A DNA stretch of 64,000 nucleotides from an uncultured delta proteobacterium (GTDB lineage Bacteria > Desulfobacterota > Desulfobacteria > Desulfobacterales > B30-G6): positions 96,001-160,000 of the forward strand of contig CAWGLD010000002.1 in assembly GCA_963823335.1 (NCBI GenBank). Direction: 5' to 3'. The position numbers and the translations under genes are program-made. Positions 1 through 64,000 of this stretch are shown piece by piece; positions within the stretch are counted from its first letter, which is position 1; the number at the start of each line of letters is the position of its first letter. The notes under the pieces are model-generated. The model was not told where the DNA came from. It worked only from the letters and a program-made list of their open reading frames with translations, and searched no databases.

Positions 1-230
1 TGGCCCAGTTTGCGTGCTACTTTCAAAAACTTGCTGTGTCCATACAGCAGGGATTTGGCAAGGTATATACCTCTCGGGAAATCTGCAATGCGTGCTTCCA
101 CTTCCCGCTTGGAGCCGATGATGGACGGCAGCCCTCGTCTTGCCGCAATACAGGCCAGTAAAAGCTTGGCATCCAGCTCGCGTACCTGGTTTTCAACCGG
201 GATCAATAAAACAGGTTTTTTCGACGTCAT
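1..230 (-). CDS. Surface carbohydrate biosynthesis protein paralog 1 (5' part only; runs off the window edge)
   Basis: Minus-strand translation MTSKKPVLLIPVENQVRELDAKLLLACIAARRG... is near-identical to the N-termini of the ORFs at 3562-4959 and 6074-7453; AGGAGG RBS just upstream. Confidence 0.85.
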   Translation of the reverse strand, partial: MTSKKPVLLIPVENQVRELDAKLLLACIAARRGLPSIIGSKREVEARIADFPRGIYLAKSLLYGHSKFLKVARKLG

Positions 231-1373
231 AGCACGTGGTCCTCCTTTCACATTTCGTGGACGTTCACGGTTTCAAAAGTTCAGGGATTCAAGGTTGCAT
301 TGTAGAGCCCTGGATTCCATTTGAAATGCGTATTTACGGCAAAAGCATCAGCTTCATCAGGCCTGCTCCAAAATTTGAGGCCAAAATAATAATTATTTCA
401 CAATAATCTGCAATGGACCACTGATATTTACTATACAGGTCAACAGCATTGCAAGCCCGATAAAGGATGGACATCGAACGTCCAACGTCGAACATCGAAT
501 AGTGATATCGCTCAGTTCCGCAATTTAAATTTATTTTTTACGGCTTTCATTACATAATTTATTGCAATCACATCATGTTCACACATGGTTGATGCCATAG
601 TCAAGATTGAATATTTAAGCAATCCTACCAGTCGAGAGCCTTCCTTAAATTTTCACTATTCAATTCTACGCCTCCGGCCGATCCGGATTGGGTATTTGAT
701 GCACAATCGGTGATGAATTTTTTATAGTCGCCCAGCACGTTGCTGCTGGCGGCATCGCCGTATACAACTTCTGAACTGAATTTGGTGACATTTATCTCCT
801 CATGTTACGATCAAACAGAGGGTGTTTACCACAAGAACCGGCTGCATGGCAAGCCCAATGAAGGATGAATATCGGGCAGACTGAACACCAAGTGCTGAGT
901 ATTTGCGAAAATAGTTCGAAATCGAAACTTTGACCACGCAGGTGGTTAGGCCACTTACCCAATCCGGGCCTCTTCTTCTGGATTTTTTGTTTATGAAACA
1001 GATTTTACGATGGATAATCGGCCAAAACGCCCGACAAAATTGAAGTCAAAAGATTGATAATGGACCACTATCGGCAAGGCCTCCAACGCTGTCAAGAATC
1101 GGTTAATGCCATCTAATCTTTAAGCAGGGCAAATGCCGATGGGACAAAACCGTTAAAACTACAATGCCGGCTCAATATAGCAGCGGATATGGTCACGTCA
1201 AAATACTAGTTGACCCTCTTGATCGGTTACGCTATTTCTGGTATCAGGATATTCCAAAATTAATTGTGAAACTGGAACGAAAAATAGTTTTTTCAAACAT
1301 GCATGAATAATGACGTAGTTTTGTTTTTAATAACCTGTTAATTTTTTTGTTACAAAAAGTGGAGTTTACCCTA

Positions 1374-2433
1374 ATGGAAAAGCGTACATCACAAAAAGCC
1401 AAAGAGCAATACGAGAATAGGTGGGAGGAAGCCTTAGAAATTATTAAGAAAGATATTACTAACAACAAAAAAAGTTTGAGTGAAGTTTTAGACGATTGGC
1501 TTAAATATAAGGTATCAACTCGTTTTGATCAAAATTTCTATTTTGATTTTTACAAAAAATTAGGAATACCTATTAAAAGAGGGCAATCTCCTGAAAAACG
1601 TTACAGTAGTTCAAAATGGAAAATTCGCTGTTGCACCTTTAGATTCTATATTAGACCATAAATTTATTAAAATTTTGGCCAAATATATTTTAGAAAATAA
1701 AAATCGAATTGATTATGTTGTTGAACTTGGAAGTGGCATTGGTATTAACTTGTTTATTCTGGCTGATAAACTTGATCAAGCTATACTACGGCAGATAAAA
1801 TTTTTTTCTTGTGAATTTACAGATTCTGGGAATAAAGCCTGTGAAGAGTTACGTAGATTTAACAATGGATTAAATATGTCTATAGAACATTTTGATTATT
1901 ATAATCCAGATTTTTCGTTTCTTGAGCCAAATAAAAATGTATTATTCTTTACTGCACACTCGATTGAGCAGATTCCGAAAATAGATCGCGCTGTTTTCGA
2001 AGGAATGCTAAAAGTATCGAACCAATGCCATTGCTTTCACGCCGAACCGGTTGGATGGCAGTACGACGAAGAATTGAAGATTAAGCGGGAGCAATTTAAG
2101 CCATATCATTGGAAACGAAAAAAGACGAAATTGGGAAGGAAACTGCTTAAAATTGATCGATGGATGATCTCGAAATTAGGTATTGGTATTGTAGACAGCA
2201 CAAAAAGATATGGAATTGATATAAAGAAAAAGGATATTGGCAAATCGGATAAAGTTTCACCTACTGCAGCACTGTACTCATATTCAAAAGACTATAATAG
2301 TAATCTTGTCTCAATAATAAAGAAGATGGAAGCCGAGGGTTTAATTCGCATTGATTTAGAAATGGTAAATTTATATGGGAAAAAACCGTTTAATCCAAGT
2401 TCGGTTATTTCATGGCATAAGATTGTGAACTAG
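1374..2433 (+). CDS. AT-rich class I SAM-dependent methyltransferase-like protein, split by one frameshift at the A5 run 1594-1598
   Basis: ORFs 1347-1661 and 1675-2433 join into one frame if one A is removed (...PENVTVVQNGKFAVAPLDSILDHKFIKILAK...); motif VVELGSGIG. Confidence 0.55.
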
Positions 2434-2468
2434 AGATTGTTACTTCGATGTTTAAATACCTCTCAAGT

Positions 2469-2556
2469 GTCAATCCCGCGAAAGCAGGAATCTATAGTTG
2501 TACTGGATGCCGGATCAAAGCTTGCCCCCTGACCCGATCCGGGGTCCTGCATAACG
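2469..2556. repeat. REP-like palindromic intergenic element between convergent genes
   Basis: GTCAATCCCGCGAAAGCAGGAATC...GGATGCCGGATCAA...GATCCGG hairpins. Confidence 0.5.
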
Positions 2557-2564
2557 AGATTCCA

Positions 2565-3419
2565 CTATTTCTTCACACACTTCACAATGGAACCCACAAA
2601 GCGCTGGACAATGTTTCGGTTAGCCTTGCGGGAAAGATTTTGGATGTAGACCGATGAATACTCGGGTTCAATTACCGGGTTTTTATCGAGCACCCAATCA
2701 TTTAGGTCATAGCCAATCAACTTCATATAGTTTCTGTAGGCAGGCTTGAACAGTTCGACGTCTTGTTCGGTAAACCACTGTCGCCAATCACCGGAGGCCT
2801 TTTTACGTACAACTTTTGCCTTACCCGTTGATACCGGGACCTCTCCATCTGCCTTGACGCTAAAACCCAGGTATTTGTTGAGAGACTCAAAATTGCCGGA
2901 AATCATATCTTCATATTTAAATAAAAACCAGCTGTTTCCTAATTCTTTGACAAACGTGTGCATCCGATCATAGCGAACCTGCTCTTCGGTGACAACCTCT
3001 TCAATCGAGCGGGGCCAGTCGCCGTGCCCGCTGTAGCGGGACAGTTCGGCAAAGGAAATGGATACCGGGTCTTTTTCCTTTTTCAAAACCAGTTCGAGAT
3101 GGCTCTTATACTGTTTGATCTTGCCTTTGTGGCCTTTGTGCCAGCGGTACAGCATACGGCTGATGGCAACGTCACGGGGATCCCTGGCTATCCAGATTTT
3201 TCGGTCATAGGATTCTTTTTGTAAATGCTCTTTGTACAGATCAAAGTTTTTGCCTTTGCGCTCTTCATAGGTGTGTTTGTAAACTGCGTTTTCAAAGTTG
3301 CCGATGTGTTTTCCGGGTTGACCTCCGGAAAAAGCATGGCAATCTGGAAGTCCACCGGCTATTTTGTACACCATGGCAGTGGTGCCTGATTTTCCTAATC
3401 CCAAGATTAAAACTCTCAT
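2565..3419 (-). CDS. Sulfotransferase-domain (P-loop) protein
   Basis: N-terminal GLGKSGTT (5'-PSB loop), RDPRDVAIS (3'-PB motif), C-terminal RKKASGDW. Confidence 0.7.
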   Translation of the reverse strand: MRVLILGLGKSGTTAMVYKIAGGLPDCHAFSGGQPGKHIGNFENAVYKHTYEERKGKNFDLYKEHLQKESYDRKIWIARDPRDVAISRMLYRWHKGHKGKIKQYKSHLELVLKKEKDPVSISFAELSRYSGHGDWPRSIEEVVTEEQVRYDRMHTFVKELGNSWFLFKYEDMISGNFESLNKYLGFSVKADGEVPVSTGKAKVVRKKASGDWRQWFTEQDVELFKPAYRNYMKLIGYDLNDWVLDKNPVIEPEYSSVYIQNLSRKANRNIVQRFVGSIVKCVKK

Positions 3420-3561
3420 TTATGTCCTCCTATCCTTACTTTAAGCGTGGGTTTTTATTTAAAAATAAGTTTTCAGATTCTCTCTTCAATCCCTCTGCAA
3501 ACCAAGGGGAATGCGCTCGCTCTTGCTGTTCAACAAAGATTCATCAAATGGGTTTAACTGC

Positions 3562-4959
3562 TCAAACAAAAATCCGAAAGAGCACGTCACTGAGCTGCTC
3601 AACTTTCAGCGGGGCAGTTTCTCCAATAATCTTCTGTATTCGTTCAATTTTTTCGTTCAGCACCTCAAGACTGATACCCGGAAATTTATGTCTCTGAAAT
3701 TCCGGCCTGTTATGAGAATTTGGCAGGTATGACAACAACCACTTTACCAGGCGGCGTCCATTAGCTATAGAACAAGCCCCCATCCGATCATAAAAAGCCG
3801 GTTTTGATAGTTTGGATCGATCTGCCATCATTGTATCAAGCACATCAACAATTCTCTCACATGCCAGCGGACCGTCCTGTGCAGAAAGATAGTGATCGAT
3901 GTTCGATTGTCTTTCATCACCATCTGCCGCACCGAGTTCACCGGCGATAATTTTTTCAATGGTTACTCGCAGCTCCTCAAAGGTAAAACACTGGTGACTG
4001 AGCAAATTGGGTAACCGATAGAAACCATTATCATAATACTCATTGACGAATGGACGGAATGTGATTGCCGGAACCCTCATCACATAAGCCTCTACTCCGG
4101 TCGTACAACCATTGTGCACAAGCACTTTTGCAGCCAAAAGCCAGGGAACGACGTTACCGTCGTTGGTCACCCGAACATGTTGACACGTTGCAGCAATCTT
4201 GCTGTAGGCTTCGTGATTTTCGGTTGGATGGGGTCTGACGACAATTGTCCAGTCCGGAAACGTCTCTGCTATCGCCGGGATGAGTTTTTTGAACGCATCG
4301 AACAAGGCTTGTTTGTGAGCTCTCAGTCCTTCAGCGAATTCCCGGCTCATGCCTCTGGCGGCCTTGCCAAAGCGTGGTTCTTCACCGGGAGTTTTTACGG
4401 GCCAAGAACAGGTTCTGGTGAGGATAAAAAGCATTGACGTGATTGACATTCGTATTGATGAGGATGAAATTCCCCATGGGCTCTTGCGAATTGCTTTGAT
4501 CTCTTTGGCATAGAAGTCACGCATTTCGGGTCGCAGCATGTCACCGCGAGGATTTCCCGTAATGTGGATCGGGGTCTTGGAAGACAGATGTGGATATTGT
4601 CGCCATAAATCAGCGTTATCCTGACCCCATGCAAAAAGATGGGAAACGTGCTTTATTCCTGTGGGTGAGATTCGACGCGAAAAAAAAGTTTCGGGCGGCA
4701 GATGCACCAGGGCCTCTTCATCCCAGGCCACGATTTCGTGTCCAATCTTGCGCATGATCTGGAACATTTTTCCGCCGCGGGCCGTCATGCTCTTGGAAAG
4801 ATACACGCTCCTGGGGAATGAGGCAATTCGGTTGTCGATTTCCCAGCGTGATCCGATCAGTGCTGAGAACCCCCGGCGAGCCGCAATGCATGCCAATAGC
4901 AGCTTGGGATCCAATTCGCGCACCTGGTTTTCAACAGGAATGATGAGTGATTTTTTCAA
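3562..4959 (-). CDS. Surface carbohydrate biosynthesis protein paralog 2 (putative GT-B CMP-sugar transferase)
   Basis: IPVENQVRELD, WDEEAL, GNPRGD, VVRPHP and VHNGCTTGVEA motifs; TTG start overlaps the upstream stop; local compensated frameshifts at about 4395-4490. Confidence 0.75.
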   Translation of the reverse strand: MKKSLIIPVENQVRELDPKLLLACIAARRGFSALIGSRWEIDNRIASFPRSVYLSKSMTARGGKMFQIMRKIGHEIVAWDEEALVHLPPETFFSRRISPTGIKHVSHLFAWGQDNADLWRQYPHLSSKTPIHITGNPRGDMLRPEMRDFYAKEIKAIRKSPWGISSSSIRMSITSMLFILTRTCSWPVKTPGEEPRFGKAARGMSREFAEGLRAHKQALFDAFKKLIPAIAETFPDWTIVVRPHPTENHEAYSKIAATCQHVRVTNDGNVVPWLLAAKVLVHNGCTTGVEAYVMRVPAITFRPFVNEYYDNGFYRLPNLLSHQCFTFEELRVTIEKIIAGELGAADGDERQSNIDHYLSAQDGPLACERIVDVLDTMMADRSKLSKPAFYDRMGACSIANGRRLVKWLLSYLPNSHNRPEFQRHKFPGISLEVLNEKIERIQKIIGETAPLKVEQLSDVLFRIFV

Positions 4960-6041
4960 TTTTGGGCCTCTAACGCTTCCCAACGTTCAGCGAAAGCGTC
5001 AAAAAGTTTCGGTTCACTGGAAATAGCGCAGATCTCCTGATTGATCCAAAAAGACAGTGTCGACCAATTATAGCTGCCGAAAACAACCCAGCGCCGACTG
5101 CCCTGTTCGACCAAAACAAATTTATTATGCATCGGTAATTTCTCGGCATGCGCGATCCGTCGAAAGGGTATACCCGCCTCGGTCAGTTTCTTTTCGGCCT
5201 TCAAAGATACGCGTCTTAAGGTCGGTTCTGCCAGTATTTCAAGTGAAGCTCCCCGGCGGGCAATTTTCAGCATGGTCTTGATCGCGGTCATCCCATTGAG
5301 ATGCGAGGCCGCGATACGGATGCGGTCACCCTTACCGAAACGTCTGAGGAAGGACGCCGCCGCATGGGATCGGGCCCGGGGCAGGAAATGAATATCCGTA
5401 TGTGTTCCCCGTAAGACACGGTTACCGTCTGCAAAGAATGGCTCAAAGATCCTGTGTCGTGCCCGGTGAATCCATCGCGCATGCTTCACCAGACCGTCAA
5501 CCAGCGCCGGTTCACTGATTCCGACCAGTACGTTATGGGCGCGGTTATGGTCGCCGATTTTGTCAATGACATCCGGCTTCTCTTCCGGGTTGTCGCCGGA
5601 AGGGTTGAAAGACCCGATGAAAGCAACGGGTTTAGGATGAGAAAAGCAATACAGTTTTTCGTGAAGGTTTGGATTGCCCATCTTTCTCCCCGGCATCGGC
5701 ACACGCGGCGGCAGGTATACGGCCCGAAAGCCGCTGCCCAGACCTTGTGCCCCGGAGAGCATGGCAACCACGGCCCTGTTGGCGTGTGGTACATGGGGAT
5801 TTCCTTCCAGGGTCACCCGCACATTAACACTCCGGCGGTGGGCCCGGAGCAACTGCTCGGCCAGCCTCCGGTCGCGGAAATAATAGGTCACCCAGTCAAT
5901 TGTACCGCCTGCCGGTACAGCTTCAATCTGTTCGGCCAACAGATCGCGCAGCCGACCTGCCGGTTGATCGGGGCCACCGAAATAGATTTCATATTGAGAG
6001 CTGGTTGACAATTTAGAGCTCCATCGTGTTATAGGAATCAT
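4956..6041 (-). CDS. Phospholipase D superfamily protein
   Basis: Two HxK motifs each followed by GSxN: LHEKLYCF...GSFN and MHNKFVLV...GSYN. Confidence 0.75.
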   Translation of the reverse strand: MIPITRWSSKLSTSSQYEIYFGGPDQPAGRLRDLLAEQIEAVPAGGTIDWVTYYFRDRRLAEQLLRAHRRSVNVRVTLEGNPHVPHANRAVVAMLSGAQGLGSGFRAVYLPPRVPMPGRKMGNPNLHEKLYCFSHPKPVAFIGSFNPSGDNPEEKPDVIDKIGDHNRAHNVLVGISEPALVDGLVKHARWIHRARHRIFEPFFADGNRVLRGTHTDIHFLPRARSHAAASFLRRFGKGDRIRIAASHLNGMTAIKTMLKIARRGASLEILAEPTLRRVSLKAEKKLTEAGIPFRRIAHAEKLPMHNKFVLVEQGSRRWVVFGSYNWSTLSFWINQEICAISSEPKLFDAFAERWEALEAQN

Positions 6042-6073
6042 GAAGGCTGTATCCCAATTGGAAAAATGAGGTC

Positions 6074-7453
6074 TTACCCCGCTTGGGGACTGACCTGAAA
6101 GATTTCACTCGAGATTTGATCTACCTGCGACGCACTGCTGTCGCCAAGGGCCTTTTTGATTCGTGAGACCCGTTCACGCACCTCGTCTAAGGATACCCCA
6201 GGATAACGATGGCGATGAAACTCCGGCCGGTTATGCGAATCCGGAAGGTAAGAGAGCAGTTTCTTTACAAATCTCCGCGTGGTTGCCACAGACCAGCCAT
6301 TCATCCGATGAATCAGCGTTGGTTCCTGCATTCGGGAATATTCTGCACTTATTTTCTCGATAACGTCGACAATCCGCTCACAGGCCAACGGCCCGTTTGT
6401 CGCTGCCAGGTGGTGGTCCATCAGCAAGTTGCTCTCATTACCATCTACAGCGCCAAGTTCGCCGGCCAAAATCTTCATCAGGGTTGCCCGCAACTGCTCG
6501 AAATTTAGACATTGATGACTCAACCGGTTGGGCAACTGGTAAAAGCCGTAGTCATAGTAATCATTGACGGTCGCCCTGTAGGAAATGGCAGGGACGCGCA
6601 TGACATAGGCTTCCACGCCTGTGGTACAACCATTGTGGATGAGCGCTTTGGCGGCCATCAACCAGGGGATCACGTTGCCTTCGTTGGTTACCTGCACACG
6701 CTCGCATCGGGCAGCAATTTCGTGATAGACATCATGTTTTTCCGTCGGGTGTGGACGGACAACGATGGTATGGTCCGGAAATGCGTGTTCCAGAGAAGGG
6801 ATGAGTTCTTTGAAGTTCTCGAATATGGCCAGTTTGTGATCCTGAAATCCTTGGGCAAATTCCCGGGTCATACCTCTGGCGGAACGCCCGAAGGTGGGTT
6901 TGTCGCCAGGTTTATTCAGCGGCAGAAACAGGCCCTGGACCGGATAAAAGGCATTTACGTGATTAAAATTGGTGTTGACCAGGATAAAATCTCCATAGGT
7001 GTTGCGGAGTTTTGCCACATCATCTTGAAAAAACCCGCGCATTTCCGACCGCAGCATATCATTGCGCGGATTGCCGGAGATATGGATCGGCACCCGGGTT
7101 GGCAGTTGGGGGTATTGCTGCCACAAATCGACATTGTCCTGACCCCATGCAAACAGATGGGACAGATACCCCATTGCCTCGGGGGAGAGTCGTCGCGAAA
7201 AATAGATCTCAGGCGGCAGATGCACCAGGGCCTCTTCATCCCAGGCAACGATTTCATGCCCAAGCTGGCGCAAAATCTTGAACATCCTGATGCTGCGAAT
7301 CGTCATACTCTTGGAGAGGTAGATGCCTCTTGGAAACGAAGCGATACGAAAATCCAGCTGCTGGCGCGAGCCTATCACCGATGAGAACCCTCGCCGTGCT
7401 GCAATACAGGCCAGCAAAAGTTTGGGGTCGAGCTCGCGCACCTGATTTTCCAC
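6074..7453 (-). CDS. Surface carbohydrate biosynthesis protein paralog 3
   Basis: Highly similar to 3562-4959 throughout; the true start is probably a few codons upstream of 7453. Confidence 0.8.
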   Translation of the reverse strand: MENQVRELDPKLLLACIAARRGFSSVIGSRQQLDFRIASFPRGIYLSKSMTIRSIRMFKILRQLGHEIVAWDEEALVHLPPEIYFSRRLSPEAMGYLSHLFAWGQDNVDLWQQYPQLPTRVPIHISGNPRNDMLRSEMRGFFQDDVAKLRNTYGDFILVNTNFNHVNAFYPVQGLFLPLNKPGDKPTFGRSARGMTREFAQGFQDHKLAIFENFKELIPSLEHAFPDHTIVVRPHPTEKHDVYHEIAARCERVQVTNEGNVIPWLMAAKALIHNGCTTGVEAYVMRVPAISYRATVNDYYDYGFYQLPNRLSHQCLNFEQLRATLMKILAGELGAVDGNESNLLMDHHLAATNGPLACERIVDVIEKISAEYSRMQEPTLIHRMNGWSVATTRRFVKKLLSYLPDSHNRPEFHRHRYPGVSLDEVRERVSRIKKALGDSSASQVDQISSEIFQVSPQAG

Positions 7454-7500
7454 CGGAATGAGTAATAACCTGTTAATAATTTACCTCAAATCGCTATTGG

Positions 7501-9441
7501 TCAATTGTTTCCTGCTTTCCGAACCGTTTTTAGAATTGCCGCTGCCAGGCTCTTGCCATCTAATTTATGATACGCCAGCACTTCCGGTGGTGTGCCACAG
7601 GCCGGATACTCGGTTATGGCGAATTTCGTGTACTTTTTGGCGCGTAACCCATCCAATTTTTGGGCTGTATTTAAGACCTGATCCCCCAGCCCTCCGAATT
7701 GGGAATGATTGTCTAAAACGAAAATCGCTTCACAATCTGCCACGTTTTCTTTAAACCAATCTTCATCTATTTGATTGAGCCACGGGAAGTTGACTACTTT
7801 CAGAGAAAAATTTTGCTCATGCAGTGTTTCAGCAGCAATCATGGCCTCATTCAGCATGACCGGTCCGTAGGCAAACAGAACGGCATCCTGTCCATCAATC
7901 ACCACGGTACCCTTACCGGGAACAAACTGGTAGTCATCCGGGAATGGAATGGTTCTGGGTGACGGTGAAATCGCCAGTCGCATCATGCAGTTTTGGCTGG
8001 CTTCATGGACACACCATTTCAACGCTTCTCTCGTTTCAACTGCATTGGCAGGTTCAATCATCGTCATGTTCGGCAGGGCACCAAAGAGCGATATATCACG
8101 GATGCTTTGATGAGACTTGCCCGGGCCGGCGGGAATTAACCCGGCATAGTGGCAAACGTAAATGATTTTGGTCTTCTCGGTGGCGTTGTTGTAAATCTGT
8201 TCGTTGGAACGGGAGGCCAGAAATACCCCGAACGAATTGACAACCGGCAGCATCCCATGCAGGGCCAGGCCGCCGGCAGTGGAGACCATGTCCTGTTCGG
8301 CAATACCGCATTCAATAAATCGTTGTGGAAAGGCTTTTTCAAAAAGCCGCAAACCGCAATCCGCCGACAGGTCGGCATCCAGAACGACCATGTCCTCTCT
8401 ATCCGCCCCCAGTTCGACCAGTGCCTGGCCATATGCCGTGACGACCTTTTCAGCGGTATCTTTTAGCTTAACTCTGTTTTTAGCTCTTGTTTCGATGGTG
8501 TCACAAGCCAAAGCTTTCAACCCGGCGCTTTGAAGTCGATTGTTTATCCTTTCGGAAAGCTCTCCGTACCCGGCCTCAAACGCATCATCATCAGGTGCGC
8601 CGGCATGCCATTTGTACAGAAAATTTTCGTCCGGCAATTCCGTCGGGCCCTCCATAAACGAAATGCCTTTCCCTTTGATGGTGTCGGCAATCAAGACTTT
8701 GGGCTTGTCGGTGATGCCCTTGAGTTTGGAAAAGACCTGCTCCAACGCAGCAAAATCGTGTCCATCACAGCGTTCAACATGCCAGCCGAAAATTCTAAAT
8801 TTGGATTCCAGGTCTCCCAGATCAATGATATGTTTGAAATTCTTGTCGGATTGAAACTTGTTAAAATCAACGATGACGGTGAGGTTATTGATTTTCTGAT
8901 GGGCGGTTGTCTGCAAGGATTCCCAGATCTGTCCTTCCTGCAGTTCTCCATCGCCGGTCATCACCATGACCCGGCCACCGGCCTTGTTTGCGTTTTTAGC
9001 CCATGCCATTCCTTTGGCTTTGGAAATTCCCATACCCAGTGAGCCCGAGTTGGCTTCAATCCCGGCGATGCTGACATCCGGGTGACCATGGGTGCCGCCG
9101 TGGCGTCTCAGATTAATGAACTGTTCTTCAGATATGATACCCATGGCATACAGCACCGCATAGTGTCCCGGCGCATCATGACCCTTGGAGGAAAAATAGA
9201 TGTCCCGGTCAGGATGGGAGATACCGACCTCTGAAATATTCATTTCGGCGAAGTAGAGGGCGGTAACGATGTCCAGTGAACTGAAACTGGAGCCCAGGTG
9301 TCCGGATCCGGCACGTTTGACAGTGGAGATTGCATTGGCGCGACACATGTCGGCCAACAACTGCAGCTTCGTATACTTGTCAATGTCTGCCGCGCGAACG
9401 CGTTTAAATTCTTTTTCAGGAATCAATTTGATTTCGATCAT
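7501..9441 (-). CDS. Transketolase (fused N- and C-terminal domains)
   Basis: SGHLGSS, SKGH, GSLGMG, TPP-binding GDGELQEGQIWE...N, GIAEQDM. Confidence 0.9.
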   Translation of the reverse strand: MIEIKLIPEKEFKRVRAADIDKYTKLQLLADMCRANAISTVKRAGSGHLGSSFSSLDIVTALYFAEMNISEVGISHPDRDIYFSSKGHDAPGHYAVLYAMGIISEEQFINLRRHGGTHGHPDVSIAGIEANSGSLGMGISKAKGMAWAKNANKAGGRVMVMTGDGELQEGQIWESLQTTAHQKINNLTVIVDFNKFQSDKNFKHIIDLGDLESKFRIFGWHVERCDGHDFAALEQVFSKLKGITDKPKVLIADTIKGKGISFMEGPTELPDENFLYKWHAGAPDDDAFEAGYGELSERINNRLQSAGLKALACDTIETRAKNRVKLKDTAEKVVTAYGQALVELGADREDMVVLDADLSADCGLRLFEKAFPQRFIECGIAEQDMVSTAGGLALHGMLPVVNSFGVFLASRSNEQIYNNATEKTKIIYVCHYAGLIPAGPGKSHQSIRDISLFGALPNMTMIEPANAVETREALKWCVHEASQNCMMRLAISPSPRTIPFPDDYQFVPGKGTVVIDGQDAVLFAYGPVMLNEAMIAAETLHEQNFSLKVVNFPWLNQIDEDWFKENVADCEAIFVLDNHSQFGGLGDQVLNTAQKLDGLRAKKYTKFAITEYPACGTPPEVLAYHKLDGKSLAAAILKTVRKAGNN

Positions 9442-9478
9442 TATTGTCGGCGCTCCTTTTAAATTCTACCTAGAATAG

Positions 9479-10237
9479 TTATTTCGTGTATGCAGATTGA
9501 CTGACGTGAGGCAACCTTGCATCACCTTTTTGAATCGTGTGCTCGGCCAGTTGCCAGTCATATTCATTGTTGACGTCAAATCCTTCATAATCGGTGGTCA
9601 AAAACGGCATCACCACGTTTCCAGCGATGGTTCGATCTTCAAGAACCACCCGCGACCATGCAATCTCCAGACTTGCATTTTGAACAAATATTTCCGGCAA
9701 AGAGGGGTATTGGCTGCTATGCCAGGGTTGTTCGGCCGGTCCCAGCGGCAGCAGAGGCATCATCCGACGGCCCCGAACGACCCACATTTTTGCTGGATGC
9801 TGGGTACACTTTTCCACCGCCCGCAAAGAGTCGACTCCCTGTTGGGACGAAAATTCCTGCCAAGCCCGCTGGATGGTTGCCGGCAGCCGAAACGGACTGG
9901 TTGGCCGCAATATGCTGAAACAGTCATACCTGTGATCCGCCTCCTGCAGGCGCTCAAGGGTGAACGCCACCCATTCAATGTCGGGTGACTGATCGCCGGC
10001 CAACGTTGCAGGCCTCAGAAACGGAACCTGTGCCCCATAGTTTTTTGCTATGTCCGCGTAGTGTTCCGAATCCGTTGAGACGATCACATCGCTGAAAATG
10101 CCACTGTCGATGGCTGCTGCAATCGTATACGCGATGAGCGGATGACCTGCCAGGGGTCGTATGTTTTTGTCCGGCACACGCTTGGAACCCGCCCGAGCCG
10201 GTATCAGTGCAACAACGCTGTAATCTTCCATAGTCAT
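9479..10237 (-). CDS. neuA: Acylneuraminate cytidylyltransferase (CMP-ulosonate synthetase)
   Basis: ALIPARAGSKRVPDKN, VSTDS, LRPTSPFR, DVNNEYDW. Confidence 0.88.
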   Translation of the reverse strand: MTMEDYSVVALIPARAGSKRVPDKNIRPLAGHPLIAYTIAAAIDSGIFSDVIVSTDSEHYADIAKNYGAQVPFLRPATLAGDQSPDIEWVAFTLERLQEADHRYDCFSILRPTSPFRLPATIQRAWQEFSSQQGVDSLRAVEKCTQHPAKMWVVRGRRMMPLLPLGPAEQPWHSSQYPSLPEIFVQNASLEIAWSRVVLEDRTIAGNVVMPFLTTDYEGFDVNNEYDWQLAEHTIQKGDARLPHVSQSAYTK

Positions 10238-10241
10238 TTCT

Positions 10242-11714
10242 TTAAAGTTTCTCGGGATCAATATTAATGATGATATTTTTCAAGTCAGAATAGACATCCA
10301 GGGCTTCTGTTCCGGGCTCCCGCGTGCCGTTGCCGGATTGCTTCAATCCGCCAAAAGGCATATGGGGTTCGCTGCCGAAGGTTCCGGCGTTGACAACAGC
10401 GACGCCTGTCTGAACCTTCCGGCAAAACTGCATGGCCCGGTGGAAGTCACGGGTGTGAATACAAGCGGTGAGGCCATAGGGTGAGTCGTTGGCCAATTGC
10501 AGTGCCTGGTGGAAATCAGCCACGCGGTAAAGACAGGTTATGGGTCCGAACAGTTCGGCGGTGGATATGTCGTCTTTGGGGTTGGCATTTTCAATCAGGG
10601 TGGGTGCCATGTAAAATCCACCCTTATGGGCATCATCGGTCATCCGGTGGCCGCCGGATAAAACCACGGCGCCATTTTTCTGAGCATTCTGGATCGCGGT
10701 GAGCATGTTATTGAGCTGTTTTTCATTGATTACCGGGCCCAGGTCATTATCATTTCCGGGGCCGACACTGAGCGCCTGGGTACGTTCGATCAGCATGTCG
10801 CGAAATTGATCATAAACGGCATCAAAGATGATGATACGACTGCCTGACGCACAGCGCTGTCCGGCATTACTGAAAGCCGAAAGAAGCACCCATTTTGCGG
10901 CTGACTCCAGATCGGCATCGTCACAGACGACCAATGCATTTTTGCCGCCCAATTCAAGTGATACCTTGGCCAGTCGCTGGCCGGCAACTGTGGCGATATG
11001 ACGACCTACTGCGGTTGATCCGGTGAAGCTGATAACATCCACTTCTGGATTGTCGACCAGAGGTGCGCCGGCTTCAAGACCGTATCCCTGGATAACATTG
11101 AGAACTCCCGGCGGCAGACCCGCTTCGTGAGCTAGTCGGGCAAAATACCAGGCTGTAGCAGGTGTATCTTCCGCAGCTTTCAATACTGCTGTGTTGCCGC
11201 AGATTAATGCGGGGAATACCTTCCAGGCCACGTTGGCAATCGGCGTGTTGGCTGCAATGATCAATGCTGCAACCCCCAGCGGCTGGCGCACGGTCATGGC
11301 ATACTTGTTGGGTACTGCACTGGTGGTGGTACGACCGTAAAACCGTCGGCCTTCGCCGGCTGCAAATTCTCCTTGAGCAATGGCGCCGCCGGTCTCACCA
11401 AGCGCTGCACCCAAAGACATGCCGGTTTCCATTGCAACGATCCCGGCGATCTCTTTTTGATGTCTGCGCATGGCTTGAGCGATTTCGTGAAGGATATCGC
11501 CGCGCTGCACCGGGGTTTGTTCCGCCCAAGCTGCCTGGGCAACTCTGGCTGCCTGAATTGCATTTTGTACATCCTGTGACTCGGACCGTGCAACAGCACA
11601 CAGTTTGCGACCGGTATCCGGTGACAACTTGTCAAAAGTTCTTCTTGATAGTGCAGCACACTCTTGACCGTCGATCCAGTTTGGAATCGTATCCGGGAGG
11701 TTGTTCGGTTTCAT
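10242..11714 (-). CDS. Aldehyde dehydrogenase
   Basis: FTGSTAVG, LELGGKN, catalytic GQRC, ELFGP, PFGGLKQSG. Confidence 0.93.
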   Translation of the reverse strand: MKPNNLPDTIPNWIDGQECAALSRRTFDKLSPDTGRKLCAVARSESQDVQNAIQAARVAQAAWAEQTPVQRGDILHEIAQAMRRHQKEIAGIVAMETGMSLGAALGETGGAIAQGEFAAGEGRRFYGRTTTSAVPNKYAMTVRQPLGVAALIIAANTPIANVAWKVFPALICGNTAVLKAAEDTPATAWYFARLAHEAGLPPGVLNVIQGYGLEAGAPLVDNPEVDVISFTGSTAVGRHIATVAGQRLAKVSLELGGKNALVVCDDADLESAAKWVLLSAFSNAGQRCASGSRIIIFDAVYDQFRDMLIERTQALSVGPGNDNDLGPVINEKQLNNMLTAIQNAQKNGAVVLSGGHRMTDDAHKGGFYMAPTLIENANPKDDISTAELFGPITCLYRVADFHQALQLANDSPYGLTACIHTRDFHRAMQFCRKVQTGVAVVNAGTFGSEPHMPFGGLKQSGNGTREPGTEALDVYSDLKNIIINIDPEKL

Positions 11715-11753
11715 CGTAACTCCGTTTTATGTGTAAACGTATGTTCATTCTTT

Positions 11754-11891
11754 CCTAAGCTGAGCGATTGTCGAGGTTGCTGTAGCTACAAGAAAGATGC
11801 TGTTTCGCTATAGTGGACTATGCGGTATGGCATCTGACGCCGTAGATGCGGTAAGATCGGCAAACCCAACGGGTTTCAAATTTTAAGAATT
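11754..11891. repeat. About 137-bp dispersed intergenic repeat (copy A)
   Basis: Reverse complement of 42545-42682 with a few substitutions. Confidence 0.8.
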
Positions 11892-11969
11892 CAAATGAAT
11901 CAAATCCTTTGAAAATATTTCTAAATCCCATATACATAAAATTTGAATCGCTCATCTTAGGTATTTCTA

Positions 11970-12782
11970 TCACCATGCCGTGAAACCACCATCCACAACC
12001 AGTTCAGCACCGGTTACATAAGCGGATGCCCTTGAGGCCAGAAAAAGCAGTGGCCCACGCAGATCTTCCGCGACAGCCATTCTTCCCATGGGGACACGAT
12101 TACAGAATTTGCGTTTGAATTCTTCGTCCTGGCCGCCTAAGACACCGCCGGGTGATAGCGCATTCACCCGCACGCCGTGTGGGGCCCAGTGTGTTGCCAG
12201 ATAACGGGTCAGATTTATAACTGCGGCCTTGGAGGCACCGTAAGCCGGAGGTTTGAGAAACGGCAGTTCTCCGGAAAGGTGGTCGTAAAATCGCGCGTCA
12301 GGTGAAACGCCGGCATACAAAGAACCGATATTGATAATCGAACCCCGGCCGGCATTGACCATCCGGGAACCAAATACCTGGGATACCTGAAATAGCCCCA
12401 GGGTATTGACCTCGAGAATCTCGCGATTTTCCTCCAGCGGTATATCTTCCAGACGATATGCTTTGGCCGAAAGGGCAGGAGGGCGGTCGATACCGGCATT
12501 GTTTACCAGAATGCTGGGTGTTCCAAAGGCAGAAAAACAACGTTGGTATGCGTCTTCCAGGGATCGACGATCCCTGACATCGGCGCGATCCAGCTTCAAG
12601 AGAGTTTTATCATAACATGCCTGCAGTCTGGCAAAATCATCGGAGATTTTTGATTCGGCCAGATCAAGTGCGAAAACTGAGGCGCCTGCACCCAGCAGGG
12701 CTTCTATCCAGATGGGACCTAACTTACCCAGCGCACCTGTTACGACAGCAATTTCGGTCTCTAAGTCAAACAAATTTTTCAC
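11970..12782 (-). CDS. SDR family oxidoreductase
   Basis: TGALGKLG, NNAG, YGASK, RVNALSPGG, VVDGGFTAW. Confidence 0.92.
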   Translation of the reverse strand: MKNLFDLETEIAVVTGALGKLGPIWIEALLGAGASVFALDLAESKISDDFARLQACYDKTLLKLDRADVRDRRSLEDAYQRCFSAFGTPSILVNNAGIDRPPALSAKAYRLEDIPLEENREILEVNTLGLFQVSQVFGSRMVNAGRGSIINIGSLYAGVSPDARFYDHLSGELPFLKPPAYGASKAAVINLTRYLATHWAPHGVRVNALSPGGVLGGQDEEFKRKFCNRVPMGRMAVAEDLRGPLLFLASRASAYVTGAELVVDGGFTAW

Positions 12783-13855
12783 GATGCCGACCCTGCTAGA
12801 TGCTCGGAGCCGTTTAAAGCTTCAAAGGTGATGGCATCGTCTTCTTGCATGGCTGCACGGGTCACCCTGCCGACCACTTTATCGATATCGTAAGGCGGTA
12901 GACCATCACCTGGTGACTTGAAGGCAATGTCTTCCCGGCGTATCATATGACCGGCCGGCAAATCACGCGCGGCGACCATTTTTTTGCTCATCTTGATGAT
13001 GGGGTTTCTCTCGCTCTCATAAGTCTGCTTGACGCCGTCACCCATGGCGGCTTTGGTACGTTGCAGGTCTCTGATCAGCTTTCGAAAACCAGTGGGTTCC
13101 AGTGAAAAGGCATGATCTGTGCCTTTCAGGGTATGGTTAAGGGTAAAGTGCTTTTCGATCACCCGGGCGCCCAGCATATAAGCTGCAACGGCCATGGCAA
13201 TGCCGTTGTCGTGGGAAGACAGACCAACGGTGGTATTGGGAAACCGCTCGCGGAAGGTCGTGATCACATTCAGATTGAGCTCTTCAAATTCTGCTGGATA
13301 ACCTGCGGTGCACTGGAGGATACAGAGCTGCTGATTGATAGGCATGATGGCATCATAGGCCCTGTTGACGTCCTCCATGGTACCCCCGCCGGTGCTGAGA
13401 ATCATCGGCTTGTTAAACTTGGCAATGTGGGTCAGCAAGGGAATGTTTTTTAAATCCCCGGAAGCGATTTTATAAATCGGGATGTCGAGTTTGGCCAGGA
13501 AATCGGCGCTGTCAAAATCAAAGGCGGTTGAAAACATCGTAATTCCGATTTCATCAGCGTAATCCATCAAGGTTTTGTATTCAATTTCACCGAACTCCAA
13601 AAATTCCCGATGCTCGCCGTAGGTTGCACCATAGCTGTTGGGATTGTCATAAGGTTTGTTATAACCGGCCTTGGTAAACAGGCTCCGATTGTGTCTTTTC
13701 TGGAGTTTGACAGCGTCAGCTCCGCTTTCTTTGGCTACCCGGAACATCTCCTTGGCGGTTTCGAGCTCACCTTGATGGTTGTGCCCGATCTCGGCTATCA
13801 CATAGCAATCACTATTGTCTTGAATGACCTTTCCATTTAGTGAAAGTTTACGCAT
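12779..13855 (-). CDS. neuB: N-acetylneuraminate synthase family protein (PEP-dependent ulosonate synthase with C-terminal SAF domain)
   Basis: IAEIGHNHQG, ADAVKLQKR, KIASGD, SSHDNG, IEKHFTL, DHAFSLEP, KSPGDG. Confidence 0.92.
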   Translation of the reverse strand: MRKLSLNGKVIQDNSDCYVIAEIGHNHQGELETAKEMFRVAKESGADAVKLQKRHNRSLFTKAGYNKPYDNPNSYGATYGEHREFLEFGEIEYKTLMDYADEIGITMFSTAFDFDSADFLAKLDIPIYKIASGDLKNIPLLTHIAKFNKPMILSTGGGTMEDVNRAYDAIMPINQQLCILQCTAGYPAEFEELNLNVITTFRERFPNTTVGLSSHDNGIAMAVAAYMLGARVIEKHFTLNHTLKGTDHAFSLEPTGFRKLIRDLQRTKAAMGDGVKQTYESERNPIIKMSKKMVAARDLPAGHMIRREDIAFKSPGDGLPPYDIDKVVGRVTRAAMQEDDAITFEALNGSEHLAGSAS

Positions 13856-13930
13856 TGTTATTCCTCCTCAAAATCTCTATTTTAACTGCATTGAACTTTT
13901 TATAATGTCAAAACATTTTACTCGAACTTA

Positions 13931-14101
13931 TTTTAGCTTGGACGCCAGGAAGCTGGGATGCCGCTGTCCGCTGATACTGTCAGCCACCCTCCAACCCTGT
14001 ATCCCCCTCGGACCCTTGAACCCCCTTTTAAGCTGGGACGCCAGGATGCTTGGAAGCTGGGATGCCGCTGTCCGCTGACACTGTCAGCCACCCTCAAACC
14101 C
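13931..14101. repeat. Two direct repeats of about 65-75 bp in the intergenic space
   Basis: GAAGCTGGGATGCCGCTGTCCGCTGA(T/C)ACTGTCAGCCACCCTC occurs twice, about 104 bp apart. Confidence 0.75.
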
Positions 14102-14612
14102 TTTTTTTTGCCAATGTTCTTTCAAACAAATCACAGACCTCTCTCACAGCGCCATGACCGCCCGGACGTCTGGTCTGATAGAGCGCGATGGATATCACAT
14201 CCTGATACGCGTCCTGAACCACAATGGGCAAAGCCACAGATGCAAGACAGGGCAGGTCGTTGATATCGTTGCCCACAAAAGCGACCTCCCCCAGGGTGAG
14301 ATTCTTTTCCTGAGCGATGTCGTTCAGCACTGCCAGTTTGTCCTGACAGTCCTGAATACAGCGAATTTTTAGTTTACGCGCCCTGGCTGACACCACAGGA
14401 TTGGCTTCAGTGGATATGATAACCGTTTCAATGCCAAATTTTTTCAGTTTTTGCAAACCAATACCATCACTGCGAAAGCATCGCACGGCTTCGGTGCCGT
14501 CTTGGAATACAAAAACCATATTATCGGTAAAAACGCCGTCAAAATCAAAGGCAATTAGACGGATACGACGGATAATCTCATCGATGCCAGGGTCTGTTCG
14601 TTTTTTGGGCAT
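14094..14612 (-). CDS. KdsC/YrbI-family HAD phosphatase (ulosonate-phosphate phosphatase)
   Basis: FDFDGVFTD, DGIG, FVGNDINDL, GGHGAVREVCD. Confidence 0.88.
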   Translation of the reverse strand: MPKKRTDPGIDEIIRRIRLIAFDFDGVFTDNMVFVFQDGTEAVRCFRSDGIGLQKLKKFGIETVIISTEANPVVSARARKLKIRCIQDCQDKLAVLNDIAQEKNLTLGEVAFVGNDINDLPCLASVALPIVVQDAYQDVISIALYQTRRPGGHGAVREVCDLFERTLAKKRV

Positions 14613-14629
14613 AGTGGGCTGTAAGTCTT

Positions 14630-16435
14630 TTACTCTTTACCAGGGGTTAAGTCAACGCAGCCGGTACCCGGGTTCGGTATCGATATCTGCTGTGGGGTGA
14701 TCGGCTCCGGTTTATTTTCTTCCTGCAGGATTCTTCCATCCTGGATACGGTAGGTTTTATCGGCTATCGTAACCAGAGCCGACTGATGCGAGATGGTCAG
14801 AATGGTGAGCTCTCCGCGAAGCTGTTGCAGGGTATCGCATACAGCGGCCTCACTTTCCGGATCCAGACCGCTGGTGGCTTCGTCTAAAATCAGCAGTTTC
14901 GGTTTGTGCACCAGGGCCCGTGCAATGGCGATACGCTGTCTTTGCCCTCCGGAGAGTTTGCCTCCGCGCTCGCCGACCATACTCTCCATAGCCTTGGGCA
15001 TTCTATTGACAAACTCCCACGCACCGGCGGCACGCAGGGCATCCTTTGCATCGGCTGCACTCAGAGCAGGATCTCCCAGGGTGATGTTGTTCAGCACCGT
15101 ATCGTGCAGTAATATGGTTTCCTGGGGAATATAGCCGATCATTCTGCGCCAGTTTTTCAGATTTAACTCAGCCAACGGCACGTGGTCGATCCACACCTCT
15201 CCCTGCTGGGGCCGCAACAGACCGGTCACAATATCCACCAGGGTTGTTTTTCCCGACCCGGAAGGGCCCACAATGGCAATAATCTCACCCTTGGGAAAGG
15301 TGAGCGACACATCTTGCAGCACTGGCTGGGTGTCGTAAGCAAAAATCAACTGTTTCAGTTCAATGGCTCTTTCCAGCGAAGGTATCTGGGTACCACCCAT
15401 CTCCTCGCGTTCGCTTTTCACCTTTTGAAGGGTTTTCTGTAATGACCAGTAGGCGCTTTCAAAAATAATCATTTCTTGATAACGTTCTTGAACCCGGTTC
15501 AGTCGCTTCAATAATCGGGAAACAAGAAACGCCAGCACGATGACGCTGGCCAGTGACATTTGCCAGTAAGTCAACAATACGTATACTCCGCCTGCCAGGA
15601 AGACCGTAACCAGTATGTGCTGGAAGGCCAAGAGAAATTCCCTGTTCAGAACTTCTTTTTGTAACGCCTTGTTCAGGTGGTGAGTCTTTTTTTTCATCAG
15701 GTGGTCGGATGCTTCCTCGCGCGCCATGGCCCGCAAAGGTTTTATGGACTGCAAGGTATCGGTCAACAATGCAAACATCGATTTCCGGAGGCTTGTTTGA
15801 CGATTTCCGGCATGGCGGGATTTTCTGAGAAATCGTTTTAAGGCGTACAGGATTAAAAGACCTACCGTGAGCGAGACCAATGTCGCTTTCCAGGAGACCA
15901 GAAACGCCATGATACAGAAAATAATGGCATGCAAAAACTCGGCGGTCATGATAATGCCGTTCTTATAGGCTTTCGATGTCCTGATTGTTTCACTCATGAT
16001 GGAATTTGAAAGCTTTCCGATGGGTTGCTGGATGAAATACTGCCACCGGCAGACGCGCAGGGCGTGCAGCAATTCGAGTCGCAGATTCGTGGCGACCTGG
16101 GCGACGGTATATCCGATTTGTCTGTTAGCCAGCAGCATGATTCCGTTTCTCAGGGTTACGGTGGCGATAAGAATGATCAGGAGCAGGCCCAGGGTGGGTG
16201 TAATGCCCAGAAAAGCAAAGCCATCCGCAACCATCTGTTCCAGCACGGAAATTTTGGCACCATTTTTCGCCAAAGCATCCGATCCTGCCCCGGTGGGGTT
16301 GCCGACGGTAATGCCGATGATGGGCAAGAGCATCGTAAGCCCGACACCTTCTATGATACCCGCTAACAACAACGACAGCAGCATGAGGATGCTTGCGAGT
16401 GGATAATTGCGGGAAAATGTTATAAAAAAACGCAT
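14630..16435 (-). CDS. ABC transporter, fused permease and ATPase (MsbA/PglK-like lipid or glycolipid flippase)
   Basis: N-terminal TM domain; GPSGSGKT, LSGGQRQR, LILDEATS, switch His. Confidence 0.88.
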   Translation of the reverse strand: MRFFITFSRNYPLASILMLLSLLLAGIIEGVGLTMLLPIIGITVGNPTGAGSDALAKNGAKISVLEQMVADGFAFLGITPTLGLLLIILIATVTLRNGIMLLANRQIGYTVAQVATNLRLELLHALRVCRWQYFIQQPIGKLSNSIMSETIRTSKAYKNGIIMTAEFLHAIIFCIMAFLVSWKATLVSLTVGLLILYALKRFLRKSRHAGNRQTSLRKSMFALLTDTLQSIKPLRAMAREEASDHLMKKKTHHLNKALQKEVLNREFLLAFQHILVTVFLAGGVYVLLTYWQMSLASVIVLAFLVSRLLKRLNRVQERYQEMIIFESAYWSLQKTLQKVKSEREEMGGTQIPSLERAIELKQLIFAYDTQPVLQDVSLTFPKGEIIAIVGPSGSGKTTLVDIVTGLLRPQQGEVWIDHVPLAELNLKNWRRMIGYIPQETILLHDTVLNNITLGDPALSAADAKDALRAAGAWEFVNRMPKAMESMVGERGGKLSGGQRQRIAIARALVHKPKLLILDEATSGLDPESEAAVCDTLQQLRGELTILTISHQSALVTIADKTYRIQDGRILQEENKPEPITPQQISIPNPGTGCVDLTPGKE

Positions 16436-16471
16436 AATGATACCGTGATCGTTAACCCCTTCTTTTCAGAC

Positions 16472-17671
16472 TTACCTGGTCGTTGTCGTCGCTTTTTTCA
16501 CGGCCGTAAATGCCTTGCAGATATGTGTTATCTGTTCCGGTGTGTGCCCGGCGCTGACACTGCTACGCAGCAGGTAATTGCCGTCCGGTGTGGCTGGTGG
16601 AAAAACCAGATTGACGTAGACACCCTGTTCCAGCAGACCGCTCCACAGGGCGAAGGCTTCGGTTTTGTCTTCCAGCCGCACGGTAACAATGGGGCTCAGT
16701 TCCGGTCCCGTCTCGAAATCCAATTCCTGTAGCGTGGTATACAATCTCTCCGCGTTTTCCCAGAGTCGCTGACGCAGTTCGGGTCTGTTCTGTATGATTT
16801 CCAATGCTTTGCGGGTGGAGGCAATTACAGAGGGAGACGACGAGGCCGTGAAAATATAAGGGCGACTCGCGTATCGAACCAGGTTGAGTTCAGGATGATT
16901 GCTGGTGCAAAAACCGCCAATGGCTCCCAGGCTCTTACTAAAGGTGCCGACCACAAAATCGACACTGCTTTCCACACCGGCTTCCTCGGCAAGCCCGCGT
17001 CCATTGGTACCCAGCACACCCAGGGAGTGGGCTTCATCCACCAAAAGATAGGCCCCGTATTTTTCTTTGGCGGCAGCAATGCCCGCCAGAGGCGCGCGGT
17101 CCCCCAGCATGCTGTAAAGACCTTCCACCACAATCAGGACATTGGTGTTTCGTTTTTCAAGGCGCTGCAGCCGTTTTTCCAGGTTTTGAACATCGTTGTG
17201 GCGAAAACGATGGATCTCGGCATTTCCCATTCGACAGCCGTCATAAATGCTGGCGTGGCAATCCGCATCCAGCAGGATGACTTCACCACTACCCATCAGG
17301 GTGGAGAGCATGGCCAGGTTAGCGACATAACCGGTGGAAAACACAATTGCCTCCTGACAATTGTAAAAATCTGCCAGTTCGCGCTCCAATGCCACATGTC
17401 CTGAAAAAGTCCCGTTGGCCATTCTGGAACCGGTAGTGCCGGTACCTTCTTCGCGTGCGGCATCACAAGCGGCTTTGATACAATCGGCATCAAAGGAAAG
17501 ACCCAGATAATTATTGCTACCGGCCAGAATCATGGGACGACCGTCTACGATGGCCTCGGTTCCGGACACAATCTTTTGCATTACGATATTGAAAAAATTA
17601 TCACAGCATTGCTCTAATTCCTGACGGGTCTCGGCCAGTTGCTGAAATTTATCAAAAATAGTCATCATCAA
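16472..17671 (-). CDS. spt: Serine palmitoyltransferase (alpha-oxoamine synthase family)
   Basis: GSNNYLGL, GTTGSRMANGT, DCHASIYDG, DEAHS, GTFSKSLG; adjacent ACP, reductase and acyl-AMP ligase as in known sphingolipid loci. Confidence 0.85.
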   Translation of the reverse strand: MMMTIFDKFQQLAETRQELEQCCDNFFNIVMQKIVSGTEAIVDGRPMILAGSNNYLGLSFDADCIKAACDAAREEGTGTTGSRMANGTFSGHVALERELADFYNCQEAIVFSTGYVANLAMLSTLMGSGEVILLDADCHASIYDGCRMGNAEIHRFRHNDVQNLEKRLQRLEKRNTNVLIVVEGLYSMLGDRAPLAGIAAAKEKYGAYLLVDEAHSLGVLGTNGRGLAEEAGVESSVDFVVGTFSKSLGAIGGFCTSNHPELNLVRYASRPYIFTASSSPSVIASTRKALEIIQNRPELRQRLWENAERLYTTLQELDFETGPELSPIVTVRLEDKTEAFALWSGLLEQGVYVNLVFPPATPDGNYLLRSSVSAGHTPEQITHICKAFTAVKKATTTTR

Positions 17672-17916
17672 TCATCCCCGTTTAGTTTTTGAATCTGTAA
17701 TACAAAATCTTTCACGGTACACACGTCCGGCATTATATTTAATGGTATGGAGATATCGAAACGGTCTTCCACCGATTCCAGGATTTTCATGACTTTCAGC
17801 GAATCCAGGTCCAGGTCGGCGACCAGATCCGTGTCTTCATGGATATCCTGCTCCTGTGGAACGAACGTTCTTAGTATCTGTTCGAGCCCTTGCAATACAT
17901 TTTCATATTCTGTCAT
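17668..17916 (-). CDS. Acyl carrier protein (sphingolipid-dedicated)
   Basis: 82 aa, acidic, DLDLDSL phosphopantetheine motif; overlaps the spt start. Confidence 0.9.
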   Translation of the reverse strand: MTEYENVLQGLEQILRTFVPQEQDIHEDTDLVADLDLDSLKVMKILESVEDRFDISIPLNIMPDVCTVKDFVLQIQKLNGDD

Positions 17917-18872
17917 TCGATACCTCCCTGATTTTTCACTGTAAATACCGGCCCTAAAGTTTGCCGTAGCCCCTCCGGTAACAAAACGCGAGGTTCCCAG
18001 CCAATGGCGTTGCTCAAAGCGGTGTTATCACAAACCCAGTCGGAATGGCTCAATTCGCGCACTTTACCGGGGGTCAGCATGGGTGCATAGCCGAAAGTCC
18101 GGGAGGCAAGCAGATTCAATGCTGAGACCAGCCATACCAGAACGATTGGTATTTTTATGCTGACCACGGATCTCGTGCGCAGATGTTTAAACGTATTGAT
18201 AACATCGTGCCATGAATAGCCCCCGGAATACCCATCGTGCAGTTCAAAGGTGTCGGACATACCCTCATTACAATCCAACCATTGCACAATTGCTTCGGCA
18301 AGATCCTTCACATAGAGCAAGGAAAAACGCGCAGAGCCGGAGCCGAGTACCGGTGCGATGCCTTTTGCCATCCACTCAAAGACCGGTCGCAGTTCTCGAT
18401 CACCTGGACCATATATGGCACATGGTCGATAAATGGTCCAGGGTAATCGGTGGGAATTCTCAACCAGCAATTTTTCCCCCAAGCGTTTACTGGCAGCATA
18501 ATGCGACAGGTGCGGCTCCCTGGCTGCCAGTGACGATATCAGCAGAAAACGCGGCGCTGGCTGTTGCGCGGATGCCGCCCGGACAAGACGTGCCAAACCG
18601 TCTGTGTTGACCCTGTTGAATTGTTCACGCGTGGCGCCCCTTACAGCACCAGCGCAGTGTACCACAGCCGTTACCCCGTTTACCAGGCGGTGCAGACTAT
18701 CCAGATCTGCAAGGTCACCTTCAATCCATTTAACGGCAAGATCTGCCGGCCTTTTCCAACGTGACGCCGGTCGGATCAAAGCCTGAATCCTGTATCCTGT
18801 ATTTGTCAACTGTTTTGCCAGTTCCGCCCCGACAAAACCCGTTGCGCCTGTTAGTGCAATCACCTCAGACAT
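17913..18872 (-). CDS. cerR: NAD-dependent epimerase/dehydratase family, probable ceramide reductase
   Basis: TGATGFVG, HCAG, SSLAA, YAASK; position between ACP and acyl-AMP ligase matches the Caulobacter locus. Confidence 0.72.
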   Translation of the reverse strand: MSEVIALTGATGFVGAELAKQLTNTGYRIQALIRPASRWKRPADLAVKWIEGDLADLDSLHRLVNGVTAVVHCAGAVRGATREQFNRVNTDGLARLVRAASAQQPAPRFLLISSLAAREPHLSHYAASKRLGEKLLVENSHRLPWTIYRPCAIYGPGDRELRPVFEWMAKGIAPVLGSGSARFSLLYVKDLAEAIVQWLDCNEGMSDTFELHDGYSGGYSWHDVINTFKHLRTRSVVSIKIPIVLVWLVSALNLLASRTFGYAPMLTPGKVRELSHSDWVCDNTALSNAIGWEPRVLLPEGLRQTLGPVFTVKNQGGIE

Positions 18873-19028
18873 GTGATTTTTCCGACAGCATCAATTTATT
18901 TCTTCATAAATTATGATGGCAACACTAATTGCCAACTTCAGCAAACACTCTTCCTCTATCGATCATCCAAAACGGCTTGATCGGTCTGTAAATTTTGTTT
19001 ATATGTTTTTATGGTAATAAATGCAAGG

Positions 19029-20810
19029 TTAGACGGCCCGCCGACGGAGCGTCGCAGCGTAAAAATCCTCCGCGGGGCCGCTGGAGTGCTCAGCAGCGAT
19101 TTGTTCCAGATACTCTTTCTGCGCTCCGGAGCGAGACAGTTTTCCAGACGTCGTTCTATGTAAGGTGTTTCGGGGTACCAACTCTATCAGGCAGTCAATG
19201 CCAAACTCTTCTCGAATCTGGCGGTGCAATCGCTTCCGCAAGTCGGCGCGTTTTTCTTCATCGGATTCGCGGCACTCCACCATCATAACGGCTCTTTCTT
19301 CTCCATTGGCGCCGGTTATCGAGAATGCCGATGTATCTCCGGTGCGTACCTCGGTCTGCTGTTCCGCCAGGTATTCAAGGTCCTGGGGCCAGATATTGCG
19401 ACCGTTGAGAATAATCAGGTCTTTTTCACGGCCTGTAATCACGATACTTTTTCCAACGCGATAGGCCAGGTCTCCGGTGTTTAACCAGCCATCGGGAGAT
19501 AAAACGTCACGGGTGGAAAGGAGATCCCCAAAATAGCCGGACATGATACTGGGACCGCGGACATAGAGTGTGCCACAATGCCGTTCTGGTAAGACCTCTC
19601 CCTGCTCATTTCTTACTTCTACTTCATATCCGGGCAGCGGGGCACCGCAGTTGGTGAAACTGCTTGTGTGCAGGGATTTGTTGTTCTGTGAAGGATGCAG
19701 CGGTATGGCTTTTTGCTCCGTTGCCAGTGTATCGGTATCCACATGGTCGACATCAAGCCCCTGGCCGAGGGGTGAAAAAGTTACGGCAAGAGAGCACTCC
19801 GCCATTCCGTAGCACGGTGTAAACGCGTGCCGGTCAAAGCCGGCGGGCGCCAGAAGGTCGGCGAAACTGTCGAGCGGTTCGGTACGAATCGGCTCCGCTC
19901 CGACACCGGCAACCCGCCAGGAGCTGAGATCGAAATTTTGGACTTCTTTCTCGCGTACGCGTCTGGCCGCCAATTCGTATCCGAAGGGCGGGCTGACGGA
20001 AAGGGTCCCTTTGTTTTGCGACATCAATGTCAGCCAAAGCCGGGGTCGCATGGCAAAATCCCGTGTGCTCAGGTAGTCCACTGACAACTGGGCAGCCATA
20101 GGAGCCAGTACGAGGCCGACGAGTCCCATATCGTGAAAGTAGGGAAGCCAGGAGACCGCCCGATCTTCCGACCGGACATGAATACCATGTTTAATAATGG
20201 CAAACAGGTTGTTGAGCACGGCTTTCTGGGTGATCATGACACCACGAGGAAAGCGTGTGCTGCCGGAAGTATATTGCAGGTATGCTATCTCATGAGGTTC
20301 CGAGGGGTGCAAGGGGGCGCTGGATTCCGGAAGATCATAAAACTCCTGGGGACTGCCTATGAAACGCATTTTCAGATCCTGGGCAGCTTCCTTTAAATAA
20401 GAAAGAAACCCCTCGGGTGCCATACCTATATCTGCCTGGCAGATGGAGAGGAGCCTCCTCAGTTGAGAAACGTATGCTTTTCGCCCACCCAAGTGAACTG
20501 AAGCCGGCAGCGGTACGGGTATTAAACCGGCGTACTGGCAGGCATAAAAGAATCGCATGAAATCAGGGTGGGTATCGGCCACGATCGCCACACGCGAACC
20601 GCGGTTTGTGCCTAGATGAATTAGGCGGCGCGCCAGCGCCTGCGCATCTCTTTTAAGTTCTGCGTATGGCAACCTGGCATATAATTTTAACGCGCTGGTA
20701 TAATAGTTGTATCCTGTTTTTCCCTGAGCTGCATAATCGAGCGCTTCTGCTAACGTAGAAAAATCAGCGATCCGCAACGGCAGACCGCTCACGGCAGGTG
20801 TAGCATCCAT
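19029..20810 (-). CDS. Fatty acyl-AMP ligase / acyl-ACP synthetase
   Basis: YLQYTSGSTRFPRG, SWLPYFHDMGL, YGMAE, TGDL, RTTSGKLSR. Confidence 0.9.
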   Translation of the reverse strand: MDATPAVSGLPLRIADFSTLAEALDYAAQGKTGYNYYTSALKLYARLPYAELKRDAQALARRLIHLGTNRGSRVAIVADTHPDFMRFFYACQYAGLIPVPLPASVHLGGRKAYVSQLRRLLSICQADIGMAPEGFLSYLKEAAQDLKMRFIGSPQEFYDLPESSAPLHPSEPHEIAYLQYTSGSTRFPRGVMITQKAVLNNLFAIIKHGIHVRSEDRAVSWLPYFHDMGLVGLVLAPMAAQLSVDYLSTRDFAMRPRLWLTLMSQNKGTLSVSPPFGYELAARRVREKEVQNFDLSSWRVAGVGAEPIRTEPLDSFADLLAPAGFDRHAFTPCYGMAECSLAVTFSPLGQGLDVDHVDTDTLATEQKAIPLHPSQNNKSLHTSSFTNCGAPLPGYEVEVRNEQGEVLPERHCGTLYVRGPSIMSGYFGDLLSTRDVLSPDGWLNTGDLAYRVGKSIVITGREKDLIILNGRNIWPQDLEYLAEQQTEVRTGDTSAFSITGANGEERAVMMVECRESDEEKRADLRKRLHRQIREEFGIDCLIELVPRNTLHRTTSGKLSRSGAQKEYLEQIAAEHSSGPAEDFYAATLRRRAV

Positions 20811-21034
20811 AGCGACTATAGCCTCCTATATGCAATCAGGTCAGTGAAGCATCTTTCCATAACAGAAATAGCCTTACTAACCTAAAATCCGAAAATCAAC
20901 ACTGATATCGTTTTTTTTCATATCTAAATACAATTCATTTACCGACATGGCTTTTACCTGATTTAGACTTAAATGTCAAATGCTTGATGGATTAATTTTA
21001 AAAGCCGACTAAAATTAAGCTTACTAATATATAT

Positions 21035-21838
21035 TCAAGTTTGCTCTTTTGCAACATTTTTTTCTACCAATTCCCAGTCACTGACCGAATCGACGTCCAC
21101 AGCAGCGTCGGCAAAAGGCATGATAACGGCACCCGCCTTAAATCCAAAACGCTTTGAAATAATAGATAATATGTCATAAAGGGACAGCTTTCCCATCAGA
21201 TAACGCAGCACCGCTACCCATCCAAATTTTCGAATCATACGAAAGGGCTTTTTGCGCTCGGACTCTACCTGCCGCCAGTAATTCGCTGCCAGACGTGCCT
21301 CCGGGGTCAGGAAAGCGAACAGGTTACATCCGCAATAAGCACCATCCTGCAACCGTGTGGCGGTTCTACGCGTTTCGGGGTGGGCTTTCATCACATCCTC
21401 GTGCCGGGCAACGCCGACAACCACATCGCAATTTGTGGTCCTTGCCTCGCTACAAAAATAGTCCACCATCCGTGGGGTCAACATGGCATGGTCCGCCGTT
21501 GTCAATAAAACCGGAATGTCCTTGGGCAGGGTTTGCAGAACATGATAGGCACTTGAACTTGGTGTCTCCCGGTTTTCAAACCAGGCGATTTTTCCGCTTG
21601 CAATCAGATCCAGAAGACCGGATTCCCGGTCTACAATGTGTTTGGGCGGGCCACACAAAATCCTCTGGTCGATTTCCCGGGATGCATCCAGCGCGCTTAA
21701 AACGCGAAAAACCATCGGGATGCCGCCAATGGGTGCCAAGGATTTACATGGAACACCAGCGGCCTTGGCAACGGGGTCATCGGGGCTGCGGTCTGCGGCA
21801 AGAACCAGGGCCGTAAATTTATCTTGTGGCTGAATCAT
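21035..21838 (-). CDS. MobA-like NTP transferase (nucleotidyltransferase)
   Basis: ALVLAADR...KSLAPIGG, LLTTADH, C-terminal DVDSVSD. Confidence 0.8.
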   Translation of the reverse strand: MIQPQDKFTALVLAADRSPDDPVAKAAGVPCKSLAPIGGIPMVFRVLSALDASREIDQRILCGPPKHIVDRESGLLDLIASGKIAWFENRETPSSSAYHVLQTLPKDIPVLLTTADHAMLTPRMVDYFCSEARTTNCDVVVGVARHEDVMKAHPETRRTATRLQDGAYCGCNLFAFLTPEARLAANYWRQVESERKKPFRMIRKFGWVAVLRYLMGKLSLYDILSIISKRFGFKAGAVIMPFADAAVDVDSVSDWELVEKNVAKEQT

Positions 21839-21926
21839 CGTGTCGACGATTTTATTCCGTCATTTAAGACCTGGTCCTTTGGGCCGGGTCAGAGATATGT
21901 GGCTATGCCGATGGTGGCAGTTACAC

Positions 21927-22224
21927 AAATCCGAAGCACGAAATTCGAAATCCTAAACAATATCGAATGATCCAAATTCGAATGATCAAAACAAGACCTT
22001 GGAAATAATCGTTCAAGCACTATGTTTGAACCGAAAAAGCGAGCGCATTCCCCGTAGGTTCTGCCGTTCGGCAGTGCTTCGCATGCTGCGGGGTTAGCGA
22101 GCGAATCTAGATTAGACAGAATTCCTTACGGTCGAACATTCCTCGTAGCTTGCTGCGAGCTTCAATCATTTGAGCATTTGATATTTGGATTTGTTTCGCA
22201 TTTCGATATTTGGATTTAGAATTT
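21927..22224. repeat. Inverted 7-mer-repeat flanks enclosing an inserted hairpin element (22027-22165)
   Basis: AAATCCGAAGCACGAAATTCGAAATCC...CGAATGATC at left; ATTTGGATTTGTTTCGCATTTCGATATTTGGATTTAGAATTT at right. Confidence 0.6.
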
Positions 22225-22302
22225 ATCACACCCTGAATATGCATAATATTAATCCCTTATAGGGCCGAACCAGTGCCGGGCCCTTTGGACCCGGGTATCT
22301 AC

Positions 22303-23490
22303 TCAGCTGTCACTCCCTGCCAACTGCTTGCTGTAAATACGGTAGGTTTTATAGACCCAGCCGCCAATAGATTCGATTATGGCGCGCATTCCCTTATTGT
22401 CCTCCAGGATCCAGGAAAGTTCCACTTCTTTAATACCGCGGCTTACGCCATATTGCTGGGTACTGCTGATTACGCCGAATGCAAGGGCTGCCCCCATGAG
22501 GCTGTCGTGAAATCGGCAGCGAACGCCCATCAGGGGGATTCGTGCCGATTTCGGGTATCTTACTTTGAGACGCCATAATATTTTAAGCCAGCCAAAGGGC
22601 AAAAGCCTGCCGTTTAGATCCCGAATGACCTCATTTAAGTTCGGCAGGACAACTATGAAGGCGGCCGGTTCGCCATCGACTTCGGCGATTTTCACCAGTT
22701 TTTCATCGGCCAGCATTTTTAAATCCTTACCCAGGTGCTCGAATTCCTTGTTCGTGAAAGGCACAAAACTCCAGTTCTGTGACCAGGCATCATTGAAAAT
22801 ATCCCTGATTATCTGTAATTCATCAGAAAAGTTAGACATGTTCAGGTTTCTGATGTGCATTCGATTCTTGGCCCTCGCCAGGATGGATTTAGCTGCCGCG
22901 GGCATCTCAACTGTCGAGTTTATGTTATACGCCAGCAGGTCTTTTGTTTTGCGATAGCCATTTTCTTCGATTCGGTCGCCGTAATAGGGACACGCATGGC
23001 CCATCATCATCGATGGTGGGGTGTCGAAACCGTCCACCAGCAATCCCAGTTCCTGATTGATGGACAGGTTAAAAGGGCCGTAGATCCGTTGCATTCCCCG
23101 GTTGCGCAACCATGCTTCCGCCTCATTCAGCAAGGTTTGAAAAAGCCGGCTGTTGTCCGCTGCTTCCAACATCCCGAAAAAACCGGTGGCATCCTGATAG
23201 CGGTCAATATGCAGCTGGTCGATTTGAGCACTGACCCGTCCTACAGGTTTACCATCCTGGTAGGCAACCCATGAACAAAATTTTGCATGTTCAAAATAGG
23301 GATTTTTGGGAGAAAGATGCATACGACGTTCAAGGAGCAGGGGCGGAACCCACATCGGGTCATTGGCATAAAGCGACCAGGGAAGGCGAATAAAGTCATT
23401 TAAGGTGTTACGGTTTTCCACCTTTACGATCTTTATTTTTTCGTCGGGATGCCCGGGTTGATGGCTCCCTGGCACTTTCGCAAAATTCAT
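22303..23490 (-). CDS. bcerS: GNAT-fold protein, probable bacterial ceramide synthase
   Basis: DFIRLPWSLY..DPMWVPPL, GRVSAQID, GPFNLSINQELGLLVDGF, ELSWILEDN, YKTYRIY; GAGGA RBS before the ATG at 23490; sphingolipid context. Confidence 0.78.
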   Translation of the reverse strand: MNFAKVPGSHQPGHPDEKIKIVKVENRNTLNDFIRLPWSLYANDPMWVPPLLLERRMHLSPKNPYFEHAKFCSWVAYQDGKPVGRVSAQIDQLHIDRYQDATGFFGMLEAADNSRLFQTLLNEAEAWLRNRGMQRIYGPFNLSINQELGLLVDGFDTPPSMMMGHACPYYGDRIEENGYRKTKDLLAYNINSTVEMPAAAKSILARAKNRMHIRNLNMSNFSDELQIIRDIFNDAWSQNWSFVPFTNKEFEHLGKDLKMLADEKLVKIAEVDGEPAAFIVVLPNLNEVIRDLNGRLLPFGWLKILWRLKVRYPKSARIPLMGVRCRFHDSLMGAALAFGVISSTQQYGVSRGIKEVELSWILEDNKGMRAIIESIGGWVYKTYRIYSKQLAGSDS

Positions 23491-23592
23491 GCAATTGTCC
23501 TCGGTCTGATTTCTGGGGGCATATGACGCCCAAATATCGTTTCGGGGCATGATACACAGGCAGTAAAACCAGGTCAATATTAAAAACGTACG

Positions 23593-23621
23593 TTGATATT
23601 GCCTATCTTTTTAGATATATT
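23593..23621 (+). promoter_or_regulatory. Possible sigma70 promoter for the plus-strand nucleotidyltransferase-lptFG operon
   Basis: TTGATA-17bp-TATATT in the AT-rich divergent intergenic region. Confidence 0.35.
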
Positions 23622-23759
23622 TCATTTTTAGCAAAGAACTCTTTACAAAAAAAATTAATTTTGTATTGTAAAGAGTTTTCGGCAGTGGGTAAAGTTATAG
23701 AAAATACCTTGGATTCTTCAATTGATGAACCTGATTATGTTACAAGTGGAAATAACCCT

Positions 23760-24551
23760 ATGAAAGCAGTCATATTAAGTGCAGGGCAGGGGAAACGTCT
23801 GCTGCCACTGACAGCGGATCGCCCAAAATGCATTCTTCCCATTAGGGGACAGACTCTCGTTGAATGGCAAATTGACGAACTTGCCAAATGTGGAATCGAC
23901 CAGGTGACCGTTGTCGTGGGGTATCGTGCGCACAAAGTCGAAGAAATTCTGCGCGCACGTTATAGTTCCAACCGGGTACGTACGGTTTACAATGAGGCTT
24001 TTGCTGTTTCAGACAACCTGGTGAGCTGCTGGACTGTCCAGGACGAGATGGACGAAGAATTTATTTTACTGAACGGCGATACCTTGTTTGAGGCGGCTGT
24101 GTTGAAGCGTTTACTTGGCACAGGCGGTCATCCCGTAACCGTGGTCATCAACCAGAAAAATGCCTATGACGCGGACGACATGAAGGTCGAACTGGAAGGG
24201 TGCCGACTGGTCAAGATCGGCAAAGATCTATCGCCCGGTCAGGTTCACGGTGAATCCATCGGTATGATCCTGTTTCAAGACCAGGGCCCGATGTTGTTCC
24301 GCGACGCCATGGAGAAAGCCCTGCGCGATCCTGCTGCACAGAAAAAATACTATCTGTCGGTCATCGATGATCTGGCCCGGAAATTTCCGGTGTGGACCTG
24401 CTTGATTAACGGTCTGCAGTGGTGTGAAGTCGATTTTAAAGCAGACCTTAAACAGGCGGAAAAAGTCGTAGCGGCCTGTTGCCCCGACCGGCAGAGGAAC
24501 GCCGGAGACGACACCTGCCAGTCAACCGGGGCAACCCTGTCGAACCTCTAA
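23760..24551 (+). CDS. Phosphocholine-cytidylyltransferase-family nucleotidyltransferase (CpgD-like)
   Basis: MKAVILSAGQGKRLLPLT..PKC, LLNGD, DDMKV, GESIG, WCEVD. Confidence 0.82.
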   Translation: MKAVILSAGQGKRLLPLTADRPKCILPIRGQTLVEWQIDELAKCGIDQVTVVVGYRAHKVEEILRARYSSNRVRTVYNEAFAVSDNLVSCWTVQDEMDEEFILLNGDTLFEAAVLKRLLGTGGHPVTVVINQKNAYDADDMKVELEGCRLVKIGKDLSPGQVHGESIGMILFQDQGPMLFRDAMEKALRDPAAQKKYYLSVIDDLARKFPVWTCLINGLQWCEVDFKADLKQAEKVVAACCPDRQRNAGDDTCQSTGATLSNL

Positions 24552-24701
24552 CCCAGCTATGTTGCCGGCTCAACGAACGAACCTGTATCTGTATTTGACA
24601 GAATTCCTCACAACTCAAGACTCCTTGCAGCTTGTAGAAGATCCTGTTTTATCAGGCGGCCTGGAATCTTCGATCTAAAAATCGGATAGTTATAGGACAA
24701 A

Positions 24702-25778
24702 ATGATTATTGACCGTTATATAATGCGGGAAATCATCAAACCAACGCTGGCGATCTGTGCGATCCTGATCTTGATTTTTGGGTGCTACATGGCAACGGGT
24801 TTCCTGATGGACGCTCTTGCCGGTCAATTACCGGGTACAACGATCCTCCTGCTAATTCTGCTTAGAATCGTTATCGCGCTGGAGGTGTTGTTACCCACTA
24901 CCTTGTATTTGTCGGTGGTCATCGCCCTTGGACGGCTGTATAAAGATTCAGAAATGACCGCTCTATTTGCTTGTGGTGTCGGTACCGGGCGCGTGTTACA
25001 GCCGGTCTTTTACTCCGCCCTGATCATTGCGCTGATTGTTGCCAGCCTGTCCCTTTTCATAAGACCCTTGGCTTACGACAGATATTACCGATTAAAGGCC
25101 CAGGCCCAGGGAACGTTCGATCTTTCTCGCATGAATGACGAAACTTTTTATGAAACTGCGGACGGCAGACGCATCATCTACGCCCAAAAGGTAGACCACC
25201 AGCGAGATAGAGCCAAACGCGTTTTTATTCGAACTGAACGTGATGATACGTTGCAGGTTATTCATGCCAGGCGAGCCAGTCAAACCGAAGATCCAGTATC
25301 CGGAAAAAAAATTATCGTATTCAGCGATGGCTATCTTTATGAATTTTCGCGCACAGGAGACCATGGCAGGGTCCTTCAATTTGAAAAATCAGCAATGACC
25401 TTGGAGCCCACAGAAAATCTGCTGCTGCGGTACCGTGTCAAAGCGGCCACGACCAGATCTATTGCCCGGTCGACCGATCGTGAAGAAATCGCCGAATTCC
25501 AGTGGCGCCTTTCGACGCCGTTGGCCACTATCATGCTGGCGCTGTTGGGTGTCCCACTGAGCCGCTCATCCCCACGCCAGGACAAATATACCAAAGTCAC
25601 CACGGCCGTGGTGATTTTTGCCGTTTATTACAATCTCAGCGCCTTGGCAAAGAAGTGGGTTGAAAAAGGTGTCCTCGATACCTTTCCTGGAATTTGGTGG
25701 GTTCAGTTTCTGATGGCCGGACTGTTGTTGTGTCTTTTCTGGCAGCCAATGCTGGATTTCTTCCGGCGGGGCAGGTAA
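24702..25778 (+). CDS. lptF: LptF-family permease
   Basis: MIIDRYI, GRLYKDSEMTALFACG, AEFQWRLS; 3TM-periplasmic-3TM layout. Confidence 0.88.
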   Translation: MIIDRYIMREIIKPTLAICAILILIFGCYMATGFLMDALAGQLPGTTILLLILLRIVIALEVLLPTTLYLSVVIALGRLYKDSEMTALFACGVGTGRVLQPVFYSALIIALIVASLSLFIRPLAYDRYYRLKAQAQGTFDLSRMNDETFYETADGRRIIYAQKVDHQRDRAKRVFIRTERDDTLQVIHARRASQTEDPVSGKKIIVFSDGYLYEFSRTGDHGRVLQFEKSAMTLEPTENLLLRYRVKAATTRSIARSTDREEIAEFQWRLSTPLATIMLALLGVPLSRSSPRQDKYTKVTTAVVIFAVYYNLSALAKKWVEKGVLDTFPGIWWVQFLMAGLLLCLFWQPMLDFFRRGR

Positions 25779-25785
25779 TACCTAA

Positions 25786-26853
25786 ATGAAAACCATCGAT
25801 CGACATATCGGCAGCAGTTTCCTGCGCAGCTTCGGGCTGGTTGTGATCATTTTGGTCGTGTTGTTCAGTTTTCTGGAATTGTTGTCCCAGTTGGATGATG
25901 CCGGCAAAGGGAATTATCAGGTCCAGGATGTTTTTTTGTTCATTGGTTTGACACTCCCGAAACGCATGCTTGACTTGATGCCTATCAGTACATTGCTCGG
26001 CAGCGTCGTCGCCCTGGGTTTACTGGCCGACCATGGAGAACTGCTCGCCATGCAGGCCGGCGGAATATCGGTTCAGCGGATTTGCTGGTCGATGTTTGCC
26101 ACTGGAATGGTTCTGATATTTTTAACCGCCCTGCTGGCAGAAATGATTGTGCCGCCACTGGACCAGCTGGCCCGCAAAAATAGAGCCCGGGCAATATCCG
26201 GCTCAGAATTCACATTAACAAAGCAGGGCTTCTGGGCGCGACGTGGTTCTACATATATCCATGTCGGTAAAACGCATTCCGGCGGTGTTGCCAACGATCT
26301 GGATATTTTCGAGGCGGATGAGACGGGCCGTCTAAAGACGTATACATATGCCCGCGAGGCGAACATCCAGAACAAGGATCAATGGGTACTCAGGGAGATT
26401 ACCCGCAAAAAATTTACCGATGAGGGTATGGAAACAACACGCATGCCCAGTTTGATACTGGATTCGTTTTTAAGCTCGGAACAGGTTGGATTTCTTGAAA
26501 TACCGGCTGACAGTCTGTCTTCTTCCGATCTTTACCGGTATGCTGAGGCCATGCGTGCAAATGGACAAAATGTCGATCGTTATGCGTTGTCTCTGTGGCG
26601 CAAGTTAAGCGTGCCTTTGTCGACCGGTGCTATGGTGTTACTTTCGCTTACGTTTGTTTTCGGCTTCACGCGCAGGATCACAGCTGGTAAACGTATCATG
26701 ATGGGTTCCTTTGTAGGGGTTATTTTTTATTCCGGCGACCAGGTTATTGTCCATCTGGGGCTGCTGTTGAGCCTCAGTCCCATGATTACCGCGATGACTC
26801 CGGTCGTATTGATTTCAGCAATTGCGCTCTGGAAATTGCGACGGGTGGTATAA
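25786..26853 (+). CDS. lptG: LptG-family permease
   Basis: MKTIDRHI, GELLAMQAGGIS, WRKLSVPL; follows lptF. Confidence 0.88.
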   Translation: MKTIDRHIGSSFLRSFGLVVIILVVLFSFLELLSQLDDAGKGNYQVQDVFLFIGLTLPKRMLDLMPISTLLGSVVALGLLADHGELLAMQAGGISVQRICWSMFATGMVLIFLTALLAEMIVPPLDQLARKNRARAISGSEFTLTKQGFWARRGSTYIHVGKTHSGGVANDLDIFEADETGRLKTYTYAREANIQNKDQWVLREITRKKFTDEGMETTRMPSLILDSFLSSEQVGFLEIPADSLSSSDLYRYAEAMRANGQNVDRYALSLWRKLSVPLSTGAMVLLSLTFVFGFTRRITAGKRIMMGSFVGVIFYSGDQVIVHLGLLLSLSPMITAMTPVVLISAIALWKLRRVV

Positions 26854-26898
26854 TCCTTTTGATTCAACATTCGATGTTGGGCGTTCGATGTTCGATGT

Positions 26899-27912
26899 TC
26901 ATTCGTTTTTTTGCACCGGGTTACTGAGCCGTTGCTCACTCTCTCTGATAAATCGCTTGTCAGAGGGTGAGTAAATGCGGATCTCACGTCTTACTATCCA
27001 ACCAGTGTCGACGTGTGTTATACGATAGATATCGTAACGGGCGCGGCGTTCAGGTGTGCGGCTGAGAGCCGAAACCGAAGGTATGCCGACAACCGGCAGA
27101 TTGCCACTCTGGGTTTGCAGGTTGTGCCGCAGGGCCTCATGAGCGTGACCATGCAGAATCAACTCGGCGCCATAACGCGCCAGAAGCGCCTGCAAGGCCG
27201 TCGCATCTGTCAGGCGTTTTCGCCAGCTGACCGAACCGGGTACCGGTGGATGGTGGATCAGCACGACCCGGTAAAATCGTTTTCGGGCTGTTTGGGACAA
27301 GATTGTGGCCAGTTTTTGCAACTGGCTTATACCGACACTTCCCACGGCCAAATGCGGTGCGCTGGGCCGGGCAGTGCAAACACCGATAATGGCAACACAG
27401 CCCCTGGTGCGTAAGCTGGGAAAGATGGCGTTGGTACCTTCTAAACTGTGGTCATCTTTTTGGAGGTTTTCCGAGAGCATATAGTCGGTCCAGTGGGCCA
27501 TGGTTTGATGCCAGTCGGTTTTAACATAGGTGTCGTGATTACCGGGAATGACGGTAATTTTTGTCGGGGGGCCTAAGGACTGCAGCCATTGTCTGGCTTT
27601 TATAAATTCGGCCGGTAGGCTCAGGTGAGTCAGATCGCCGGTGACGGCAATGTGATCGGGGTCCGTCCGGGCAAGGTCTGTTTTCAGGGCTGCCAAAACG
27701 TGATCTCCGTGCTCGGCACCGCGGTGCAGTTTCCATCTTAAATACCCCAACAGGCGTTTACCGGCCAAATCCCGGCCGGTAATCTCCTTCATGCAGGAAA
27801 TATGCGGGTCGGAAAGATGGGCCAACGCAAACGTTTTAGACGCCACCTGTTTATCCGGTATGGGAGATCGATCATCGATCGTTTGGGATATGGTGAATTT
27901 TTTAGAAATCAT
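26899..27912 (-). CDS. Calcineurin-like metallophosphoesterase
   Basis: HLSDPH, VTGDLT, PGNHD, IHHPP, LHGHAH. Confidence 0.88.
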   Translation of the reverse strand: MISKKFTISQTIDDRSPIPDKQVASKTFALAHLSDPHISCMKEITGRDLAGKRLLGYLRWKLHRGAEHGDHVLAALKTDLARTDPDHIAVTGDLTHLSLPAEFIKARQWLQSLGPPTKITVIPGNHDTYVKTDWHQTMAHWTDYMLSENLQKDDHSLEGTNAIFPSLRTRGCVAIIGVCTARPSAPHLAVGSVGISQLQKLATILSQTARKRFYRVVLIHHPPVPGSVSWRKRLTDATALQALLARYGAELILHGHAHEALRHNLQTQSGNLPVVGIPSVSALSRTPERRARYDIYRITHVDTGWIVRREIRIYSPSDKRFIRESEQRLSNPVQKNE

Positions 27913-28057
27913 TTGTGGTTGATATAGTAATTAGATATTTATTGCAAGCAGCCGGCCTTAACGATTGAAGAACCCGGCAGCAAGATCCAGGTGAGCTCAG
28001 TCGTGCCACCACGGGGGCTGTGCTCGCTGCAGCGGCTCAACGCCGATGGTCCAATGG

Positions 28058-28188
28058 TTGATTGTTCTACAAACCGCGTGCTTGGCCCGCGGTTCCGAAC
28101 CTGAACTTACGGAGACGTGCCGTCTCCTTTGTTTTTCCCCCATTTTGGGGGAAATCCAAGCCACCCGTTTCACGGGTGGTAGTTGACT
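28058..28188 (+). mobile_element. Non-autonomous IS200/IS605-derived palindromic element (copy 1)
   Basis: TTGAT followed by four hairpins, ending CAAGCCACCCGTTTCACGGGTGGTAGTTGAC; near-identical to 42360-42491. Confidence 0.65.
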
Positions 28189-28216
28189 TCGATCTGTCCG
28201 AAAGAGGATACGATAT

Positions 28217-29413
28217 ATGTCTATTTCTGGTCACATAATCGGTGACAGTCCCGTAAAAATATGGGGATTGACATCTTACGAACGAAAATCTCGTGTTCTA
28301 AAAAGTGCTGGTGTGACACACATTGTGGATGATATTGCCGCTGTGCCGGAGGGCAGTTCGGTCCTGTTGCTCAGGGGCGATTTACTGTTTGATGACCGGG
28401 TGATCAACTACCTGGTGCAGACACCTGATACCCTGTTGAAGATTCCGCAAGGGCCCACAGATGTATGTGTTGCCGCACATGTTGCCATGGACCAGGCCAT
28501 TGAAGCCCGGAACGCGATTTCAGAACCATCCAGCACGGTATTTCCAGTGGGAATAAAGATCGAAACACTGGATAAGCTGTCCATCTCTTTTCAACAAAGG
28601 CTGCTCAAATTCGATCCACCCTTTGTGCTGCCGATCAAATCTGAGCACAAACGAGATTTAGAGCGTCGGCTTTTTGACTGGTCATATAAAGGGGTGACCG
28701 ATTGTGTCACCAAGTGGGTCTGGCCGCGCCCGGCGCGATGGGTTGTCGGCCAATGTGTCCGCTTTGGATTTCGACCGAACCATGTAACCGTTCTGGGCTT
28801 GTTTCTGGCCATACTGGCAGGAATTTTATTTGCTTATGGCTGGTATGGCTCGGGCTTGCTGGCCGGCTGGCTGATGACATTTTTGGATACTGTGGATGGT
28901 AAACTGGCCCGTGTTACCGTTACGTCCAGCAAGTTCGGTCATTATTTCGATCACATCATTGATCTGGTCCATCCACCCCTGTGGTACATTTTCTGGGGGT
29001 TGGGTATGTCCCAGGTCAATTTTGGCGGGTTGTCCCGTACCATTGTATTCTGGATGATCGTGGCCGGCTATATCGGCGGTCGTCTTGTGGAAGGTGTTTT
29101 TCTGACCTGGCTGGGCAAATTCGGAATCTTCTGCTGGCGTCCCATGGACGCTTATTTTAGACTGATTACGGCGCGGCGCAATCCGTGTTTGCTTTTGTTG
29201 ACAGTCGGTTATCTTACGGGTTTTCCGGACTGGGGTTTGTTTGCGGTGGCCGTCTGGACCGTGGCGACCAGCATTTTCCTGCTTATACGCCTTCTGATGG
29301 CACTCAAAACACGGCTGGCGGATGGTCCCATACGGACCTGGTTTTTGGATATCGACCCGGGCAGGCGGCAGCAACCACTGGCAGTCAGATTGTTTACGCA
29401 TCGCGTGGAGTGA
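28217..29413 (+). CDS. CDP-alcohol phosphatidyltransferase family protein (Cpg-type head-group transferase)
   Basis: PNHVT and DTVDGKLARVT...GHYFDHIID signature; KGVTDCVTKWVWP. Confidence 0.88.
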   Translation: MSISGHIIGDSPVKIWGLTSYERKSRVLKSAGVTHIVDDIAAVPEGSSVLLLRGDLLFDDRVINYLVQTPDTLLKIPQGPTDVCVAAHVAMDQAIEARNAISEPSSTVFPVGIKIETLDKLSISFQQRLLKFDPPFVLPIKSEHKRDLERRLFDWSYKGVTDCVTKWVWPRPARWVVGQCVRFGFRPNHVTVLGLFLAILAGILFAYGWYGSGLLAGWLMTFLDTVDGKLARVTVTSSKFGHYFDHIIDLVHPPLWYIFWGLGMSQVNFGGLSRTIVFWMIVAGYIGGRLVEGVFLTWLGKFGIFCWRPMDAYFRLITARRNPCLLLLTVGYLTGFPDWGLFAVAVWTVATSIFLLIRLLMALKTRLADGPIRTWFLDIDPGRRQQPLAVRLFTHRVE

Positions 29414-29442
29414 TTGAGAGATACGCTTTTGGAGAGGTATAG

Positions 29443-30429
29443 ATGCTGCCCGATCACATAAAGTCTCCTGGAACACCGAATATCGGCGTGCTGATGAACC
29501 CCCTCAGCGGTGGAAATCTTAACGGTCTGGATTCAGTGCGGAGTGTTATCAACCAGAATCCGCAAGTGCTTCATCGTGATGTTCAGACACCCCAGGATGT
29601 TTTAGAAACCCTGTTGGATTTTGCCCGCCGGGATGTGAATTTATTGGCGGTCAATGGTGGTGACGGTACAGTACAGGCGGTGCTGACCAACCTTTTTCTT
29701 CATCGCCCATTTAGCGTCATGCCGCTGCTTGCCGTCCTGCAATCCGGCACAACCAGTATGACCGCCAGGGATGTGGGGTTTTCAGGATCACGGGCTAAAT
29801 CTTTAAGGAAATTGTTTAAATGGGCCCACAGCGGCGAAGGTGAACCAAAGGTAATTCAGCGCCCGGTTTTGCAAGTTCAAGCACCCGGCCATCCGACCTA
29901 TTACGGTATGTTTTTTGGTGCTTCGGCCATCTACCAGGGGATTGAATACTTCCATCGCAAGGTAAATACGAAAGGACTGCGGGGTGAGCTGGGCCCCGGT
30001 ATAACCATTTTCCGCTTTCTGTGGTCTGCACTCCGACGACGCAGTGGCTTCATACCACCCATAAATGTGTCTGTCACGGTGGATGGCAAGCCGTCACAAA
30101 ACTTCGATTCCTTTGTGGTTCTTGTCAGTTCTCTGGAACGGCTGTTCCTTGGAATTTACCCATACTGGGGTATGGAGTCAGGCCCGTTACATTACACTGC
30201 CGTTCGGGCGCATCCACGGCATCTGCTGATGGCGCTGCCAGGCTTGTTGCGTGGTCGTCGGGGTAAATTCGGCACCATTGAAAACGGCTATTACAGCCAT
30301 AATGCCCATGAAATCAAGTTGAACCTCGACGGCGGTTTCACCCTGGATGGGCAGCTTTATACCCCTGAGAACCGGGAAAAACCCACCGTGGTGCGCTATG
30401 GCGGTGTGGCGAACTTTATACGGATTTAA
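29443..30429 (+). CDS. cpgB: Diacylglycerol-kinase-family lipid kinase, probable ceramide kinase
   Basis: NPLSG, GGDGT, GTTSMTA, LDGQ; flanked by CDP-alcohol transferase and Tam41-like genes as in the Caulobacter cpg genes. Confidence 0.7.
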   Translation: MLPDHIKSPGTPNIGVLMNPLSGGNLNGLDSVRSVINQNPQVLHRDVQTPQDVLETLLDFARRDVNLLAVNGGDGTVQAVLTNLFLHRPFSVMPLLAVLQSGTTSMTARDVGFSGSRAKSLRKLFKWAHSGEGEPKVIQRPVLQVQAPGHPTYYGMFFGASAIYQGIEYFHRKVNTKGLRGELGPGITIFRFLWSALRRRSGFIPPINVSVTVDGKPSQNFDSFVVLVSSLERLFLGIYPYWGMESGPLHYTAVRAHPRHLLMALPGLLRGRRGKFGTIENGYYSHNAHEIKLNLDGGFTLDGQLYTPENREKPTVVRYGGVANFIRI

Positions 30430-30431
30430 TG

Positions 30432-30540
30432 TTGACGGTTTCGTAAAAAGCCCAACTTCTGCGTTGCAGCTTGCTGCGAGGTTCTTCAATTTGAACTTAT
30501 TACGAAACCGTCCAGTTCGGACTTTTTACGGGTTTATCAA
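30432..30540. repeat. MITE remnant with inverted repeats and an embedded hairpin-element end
   Basis: GACGGTTTCGTAA...TTACGAAACCGTC inverted repeat; contains GCTTGCTGCGAGGTTCTTCAA. Confidence 0.55.
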
Positions 30541-31496
30541 TGTTGAAAATTCCCCCTCAATTGATCGACATCATCAGTCGTAAGACAGACCGCACAGCCT
30601 CGCCGGCGATCAATGTATTGATGGATGAAATCCTGGAACGCCATGGTGAGTCCGCTAAGGCCATCCTGTTTTACGGCTCCTGTCTGCGCTCGGGGGACGA
30701 CCTCGATGGACTGGTGGATCTCTATTTGCTGGTGGACGACTACCGCAGGGCCTATAAAAGTCGTTTGCAGGCCGCTTTGAACGTGCTGCTGCCACCCAAT
30801 GTTTACTACCTGGAGAAAAAATTCCAGGGTCACATGGTGCGGACCAAGTATGCTGTCCTGTCCCTGGCGGATTTTCAAAAGGGAACGTCCATGGGCTGGT
30901 TTCATTCCTATCTGTGGGGCCGGTTCTGCCAGCCGACTGCTTTGCTGTTCGCGCGTAGCGACAAGGTGGCCCAGCTGGTATTCAAATGCTTTGCCCAGGC
31001 CGTTATGACATTTGTCCGGCGTGTGCTGCCGAGGATTTCGCCTGAATTTACCGCCCGGCAGCTGTGGGGCAGGGGTCTTAGCCTGTCCTATGGTGCCGAA
31101 CTCCGATCGGAAAACCCGGAAAAGCAGGCCCGCCTCTTTGATGCCGCTGCAGCGTATTACGAGGAAATCACGGGTCTGGCAGTGGAAGCCCTTTCCTACC
31201 CCGTTCAAGTCCACAAAAGCGACGCTTTGCCACGCTACAGCGTGCACATTACAGCAGGAGAACGACACATCAGCCGACTGGCGTGGAAACTGCGATCATG
31301 GCAGGGCAAACTGCTTTCCATACTGAGACTCCTCAAAGCCACGGCCACCTTTGAAGGTGGCGTGGACTATATTCTGTGGAAGATCGAGCGTCACTCGGGG
31401 GTCACCGTCCATGTCGAGCCACGACTGAAACAACGCCCGTTATTGGCCATGTGGGTGTTGGCTTGGCGGTTGTACCGCCAAGGTGGGTTTCGATAA
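30540..31496 (+). CDS. Tam41/Mmp37-like nucleotidyltransferase-fold protein (cpg-locus hypothetical)
   Basis: FYGSC...DGLVDLYLLVD pol-beta-type motif, LPPNVYY, KYAV, WGRFCQP, YGAELRSE. Confidence 0.6.
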   Translation: MLKIPPQLIDIISRKTDRTASPAINVLMDEILERHGESAKAILFYGSCLRSGDDLDGLVDLYLLVDDYRRAYKSRLQAALNVLLPPNVYYLEKKFQGHMVRTKYAVLSLADFQKGTSMGWFHSYLWGRFCQPTALLFARSDKVAQLVFKCFAQAVMTFVRRVLPRISPEFTARQLWGRGLSLSYGAELRSENPEKQARLFDAAAAYYEEITGLAVEALSYPVQVHKSDALPRYSVHITAGERHISRLAWKLRSWQGKLLSILRLLKATATFEGGVDYILWKIERHSGVTVHVEPRLKQRPLLAMWVLAWRLYRQGGFR

Positions 31497-31664
31497 AAGC
31501 CCTCTCAAAATAGTATCTTGCATCAATCTCTGTGTTGGGATCACGCTTCAACTCCTCAAAATACTGCAGTATTCACCCCAAGGGCACTTCCTGCTGGCGC
31601 CTGCGGGTTGAAACGATCGCCCGCCTTGATGTTGACCCAAAACCCTATTCTGAGAAGGCTTTTA
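31494..31664. mobile_element. MITE, diverged member of the 49555/54528 family (reverse orientation)
   Basis: TIR TAAAAGCCCTCTCAAAATAG / CTATTCTGAGAAGGCTTTTA; its reverse complement shares CAAGGCGGG, TTCAACCCGCAGGC and GAGGAGTTGAAGC with the other copies. Confidence 0.7.
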
Positions 31665-31681
31665 GTATTTTAGTAAATAAA

Positions 31682-32176
31682 AAAGGATCATCTCCAAAAG
31701 AGTTGATCTAAAAGAAGGATTCCAGGATTCCAGGATTCCAGGATTCAAGTGATATGCTTAAAAATTATAAAGAGTTAAACGTTTGGCAGAAATCGTACGC
31801 CCTTTGTTTGCATATTTATAAAATCACGAAAGGTTTTCCAAAGGATGAAATATATGGTTTGACCTCCCAAATCAGAAGATCTGCTGTTTCCATACCATCG
31901 AATATCGCCGAGGGATACGGGAGAAAAACGACCATAGAGTATGTGAGGTTTCTTTATATAGCATATGGCTCAGTCTGTGAATTGGAAACCCAAATCATGA
32001 TATCTGGTGACTTGAGTTATGTGGAAAAAGAGAGCCTTGGGAAATTAAAAGGGGAGCTAGGGGATATAGAGAGAATGCTGAAAGCGTTAATCAAATCCCT
32101 GGAAAACAAACACTTGGATCCTTGAATCCTAGACTCCTAGAACCCTTTCTCCCAACTGATTGGGAGAAGAGCCATA
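31682..32176 (+). mobile_element. Inverted-repeat-bounded cassette carrying the four-helix-bundle gene (full copy)
   Basis: Left end GGATCATCTCCAAAAGAGTTG, tandem GGATTCCA repeats, right hairpin TTCTCCCAACTGATTGGGAGAA-GAGCCATA; related ends at 54240-54526 and 56482-56652. Confidence 0.6.
31754..32125 (+). CDS. Four helix bundle protein (23S rRNA IVP / bAvd-like family)
   Basis: YKELNVWQKS, FPKDEIYGLTSQIRRSAVSIPSNIAEG, IAYGSVCELETQ. Confidence 0.93.
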   Translation: MLKNYKELNVWQKSYALCLHIYKITKGFPKDEIYGLTSQIRRSAVSIPSNIAEGYGRKTTIEYVRFLYIAYGSVCELETQIMISGDLSYVEKESLGKLKGELGDIERMLKALIKSLENKHLDP

Positions 32177-32195
32177 AAAAATTCAAATTTATCTC

Positions 32196-32231
32196 TTGAC
32201 AAACCAGTTTATTTGGGAATATAATCCCAAA
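32196..32231 (+). promoter_or_regulatory. Consensus sigma70 promoter with a palindromic operator over the -10
   Basis: TTGACA (32196)-18bp-TATAAT (32220); TTTGGGA-ATATAA-TCCCAAA palindrome at 32212-32231. Confidence 0.7.
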
Positions 32232-32279
32232 AAAATGTGTTTTCTATTTGTCTCTATTCAATACGTGTGACGGAAATCC

Positions 32280-33107
32280 ATGAACCAAAAACACTTAAAA
32301 CATTTGTCTGCAGCGGTCCTCAGACTGCTACGGCCGCTGGTGCGGATACTCCTTAGAAATGGGGTCTCCTACAGCACTTTTGCAGATTTTGCAAAATGGA
32401 TCTACGTTGATGTGGCCAGTACGGAATTCGGCATCGAAGGCCGCAAGCAGACCACTTCACGGGTTTCGGTTATCACCGGGTTGTCCCGCAAGGAGGTCGT
32501 GCGGGTGCGGCAGTTGCCAAGACCGGATGATAGTGAAACCGCTGAAAAGTACAACCGTGCTGCCCGGGTAATTGCTGCCTGGCGGCGTGATAAGAAATAT
32601 CTAGATCCTGAGGGAGCGCCGGCGCCCCTGCCAATGGCCGGTTCCGATGTATCCTTCACGGAGCTGGTAAAGCGTTTCAGCGGTGACGTGCCGGTACGGG
32701 CAACCCTGGATGAACTGGTACGTGTGGGTGCGGTCAAACGCCTGGAAGACGGCAGCGTTTGCCTGCTCACCCGGACCTACGTCCCCGCGCACAGCGATGC
32801 CGACAAACTCCACATTCTGGGAACCGATGTGGCCCTTCTTATCTCCACCATAGACCATAATTTGAACCCCGGTCCGACCGGGCCGTTTTATCAGCGCAAG
32901 GTCGCATACGACAATCTTCCCGATGAGGTTTTGCCGGAATTTCGGAAGTATTCCGCGAAAAAGGCGCAGTCATACCTGGAAAACCTGGACCGCTGGCTAT
33001 CGCGGCACGATCGAGACGACACCCCCCTGGTTAAAGGTACCGGACGAAATCAGGCCGGCATCGGCATATATTATTTTGAAGAACCCTGCTCGATCGAGGA
33101 AAAATGA
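32280..33107 (+). CDS. DUF6502 family protein (putative HTH regulator)
   Basis: LLRPLVRILLRNGV, SRVSVITGLSRKEV, SFTELV...DVPVRATLDEL, TIDHNL, GIGIYYFE; paired with a DUF5666 gene. Confidence 0.75.
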   Translation: MNQKHLKHLSAAVLRLLRPLVRILLRNGVSYSTFADFAKWIYVDVASTEFGIEGRKQTTSRVSVITGLSRKEVVRVRQLPRPDDSETAEKYNRAARVIAAWRRDKKYLDPEGAPAPLPMAGSDVSFTELVKRFSGDVPVRATLDELVRVGAVKRLEDGSVCLLTRTYVPAHSDADKLHILGTDVALLISTIDHNLNPGPTGPFYQRKVAYDNLPDEVLPEFRKYSAKKAQSYLENLDRWLSRHDRDDTPLVKGTGRNQAGIGIYYFEEPCSIEEK

Positions 33108-33108
33108 G

Positions 33109-34309
33109 ATGAAAACATATCCCTTAATAAAACTACTGATCGCACTTTTTTACGTTTTGTTGTTGTTTTCCTGCGGCGGCAGCGGCGGGCCCAGCACCGG
33201 TGGCGGCATCGGCGGCACCGGAATTATCAGCAGCGGAACGGTTTCAGCGTACGGCAGTATTTTTGTCAATGGTACCGAGTTCGACACCAGTGATGCCGTC
33301 ATCATCGTCAATGGTGAAAACGTCGGCACGGGTGATCAAATTGCGCGGGATTATCTGGATATCGGAAAGGTGGTGCTGGTGGAGGGTACGGGCGACATGG
33401 ACGACTATCACTTGCCGTGGCGAATCGCGTGACATACACTGACAATGTCGCAGGACCCGTCGAAAGCATTGTTGATGTCGACGCCACAAGCAAGGAGATC
33501 GTGGTTCTGGGTCAGAGCGTCATCCTGAATGTTCTTACAAAGTTTAAAGAAGACTGCCTTTGACACCATTGCCCAGGACGACCTGGTGGCAGTCAGCGGT
33601 CTGGTGGATGACACGGGTGCGATTCGGGCCACTTTCATCGAAAAAACCGGTGAGTTCATGCCGGGTAATATCGTCGGGGTTACCGGTTTTGTCGTCAACC
33701 TGGATCGAAACCTGCAAACTTTCCAGATCAACAATCTCACCGTGGACTATTCGGGGATCGATCCAGGCGACCTGCCGGAAGCCTTGTCAGAAGACCTTTG
33801 GGTGGAAGTGGAGGGTACCCTCGATGCTGCCGGTGGAGAAATGACGTGCAACCTCAATCGAACCCGGGGATGAGATCGATGACGCGGATCAGATCGAAGT
33901 GCTCGGTTTTGTCACATACGTTGAATCGGTTATCGAGTTCATCGTGGGCAATCAGAGAGGTGCAAGTCGATGCAAACACCGAATTCGTGGACGGGGATCC
34001 AACGGATATTGTCATCGGGGCAAAGCTCGAAGCCGAGGGCTACCTGGAGGGCGGCATTCTGTTTGCCGATGAAGTTGAATTCTGGGATCCGGATCAGATC
34101 GAGGTGGAAGGTGTGGTTACGGACATCGCTTCAGACTCGGAATTTACCCTGGATGGACAGCACAGGTGGTGCAAACGGATGCGGGGACGGTATTTGAACC
34201 GGAGGACCTGGATATTGAAGTGGGTATGATGATCGAGGTCAAAGGCGTCCCGATGGATATCGCGTACAGCGTGATCGTTGCCGACAAGGTATCGCTTGAG
34301 GAAGACTAG
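33109..34309 (+). pseudogene. DUF5666-domain lipoprotein with several frameshifts
   Basis: Lipobox LLFSC, GGGIGGTG..G.VSAYGSIFVNG, repeated VEVEG units spread over ORFs 32923-33432, 33529-33873 and 33798-34229. Confidence 0.7.
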
Positions 34310-34404
34310 ATGGACGGGTGAAGCGAGGAATCGTCAAACAACCATTGAGGATTGGAGTTATGCTGAACAACATCGGAAAATTACGGCAATCTGCCGATAA
34401 TATA

Positions 34405-34690
34405 TAAAAAAAGCCAGGCACGAGACTTTGGCGGGTCGGAGTGCCTGGCCGGGAAACCTGAGGGCCTTTCGGCGCACTCAAGTATTGTTAATATATCAAT
34501 ACAATCAAGATGTGTCAACGGGCTCTCCCCTACAGGACGGAGAGCACTTTTTTATGCCGAAAGACAGTGGCCTCAGGTGTGCCTGGCTTGGAAAACCTGA
34601 GGGCCTTGCGGCCGCTAAGTGCGTTAATAATATATCAAAGCATTTGCACGTGTCAAGGGGCTCTCCAGAATCATCCGGAGGGCTTTTTTT
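34405..34690. ncRNA. Tandem duplicated structured non-coding unit of about 140 bp (candidate sRNA pair or leader)
   Basis: Two copies of GTGCCTGGC..GGAAACCTGAGGGCC...AATATATCAA...GTGTCAA..GGCTCTCC..GGAG(A/G)GC..T6-7. Confidence 0.5.
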
Positions 34691-34717
34691 GTTCCCGGAA
34701 GAAGAAGGGAGGCCATT

Positions 34718-35827
34718 ATGTTGACATCAACCATCAGTAGGAAATCGAAAAAGGCGACCTTAAAAACGGCCGTTGCAATATTGGCGGTATTGTTTCTTGC
34801 CATCCCCGGTATGGGCCTGCTCTCTATCGACCTCAGTCAGGCAGGTGGTCGATCAGTGGAGAAACCCCAATCTTTGTTCTCAGACTGCAAAGGCCGCTTT
34901 CAGAGCCGGTTGGAATGAGATCAAAGACGATTACTGGATTGCGGTCGGCAACTGCAACAATGTGTCCGATGCCGGAGACCGGGCCGAGTGTATGGAAGAC
35001 GCCAAGGCTGAATACAAGGAGGCAAAAGAACTTACCTGGGATCAACGGGAAGCGCGTCTGGAACTTTGCGAAGACCTGGGCGAAGCAGCCTATGACCCTG
35101 AACTCGATCCGAGGACTTTCTTGTTCCAGGCGACTATTGCACGTCGACAAATGCCAATCCATACTTCCCATTAGTTCAGGGAACCAAATGGATCTATTAT
35201 GCATATGACGAAGATGGCGAGCTTGCTGAAAGAATTACGGTAAGGGTGATGTACGATATCAAGACCATCGAGTACCCGGAAGAATCCGGAAAATATGTTC
35301 GAATGCACCGTTGTCAACGATCTGGTCGAAGAGTGGAAGATGATGACCTGGAGTGATTGGTTTACGATTGAAGACACCGATGACTGGTACATTCAGCATA
35401 AGAGCACCGGTGACGTCCTGTACATGGGTGAAATTGCCCGGGATTACGAGCTGGATCTGGATGAGAACGCCGGAACTCGTGGAAATCGAGGGTTCCTGGA
35501 AAGCCGGCCGGGACGCTGACAAGCCCGGAGTTCTGATGTATGGAGCCCGATCCCACCGACGAAGATCAGGCAAAATCCCTACCGTCAGGAATTCTCTCTC
35601 GGTAATGCCGAGGATATCGGCGAAGTGATCAGTCTGGGTGATGGAAGAGGTGACGGTTCCTTATAACGGTGATACTACTATCAAGGACAGACGTTTTGAA
35701 AACCAAAGATTGGACACCAATAGAACCCGATGTTTATGAACTCAAGTACTATGCTCCCGGAATCGGCATGATCAAAGAAATAAATCCCGATACCGGTGAA
35801 TATGTAGAACTCGATGAAATGGATTAA
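34718..35827 (+). pseudogene. Secreted hypothetical protein with many frameshifts
   Basis: GGGAGG RBS and signal peptide; fragments NPYFPL, IEDTDDWYIQ..GDVLYMGE, GSWKAGRDADKPG and KYYAPGIGMI lie in shifting frames. Confidence 0.6.
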
Positions 35828-35973
35828 TCCCAATCTCCTCCTAAGGAGCAGGGCCGTATTGCAGCAATGCGTGCGGAACCGCAGCCTGTACACCATGGGT
35901 GCCTGCACCCATGATGTACAGGGTCCAAGATTTGCCAGGTGGTTTAAAAATGAACTATCAATAAGGGTATCGC

Positions 35974-36864
35974 ATGCTGCAGTTAAATAATTTTCAGTTG
36001 TCACAAATGTACGATGAATATCCGGTCAATCCGCGGGCGGTCACGGAAAGCCTCGCCCGGATGGGAAGCGGTTCCTGTTCCGAGCTTTTGTCTGAGCTCC
36101 CCTCCTGGTTGCAGGACTACCGGCCGATCAATTTGTTGGATTTGTCAAAGGCCAAACTGATGCATCGTGTTGACACCAAATACATATTGCCCCTTTCACA
36201 CCTTTCTGAAGTGCTGGAAAAGCTCAAACCGTATTATTCAGTTATGGAAATCGAGGGGCATCGCATATTCAGCTACCAGACGACCTATTTTGACACCAGC
36301 GATCTACGATTTTACCACATGCACCACAACGGCGCGCGTCCACGGTTTAAGGTTCGCCACCGCAGATATGTAGAGACCGACACATCTTATCTGGAGTTCA
36401 AGGTCAAGAACAATAAAAACAAAACCAGTAAAAAGAGAATCAAAGCCAGTCAACACCATGCAGATACAAAAGAAATACAAAAGTTTTCCAGTCAACATCT
36501 ACCCGCAGCTATACAAAACATCTCACCTTCTTTGCAGGTGAACTTTAATCGGATTACGTTGGTCAATGAATCATCTGCCGAGAGGCTCACGCTGGATACC
36601 TGTGTCCAGTTCCAGCTGCCGCACGGAAACTCGTCACTGAGGCTGTCTCCCGTTGTTATCGCAGAGCTCAAAAAAGATCGTGAATGCAAACCCGGTTCAC
36701 CCTTTGCATCTCTTTTGCGTAGACTCAAGGTCCAGTCAAGTTCATTCAGTAAATACTGTGTTGGCTGCGGCCTGCTCTACCAGGACAAGGTTAAAGCAAA
36801 CATGTTTAAACCCATCTTCATGAAACTTCATAAAATATACCGGAAGGAGCAACCAGCGCTATGA
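35974..36864 (+). CDS. VTC-domain (polyphosphate polymerase-like, CYTH fold) protein
   Basis: LMHRVDTKY, YQTTYFDT, RFKVRHRRY, YLEFKVK, ERLTLD, IAELK, FSKYC. Confidence 0.82.
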   Translation: MLQLNNFQLSQMYDEYPVNPRAVTESLARMGSGSCSELLSELPSWLQDYRPINLLDLSKAKLMHRVDTKYILPLSHLSEVLEKLKPYYSVMEIEGHRIFSYQTTYFDTSDLRFYHMHHNGARPRFKVRHRRYVETDTSYLEFKVKNNKNKTSKKRIKASQHHADTKEIQKFSSQHLPAAIQNISPSLQVNFNRITLVNESSAERLTLDTCVQFQLPHGNSSLRLSPVVIAELKKDRECKPGSPFASLLRRLKVQSSSFSKYCVGCGLLYQDKVKANMFKPIFMKLHKIYRKEQPAL

Positions 36865-36955
36865 TAACCACGTTGACCACTAGTTTCGTACTTCGTCTGT
36901 TGATCAACACCCTGTCACTTTTCGTGCTTGTGCGGTTCTGTTATTTCCGCCGAAC
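36861..36955 (+). pseudogene. Truncated DUF4956-like membrane protein (5' fragment)
   Basis: MITTLTTSFVLRLLINTLSLFVLVRFCYFRR overlaps the VTC stop, as usual for VTC-DUF4956 pairs, then the frame is lost. Confidence 0.45.
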
Positions 36956-36959
36956 CGGT

Positions 36960-37506
36960 TGGGGCCGGCTGCTGGCCAGGGACTTACGGAACTGTTTGAG
37001 AGTGCCGAGCCAGATTTCGACGAACTGGCGCTGAAAGTTTTTTCTCCGATCTCCAGAGGGTGAATACGAAAGAGGGTTCACTGGACTGGGAGCTCTGAAA
37101 GCACGGATAGCTCACCCATCTGCTCCCGGCCCCCCCGGGCGGAATTGAGATTTCGGGTGAGCCGGTGGATCTCGATGCGATCGATTGCGAAGGCGAAGAT
37201 GGATTCGTTCCTGTAATTCCTACGCCGATCATCATCAGTTGGGATCCGGTGAACCTCTCACACCCGGATCTAGGTCGCACCGATGAGCCAATCACGGTGG
37301 TGAATTACCAGGTTGTGGTGGAAGTAGAAGTGGACGAGACGGAAATGATCTACAGTGTCCATCTGCCGCCGGATGTGACGCAGGTCTGGTGCCCGCCAGA
37401 GTTTATCGCACTGGGCGACGAGTTCAAGTTCGAAATCCTGGTGAGAGAGCAAAGCGGCAACCAGACAGCTGTTGAAAGCTGCTTCACGGTTGAAGTTATA
37501 GATTAA
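36960..37506 (+). pseudogene. 3' portion of a hypothetical, probably secreted, protein
   Basis: Coherent C-terminus IIISWDPV...VVNYQVVVE...KFEILVREQSGNQTAVESCF; upstream part frameshifted with no start. Confidence 0.5.
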
Positions 37507-38136
37507 TTGCTTGGGAGCCATGGAGACTCGCTTTGCCTTTACTCAAAAGCGATCAAAAAAGGTGAAGGGTATTCATCGTCCAGGGTCTCGAACATCGAAT
37601 GATTTCAAAACCAGATGAAAAGGAGGCAATCATGAAACCACACAAATTCATATTGACGACAGTGTTGGCTGTTTTTCTCATTTTCAGTTTTTCTGGGATG
37701 CAATAGCGGCGGCGGCGGGGGCGGCGGTGACGACGAAACCTGTCCGGAACCCACCCTGGATATTTCGGTGTGCGATCCTGAGGGCAGGGACATAGTCAAT
37801 ACTGTTCAAAAAATTGAACTGAATTAGACAGCTGTTGAAAGCTGCTTCACGGTTGAAGTTATAGATTAATTGCTTGGGAGCCATGGAGACTTGCTTTGCA
37901 TTTACTCAAAAGCGATCAAAAAAGGTGAAGGGATCTCCAGGGTCCATGAATATTTCAAAACAAAGGAGGCAATCATGAAACCATACAAATACATATTCAC
38001 TGCACAGTGCTGGCTGGACTTCTTTTTCGAGAATTCGGGCAATGACAATAACGGAGGCGGTCATAAGGGGACGGCGGTGAGCGAAACCGAACCGACCTGG
38101 ATATTTCGGTGTGCGATCCTGAGGGCAGGGACATAG
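37463..38136 (+). repeat. Imperfect tandem duplication (37463-37795 and 37826-38136) including the RBS and start of a lipoprotein gene
   Basis: AGACAGCTGTTGAAAGCTGCTTCACGGTTGAAGTTATAGATTAATTGCTTGGGAGCC...GCGATCCTGAGGGCAGGGACATAG occurs twice. Confidence 0.8.
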
Positions 38137-38276
38137 CTCAATACTTTTCGACGAACATCGACAATGAATTCTTTCCGCTGAATTTACTCACGGAGCTGGT
38201 CTTGGAAGGGGAAGACGATGGCGAAACCGTCCTTGTCGAGATCACGGTCCCCGGTGATACCGAAAGGAGAAACATA

Positions 38277-39657
38277 ATGAAATCAAAACGCATTATTCTA
38301 TCCATGGGTGTGCTGATATGCACCCTGCTGCTGATATTGGGTGGCTGCAGCTCCAATTCTTCCAACAATTCCAATAATGACAAGGTTAAAGACACTGTCG
38401 AAGATCCCTTGTTCGCAGATGCGATCTTTTCCAACCCCACCCAGATCGACAACCAGTACCTGCCCCTCATACCTGGCACCGTGCATCTTTATAACGGGGT
38501 GGCGAGGGTGTTCGAAACGCTCGTTATGAGTACGAGACAACCACAGAGGTCGACGGGGTGACCAGCGTCATCGTTCAGGACCGCGTATTCGAGGACGATT
38601 TGCTGATCGAGGATACCTATGACTGGTTTGCCCAGGATGACGATGGCATTGTCTGGTACTTGGGCGAAGACGTGACCAACTATGAGTACGACGACGATGA
38701 CATTCTTCTCGGCACCGATAACGAAGGCGCCTGGGAATCCGGTGTGGACGGTGCAATAGCCGGTATCGTCATGAAGGCCACCTTGGTTGTTAACGACTCC
38801 TACCACAGGAGTACGAAGACGGCGAAGCAGAGGACATGGGAAGGATTATAGCCCTGGATGTTCAGGTTGATCTCAAGGACGGCAGTGTCTATGCGAACTG
38901 CCTCAAAACCCTGGATTGGAACCCCTTCGAGCCGGATGACAAAGAGAACAAATATTATGCCCCGGATGTCGGCATGATTAGGGAAGAGCTCAAGGAAGAC
39001 CCAAAAGAGGAGAACGCCGAACTGATAGGGATATTCCTCGTGGGTAGCGACCAGGTGCCTGACCTTGGCGCGGCTGCTTTCAGTGATCCCACGACCATCG
39101 ACAACACCTATCTGCCGATGATTGTCGGAACGATACTTACGTACGAGGCAGATACCGAGGACGGGGTAGAGACGATCACCACTGAGGTTCTTGACGAAAC
39201 CCGGGTCGTTAACGGGGTCTTGTGCAGGGTATTTAATGACAAAGTAACCCTCGACGGCCTGCTGATCGAAATATCCTATAACTTCATTGCCCAGGCGGAA
39301 GACGGAACCGTATGCTATTTCGGGGAAGATGTGGACATATATGACAATGATGTTCGTTGTGTCTAACGATGGCGCATGGCGTGCCGGTGAGAATGGAAAT
39401 CTTCCCGGGATTTTGATGCCGGGGGCCCCCCAGGTGGGGGACACGTTCTTTCAGGAATACTGCCCCAGGTGATGCTGAAGACATGAGCTCCATCGTTGCC
39501 TTCGGTGATCCCATCGCTGTTCCGGCGGGAGATTTTGATGAGGACGTTGACAGCGGAAGATTGCAATCCCCTGGAAGACGCCGAAACAGATATCGGAAGG
39601 TTTATGTAAGTGGTCGGCCTGGCCATTGATGACGTTGCGGAACTGATTGAATATTAA
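38277..39657 (+). pseudogene. Acidic lipoprotein with two copies of an uncharacterised domain, frameshifted
   Basis: AGGAG RBS, lipobox LGGC; FSNPTQIDNQYLPL / FSDPTTIDNTYLPM and IEDTYDWFAQDDDGIVWYLGEDV / IEISYNFIAQAEDGTVCYFGEDV repeats. Confidence 0.6.
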
Positions 39658-39689
39658 AAATCTACGGGCCTATAACCCAAATGATGGAC

Positions 39690-39744
39690 TGTGGGAGTGG
39701 TTTACAGCCGCGAGACCGACCTTCGCGGCTGTAAACCTGCCCCA
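39690..39744. repeat. REP-type palindrome
   Basis: GTGGGAGTGGTTTACAGCCGCGA...TCGCGGCTGTAAACC. Confidence 0.6.
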
Positions 39745-39945
39745 GGATCAGATACGGTTTAATGGTAACCCGGGCTTTCCAAATAGGCTCGATTAAACTG
39801 TCTGTTCCAGAGGATGCAACCCCATTCAAATACAGGAGGAAAAGATGAAACACACCTGGCTATTAACCATTTTTGTTTCAATTTTTATGATCAAGAGGCC
39901 ATTCTGGTTACCGGCGGTGTGCTTTTTAGGTGGTAATACCTGAAT

Positions 39946-42270
39946 TTATCGGGTGTTGGAGGTTCCGCCACCCGGCACGGTGCCGGGGCTTTCGCCATTG
40001 ACCCATTTCAACTCAAGCGGTTTCTGCGTATCCAGGTGAACATCCCGCTGCGGAAACGCGATAACCAGCCCGGCTTTTCGAAACAGGTCGTCGATGCTGA
40101 AGCGCACACTACTTTCAATGGTACGCCGCTCGATGATTTTGTTGACCTGAATCCAGAAAAAGACGTCGAAAATGAGTGCATTGTCGCCAAAATCATGAAA
40201 AAGTACAAAAGGCTCTGGTTTTTTGATCACCCTGTTGTTTTCCTGGACCGCTTTGAGCAGCAGGCGTCGGGTTTCCTGGACCGGTGAGCCGTAGATCACG
40301 CCAACCCTCACGCTGGTTCGGATTTTGTGGTCTGAGAGGGTCCAGTTGGTGATGTTTTTTTCAAGAAAAGTGCTGTTAGGTACCAGGATGTGAATATTTT
40401 CACCAGTCCGGATACGCGTGCACCTGGCGCCGATTTCTTCGACCTGGCCTACGACTCCCTCGATTTCGATCAAGTCGCTGAGACTGATCGGTCTTTCCGC
40501 CAGCATGATAAACCCGCTGATAAAATTGTTGATCAGGTTCTGGGCGCCAAAACCCAGCCCGATGGCGATAGCGCCACCCAGAAACGCAAATGCGGCAAGC
40601 GGGATGTTGACCATCCGCATGGCGAACAGGGCAACCAGCAGATATGTGAAGTAAGTGATTATTTTTTGAATCGTCGCCGCTGTCGTCTGTTTGATGTTGG
40701 TGATTGCAAAGAGTCTTTTCGTCAATGCTCGCAACAGGATTTTGGCAAATGCGATACCCACGAGCAGCACAAACAGGGCCACCGCAATTTCCCTGACGGT
40801 AACCGGGTTGTTGTCGATCACCCATATCTCGACCTCCCAGAGACCATGGATTTGACGATACCAGCTCAGGATTTTTTGCGTAAAGCCCATAAGTTCGGTC
40901 TCGGGCGCCAGTTCTGCCATGGCGCGCCGGGCAAGCTGCTGGTTCGCCAGCAGCAGGGATGCATATGCCGACCGTTCTTCAGAGAGTTGGCGAAGCGCAT
41001 CCACTTCGCTTTTCAGCTGCTGTTTGATAACCTCCGCCAGGGTGTCATCGTCGACTTGCCGGTCAAGAGCTGCGATGCGTGACCGGATCGCATTGGTATG
41101 CTGTTGTTCAAGGCTGATACGCTTGAACCACTCCTGCAACAACTCCTGGATACGGAGTCTGTCTTTCTCCCGATCAGCCGGGTCGAGGCTTTCTTTTAAC
41201 AAGCGGTAGCGTATCTGCCAGAGGTTTTTCTGTTCCAGCAGGAGCTGAAGCATGGCCCCGGTTATTTCCTGGGTGATCTGATGGGTTTCGAACCATGTTT
41301 TCCGGGCGGCAGCCGTCGCCTCCAAAACATCTGCTTGGGTCCCACCAGCGGCCGCAGAGATGCTCTTGCGGATCGATTGCAGGGACGCGTCCGCTTTTTC
41401 ACTGCGTCGAATCAGCGGTTCGAGTTTCAGTTCATATTCTTTCTGCTTTTCCTGGATGGCCGCAATCTGTTTTGTCAGATCTTCTTCGTCATACTGCAAA
41501 TTTTGTGCTATCCACGCCACATTGCGGCGGGCGCTCTCCGACGTCTGTTCCAGTAAGGTGACCTGGTGCGAGATGTTTTCCAGGTTGACGGTTTCATACT
41601 GCAGCAGGGCGCGAAGATACTCCTCTTCCAGTTCCTGCATCGCCATCTCGTGCTGCTTCAGCGCATGTTCGTCTGCATCCGAGGATTTGGTCAGCTGTTC
41701 ATTCAGGCTGCGCAAGTCTTTTTCAACGGCCTTGATCTGTTCCGTGAGTGCTTCCATGGTTTTTTTGGACAGACTTGCGGCCGTGTTTGCTGCGGATGTC
41801 TGTTCGGAGAGGATGGCCTGTGTTTCGAGATGCTCGTCGTAAAAGCTCAGATTATAGGGGGATTTGCTATGGATGTCGGTTTCCTGCTGGCGCAATTTGT
41901 CCCTTAAAACCGATACGTTCTCGACTCGTAACTGCTGTATGTTCAAGGCGTTTATCAATCGTTCCAATACCGCCTGGGTGGCTTCCAGTTTTTCTGCATT
42001 TTCCGATAGTTTTTCAACCGGTATCCCATTCTTTTGCGTAAGAGATTGGGTTTCGGCCTGTCTGGCGGCTGCCAGACGCAGGCCCACTGTTTCCAAATGC
42101 TTTTTTACATCCTCGATACTGACGGGGATCACCTTTCCAGGCGCCTGCTCTTCTTCGCCGGCCTGCAGATATCCAACCGATACGGTTAAGGAAATCAGCA
42201 GCGCAAGGCCGACCGCATAAGAGAGTCCCTTGATCGTGCCGTGAGACAAATAAAAACGTATTCTTTCCAT
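39946..42270 (-). CDS. Large MscS-family mechanosensitive channel (MscK-like, periplasmic coiled coil)
   Basis: GLGFGAQNLINNFISG, ILVPNS, NWTLSD, IAFPQRDVH; AGGAG RBS before the ATG at 42270. Confidence 0.9.
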   Translation of the reverse strand: MERIRFYLSHGTIKGLSYAVGLALLISLTVSVGYLQAGEEEQAPGKVIPVSIEDVKKHLETVGLRLAAARQAETQSLTQKNGIPVEKLSENAEKLEATQAVLERLINALNIQQLRVENVSVLRDKLRQQETDIHSKSPYNLSFYDEHLETQAILSEQTSAANTAASLSKKTMEALTEQIKAVEKDLRSLNEQLTKSSDADEHALKQHEMAMQELEEEYLRALLQYETVNLENISHQVTLLEQTSESARRNVAWIAQNLQYDEEDLTKQIAAIQEKQKEYELKLEPLIRRSEKADASLQSIRKSISAAAGGTQADVLEATAAARKTWFETHQITQEITGAMLQLLLEQKNLWQIRYRLLKESLDPADREKDRLRIQELLQEWFKRISLEQQHTNAIRSRIAALDRQVDDDTLAEVIKQQLKSEVDALRQLSEERSAYASLLLANQQLARRAMAELAPETELMGFTQKILSWYRQIHGLWEVEIWVIDNNPVTVREIAVALFVLLVGIAFAKILLRALTKRLFAITNIKQTTAATIQKIITYFTYLLVALFAMRMVNIPLAAFAFLGGAIAIGLGFGAQNLINNFISGFIMLAERPISLSDLIEIEGVVGQVEEIGARCTRIRTGENIHILVPNSTFLEKNITNWTLSDHKIRTSVRVGVIYGSPVQETRRLLLKAVQENNRVIKKPEPFVLFHDFGDNALIFDVFFWIQVNKIIERRTIESSVRFSIDDLFRKAGLVIAFPQRDVHLDTQKPLELKWVNGESPGTVPGGGTSNTR

Positions 42271-42359
42271 GGGTACTCCTGACATGTTGTCGTTGCTATA
42301 ACCTGAGATAAGCGTTTCAAATTTTAGGAATATGGGATTTAGAAATAATTTCAAGGAAT

Positions 42360-42491
42360 TTGATTGTTCTACAAACCGCGTGCTCGGCACGCGGTTCCGA
42401 ACCTGAAATTTAAGGAGACATGCCGTCTCCTTTGGATTTCCCCCATTTTGGGGGAAATCCAAGCCACCCGTTTCACGGGTGGTAGTTGACT
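42360..42491 (+). mobile_element. Non-autonomous IS200/IS605-derived palindromic element (copy 2)
   Basis: Near-identical to 28058-28188. Confidence 0.65.
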
Positions 42492-42495
42492 CATT

Positions 42496-42546
42496 TGAAC
42501 CGAAAAAGCGAGCGCATTCCCCGTAGCTTGCTGCGAGGTTCTTCAA
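42496..42546 (+). repeat. 51-bp hairpin repeat ending TTCAA (also at 44845-44895 and 49814-49864; long form at 22027-22165)
   Basis: TGAACCGAAAAAGCGAGCGCATTCCCCGTAGCTTGCTGCGAGGTTCTTCAA. Confidence 0.8.
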
Positions 42547-42682
42547 TTCTTAAAACTTGAAACCCGTTGGGATTGCCTATCTTACCGCACCTACGGCGTC
42601 AGACGCTATGCCGCATAGTTCACTATAGCGGAACAGCATCTTCCTTGTAGCTACGGCAACCTCGACAATCGCTCAACTTAGG
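42545..42682. repeat. About 137-bp dispersed repeat (copy B)
   Basis: Reverse complement of 11754-11891. Confidence 0.8.
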
Positions 42683-42731
42683 TATAAGTGATTTGTTCAA
42701 CCGACCTTTGTTTGGTGTATCGGTCCGTATT

Positions 42732-44165
42732 TCAATAACTGACCTTGATCACCACCTCAACGTCCGGCCATCGTTTTTCGGAGGGTTGTATGGCCGGCGG
42801 GGCGATAATTTTGCAAAAAATACTGGTGTTGTTGTAAATGCTGTCCAGATAAATCGGTGTGGTGATCAGGCTGACGATTGGATCCTTGTTCGGTGTTGCA
42901 GGTGAAAGCACCATTACCTTTTCCGGTATCACTTTCATGGACCTGATCTTCATGTTACCGGGAAGTTTGCCTAACAGCTGTGGCTTGATAAAGACCTCAT
43001 GCTCCACGATTTCCGCCAGGGTCAATTCAACGGCGGAGGGAACCACATCCAGCAAACTGATTTTCCGCGGTAGTCGCAGATTGTCAGCCGTTATGACAAA
43101 GGCCTGTTTTCCGGAAACTGTTTTCGACAGGTCGATTTTCACACTCAATTCTGACGGGTTGATTGCATCCAGATCTGATTTGGGCCCCGAAAGGTGCAAC
43201 CGAATAGTTTTATCTTTATCACCCACCAACACGAGATTTTCTGGCGAAGCCGTGAATTCAACCGGAACAGAAACGACCTTTTCCAGCATTTCTCCCTGAG
43301 CAATAAGCAGGGTTGACCAGAAAAAAGTCGCCAGGCCTAAACTGACCGACATCTGCACAACTGTGCGCCAATGCACTTTCCCCTGCGGTAAATTAAGGGA
43401 AGAAGCGGCTGTCTTTTGCCCGTGTTCCGAAATCGAGACAGTGAGCAGTTCCCGCTTATCCATTACAAGCATTTTTCCTTCTTGAAAGACGGAAATTTTA
43501 CCACGTTCCTCGGATACGACGATGATCAGCGCATCGGACCGTTCAGCAAGTCCCATGGCGGCATGATGACGGGTGCCGTAAACCTCGGGCAGCCGTGCAC
43601 TCTGAGAGACGGGCAGGCGTACCCCAAAACGGGATAGCTTTCCTTTGGACACAATGATGGCGCCATCATGGCCGGGTGAGTTGGGGTCGAAGATGCTCAT
43701 GATCAGGGGCGTGCTCGGCATGGCCTCCATTTCGTAACCGCCCGAAAGCCACTCCTGAATGGGTTCCTTCCCGGGCAGAACCACGATAGCGCCCTGGCGT
43801 TTGTTGGCCAGGGTCCAGAGGGCATCAACCAGCAGCCCTGTAAGCACATCGTCGGAATCGACCTTCTTCGATCTCCGCAGGGAGGCGGCCCTTTCGAAGA
43901 TTTTGCGCAGTTCGGGCTGAAAAATAACGATCAGAGCAATCACGGTGACCTGGCTGAGGTTGCCCAATACCCACTCGATGCCCTTAAGATCGAGTATACT
44001 GGCCAGGAAATAGGCGAACATGGCAACCAAAATGCCGGCTGCGATACCCCAGGTCCCAAGACGCTGCAGGGTGCGATACAGAAAAAACAATCCGAACGAC
44101 ATCAACAGAATGTCGATCAGCGTGCGCCAGTCAAAAAACTGTTGGATCAGGAGGGTAAAATCCAT
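42732..44165 (-). CDS. cdaA: Diadenylate cyclase (CdaA-type) fused to a TM helix and YbbR-like domains
   Basis: 3 N-terminal TMs, IFQPELR, SPGHDGA, GTRHHAA, VVSEERG; C-terminal beta-rich YbbR-like region. Confidence 0.85.
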   Translation of the reverse strand: MDFTLLIQQFFDWRTLIDILLMSFGLFFLYRTLQRLGTWGIAAGILVAMFAYFLASILDLKGIEWVLGNLSQVTVIALIVIFQPELRKIFERAASLRRSKKVDSDDVLTGLLVDALWTLANKRQGAIVVLPGKEPIQEWLSGGYEMEAMPSTPLIMSIFDPNSPGHDGAIIVSKGKLSRFGVRLPVSQSARLPEVYGTRHHAAMGLAERSDALIIVVSEERGKISVFQEGKMLVMDKRELLTVSISEHGQKTAASSLNLPQGKVHWRTVVQMSVSLGLATFFWSTLLIAQGEMLEKVVSVPVEFTASPENLVLVGDKDKTIRLHLSGPKSDLDAINPSELSVKIDLSKTVSGKQAFVITADNLRLPRKISLLDVVPSAVELTLAEIVEHEVFIKPQLLGKLPGNMKIRSMKVIPEKVMVLSPATPNKDPIVSLITTPIYLDSIYNNTSIFCKIIAPPAIQPSEKRWPDVEVVIKVSY

Positions 44166-44366
44166 TTGTCATACCTTGTTATTCAGTGTTCAGGATGATC
44201 GGCGATTCGTCTTATATTCCAATCCCAGAACACAATAGCTTAAATTAATATAAAAACATGTGAATGTAAAATCAATTCCATTATTATTGCATATTGCAAC
44301 CCATTGACGTATTATAACCTATCTTAAGCCAAAAAAAATGAGATGAACAACGCAAGGAGATACAGA

Positions 44367-44822
44367 ATGAAAACGATCAATAAAATTTTGGTTGCAATCG
44401 ATTTTTCCGAAGATTCCCTTGCTGCAGCTGCGTATGCCGCGAGACTTGCCAAGGATATGGGTGCGAAACTTTTATTTACCCACATATACAACAAAAGAAA
44501 TATTGATACACTGAATATGGATGCGGCTCGAGTTCCCGAATTTTCAATAAAAGATTACGTGGACGAACTTATGGATGAGCGGAAAAGCAAACTGGAGGAT
44601 CTGGCTAAGAAACTGAAGTGCGGCCGTCTTGAGGTTGAATTTCACGTGGGCATCGGTGTTCCCTATGAAGCTCTCTTGCATGAAATAAAGGAAAAAATGC
44701 CGGATCTTCTGGTTATGGGAGCCAAGGGAAGATCGAACGTAATGGATATCATCCTCGGATCATGCGCGCAAAAAATGTTTAAAGACAGCCCGATTCCATT
44801 ACTGAGTATTCGGGGCAAGTAA
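44367..44822 (+). CDS. Universal stress protein
   Basis: KILVAIDFSEDS, DLLVMGAKGRS..ILGSCA..PIPLL. Confidence 0.9.
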   Translation: MKTINKILVAIDFSEDSLAAAAYAARLAKDMGAKLLFTHIYNKRNIDTLNMDAARVPEFSIKDYVDELMDERKSKLEDLAKKLKCGRLEVEFHVGIGVPYEALLHEIKEKMPDLLVMGAKGRSNVMDIILGSCAQKMFKDSPIPLLSIRGK

Positions 44823-44844
44823 ACCAGACAGATAACAGGACAAC

Positions 44845-44895
44845 TGAACCGAAAAAGCGAGCGCATTCCTCGTAGCTTGCTGCGAGGTTCTTCAA
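44845..44895 (+). repeat. 51-bp hairpin repeat copy
   Basis: Matches 42496-42546. Confidence 0.8.
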
Positions 44896-44940
44896 TCTAT
44901 TTTACTTTGCGAAAAACTGTGAGACAACTTCGACATCACA

Positions 44941-46644
44941 TTATATGGTCTTGAGCGTGATGTCCTCGGCATATTTCTTGAGCAGCAGTTTTTCCGCTTC
45001 ATCGGTGCCGATCATAATCAGTTCGTCCTTTTCCTGGAAGCGAACAGAGGGATCGGGATTGTTGATCATGACACCGTCGCGATTTATGGCGATGACGCTG
45101 CAGCCTGTCTGTACACGGATTTGGCTTTCCGCCAAAGATAGACCCACAAGAGAAAGATGCATGCCGGCACGGAATACGTTCAATCCCTCGGCGAGCATCA
45201 AAACCTCATCGGGTTTGAGAAGATTGAGAATTGTATTGGCGGCCAGAGAGGCATATGACATCACTAAATCTGCACCTGCTGTGTGTAGTTTTGAGATGTT
45301 TCTGTCGAGGTTGGCCCGGCAGATGATCTGGATGTCGGGTTGCAGCCTTCGGCAGTAAATGGTCAGGTAGATATTCGTGGGATCATCATGGGTTGTGATG
45401 ATAATGGACGGCGCCTCCTTAATCTCTGCCCTTGTCAGTATGTTGATATCCGCTGCACTTCCATGGATATACTTGTCATTTAGGATGAGATCCTTATTTT
45501 TTTCAATGATTCGATAATCAGTCCCCGCCTGTTCCAGTGCCTTTGCAGCGGCACGGCCAACCCGCCCACCGCCAAGGATCAGGACCGGCGCCTGGAAATG
45601 TTGATAACCGCCAATATGTTCATCATAATTCATGAACTGTTCCGATGATCCCGCCAATAAAAGGACCGTCGTAGAATTTATGGGTGTCGCAGCAGTGGGT
45701 ATTTCAAACTTTCCCCTTTCCCAAACACCCACAACCGTAATGCCGGTTGTTTCTCGCAGCCTGCTTTTCTGGAGAGTCTTTCCTACCAGAGAAGTTCTCA
45801 TGGCAGGGGCTTCGGCGATGAGAAGCGAGTCAATGTTTCCAATGATGTTTGACCGTGTACTCGTCCTGATCACTCTTCTGGACAATGATTGTCCCAGCAG
45901 TTTCATGAACTGTAAAACATGAGTGCTTCCAGCCAGCTGTAAAATGTCCACCGAGTCGAACAGATCGGCATTGGCAGCGATAGGTACCTTTTTGGAAATC
46001 TCCCGCACGGTGAAGGCGATATTGGTATTCATCATGTCGTTTATATTGGCAACCACCAGCGCAGCCTCGTGCACATGAATGCGTTTATATGTTTCCGGGT
46101 CGCTCAAATCACCCACGACCACGTTATACTCCAGATCGAACAATTCCAGCGCGCGCTGTAGATCCTCCGTGATGATAACGTATTCATACTGATACTGTTT
46201 CAGGCGCTGTATAAGATTCATGGTAATGGGATCATCGCTTGTCAGAATGACATGCCCTTTGGTTCCCTTGGGTAGCTCTCGAGGGGCCCTGGCCTTTGTC
46301 TGGGCTTCAAGCCAGGGGGCATAAAAGAACTGGATGAAAGTGAACGGCAGCATAATGAGCAGAAGTATCAGCCCGGACAGGAGCACTAAGACTGAGAACA
46401 GTTTTCCCAAATCCGAGACGAATGTGATATCACCGAAGCCGAGGGTCGACATTACCGTAAGTGACCAATAAAAGCCTGTAATCCAGCTGAATTCTTGATT
46501 CTCCAATTTCATTATGAAGTGAAACAGGACGCTGTAGATGGAAATCATCGTTGTCAGGATGAGGAAAAACTTCATCAGCATCCTGATATTTCTTTCTTTT
46601 CTACTTGTCAGGATATGGATGAACGGGCCTATGAGAAATTTCAT
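44941..46644 (-). CDS. Potassium channel protein with tandem RCK_N/RCK_C (TrkA) domains
   Basis: Selectivity filter TMSTLGFGD-type (TVMSTLGFGDI); GGGRVG; two RCK_C domains. Confidence 0.9.
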   Translation of the reverse strand: MKFLIGPFIHILTSRKERNIRMLMKFFLILTTMISIYSVLFHFIMKLENQEFSWITGFYWSLTVMSTLGFGDITFVSDLGKLFSVLVLLSGLILLLIMLPFTFIQFFYAPWLEAQTKARAPRELPKGTKGHVILTSDDPITMNLIQRLKQYQYEYVIITEDLQRALELFDLEYNVVVGDLSDPETYKRIHVHEAALVVANINDMMNTNIAFTVREISKKVPIAANADLFDSVDILQLAGSTHVLQFMKLLGQSLSRRVIRTSTRSNIIGNIDSLLIAEAPAMRTSLVGKTLQKSRLRETTGITVVGVWERGKFEIPTAATPINSTTVLLLAGSSEQFMNYDEHIGGYQHFQAPVLILGGGRVGRAAAKALEQAGTDYRIIEKNKDLILNDKYIHGSAADINILTRAEIKEAPSIIITTHDDPTNIYLTIYCRRLQPDIQIICRANLDRNISKLHTAGADLVMSYASLAANTILNLLKPDEVLMLAEGLNVFRAGMHLSLVGLSLAESQIRVQTGCSVIAINRDGVMINNPDPSVRFQEKDELIMIGTDEAEKLLLKKYAEDITLKTI

Positions 46645-46798
46645 GTCAGTATGTCCTTGGGAAGACTGAGCCCCATATCAATTCTCAGTTTTTTTTATCT
46701 CCACGATATCTTTGTTGTCCATGGCGCGGTCAAAATCATTGACCAGTTCCTGGGAAAGCAGCATGTCTTTCATGGTATTTAATGACATGTTGATTCCT

Positions 46799-48112
46799 TC
46801 AACCGATCAGAACATTCTGGAACATCACGGCAAAACCGAGAAAAGCCAAAAAACCGAGCACATCCGTTACGGTTGTCAATATGATGCTGGAGCTCTGGGC
46901 CGGATCGATGCCGATTTTTTTCATAATCAGCGGGATAGAAGCCCCTGAAAGACCCGCGAAAACCAAATTCACCAGCATTCCGAGACCGATCACCAGGCCG
47001 AGGAAAGGGTTGCCGTACCACAGCCAGGCAACCACCGCCGTCACTATACCGATAACAACTCCGTTAATGGCGCCGATTTTTCCTTCTTTCAACACCAGCT
47101 GAAACATCTTGTCCTTGGGGATCTCACGCATGACGATACCACGCATGACCACCGCCAGCGATTGGGCACCGGCGTTCCCGCCCTGTCCGGCCACCACAGG
47201 CAGAAAAACTGCCAGAATAGTCAATTTGGCAATGATGCCTTCGAACATGGCCACAACACCGGCAGCCATAAAGGCGGTCACCAGATTGATGTGCAGCCAG
47301 GGTAAGCGCTTCTTCAAAGAAAATATTATGGTCGAAGAAACACGTTCATCACCACCGGCACCGAACATCCGTTGAATATCCTTGGTGGCTTCATCTTGAA
47401 CACCGTGAATCATACGCTCGGCCTTGATAATACCGAGAACATGGTTTTCACTGTCCACAACCGGTGCGGCAAAAAACTTGCGTTTGGCAAGTTCGTTGGC
47501 AGCCTCCTGCTGGTCGATAAAACAATGCAGGGCAAAAAAATCTTTACGGCTGATTTCATCCAGCTTTTTTTCGGGTGCCGCGAGCATTAGGTCGCGCATA
47601 TTCAACACACCCATGAGACGATTGTCGTCGTCAACAACATAGACATATGATGACGGGAAACGTTTTTTTGCCAATGAGCGTATTTTATCAATTGCTTCTT
47701 CGGCAAGGCTGTCACCCCTCAAGGTGATGAAATCGGTGGTCATGGTTCGGCCGATGCTGCCTTCCGGGTATTCCAGGAGTTCCCTGATCTGTCCCTTGAG
47801 TTTTTCAGAAATATGCTTGGTCATTCGCTCCCGGGCGTCCAGAGGCAGACGCATCAGTATCGAGGCCGCGAAGGAAGGATCGAGATGAGATGTCATTTCG
47901 CTGAGAAATGCATCATCGGCATCCTTTAGCAGTGTAGCGGCATAACTGATTTGCAGAACCTTCACAACACGCACAACCAGCGTCATGGGAAGCGCCTTTA
48001 AAACCTCGACGGCTTCCTCTTCGGACATGCTCTCGAGAAGATGAACAGCGTTCTCCAAATCATGCTCAAAAAATTTATTTACAATGGGCTGCAATACATT
48101 GTTTTCTGTCAT
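46799..48112 (-). CDS. mgtE: Magnesium transporter MgtE
   Basis: N-domain, CBS pair, KRLPWL, GQGGNAGAQ, IDPAQSS..ILTTVTD. Confidence 0.93.
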   Translation of the reverse strand: MTENNVLQPIVNKFFEHDLENAVHLLESMSEEEAVEVLKALPMTLVVRVVKVLQISYAATLLKDADDAFLSEMTSHLDPSFAASILMRLPLDARERMTKHISEKLKGQIRELLEYPEGSIGRTMTTDFITLRGDSLAEEAIDKIRSLAKKRFPSSYVYVVDDDNRLMGVLNMRDLMLAAPEKKLDEISRKDFFALHCFIDQQEAANELAKRKFFAAPVVDSENHVLGIIKAERMIHGVQDEATKDIQRMFGAGGDERVSSTIIFSLKKRLPWLHINLVTAFMAAGVVAMFEGIIAKLTILAVFLPVVAGQGGNAGAQSLAVVMRGIVMREIPKDKMFQLVLKEGKIGAINGVVIGIVTAVVAWLWYGNPFLGLVIGLGMLVNLVFAGLSGASIPLIMKKIGIDPAQSSSIILTTVTDVLGFLAFLGFAVMFQNVLIG

Positions 48113-48224
48113 GCTAACGTTCCTCTCTGCTTTCCAGAAACTGCTTTGGACAGGTCAATTTCCGCATGTAAAACCGACGGGCGAATGGCATAAAGGTCAT
48201 AGTCACCGGAGAACTGCTGATTTC

Positions 48225-49415
48225 TCAATCCTTTGGTCTTTCGGGCAGATCCAGAACCTTCGGACGTCTTATTTTGCGAATATTTTTTGGGATCAGGTTG
48301 CGCATTAAATCCATTTTTCCAAAGCAAAGCAGCCGGTCACCCGCTTCAATTTGTCGCTGCGGTCTGGGGTTCGGGATAACGGTCGTTTCTCGATTAAGCG
48401 TCAGTACCAAAATGTCTTTTTCACGTAAACCAGACTCTTGGATGGTTTTGCCGACGTACTCAGAGCCCTCTGGAATGGCTATTTCTGCAACACCATACCC
48501 ACGGCTCACAGTAAGACGCTGGCGCAGGTCAATCTCTGGAAAATTTATTTGAGCCGCTATGTAATCGATAACGGAGCCGGCAATGTCAAGCTGGGTGCAT
48601 CCTTCAATACCTTCCAGGCCGGGAGAGGAATTTATTTCCATGACTTGAGGGCCGGACTTTCCCTCGAGCATGTCAACACCTGCAACGCGAAGACCTACTA
48701 TTTGGGCTGCTCGAACAGCGGTTTCACTATATGATTTGTCAAGAGAGATCGGCTCGGCTATGCCGCCCCGGTGAACATTACTTCGAAACTCCTGACCTTG
48801 TGCAACACGACGCATTGCTGCAACCACCTGATTGCCGACGACAAACGCTCTGATATCCCGGCCTTTGCTTTCAGCAACAAACTTCTGGATCAATACGTTT
48901 TGTTTTTGGCTCTGCAACAATTCGATTATGGCCTCGGCTGATTTTTCAGATTCGGCTAAAAGAACACCGATCCCCTGCGTTCCTTCAAGTAGTTTGATGA
49001 CGACAGGCGCTCCACCGACTCTTTCTATTGCGGGCATCACGTCTTTCTTGTCGCGCACAAACGTTGTTTTAGGAATGCCGATTTGGTGTCGACTGAGGAT
49101 TTGCAGGCAGCGAAGCTTGTCTCGTGAATTGGAGATGCTTGCTGACGAGTTTGCACAGAACACATCCATCTGCTCAAATTGCCTTACAACCGCTGTTCCG
49201 AAGTAGGTAATCGACGATCCGATCCTCGGCAATACGGCGTCATATTGCGAGAGGACTTTCTGATGAAAGTAAAGATTTGGCATGCCCTGTTCTAGGTCGA
49301 TTGCGAACTTGATCGTATTGAGCACCTTAACGTTGTGCCCACGTTGCACGGCTGCTTCACGAAGCCGGCTTGTGCTGTAGCTCTTTGGACTGCGTGAAAG
49401 AATCGCTAGTTTCAT
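48225..49415 (-). CDS. rimK: RimK-family alpha-L-glutamate ligase with C-terminal RCK_C (TrkA_C) domain
   Basis: MKLAILSR, LPRIGSSIT, GTQGIGV, EFRSNVHRGG, EINSSPGLEG; about 100 extra aa GSEYVGKTIQESGLR...IPNP...GDRLLCFG. Confidence 0.9.
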   Translation of the reverse strand: MKLAILSRSPKSYSTSRLREAAVQRGHNVKVLNTIKFAIDLEQGMPNLYFHQKVLSQYDAVLPRIGSSITYFGTAVVRQFEQMDVFCANSSASISNSRDKLRCLQILSRHQIGIPKTTFVRDKKDVMPAIERVGGAPVVIKLLEGTQGIGVLLAESEKSAEAIIELLQSQKQNVLIQKFVAESKGRDIRAFVVGNQVVAAMRRVAQGQEFRSNVHRGGIAEPISLDKSYSETAVRAAQIVGLRVAGVDMLEGKSGPQVMEINSSPGLEGIEGCTQLDIAGSVIDYIAAQINFPEIDLRQRLTVSRGYGVAEIAIPEGSEYVGKTIQESGLREKDILVLTLNRETTVIPNPRPQRQIEAGDRLLCFGKMDLMRNLIPKNIRKIRRPKVLDLPERPKD

Positions 49416-49554
49416 TTAATCTCCTCTCTTTACGCTCACATTTCCATTTTTTGATACCTGTGAATAATACAACATGGAGAATGCCATTGCAATGGAGCAA
49501 TCCGAACAAAAGCATGATAAATGCGTTCCTGCAGGGTTAGATGTTGCTCTATTC

Positions 49555-49700
49555 TAGAAGCCATCTCAAAAAAAGGGTTTTGGCTCAAGTTCAAGGCGGG
49601 CCCGAACTTCAACCCGCAGGCATACACAAGTATTCAGAGGAGTTGAAGCAAGGGACCAACACAGAAATTGGGCTAAAAAACTTTTTTGAGATAGCTTCTA
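49555..49700. mobile_element. MITE of about 145 bp
   Basis: TIR TAGAAGCCATCTCAAAAAA / TTTTTTGAGATAGCTTCTA; near-identical copy at 54528-54672. Confidence 0.8.
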
Positions 49701-49813
49701 ATAAAAGTGAAATTTCCGGTCACATACAAATTGGCGGACACGACAACGATTATAGGGTTCCCCTTGAAATGTTCTCCCACCTGCTATAGTGTAAAAAAAA
49801 TACGTACACTACC

Positions 49814-49864
49814 TGAACCGCAACAGCGAGTGCATTCCCCGTGGCTTGCTGCGAGGTTCTTCAA
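49814..49864 (+). repeat. 51-bp hairpin repeat copy
   Basis: Matches 42496-42546 with a few substitutions. Confidence 0.75.
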
Positions 49865-49891
49865 ATCATATCAAAAACAGGCTGGATAACA

Positions 49892-51232
49892 ATGAAACCA
49901 TGGGCAATCGATGTATTGAAAATTTCAGCGGCCCTCCTGCTGGTACTTGTCAACGGATTTTTCGTGGCCGTTGAATTTGCCTTGGTAAAACTCAGGGAAG
50001 GGCAGCTTAACGACCTTATTCAAAAACAGAGGCCGTTCGCCAAAACAGCCTTATGGCTTCAACGCAGACTGGATGCCTCTTTATCTGCCTGTCAGTTGGG
50101 CATCACCATGGCCTCACTAGGACTTGGATGGATCGGTGAGCCGGCCATCGCCCACCTGCTGCGACCGGTATTGATGATGCTGGGAATTGAATCCGACTTC
50201 TGGCTGCATGGTATTGCCTTTGTTGTGGCATTTACGCTTATAACCTCCGCCCACTTGGTTATCGGCGAGCAGACACCCAAGATCTATGCTCTCAGGCGAC
50301 CGGAGACGGTAGCTTTAATGTGCGCCATGCCGTTAAAAGCTTTTTATTACTTTTCATACCCGTTGATGGCCGCATTGAATGCCAGCACGTCATTTTTGCT
50401 CACCCTGGCCGGTGTCGATCCCAAAACGTCGCACCACGAGGTTCCCACTGAGGCGGAACTCCGGACCCTTCTCCAACAGGCAAGAACACACGGTCATCTC
50501 AGCCGATCGGAACATCGTCTGATCAGCGCGGTTCTTGAATTCGACGACCTGGTGTGCCGGAAAGTCATGCAGCCTCGTATCGATGTCGTTTATCTTAATA
50601 TTGACAAACCCCTGGATGAGAACCTGGCCCTCATCTTAAAAGACACGCATTCACGTTACCCGGTATGTCAGGGGTCATTGGACAGTGTACTGGGAATTGT
50701 TCACATTAAAGATTTAATCAGTCTGGCAGGCGATGAAAAAATTGACCTGCGATCGATCCTCAGACCATGTCAGTTTGTGCCTGAAACCATACCTGTCAGT
50801 CGACTGCTACGCAAGTTCCAGGCCTCCCATCAACATATGGCTTTTGTGGTGGATGAATACGGTATCACCGTCGGTGTGGTCACGTTGGAGGATGTCATCG
50901 AACAGATCGTCGGTCCGGTGGAGGATGAGTTCGACGAAATTGTTCCGCAAATTACACCTGAATCGGAGAATAGTTTTGTTGTTCTAGGCAATACACCCAT
51001 TGAAACGGTGAACCAGGCATTGAACCTCAGCCTGGATGCCAAGCTGGCAGATACTTTTTCGGGCTTTTTAATGTCGTCAAGCGAGCAAGTTCTTTCCCGT
51101 GGTGACACCATCAAACTGCCGGGTGCCCAGGCTGAAGTTCAGGAGATTGATGGCCTGCGTGCAAAGAAAGTCCGGGTGATCATTGATGCGCCAATCCAGG
51201 ACATCGAAACGAAGGATGCTGAAACAAATTAA
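49892..51232 (+). CDS. HlyC/CorC (CNNM) family Mg2+ transporter, CBS and CorC domains
   Basis: NGFFVAVEFALV, CQLGITMASLGLGWIGEP, HSRYPV, VVDEYG..VTLEDVIEQIVG. Confidence 0.9.
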   Translation: MKPWAIDVLKISAALLLVLVNGFFVAVEFALVKLREGQLNDLIQKQRPFAKTALWLQRRLDASLSACQLGITMASLGLGWIGEPAIAHLLRPVLMMLGIESDFWLHGIAFVVAFTLITSAHLVIGEQTPKIYALRRPETVALMCAMPLKAFYYFSYPLMAALNASTSFLLTLAGVDPKTSHHEVPTEAELRTLLQQARTHGHLSRSEHRLISAVLEFDDLVCRKVMQPRIDVVYLNIDKPLDENLALILKDTHSRYPVCQGSLDSVLGIVHIKDLISLAGDEKIDLRSILRPCQFVPETIPVSRLLRKFQASHQHMAFVVDEYGITVGVVTLEDVIEQIVGPVEDEFDEIVPQITPESENSFVVLGNTPIETVNQALNLSLDAKLADTFSGFLMSSSEQVLSRGDTIKLPGAQAEVQEIDGLRAKKVRVIIDAPIQDIETKDAETN

Positions 51233-51376
51233 CATACTGAGTAAAATGATCTTGGGAATTGTGTTTGCTGTCGCGGTTCAAGTTGAAGAAATTTTTATTG
51301 GGTTCTGGTGTTGGGTTGTGTATCATAACTGAGAGGACAGGGGACAGAAAGCCATTCTACCGGAGGGGCTAACACC

Positions 51377-51877
51377 ATGAAACAGAACAAAATCACCATC
51401 GGATGGCGGGAGTGGCTGGCATTACCAGATCTGGGTGTCCGGGCTATAAAAGCCAAGATCGACACGGGTGCCCGAACATCGGCTTTGCACACCTTTGGGC
51501 TGAAATCCTTTGAGGAAGATGGAATTCTCAAAGTGAAGTTCAGAATACATCCGCTGCAGCTTCGAAAGGATGTTAATATCACCTGTGTAGCAGATGTAAT
51601 AGATCGGCGACATGTTACCAGCTCCGATGGCAAAAGAGAGATGCGCTTTGTTATAATCACATCTGTCGTTTTGGGAGATACTACCTGGCCGGTTGAAATG
51701 ACATTGACAAACCGGGATTCCATGCGATTTCGCATGCTGCTGGGCCGTGCCGCCGTCAGCGGTCGGGTGGTTGTCGATCCCGGAAAATCTTATCTTTGCG
51801 GCCGCAGGCTCACCAAGATTTATTCCAAACACAAGAAAAAAACTAAAGGTATCATCATGATAAAGGAAAGAGACTGA
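51377..51877 (+). CDS. RimB-like retropepsin-type protease (RimK-associated 'ATP-dependent zinc protease' family)
   Basis: IGWREW, AKIDTGARTSALH, RDSMRFRMLLGR. Confidence 0.88.
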   Translation: MKQNKITIGWREWLALPDLGVRAIKAKIDTGARTSALHTFGLKSFEEDGILKVKFRIHPLQLRKDVNITCVADVIDRRHVTSSDGKREMRFVIITSVVLGDTTWPVEMTLTNRDSMRFRMLLGRAAVSGRVVVDPGKSYLCGRRLTKIYSKHKKKTKGIIMIKERD

Positions 51878-52890
51878 TGCAATCAGCGATAACCGTGGCC
51901 GGCAGCAAGATCAAGCCGGGACAACAGATAACGGTGCGGGTTCCTGTTGCCCGTTTATACACCCATAACGAAATGGCCATGCCGGTGCATGTGGTGCACG
52001 GCCGGCGTGAAGGCCCCCGTATGTTCCTTTGCGGTGCCATTCATGGTGACGAAATCATCGGGACGGAGGTCATCCGGCGTCTGATAAAACTGAAAAGACT
52101 GAAGTCGATTATCGGCACACTCCTTGCGGTTCCTGTTGTCAATATTTATGGGTTTCTGCAGCAGTCGCGTTATTCCCCGGATCGCCGTGATCTTAACCGG
52201 TTTTTCCCGGGATCGGAAAAAGGATCGTTGACCTCGCAGCTGGCAGACACCGTTATGAAGGAAGTGATTCAAGGGAGCACCCACGGGATCGATTTGCATG
52301 CCGGTTCCAACCATCGGGCAAATCTGCCTCAGATCAGGGCGGACATCGATAACCCTGAAACGCTTCGGCTGTCCAAAGCCTTCAAAGTGCCGGTGGTTAT
52401 TAATTCAAGAACGCGTGAGGGCTCCTTGAGGCATGCCGCCGTCGCCATGGGGGTAACGGCGCTCCTGTACGAAGCCGGTGAGGTACTGCGGTTCGATGAA
52501 ATGGCGATCCGGGCCGGAGTGCGCGGTGTTGTATCGGTCATGGAAACGCTGGGAATGCTGAAACCAAAACGATCGGGCATCTCCGACATCGACCCCTTGA
52601 TTGCGGATACAACCTCATGGGTTCGGGCCCCGCTAAGTGGTCTTCTGCGAATGCTGGTTCCGCTGGGGGCGCGGGTGACCAAGAATTCCAAGATTGGCAT
52701 AATCGCCGATCCTTTTGGCGGGGAGGAAATGGATATCCGTTCGCCCGTATCCGGGATGGTCATCGGCCGTTTGAACCTGCCTCTGGTTCACCAGGGCGAC
52801 GCTGTCATCCATATCGCGCATCTGGATCGGCTCACGGGTATCGAGCCCATCATCGAAGAATTCAGGGAAGAAATTACCGAAGACAGTTAA
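51877..52890 (+). CDS. Succinylglutamate desuccinylase/aspartoacylase (M14) family protein
   Basis: AIHGDE, RRDLNRFFPG, IDLHAG, YEAGE. Confidence 0.88.
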   Translation: MQSAITVAGSKIKPGQQITVRVPVARLYTHNEMAMPVHVVHGRREGPRMFLCGAIHGDEIIGTEVIRRLIKLKRLKSIIGTLLAVPVVNIYGFLQQSRYSPDRRDLNRFFPGSEKGSLTSQLADTVMKEVIQGSTHGIDLHAGSNHRANLPQIRADIDNPETLRLSKAFKVPVVINSRTREGSLRHAAVAMGVTALLYEAGEVLRFDEMAIRAGVRGVVSVMETLGMLKPKRSGISDIDPLIADTTSWVRAPLSGLLRMLVPLGARVTKNSKIGIIADPFGGEEMDIRSPVSGMVIGRLNLPLVHQGDAVIHIAHLDRLTGIEPIIEEFREEITEDS

Positions 52891-52969
52891 TCAACTTGCT
52901 TTTCGATCTATCATTCAAGCATCTGATTCGGATGCATTGGGGTGTATTGCTATATTGTTTAATGGTGCT

Positions 52970-54187
52970 ATGAACCAGTCAATAACCACGACACTCCGGG
53001 TGTTCGTTCCTTTTGCACTCGGGTACTTCCTCTCCTACCTCTACAGGGTCGTCAATGTTGTACTAGCGCCGGATCTTGTGAATGACCTGGGTATCGGGCC
53101 CTCGGCGCTTGGGCTGCTTACGGCTACCTACTTTATTTCATTTGCGTCTGTACAACTGCCCCTGGGTGTTCTGCTGGATCGATTCGGGCCCCGAAAGGTG
53201 CAGGCATTTCTTTTGATTTTTGCGGGTCTTGGCGCCTTTGTTTTTGCCAGATCGGTCACACTGACCGGTCTTGTCATCGGCCGGGCTTTCATCGGTTTCG
53301 GGGTAGCGGCCTGCCTGATGGCGGCATTCAAAGCTTATGTGCTGTGGTTCCCGAAACAGCAGTGGCCCCTGGCAAACGGCTTCCAAATGGCCGCAGGGGG
53401 ACTTGGGGCACTGGCCGCAACTACCCCTGTGGAGGCGGCCCTGCAAATTACCGACTGGCGCGGAATATTCACCATACTGGCGCTCATCACCCTGCTGGTT
53501 GCAGTCATCATTTTCCTGGTGGTTCCTGAAAAATCTGAGCGTGAAAAGGGGCAAAGCTTCGGCGATCAAATGCGCGGGGTCCGGAAGGTATTTTCCAGCC
53601 GGGAGTTCTGGCGAACAGCACCACTGACCACAATGTCCCAGGCGAGTTTTCTTTCCATCCAAGGACTCTGGACAGGCCCATGGCTGAGGGATGTGGCTGG
53701 AATGGATCGTACAGCCGTGGCCAGGTCGTTACTGTGGATAGCGGTTGCCATGGTCGCGGGTTTCATCTCACTGGGCACACTTGCAGAACGCTTGAGTCGG
53801 ATCGGCATCAGTGCCCTGGCCACAGCCGTAACCGGTACATGCCTTTTTATGATAGTCCAGACCGCCATTGTCCTGGAGTTTAGCGACAGGCACATGTTGT
53901 TATGGGTCTGTTTCGGCTTTTTTGGTACCTCCAATATCATCACCTATGCATCACTTTCACAAAATTTTCCGGCGTACCTCTCCGGCCGGGTAACAACCGG
54001 CCTTAATCTGCTGGTGTTCGTCGCTGCGTTTGCAGGCCAGTGGACCATTGGGGCCATTATCGGTATCTGGCCGGTCGGTGAGAACGGCAGCTATGCCCTG
54101 CCAGGTTATCAGGCCGGATTTGCCGTCATGCTGGGCACCCAGGTGGTATGTCTCATATGGTTTGTCATACTTTCTCTCAGGAAATGA
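52970..54187 (+). CDS. MFS transporter
   Basis: About 12 TMs, GVLLDRFGPRK motif A. Confidence 0.9.
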   Translation: MNQSITTTLRVFVPFALGYFLSYLYRVVNVVLAPDLVNDLGIGPSALGLLTATYFISFASVQLPLGVLLDRFGPRKVQAFLLIFAGLGAFVFARSVTLTGLVIGRAFIGFGVAACLMAAFKAYVLWFPKQQWPLANGFQMAAGGLGALAATTPVEAALQITDWRGIFTILALITLLVAVIIFLVVPEKSEREKGQSFGDQMRGVRKVFSSREFWRTAPLTTMSQASFLSIQGLWTGPWLRDVAGMDRTAVARSLLWIAVAMVAGFISLGTLAERLSRIGISALATAVTGTCLFMIVQTAIVLEFSDRHMLLWVCFGFFGTSNIITYASLSQNFPAYLSGRVTTGLNLLVFVAAFAGQWTIGAIIGIWPVGENGSYALPGYQAGFAVMLGTQVVCLIWFVILSLRK

Positions 54188-54239
54188 TTCCCTCCCACGC
54201 GGGTCTGTTTTGTCGTAGGCCCAATCCTCAGGATCTAAA

Positions 54240-54526
54240 TATGGATGCAGAATTCTCCCAATTAGTTGGGAGAAAGGGTACAAGGTGTCCAGGATTCAAG
54301 GATTCAAGTGTTTGTTTTCCAGGGATTTGATCATCGCTTTGAGGATTCGCTCGACATCCCCTTTTGGAAAACGTTTCGTATCTTTATATATATGCAAACA
54401 AAGGCTTATGTACGATTTTTGCCAAACATTTAACTCTTTATAATTTTTAAGCATTACACTCGAATCCTGGACCCCTGGAATCCTGGAATCCTTAATTTGG
54501 ATCAACTCTTTGGAAGATGATCCATA
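54240..54526 (-). mobile_element. Internally deleted four-helix-bundle cassette (copy 2)
   Basis: Both ends retained; MLKNYKELNVWQKSY...FPK is joined directly to GDVERILKAMIKSLENKHLNP. Confidence 0.75.
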
Positions 54527-54527
54527 A

Positions 54528-54672
54528 TAGAAGCCATATCAAAAAAGGGTTTTGGCTCAAGTTCAAGGCGGGTCCGAACTTCAACCCGCAGGCATGCTCA
54601 AGTATTCCGAGGAGTTGAAGCAAGGGGCCAACACAGAAATTGGGCTAAAAAACTTTTTTGAGATAGCTTCTA
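54528..54672. mobile_element. MITE of about 145 bp
   Basis: Near-identical to 49555-49700. Confidence 0.8.
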
Positions 54673-54698
54673 AATGGCGACAAATGAAATAACTTAAC

Positions 54699-56036
54699 TC
54701 ATCCGTTATAATGCTTTAGCAATTCATAAATGGCCTTTGCTCCAAAGTCCATTGCTTCAACTGGTATCCGCTCATCGGCAGCATGGATCACCTCAAAAAA
54801 ATTGAATCCAACCGGCAACTTCATTGGGGTAAAACCATACGTTTGAATCCCCAATCGTGAAAAAACACGAGCATCGGTAAACGCAGGGAGCAACATGGGC
54901 ATAGGTATTCCATCCGGATCTGCTTCCCGCAATATACCTGCCAATGTGTTGAATAAACCCATGTCAGGCTCAGCAGGGTTAGGTTCATATCTTAGCAATT
55001 CAAGCTCCACCTCTTCTCCAATGACTTGCTGTAATTCAGTCAGCATATCCTCAGAACTGAAACCGGGCAGCAAACGTCCATCCAACTCAACGGTTATTTC
55101 ACTCGGGATAACATTAATTTTTTTTCCACCTCGAACGATGGTAGCGTTAATAGTGTTATGGAGCAGAGGATCAAAGTATTGGCTGACATCTCCTAAGAGC
55201 TTCAGGATGCTGTTTGTAAGAAAAGGGTTTAGAAGCTGACGGAAAATTAGCCCTTTTGGAAACGACAAGTTAGATGCAATTATTTCAATCATCTGACGTG
55301 GAACAGGTGTTATGTGTACCGGAAGGCGGTGTTTCTCCAGCCGTTGCAATAAATCTGCTAATTTTGCCATGGCACCACCTCGCATGGGACGGGCGCCGTG
55401 CCCACCAGGTCCGTGTATGGTCACTTTTATCCAGCAGACTTGCTTCTCTGCAATTTGAATAGGATAAAACTTTTTCGTCCCCACATGAGCGGTATAACCT
55501 CCGAATTCTCCTATGGCATATCGGATTCCTGCAAATTGATCCGAGTGGTTCTCCACTAAATACTTGGCTCCGTATTCACTTCCTGCCTCCTCATCACATA
55601 GAATTACGAGCACTATATCTCCCGAGGGAGCGAGGCCTTCGGCTTTGGCACGCAAGACTGCCGCCAACATCATGGCGATACCGCCTTTCATGTCCAGGGC
55701 CCCACGACCCCATATAAAGCTATTTACTATTTTTGCCTCAAACGGTGGGTAGGTCCATGTCTGTTTTGCCGTTGAGACCACATCCACATGTCCATATAAC
55801 ATGAATGGAGCAGCTTTGCCTTGTCCCTTTAAGCGAGCAATCAAATTGGGTCGGTCCTTGTCTTTGGCAAAAAACGCTGTATCAAAACCCGCTTTTTTCA
55901 GAAGTTCATTAATGTAAGTAATGCACGGAGTCTCATTTCCAGGTGGGTTTGTCGTATCAATGCGGATGAGGTTCTGCAACAATTCTACTGGACGCTCATA
56001 AATTGGTCTGTTTTCTGCAGACAATAAGGTAGCCAT
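54699..56036 (-). CDS. M20/M25/M40 family metallopeptidase
   Basis: GHVDVV, GRGALDMKG, DEEAG, IHAADERI. Confidence 0.92.
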   Translation of the reverse strand: MATLLSAENRPIYERPVELLQNLIRIDTTNPPGNETPCITYINELLKKAGFDTAFFAKDKDRPNLIARLKGQGKAAPFMLYGHVDVVSTAKQTWTYPPFEAKIVNSFIWGRGALDMKGGIAMMLAAVLRAKAEGLAPSGDIVLVILCDEEAGSEYGAKYLVENHSDQFAGIRYAIGEFGGYTAHVGTKKFYPIQIAEKQVCWIKVTIHGPGGHGARPMRGGAMAKLADLLQRLEKHRLPVHITPVPRQMIEIIASNLSFPKGLIFRQLLNPFLTNSILKLLGDVSQYFDPLLHNTINATIVRGGKKINVIPSEITVELDGRLLPGFSSEDMLTELQQVIGEEVELELLRYEPNPAEPDMGLFNTLAGILREADPDGIPMPMLLPAFTDARVFSRLGIQTYGFTPMKLPVGFNFFEVIHAADERIPVEAMDFGAKAIYELLKHYNG

Positions 56037-56481
56037 TTCTTACCTCGTTTTGGGAGGTGAGTAGAAATTACGTTTGAGCAGTGGTACAGATACATTGAGA
56101 TCATCATGCCCTGATATTCTGAAAATCCTGCCAGAAATTTAGTGTTCCGGCAAGCGAAAAAGGTGCGATACTCTCAAATCATGGAGAACAGGCGGCCTTG
56201 GAATACCGATAATATCTCTGGTGATCACCCAATTTTAAGATCGTTTCATCACCAATAATTCGAATGCATAATATTCTTGACCTGGTACCCCGCAATGATG
56301 GTATCTGTAATTTTAGCGGGGTGGCGATGGTCCATGTATCTGTAATTTCGATGATACTGCTCTAAGTATATGGTATTACCTTGCATTGCAAGCTATCAGG
56401 TTATTTTGTGTTCCATATGGAATGTCAATTAGATGTCTATTTAATATTTCTAATTGGAACAAAAACAAGATGTCTTTATAA

Positions 56482-56652
56482 TATGGATCTTCTCCCAATC
56501 AGTTGGGAGAAAGGGTCCAAGGGGTCCAGGATTCTAGGATTCAAGTGTTTGTTTTCCTGGAATTTGATCTTTGCGTTCAGCATTCTCTCGACTTCACCGT
56601 TTTGTATATATGCAAACAAAGCTTATATGATTTTTGCCAAACGTTTAATTTC
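56482..56652 (-). pseudogene. Four-helix-bundle cassette remnant (copy 3; right end plus deleted gene)
   Basis: Minus strand LNVWQKSYKLCLHIYK / GEVERMLNAKIKFQENKHLNP followed by TTCTCCCAACTGATTGGGAGAAGATCCATA. Confidence 0.72.
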
Positions 56653-56946
56653 ATTAGATAGTTCAATTGATAGATCAAAAATAATATCGGCAACCGTTCG
56701 CATGTCGATAATTTCATTCTCTTGACAAGTCTGCATATTTCACAATTATTTTAGTAGGATAATATTTAATATCTAATATATCGATTTAAGCGTGCTGCAG
56801 CATTATGACGAACACCAATTTATTGGAAATTACTCCGTCACTTTGTCTGTTCTGGGAAATATGGGAGCATGGTATGCAATTTGGATATTATGGTGGAGGG
56901 AAAGATCGACCGGTTTAAATATTTGTCTATTTTGTCTTATGAAATG

Positions 56947-59433
56947 TCACTGCAGCAGTTCTTTTAGTAATGTCTGGCGCTGACTGGAATCTTGATTCTT
57001 AACGGACATGGCTAATGCCTTACGCGTTCCAACCAGGACAGCCAGTTTTTTTGCCCTGGTCAGGCCAGTATAAATCAGGTTCCGAAACAGCATTTTGAAA
57101 TGTTGTGTCAGGACCGGGATGATAACCGCTTCGAACTCGCTCCCCTGTGATTTGTGAATTGTAATGGCGTAGGCCAGATCCAGTTCCGGGATAGCATCTC
57201 GTGTGTATTCCACTATCCGGCTGTCAGGGAAAAATGCAACGGATAATGTCAGTTCCTCAGTGTCGATTTCTCGAATAATTCCGATATCGCCATTGAAAAC
57301 GTTTAGGTCATAATTGTTCCGGCGGTGAATCACACGGTCACCAATCCGGAAGATTCTCTCACCGACACTTAATTGACCTTTTCCCTTCTGTATAGGATTG
57401 GCCGATTCCTGGATCATCTTATTCAAGCTGACCGTACCAAGACTGCCCCTGGTCATGGGGGAAAGAATCTGAATCTCTGTCTTTTCCCCGAAATATTTAG
57501 GAATCCATTCCAGATAAAGCTTTCCGACCACATCGAATGCCGACAGGCCATAATGCAGCGATGACCATGGATGGACTTTTTTCAAAACCGCCAACAATTC
57601 ATCAACGCTGCCTTTTGCCTTGGATACCTTTTCCAGGTTGACGTGCTGAAATTTCTTGGGAATGGTCAGTTCTGTTTCATAGGGAGCAACAGGTTCATTT
57701 ATTCTGAACTCATACAGATTGATCCCTGATTTGGTTGCATTCACTTGTTCAGACGGCGCAGATTCATGGAACCTTTTGACCCTGGCAATGAAGTTGAGTT
57801 GCTCCTTGGTTGCTTCATCCGAATCCATAAACAGACAATCCGTTTTTTGCTGCCATATTTCAGGGTTTTTAAACGGCGAATCAATGTAAGGCATGTCACC
57901 ATTGTTGATCTGATGGGCATATCGGATGATAAGTGATTCCTGTGCCTGCCGGAAAACTTTTTTCAGTTTAAAACAACATACGGCCCCAGAGGCGATAATA
58001 TCCCGAAGGACGTTACCGGCGCCAACAGACGGCAACTGGTCCGCATCACCAATAAAAAGGATCTGGCTTTGCGGTGGAATCGCTTTGAGCAATGAAGCCG
58101 TCAGGCTGATATCCAGCATGGAGCATTCATCAACGATGATAAAATCCACATCGAGGGGATTTTCCTCATTCTTCTTGAACTGACCAATTTGCCACTCCAG
58201 CAGGCGATGGATTGTTTTGGATTCGTTTCCGATGACATCCATCATGCGCTGAGCAGCCCGGCCGGTTGGGGCGGCAAGCAGGATTTTCCGTTTCATCGCT
58301 TCAAGCAATTTAACGATTACCTGGGTTATCGTTGTTTTTCCGCAGCCGGGACCGCCTGTCAGGACAGAAAACATTTCACACACGATGCCTTTGACGGCAT
58401 CAACCTGCTCATCACTCAAGGAAAAGTCTTTTGTTTCGCAGTACCGATTGATCCAGATCTCAACCCGTTCCTTGTCAACAATTGGGTGATTCCTGGTATT
58501 GGAAATTCTCTTGGCAACATACAGTTCATCAAAATAAAGGGATTTGGAGTAATAGCAGGATTCGGTTGCTCCCTCTATGTTGCTGAGTTCACGGACCATC
58601 ACAAGCCCGTCTTGCTTCATCTGATGGAGATAATCGGACATCCGGTCATCAAGTTTCAATTCCAGAAGTTCATTCACCTGTGCGCTGATTTGCGATTCTG
58701 TCAGGTAACAATGACCGAATTCCCTGCTGGCTGCCAGGACATGATTGATACCGGCCCTGATCCTCTGGGGGCTGTTTCTTTCGAGACCGATGCTTAACGC
58801 AACCTTATCTGCCGAAAAGAAGCCGATGCCGTAAAAATCCTGAGCCAGCCGGTACGGATCTTCATTCACATATTCAATGGCATTGTCACCGTACTCCTTG
58901 TAGATCCGAACGGCGTAAAGGGTGCTGATGCCGTGGGATTGCAGGAACATCATCACTTTTCTGATCGCTCGATGCTCAACCCAGGCGTCCCTGATCATGG
59001 TTAGTTTTTTCTGAGCTATCCCTCTAATCTCGGTGAGCCTTCCGATCTCATTTTCAAATACCTCAAGGGTTTCATTCCCAAAGTATTTTACAATCTTTTT
59101 GGCAGTCTTTGGGCCAACACCTTTGATAAGCCCTGATCCAAGGTATTTTTCCAGTGCGGCGGTTGTGGCGGGTTTTTTTTCAACCGCTTTTGTGGCTTTG
59201 AATTGGCGACCAAACTTCGGATGCACGGTCCATGACCCATGGAATTCCATTGTGGCACCGGCAAAAACTTTTGTCTGATGGACGGTGACTGTTTCCTGCT
59301 GGTGGGGATTGTCGAAGGGTAAAACACGAAGAACTGACCATCCATTATCCGGATTGTGGTATGTGACCCGATCCACGATACCACGGATGGATTCGATAAT
59401 TGTTCCTGAACGATAGATCTGTTGATTTTTCAT
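56947..59433 (-). CDS. recD2: ATP-dependent RecD2-like SF1B DNA helicase
   Basis: YLGSGLIKGVGP HhH, GGPGCGKT, APTGRAA, DECSM, GDADQLPSVG, AYAITIHKSQGSEF, YTGLTRAK; start codon uncertain. Confidence 0.92.
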   Translation of the reverse strand: MKNQQIYRSGTIIESIRGIVDRVTYHNPDNGWSVLRVLPFDNPHQQETVTVHQTKVFAGATMEFHGSWTVHPKFGRQFKATKAVEKKPATTAALEKYLGSGLIKGVGPKTAKKIVKYFGNETLEVFENEIGRLTEIRGIAQKKLTMIRDAWVEHRAIRKVMMFLQSHGISTLYAVRIYKEYGDNAIEYVNEDPYRLAQDFYGIGFFSADKVALSIGLERNSPQRIRAGINHVLAASREFGHCYLTESQISAQVNELLELKLDDRMSDYLHQMKQDGLVMVRELSNIEGATESCYYSKSLYFDELYVAKRISNTRNHPIVDKERVEIWINRYCETKDFSLSDEQVDAVKGIVCEMFSVLTGGPGCGKTTITQVIVKLLEAMKRKILLAAPTGRAAQRMMDVIGNESKTIHRLLEWQIGQFKKNEENPLDVDFIIVDECSMLDISLTASLLKAIPPQSQILFIGDADQLPSVGAGNVLRDIIASGAVCCFKLKKVFRQAQESLIIRYAHQINNGDMPYIDSPFKNPEIWQQKTDCLFMDSDEATKEQLNFIARVKRFHESAPSEQVNATKSGINLYEFRINEPVAPYETELTIPKKFQHVNLEKVSKAKGSVDELLAVLKKVHPWSSLHYGLSAFDVVGKLYLEWIPKYFGEKTEIQILSPMTRGSLGTVSLNKMIQESANPIQKGKGQLSVGERIFRIGDRVIHRRNNYDLNVFNGDIGIIREIDTEELTLSVAFFPDSRIVEYTRDAIPELDLAYAITIHKSQGSEFEAVIIPVLTQHFKMLFRNLIYTGLTRAKKLAVLVGTRKALAMSVKNQDSSQRQTLLKELLQ

Positions 59434-59591
59434 ATCGAGATGTGGTTTTTTATCCGTTACGACATTGCCTTGCCCACGGCATAACATTCAATCTTTACAG
59501 TGGGTTGTCAAAAGATTATCCGTCTTATTCGTGAGGTCTTGTTTCAGTCTGGCAATATAATCTTAATTCGTCCATTCGGATAAATTTATGG

Positions 59592-60014
59592 TCAGGAGAT
59601 TAATTCTGCATTCATTTTAACCACGACATGTCCCCACCCACCACATGAAGGGCCTGTATCGAAACACCCGCTCGTGTTGAACATTACCTCATTTGGATTA
59701 CGTCCGTTCAAAAGATTCTCGAAGAAAGCATTAATCAACACCGTCAGGTTCGGCATCAAAAAGGAACATACCCGATCCGGGTTCTCTTTTGTAAGTAAAT
59801 TGCCTGAATTATCAAATATCAGCCTTTGCCCAACAACATGGCCTGAGTGACACCCCTTTGATTCGATGACTTCAGCAATCAATCTGTATTTCGATGCTTC
59901 GATAGCGTTCTGAAACAGCTTTTGAAATTTAGGATTTTTTTCAATCATTGACCAGTCCTGGTCTTCAAGATTCAGTCTTTTCCGGATTATTTCTGCGATT
60001 TGGCTCTTATCCAT
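59592..60014 (-). CDS. Hypothetical protein with Cys/His motifs
   Basis: GCHSGH, RVCSF, GCFDTGPSCGGWG; AAGGAGG RBS. Confidence 0.7.
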   Translation of the reverse strand: MDKSQIAEIIRKRLNLEDQDWSMIEKNPKFQKLFQNAIEASKYRLIAEVIESKGCHSGHVVGQRLIFDNSGNLLTKENPDRVCSFLMPNLTVLINAFFENLLNGRNPNEVMFNTSGCFDTGPSCGGWGHVVVKMNAELIS

Positions 60015-60049
60015 ATTGCCTCCTTATCGTTTTTCAAGGTAAAGCAGCG

Positions 60050-62446
60050 CTAAAACAAACTCAACTGCCTTTCGTTCCTGATAATGGAGCGATAGTCCAT
60101 ATCAAAAAAGCGCAAAACCATATCTGCGACCGGGGCTAGTTGCTTTTCGCTGTAATGGTCATAGTCATAAGCGCTGTCAGAACGTTTTTGGATAGGTTCT
60201 GGACCGGCGGTTGTTATCACATAACTGACTATCCTGCCATCAAAATGATCCAGCATACGGGCTGCCCGGACATGTGGCGGGACATTTTTGGTATAATCTT
60301 TCAATCGCTTGCTGATTCCTTTTCTGTAGACAAGCTTATCATCTAACTTGCCATCATATAGTTCTTTATGACGGCAGCGAACCAGCTCAATGAGTTTTTC
60401 CTCGAACTCAAGCGTTTCGTCCTGATTAAACAGGAGAGTAAAAAGGTCTGCCTGGAACTCCTTGGCAAGATCGGTCCAATCACGACGGCTCGATTCCAGC
60501 CCCGCGAAAAACAGTTCCTTTTCACCATCCTTGTTGACAACTAAGCCGGCATAACGTTTTTTGGAACCTGTATTTTGACCCCGGATGGTGGGCATGAAAA
60601 AACGGAGAAACAGTTTTTCAAATTCAACCTCAAGCTTGCTTTCCACATTAAAACGATGGGTTAATTCTTCGGCCAAATGACGATTGAGTTTTTTAGAAAG
60701 GCCGCTGACAATCTTATGGGCTGCTTTGTGATTGTCTTTGCCCAGATTAACAAACAGGGAATCTGTATCGCCATAAATGACCCGATAACCTTCTTGTTCA
60801 ATGAATTTACGGGAAAAGTTTAAAATCCAGTGACCAATCCGGGTAATACTTCCTGCTAAACGCGGATCATAAAAACGGCATCCGGTGCTTCCCAAAACAC
60901 CGTAAAATGAATTCATAATGATTTTGATAGCCTGGGATAATGTGGTGTCGTTGGATTGTTTTGCTTTTTCACGGGCCTGCCACAGTTCCTGAATAATTGA
61001 AGGCAGAATGGCATAATCTTCGGCAAATTCGAGCCCGGCCGGACCTTTAATAATTCTTCCGGGCTCACTTGAGTTGGTTTGCTGATCATTTGTTGGGGCA
61101 TGTAAAAGGATGTTTGCAGCAAGAGGATCTATACTGAAGGTGAGAATGATACTGGGATAAAGACTTTTGAAGTCAAATACCGCAACATTGTGATAAAATC
61201 CGGGTGTGCTTTCAAAGACCAGACCACCGGGTGCTGCTTGTGCATCGGCAGGCGGCTTTGGATATGTGTCAGCAACGTATCCATATCGGTGCAGGTGGGG
61301 CAGGTATAAAAAATCAAAGGCTGCCACACTGCCACCTACGCGATCCAACGGCAGCCCGGTCAATTGTGAACGCCTGAGAGCAAGCTGGGAAAGGTTCAGC
61401 TTTTCAAAGATTTCATAAACCAGCCTGGTGTCCTGAAGGTTATACGCCGCCAGGTGTTTTTTGTCCTCTTTAAACAGACGGGTGATTTCTGCCACTTTTT
61501 CCAAACCGGTTGTTTCGATGAGTTTCTTGCTGCCGAGCACATTTTCGGCAACCGCTGCCAAGGAATACCCTTCTGTTTGAACATAAGCGCCTCGAAGCAT
61601 GGTGATGCCATCGAAGGCGGCTCTGCCAGGGATGCGGGCAATCCACTGATTGTATAATTTGCCCGGCGAAAGGATTTGAGCCTCGCCATCGCAACCGATA
61701 TCAAACTTTATCCCCAGCATTTGACATTTGCGTGCCAGCCATTGAAGGTCAAAACCAATCAGGTTCCAGCCGATCAAGGCATCGGGGTCGTATTCTCGAA
61801 CCATATTGAAAAAGGAAAGCAGCAGTTCCTTTTCGGTTTTGAAGCTCTGAAAGATATCCGTGTTCGATTTTTCACCACGGTTCTCATCCACCATGAGTAC
61901 TACCTCAAGATCTGTTCCGAAAAGTGCAATCGAATACAGATCCATCCCCATTGAACACTCGATATCGATGGACAGAAGTTTTAAACTGGGTAGATAGTCT
62001 GACGGCGTGACAGAGGAATCAACAAAATAGAGCGTGTTGTTTTCTATCTGGACTGGATCGCTTTTAAAAGAGATCGCGCCTTTTATAAATCGTTCCATTA
62101 AAAAGCGTGCAACAAGATTGACGTCACCTTCAAAGGTGGAAATATTACGAGCATCGCACTCCTTGCGAGCCCGATTCAACTCCAACGTGTTTCGAAAATA
62201 CAAGGCATCAACCGATTTTCCGCGCATATTACAAAGTTTAACATCTTTGCGCACAGTTCCAGGTGGCGTCCAGGATTCATCATGGTTAATGAAAAAGACG
62301 ATGCCGGGTCGGATAATGGTCCAGTGAAATCGCCGGCCATCGGATAACCGTCCCTGAAAAACCAGGCGGGTTTGGTTGTCCTCAATTATCTGATTGCTGG
62401 ATAAAATAAAACCTGTGAACATAATTTCTGCTTGCCTATTTATCAA
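60050..62446 (-). CDS. polB: DNA polymerase II (family B)
   Basis: SIDIE exo I, FDFKSLYPSII, KIIMNSFYG, YGDTDS, KKRYAG. Confidence 0.94.
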   Translation of the reverse strand: MINRQAEIMFTGFILSSNQIIEDNQTRLVFQGRLSDGRRFHWTIIRPGIVFFINHDESWTPPGTVRKDVKLCNMRGKSVDALYFRNTLELNRARKECDARNISTFEGDVNLVARFLMERFIKGAISFKSDPVQIENNTLYFVDSSVTPSDYLPSLKLLSIDIECSMGMDLYSIALFGTDLEVVLMVDENRGEKSNTDIFQSFKTEKELLLSFFNMVREYDPDALIGWNLIGFDLQWLARKCQMLGIKFDIGCDGEAQILSPGKLYNQWIARIPGRAAFDGITMLRGAYVQTEGYSLAAVAENVLGSKKLIETTGLEKVAEITRLFKEDKKHLAAYNLQDTRLVYEIFEKLNLSQLALRRSQLTGLPLDRVGGSVAAFDFLYLPHLHRYGYVADTYPKPPADAQAAPGGLVFESTPGFYHNVAVFDFKSLYPSIILTFSIDPLAANILLHAPTNDQQTNSSEPGRIIKGPAGLEFAEDYAILPSIIQELWQAREKAKQSNDTTLSQAIKIIMNSFYGVLGSTGCRFYDPRLAGSITRIGHWILNFSRKFIEQEGYRVIYGDTDSLFVNLGKDNHKAAHKIVSGLSKKLNRHLAEELTHRFNVESKLEVEFEKLFLRFFMPTIRGQNTGSKKRYAGLVVNKDGEKELFFAGLESSRRDWTDLAKEFQADLFTLLFNQDETLEFEEKLIELVRCRHKELYDGKLDDKLVYRKGISKRLKDYTKNVPPHVRAARMLDHFDGRIVSYVITTAGPEPIQKRSDSAYDYDHYSEKQLAPVADMVLRFFDMDYRSIIRNERQLSLF

Positions 62447-63617
62447 TTAGCGTGCCCGGACGCACAATGTTTTCCCCGAATCTGTCTTGTAACGAGTCCA
62501 GGGTGGTGTTTAAATTTTTTCTTTTATTATCCAATCCAATGGGGCGGAACAGGGAAAGCTGTTCTTCGCCGCCGTGAGTGCTGAGCTGTGAGACAGAGAT
62601 CCCTAAAAGTCTGACGGGTCTTCTCCCAGTTTCAGTTTTTTTCAATAACCCACATGTTGTTTCATATATTATAGTCCCATCATTTGTGAATTTATTAAGT
62701 GTCATCGACCTGGTTATCAGAACAAAATCGTTGTATTTCACTTTTAAAGTGATGGCTTTGCCTTCGACACCCTCACAGCGCAGCCGGCGGGCCACTTTAG
62801 ATGCAAGCGCCAGAAGTTCCTTTCTTGCCAGGTCGATATCGAGGATATCCTCGTAAAATGTCTCTTCATTTCCGATGGACTTTGCCTCTTGATATGTCAC
62901 CACGTCCCTATCATCTATCCCCATGGATAATTCATGCATCCTGGGACCGTATTTACCGAATTTTTTCTCCAAGATCTCAACTGGAACCCGGCTCAGATCC
63001 CTGAAAGTATGGATGTTGAGCTGAGCTAAAGTTTTTTGCGTCACCTTGCCAACTCCCCACATTTTACCAATCGGAAGCGGATCTAAGAATTCCCTCACCT
63101 TTTCAGGGGGTACAACCGTCAACCCGTCAGGTTTGTCTATATCGGAAGCAATCTTGGCAACAAATTTTGAAGGCGCCACACCGGCTGAAACCGTCAAACC
63201 GGTCTCTTCCCGGACCACTTGCTTAATCTTTTTCGCCATCTCGACCGGATCGCCAAAAAGACGGGTGGACCCGGTAACATCCAGAAACGCTTCATCTATG
63301 GACAAGGGTTCTACCAGCGAGGTGAAACGATGGAAGATTTTAAATATCTGGTCGGAGAGTTCAGCGTATCTTGACATTCTGACCTGCAAAAATATTCCAT
63401 GTGGGCAAAGGCGCTGAGCCTTGGCCATCGGTTGGGCGGAATGGACACCGAATTTTCGTGCTTCATATGAGGCAGATGAGACCACGCCTCTACCTTTGGT
63501 TCCACCGACAATAACCGGCTTACCCTTTAGGCCGGGGTTATCCAACATTTCAACTGCTGGATAAAAGGCATCCATGTCCAGGTGGATAATGGTTTTATGC
63601 TTCACATCGCTATTCAT
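62436..63617 (-). CDS. dinB: DNA polymerase IV (Y family)
   Basis: HLDMDAFY, SYEARKFGV, SIDEAFLD, KIASDIDKPDG, VRLLGI. Confidence 0.95.
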   Translation of the reverse strand: MNSDVKHKTIIHLDMDAFYPAVEMLDNPGLKGKPVIVGGTKGRGVVSSASYEARKFGVHSAQPMAKAQRLCPHGIFLQVRMSRYAELSDQIFKIFHRFTSLVEPLSIDEAFLDVTGSTRLFGDPVEMAKKIKQVVREETGLTVSAGVAPSKFVAKIASDIDKPDGLTVVPPEKVREFLDPLPIGKMWGVGKVTQKTLAQLNIHTFRDLSRVPVEILEKKFGKYGPRMHELSMGIDDRDVVTYQEAKSIGNEETFYEDILDIDLARKELLALASKVARRLRCEGVEGKAITLKVKYNDFVLITRSMTLNKFTNDGTIIYETTCGLLKKTETGRRPVRLLGISVSQLSTHGGEEQLSLFRPIGLDNKRKNLNTTLDSLQDRFGENIVRPGTLIDK

Positions 63618-64000
63618 GTATATTTCGCATATTCGTCTTTGCTCGGAAAAAACATCGATAAATTTAAAACAATGTGACCGGATCTGTCAAACCCATGTGG
63701 CAATTATCGTGTAAACATTTAGAAAAAAACGTTCTTGTAACCGAAGAGGGGGATCTAATATTTTATTTAGATTTAAAATTAAATTTTGCCTGGAATTTGC
63801 CGAGTGGCTGGAGGTAAACCTTAATCACCTACAAGCGCGGATTCGTCAGACATATCTATGGTTTTTGAGATGGATGATATTTTTACTTTTTGGCTGACTA
63901 TCACAGGGAAAATTAGCTGTTAAACGCCAGAATTGTACCTTGAAGATTTATTGGATTATGTAAACCAATTTTATCGATTTCAGATTCTACCTTGTGTTAC

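Follow-up and report, generated by a model that had tools for sequence, protein, structure and literature searches.

Described systems that bear on the present locus are (i) the ceramide/CPG2 cluster of Caulobacter (PMC11324152), (ii) CpgD, the CTP:phosphoglycerate cytidylyltransferase of the same CPG2 pathway in Caulobacter (PMC12275187), and (iii) the BFO_1060-family Pse/Leg transferases of Tannerella, the sole characterized relatives of the transferases found here, which are genetically proven and act on a protein O-glycan (PMC5420450). The locus takes up the opening 31.5 kb of the window (the whole stretch of 64,000 nucleotides that was analyzed) together with about 8 kb upstream, in a genome (G000) with a completeness of 93.9% and a contamination of 4.6%. 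On balance, this segment appears to form one outer-membrane lipid system, and we consider it moderately probable that it builds an ulosonate-bearing, ceramide-based outer-membrane lipid.

The right half holds the sphingolipid genes. A fatty acyl-AMP ligase (FAAL; 19029..20810, minus strand; NF006624, 785 bits, cut-off 600), a CerR-like NAD(P)-dependent reductase/SDR of the Epimerase family (17913..18872, minus; Pfam and homologous loci), a dedicated acyl carrier protein (ACP; 17668..17916, minus; Pfam and NCBIfam), serine palmitoyltransferase (Spt; 16472..17671, minus; NF047599, 623 bits, cut-off 500), and a GNAT-domain protein that is the candidate bacterial ceramide synthase (bCerS; 22303..23577, minus; Pfam and homologous loci) would produce ceramide. 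As in Caulobacter CPG2, a head group of the phospho(glycerate) type could be supplied by a DAGK_cat kinase (29443..30429, plus; Pfam), a candidate ceramide kinase in view of section 8 of PMC11324152, a CDP-alcohol phosphotransferase (28217..29413, plus; Pfam and NCBIfam), a weakly matching Tam41/Mmp37-like protein that is the last gene of the locus (30540..31496, plus; 21.6 bits), a MobA-like nucleotidyltransferase (21035..21838, minus; Pfam), a second nucleotidyltransferase (23661..24551, plus; Pfam and NCBIfam), and a metallophosphoesterase (26899..27912, minus; Pfam). The MobA-like protein shares its Pfam class with CC_1152/CC_1153 as these are described in PMC11324152. The finished lipid would be flipped by a single-chain, MsbA/HepA/PglK-like ABC exporter (14630..16435, minus; Pfam and NCBIfam), a candidate sphingolipid flippase sharing 29% identity with a congener's canonical MsbA. 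The Caulobacter ceramide cluster includes a putative flippase as well, CC_1166 (PMC11324152).

The left half carries the sugar and transferase genes, on the minus strand unless noted. We infer an order of steps that begins in the cytoplasm, where a NeuB-family ulosonate synthase with a SAF domain (12779..13855; Pfam, 266 bits), the only NeuB in the genome, would join PEP and a phosphorylated aldose; its scores lie under the equivalog cut-offs for both NeuB (312 vs 399.65) and PseI (246 vs 340). A KdsC-family ulosonate-phosphate phosphatase (HAD; 14094..14612; TIGR01670, 111.7 bits, cut-off 106.95) would strip the phosphate, and a NeuA-like CMP-ulosonate synthetase (CTP_transf_3; 9479..10261; Pfam and NCBIfam) would then form the CMP-ulosonate. 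The closest solved relatives of the latter are CMP-Neu5Ac synthetases, and it reaches 143 bits with the PseF model, under the cut-off of 205.7. Sugar supply or modification may fall to a three-domain transketolase-family enzyme (7501..9441; under equivalog cut-offs), a short-chain dehydrogenase (SDR; 11970..12782; sugar-acid type by its best NCBIfam rows, all below cut-off), and an aldehyde dehydrogenase (ALDH; 10242..11714; 503 bits).

Two TIGR04396 GT-B transferases, T2 (6074..7453; 373 bits, cut-off 125), a putative CMP-ulosonate transferase, and its paralog T1 (3562..4983; 341 bits, same cut-off), are 59% identical and would place the ulosonate on a ceramide-based anchor. Between them lies a two-HKD PLD-superfamily enzyme (4956..6041; Pfam and predicted model), both of whose HxK...GSxN motifs are invariant among 23 sequences. 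Its predicted model (pLDDT 88.7) matches the PLD 7e0m (Z 30.9) and the phosphatidylserine synthase 3hsi (Z 27.7, 309 residues aligned), and the enzyme is probably a ceramide-phosphate (head-group exchange) transferase. Sulfate might be added by a sulfotransferase (2565..3419; Sulfotransfer_1, 28.7 bits) and by two more that stand, with a GT4-like gene, just upstream of the window. A 252-aa ORF on the plus strand (1675..2433), in a low-GC stretch and matching no Pfam or NCBIfam family, is 89% conserved in the closest loci.

All genes listed by an earlier, sequence-only reading were recovered on the minus strand and in the order it gave (ORFs, Pfam, NCBIfam), including a third TIGR04396 paralog whose N-terminus (3..251, minus) runs off the window edge. 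Spacings, with every ORF begun at its first start codon, bear out the 36 nt it reported between spt and the ABC gene as well as its overlapping or near-abutting genes (overlaps of 4, 4, 4, 20, and 28 nt; gaps of 17–47 nt), and add larger gaps of 142, 156, 238 (HAD to NeuB), and 255 nt (SDR to ALDH). The same block recurs in many other assemblies at 57–94% protein identity and is therefore more than a chance arrangement. The abutment of spt and the ABC gene had been taken to join the two modules; it does not, because spt and the ABC gene are neighbors even where ulosonate genes are absent from the locus (G264, G305). The ABC gene is a member of the sphingolipid core cluster, and the junction that matters for coupling is the one between the ABC and HAD genes, which lie 17 nt apart on the same strand. 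Contigs from four metatranscriptome runs, 95–99% alike, cover 21–27 of 30 bins in both halves of the locus, one spanning PLD/T2 and another HAD/NeuB, with the ABC gene thinly covered; such contigs cannot demonstrate a single transcript, and DNA carry-over in RNA libraries is possible.

The linkage of ceramide genes with neuB/neuA and the transferase family, a test set in advance, was borne out. Queries with T2 or PLD fetched 146 loci that merged into 130 groups, 71 of which are at least 15 kb long, and Spt, GNAT, Tam41-like, kinase, or CerR genes served as sphingolipid markers. Among groups of this length with both T2 and PLD (n = 42), NeuB or NeuA is present in 41, a marker in 18, and Spt in 10, against a marker in two and Spt in none of the 20 groups with T2 and no PLD. 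Leaving out close relatives of the window, the marker counts are 15/35 and 1/18, respectively. Gene orders vary (Spt-ABC-PLD-T2, Tam41-PLD-T2, Spt-PLD-T2, and inverted forms), and the carrier assemblies are labeled Desulfobacterales, Thermodesulfobacteriaceae, Methylomirabilota, Myxococcota, Gammaproteobacteria, Nitrosospira, and Nitrosomonas; records of Nitrosospira multiformis and Panacagrimonas perspica strains are among those that carry the module. For the distant T2+PLD groups with no flanking marker, 20 in all, the search was extended to the whole genome, and Spt scores over its cut-off elsewhere in 18 of these genomes and at 397–402 bits, under the cut-off, in the other two. In a phylum sample of 301 genomes, Spt exceeds its cut-off in 11, TIGR04396 occurs in 10, and six have both, less than 10 kb apart on a single contig in four cases and on short contigs in two. 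The four TIGR04396-positive genomes with no Spt over cut-off (G040, G059, G117, G131), one of which (G059) has the same NeuB-SDR-ALDH-NeuA-TK cassette, establish that the family is not specific to sphingolipids. The mark of sphingolipid linkage is PLD beside the transferase and not the transferase family alone. Among the genomes of the genus searched, those that are complete and T2-positive (G000, G302, G304, G307) are precisely the ones with PLD, which was not found in congeners G305, G301, G308, and G309. The module is dispensable, since searches of G305, which has Spt and no LpxC, found neither T2 nor PLD nor the ulosonate genes.

A genome search of G000 found no LpxA, LpxB, LpxC, LpxD, LpxK, WaaA, or KdsA. 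Of lpxC only a 34-codon remnant persists, flanked by conserved neighbors; lpxD and lpxA/lpxB are absent from their own positions in bamA-skp-[ ]-fabZ-[ ]; and no orthologs of the LPS cluster of congener G301, about 22 kb long, are present in G000. This organism has lost canonical LptFG, canonical MsbA, and lipid A synthesis; with the last of these gone, LPS, which the earlier reading had weighed as a sole carrier of the ulosonate, is excluded as its acceptor in G000. The only LptFG pair found genome-wide is that of the locus (24702..26853, plus), which shares 52–68% identity with the pairs in the sphingolipid loci of G264 and G323 and 20–23% with the canonical pairs of those genomes; where a genome holds LPS as well as Spt, there are two pairs. 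BamA, Skp, LptD, and LptB are retained, and LptB, the sphingolipid-type LptFG, and LptD would carry the lipid to the cell surface, as the proposal of export by the local LptFG had it. Since the lipid A-Kdo pathway, canonical LptFG, and MsbA are deleted, the lipid would stand in for LPS in this lineage. Across 10 species of the genus, LpxC and Spt/transferase are mutually exclusive: all three LpxC-positive species lack both Spt and TIGR04396, and six of the seven LpxC-negative ones have one or both. Not every carrier of the module has lost LPS, as LpxC is kept in other Spt+T2 genomes (G010, G052, G155, G164, G323). LPS-type genes (Wzy_C ligase-like, Kdo hydroxylase, GT2, ArnT-like) stand on the other side of the module in Nitrosospira multiformis, and LPS may therefore be the ulosonate acceptor there.

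That the ulosonate genes make a separate surface glycoconjugate, either an O-glycan on protein, of the Tannerella kind, or an acidic polymer anchored by something other than a sphingolipid, is possible though doubtful; adjacency would then reflect only envelope-gene clustering or co-regulation. The position of the PLD-bearing module beside sphingolipid genes (18/42 vs 2/20 groups) and its co-occurrence with Spt by genome (18/20), in several phyla and in differing gene orders, argue against this, as do the close same-strand ABC-HAD spacing and the lack, by Pfam and NCBIfam, of Wzx/Wzy, Wza/Wzc, KpsMT, and an Und-P priming transferase in the locus. It would nevertheless accommodate the protein-glycan acceptor reported for BFO_1060-family relatives (PMC5420450), the TIGR04396 and NeuB/NeuA genes of Spt-less genomes, a G305 that copes without the module, the 238- and 255-nt breaks in the gene run, and the LPS-type neighbors in Nitrosospira.

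It is unlikely that the TIGR04396 proteins are instead TagF/TarL-like phospho-alcohol transferases that extend the sphingolipid head group from a CDP donor (for example, CDP-phosphoglycerate from the CPG2 pathway), with the ulosonate not being the transferred unit. The T2 model (pLDDT 91.9, GT-B fold) does match TarL with CDP-ribitol best (Z 19.5, rmsd 4.0, 304 residues aligned) and TagF at Z 15.9, but UDP-GlcNAc 2-epimerases follow TarL closely (Z 17–18), so the ranking is not decisive; WaaA (Z 13.8) and a polysialyltransferase (Z 12.4) also match. Fold and motifs point to CMP-sugar or CDP-donor GT-B enzymes, and the predicted fold does not separate a CMP-sugar from a CDP-alcohol donor. While Glyphos_transf is found on 19% of members in one Atlas look-alike cluster, T1 and T2 have no Pfam match to it; the two nucleotidyltransferases of the locus and CpgD of Caulobacter (PMC12275187) would suit a CDP donor, but NeuB or NeuA stands beside the transferase in all but one of the T2+PLD groups, and G264 and G305 have a full CPG-type gene set with Spt and no T2. 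Less likely still, indeed very improbable, is that the adjacency in G000 is meaningless, the transferase set decaying beside a remnant sugar pathway. The assembly shows an undisturbed frame in just one of the four transferase copies: about 27 residues of T1 are out of frame, with a conserved motif in another frame (~4400–4482), the third copy (G000:C2:94903-96209, extending upstream of the window) is divided between two frames, and the fourth, broken into pieces, contains a TGA. A misassembly or a strain-specific difference may account for the T1 defect, because an RNA-run contig is one base shorter at 4482. T2, PLD, NeuB, HAD, NeuA, TK, SDR, and ALDH are all open and resemble proteins of many assemblies, RNA-library contigs cover the sugar and transferase genes, and congener assemblies also have split genes in otherwise essential loci.

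The earlier reading of an ulosonate-bearing ceramide lipid, which might be oligomeric, sulfated, or ganglioside-like, is partly supported, by the PLD-marked linkage, the fold and motifs of the transferases, the LptFG type, and the exclusion of LPS in G000. The outer membrane of this LPS-less, sulfate-reducer-type bacterium is probably made of a new kind of sugar-bearing sphingolipid. Compared with described systems, the right half of the locus (14.6–31.5 kb) is the counterpart of the published 17-gene Caulobacter cluster (PMC11324152), whereas the left half, with NeuB, the KdsC-type phosphatase, the CMP-transferase, the TIGR04396 GT-B transferases, the two-HKD PLD, and the sulfotransferases, is the new part. 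The WDEE and RPHP motifs, invariant among 24 sequences, are the T2 equivalents of the D/E-D/E-G and HP motifs reported in the BFO_1060-family Pse/Leg transferases (PMC5420450), a family whose model T1 and T2 match at 47–64 bits against a cut-off of 200.

Bacterial complex-sphingolipid loci are already known, as are LPS-free diderms with sphingolipids such as Sphingomonas. The present locus extends to window position 31496, past which the genes are unrelated, and it is a variant of those known loci whose novelty is the joining of a left half, made up of NeuB-type sugar genes, TIGR04396 transferases (T1 and T2), and a two-HKD PLD enzyme, to a Caulobacter-type sphingolipid half. A tentative interpretation, to which we assign well under an even chance, is that a Desulfobacterota clade has swapped LPS for a "sphingo-LPS" composed of a ceramide-phosphate anchor and one or more NeuB-type ulosonates, possibly sulfated. 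If so, (i) assembly of the lipid would take place in the cytoplasm, a dedicated MsbA-like transporter would flip it, and LptB with a sphingolipid-type LptFG and LptD would deliver it, (ii) the PLD, TIGR04396 transferase, NeuB, phosphatase, and CMP-transferase would correspond, on the sphingolipid side, to the Kdo/WaaA inner core, and (iii) the module (PLD, TIGR04396 transferase, and NeuB/NeuA) would be an old mobile unit of several phyla, cultured ammonia oxidisers included.

Genes were identified by ORF calling, Pfam, and NCBIfam, which bear out the gene list and order of the sequence-only reading. The minus strand carries a fatty acyl-AMP ligase (FAAL, 19029–20810; NF006624, 785 bits vs a cut-off of 600), a CerR-like reductase of the Epimerase-family SDRs (17913–18872), an ACP (17668–17916, PP-binding), serine palmitoyltransferase (Spt, 16472–17671; 623.1 bits vs the curated NF047599 cut-off of 500), a single-chain ABC exporter (14630–16435) 36 nt past Spt, and a KdsC-family HAD phosphatase (14094–14612) 17 nt past the ABC gene. 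The same strand continues with NeuB (12779–13855), an SDR (11970–12782), an aldehyde dehydrogenase-type ALDH (10242–11714), a CTP_transf_3 cytidylyltransferase (9479–10261), a transketolase-family protein (7501–9441), T2 (6074–7453), the PLD (4956–6041), T1 (3562–4983), a sulfotransferase (2565–3419), and a third transferase copy (3–251) that continues beyond the window edge. Most junctions overlap or span 17–47 nt, with wider gaps at HAD–NeuB (238 nt) and SDR–ALDH (255 nt). The right side holds two nucleotidyltransferases, a GNAT protein that is a candidate ceramide synthase, LptF/LptG, a metallophosphoesterase, a CDP-alcohol transferase, a DAGK-type kinase, and a Tam41-like protein. The locus runs on for about 8 kb upstream of the window, with the remainder of the third transferase copy, two further sulfotransferases, a GT4-like gene, and a fourth transferase copy in fragments.

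Several other features lie in or near the locus. G+C is 39–43% at window positions 1–4000 vs ~50% elsewhere in the locus, and this low-GC stretch spans the sulfotransferase and a conserved 252-aa ORF without a family match. No Rfam family matches window positions 1–33000 at gathering scores. Two genes unrelated to the finding encode a 23S rRNA intervening-sequence protein directly past the locus (31754–32125) and a CdaA-YbbR-type diadenylate cyclase (42732–44165). Upstream of the window, the fetched stretch L009 (G000:C2:78001–97000, where G000 is the source genome and the window spans G000:C2:96001–160000) contains a pyrrolysine system at positions 1–8950. Its tRNA-Pyl (CUA; L009:2111–2184) adjoins a class II synthetase-core gene, an ATP-grasp gene, and a B12-binding corrinoid protein, and the dimethylamine and trimethylamine methyltransferase genes each have one in-frame TAG that, read as Pyl at 349 and 337, gives full-length proteins.

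The right half of the locus corresponds domain for domain to the 17-gene sphingolipid/CPG2 cluster CC_1168–CC_1152 of Caulobacter crescentus, the match being drawn from domain families and from the gene list in the available part of the published description (Olea-Ozuna 2024, PMC11324152). That cluster holds ceramide genes, the ceramide kinase CC_1160, the CDP-alcohol transferase CC_1159, the phosphoesterase CC_1158, the nucleotidyltransferases CC_1152/1153, the putative flippase CC_1166, and LptF2/LptG2. By domain class, both contain FAAL, a CerR-type reductase, ACP, Spt, a GNAT protein (here a candidate ceramide synthase), a DAGK-type kinase (here a candidate ceramide kinase), a CDP-alcohol transferase, a pair of nucleotidyltransferases, a phosphoesterase, and a putative flippase beside the genes for ceramide. 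Both also include an LptFG of the sphingolipid-specific kind, the second pair in Caulobacter, whose role in sphingolipid transport is the topic of a recent preprint seen in part (Uchendu 2026, 10.64898/2026.04.12.717747). In contrast, NeuB, CMP-transferase, TIGR04396, PLD, and sulfotransferase genes are absent from the Caulobacter cluster as described in that available part, Caulobacter retains LPS and a canonical LptFG, and the locus here shows no LptC2.

At the level of single genes, ACP, the Epimerase-family SDR, and FAAL are contiguous with spt, and the same quartet occurs in loci of other phyla. The 424-aa GNAT protein matches Acetyltransf_1 (29.5 bits vs a cut-off of 20.7) and no NCBIfam model; orthologs of this candidate ceramide synthase are found at 39–83% identity in other sphingolipid loci. 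The DAGK_cat protein (a candidate ceramide kinase), CDP-alcohol transferase, two nucleotidyltransferases, and phosphoesterase represent the CPG/CPG2 domain classes. The congener G305 shows no GNAT match between its two nucleotidyltransferase genes, unlike the window (L164, G305:C18:78001–98000, 11261–13600), and its spt-adjoining ABC gene is only 51% identical to the window's.

The sequence-only reading had stressed the spt–ABC junction. This junction is not the tie between the two halves, since the ABC gene also adjoins spt in G305 and in the same-order genome G264, both without ulosonate genes, and the Caulobacter cluster includes the putative flippase CC_1166. The ABC gene is accordingly part of the sphingolipid core, and the junction that joins the modules is therefore ABC–HAD. 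Assembled contigs from four estuary metatranscriptome runs, 95–99% alike, cover 21–27 of 30 bins across positions 2300–21900, although such contigs are pieces and cannot establish a single transcript, and DNA carry-over is possible. Some of them span the PLD/T2 and CerR/FAAL junctions and, through a replaced spacer, HAD/NeuB; the ABC gene is thinly covered, and no bridge of spt–ABC or ABC–HAD is among the matches listed. A scan of the same 2300–21900 interval returned 30 promoter-like sites vs 20.0 ± 4.6 expected and 18 terminator-like sites vs 22.8 ± 5.1 expected, with none convincing at the ABC–HAD, HAD–NeuB, or SDR–ALDH junctions.

The chemical nature of the sugar is delimited by family scores. 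NeuB falls below the NeuB equivalog TIGR03569 (312 bits vs 399.65) and the PseI equivalog (245.9 bits vs 340.25) and within the wider Pfam NeuB family (266 bits); the predicted sugar is therefore named just an ulosonate. The HAD phosphatase scores above the KdsC-family model TIGR01670 (111.7 bits vs 106.95) and below the KDN-9-P phosphatase model (93.4 bits vs 180). Conversion through the SDR and ALDH to an ulosaric (dicarboxylic) acid is only a thought. The sugar genes differ among distant loci (NeuB–cupin fusion, separate HAD, or NeuA–HAD fusion; L138 12638–14739, L113 12609–14662, and L080 12538–14076), and the PLD–T2 pair is constant. In Nitrosospira (L138 12638–14739) and a gammaproteobacterium, a NeuB without a SAF domain is followed by a CMP-transferase fused to a HAD phosphatase, while two Desulfobacterota loci have NeuB fused to a cupin domain. 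A NeuB–SDR–ALDH–NeuA–transketolase cassette, 47–65% identical, also lies beside a distant 584-aa TIGR04396-like gene in genome G059 (L084, G059:C7:254526–274525). G059 has LpxC and no Spt, so the movement of the sugar cassette is not tied to that of the lipid genes.

T1 and T2 are 59% identical, match no Pfam family, and clear the TIGR04396 threshold of 125 along their full length (341.5 and 373.3 bits, respectively). By NCBIfam, their closest characterised relatives are the BFO_1060 family of Tannerella forsythia, genetically proven transferases of pseudaminic/legionaminic acid derivatives according to the accessible part of the source (Tomek 2017, PMC5420450), whose model T1 and T2 match weakly (47.1 and 64 bits vs a cut-off of 200). 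The T2 model (pLDDT 91.9, 24-sequence alignment) has a GT-B fold, with TarL as the best structural match (Z 19.5), followed by UDP-GlcNAc 2-epimerases (Z 17–18), TagF-like capsule polymerases (Z ~17), WaaA (Z 13.8), and a polysialyltransferase (Z 12.4); neither T1 nor T2 matches Pfam PF04464 (Glyphos_transf). A WDEE motif, followed by A and not G, and an RPHP motif are invariant in the 24 sequences and appear to resemble the D/E-D/E-G and HP motifs of the Tannerella enzymes. The latter share with T1/T2 a predicted GT-B/TagB-like fold and a nonulosonate pathway alongside, and perhaps these motifs; their acceptor differs, being a protein-linked oligosaccharide, and the part of PMC5420450 at hand describes no PLD partner. 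Fold and motifs fit a cytidine-nucleotide donor, which on this basis may be either a CMP-sugar or a CDP-alcohol.

One stretch of T1 departs from this conservation. At positions 4398–4482 (minus strand), ~27 residues are unlike those of all relatives and the conserved GxFILxNTNxNHVNAFYP is encoded in another frame; T1 therefore carries two compensating indels, due either to an error of the assembly or to a defect particular to the strain. In one contig from an RNA run, a base is missing at position 4482. The third TIGR04396 copy (G000:C2:94903–96209) is split across two frames, and the fourth (G000:C2:89793–90851, opposite strand) lies in at least four pieces with TGA. The lptG, lpxK, kdsA, and PLD genes are split in congener assemblies too, which suggests indel errors in such assemblies.

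The PLD is a two-HKD superfamily member on the basis of two motifs on a bilobed PLD fold. PLDc_2 matches it in two stretches (84 bits), and both HxK…GSxN motifs are kept in 23 sequences, with H127/K129/G143-S144-N146 and H305/K307/G322-S323-N325 invariant; the classical HKD Asp is replaced (S, E) in the window's enzyme. Its model (pLDDT 88.7) matches a compact two-lobed PLD (Z 30.9) and the Haemophilus phosphatidylserine synthase (Z 27.7). From the chemistry of the family, we infer that the PLD may act as a ceramide-phosphate head-group transferase.

Linkage of the two halves is not confined to this genome. Searches with T2 and PLD fetched 71 and 80 loci (75 of the latter new), which were scanned with all window proteins and merged into 130 groups, and the linkage counts come from the 71 groups that reach at least 15 kb; the content of the high-GC loci L049 and L067 was read by tblastn. 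Because homology guided the retrieval of these loci and many are related, the counts describe a pattern and not a probability: T2 and PLD occur together in 42 of the 71 groups, with NeuB or NeuA in 41, a sphingolipid marker (Spt, GNAT, Tam41-like, kinase, or CerR) in 18, and Spt in 10, while the 20 groups with T2 and no PLD have NeuB/NeuA in 10, a marker in two, and Spt in none. With the window's close relatives removed, markers remain in 15/35 and 1/18, respectively. Distant T2+PLD groups without a flanking marker have Spt over cut-off elsewhere in the genome in 18 of 20 cases. The linkage that the sequence-only reading called for is thus found. Gene arrangements vary (Spt–ABC–PLD–T2, Tam41–PLD–T2, Spt–PLD–T2, and inverted forms), and the record titles place the assemblies in Desulfobacterales, Thermodesulfobacteriaceae, Methylomirabilota, Myxococcota, Gammaproteobacteria, and Nitrosomonadaceae. 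Among 301 genomes sampled evenly from the phylum, 11 have Spt over cut-off, 10 have TIGR04396, and six have both, within 10 kb of each other in four. Within the genus, the PLD tracks the transferase, with a match in G000, G302, G304, and G307 and none in G305, which is without the module, or in G301, G308, and G309.

Several points count against attachment of the ulosonate to a sphingolipid: the module is flanked by LPS-type genes in Nitrosospira, the transferase family also occurs apart from sphingolipids, G305 does without the module, and T1 and the third and fourth transferase copies have disturbed frames in this assembly. In G000 (93.9% complete, 11 contigs), however, a search did not find LpxA, LpxB, LpxK, WaaA, or KdsA, and found LpxC only as a 34-codon remnant with a stop; judged by this gene complement, the ulosonate could not be an LPS sugar in this organism. 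The remnant sits at the lpxC place of G264, between two conserved neighbours ~520 nt apart here. Contig 8 of G000 reads lolDE–bamA–skp–fabZ–DUF4416 with a 47-nt skp–fabZ gap, while fabZ of congener G301 is flanked by lpxD, lpxA, and lpxB; lpxC, lpxD, and lpxA have been deleted in place in G000. The remainder of the ~22-kb LPS cluster of G301 (msbA, an ArnT-like gene, lptFG, lpxK, a ligase-like gene, Stealth proteins, and three heptosyltransferases) has no ortholog in G000. BamA, Skp, LptD, and LptB are retained. This is the pattern of an LPS-free diderm, and it recurs in the congeners G304 and G307.

The single LptFG pair of G000 lies inside the sphingolipid locus. It shares 52–68% identity with the sphingolipid-locus pairs of G264 and G323 and only 20–23% with their canonical pairs and with that of G301, which rules it out as a canonical pair although both proteins score above the LptF/LptG equivalog cut-offs of NCBIfam; its Pfam scores are 224–237 bits vs 260–305 for canonical pairs. 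Genomes with both LPS and Spt have two LptFG pairs. A tblastn search of G000 with the LptC of L080 gave no match, but this query is so distant that the outcome does not argue for absence.

Among the 10 species of the genus, LpxC is present in G301, G308, and G309, all without Spt and TIGR04396, and not found in G000 and G302–G307. Spt occurs in G000, G302, G304, G305, and G307, and TIGR04396 in G000, G302, G303, G304, and G307; G306 (83% complete) has neither. LpxC is present in 281 of the 301 phylum genomes. LPS loss as a general trait of module carriers is ruled out by G010, G052, G155, G164, and G323, which have Spt, T2, and LpxC together, so the module alone does not imply LPS loss. Elsewhere in the phylum, all seven genomes of genus g74 in family f49 (G079, G146, G177, G207, G237, G265, and G293; 99–100% complete) have neither an LpxC match nor an Spt match at E ≤ 1e-100, and g74 is apparently another lipid A-free lineage, one without sphingolipids.

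The pathway that we favour would proceed in six steps. Ceramide and its phospho-head group would be made as in Caulobacter, and a CMP-activated NeuB-type ulosonate would be made in the cytoplasm. The TIGR04396 enzymes and the PLD would then join the ulosonate, possibly as an oligomer, to a ceramide-based acceptor, with optional sulfation. The lipid would be flipped by the ABC pump and exported to its presumed membrane location by LptB with the sphingolipid LptFG and LptD, and would replace LPS in the clade of G000. Of this picture, the linkage, co-occurrence, protein folds, gene losses, and orthology are observed, and the acceptor, the role of the PLD, the nature of the sugar, its oligomerisation and sulfation, and the membrane location are predicted.

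To our knowledge, the head groups of bacterial sphingolipids are phospho-alcohols, phosphoglycerate, hexoses, and uronic acids. A ceramide that bears a sialic-acid/Kdo-type sugar, if confirmed, would represent a new lipid class, and a whole class of ulosonate-bearing bacterial sphingolipids would have been overlooked so far. A literature search (titles and abstract openings, with subscription journals thinly covered) returned no ulosonate synthesis coupled to bacterial sphingolipids and no lipid A-free Desulfobacterota lineage, and an ulosonate head group is absent from the lipids reported in the available part of a Black Sea sphingolipid survey (PMC11334938). The module is widespread, including records titled Nitrosospira multiformis, Nitrosomonas spp., and Panacagrimonas perspica, and its presence in named strains makes the prediction directly testable. 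The genus itself is a natural recent experiment in lipid A loss, with sister species with and without LPS: lpx, kdsA, waaA, msbA, heptosyltransferases, and canonical lptFG were lost with LPS, and bamA, lptD, lptB, and the sphingolipid lptFG were kept. This bears on two Caulobacter questions, namely whether sphingolipids travel through the Lpt bridge and LptD and what allows cells to do without lipid A, as well as on the reading of environmental lipid records and endotoxin-free envelope design.

Animal gangliosides carry sialic acid on a neutral glycan, added by GT29 enzymes in the Golgi, and sulfated glycosphingolipids exist. The likeness would be a sialic-acid-type sugar on a ceramide lipid, as proposed here from genes; the enzymes are unrelated, and the locus bears no sign of a hexose bridge. 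Group 2 capsules are built on a poly-Kdo linker on lyso-phosphatidylglycerol (KpsS/KpsC, KpsMT). As the pathway proposed here would, they place ulosonate units from a CMP donor on a lipid of the membrane while in the cytoplasm and rely on ABC-dependent export, but their anchor is a glycerolipid and the locus is without KpsMT, KpsD/E, and Capsule_synth genes.

In Sphingomonas, an LPS-free diderm with glycosphingolipids, sphingolipids replace LPS; the first sugar is glucuronic or galacturonic acid and not a NeuB-type ulosonate. As in G000, LpxC, LpxB, and WaaA are absent and the Lpt system is kept, according to the portion of the preprint available (10.64898/2026.04.12.717747). Sphingomonas belongs to another phylum, and the loss described here is independent and recent, with LPS in congeners and an lpxC remnant still visible.

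The lipid A–Kdo inner core pathway consists of KdsA, KdsC, KdsB, WaaA, MsbA, and LptB2FG. The locus differs in having a NeuB-family synthase in place of KdsA, TIGR04396 enzymes in place of GT30 (T2 matches WaaA at only Z 13.8), a proposed ceramide anchor in place of lipid A, and extra PLD, transketolase, SDR, ALDH, and sulfotransferase genes. The logic is shared: a PEP-dependent synthase acting on a sugar phosphate, a KdsC-family phosphatase, a CTP_transf_3 cytidylyltransferase, a GT-B CMP-sugar transferase that would act on a lipid on the cytoplasmic side of the membrane, a flippase of the MsbA type, and export by the Lpt system.
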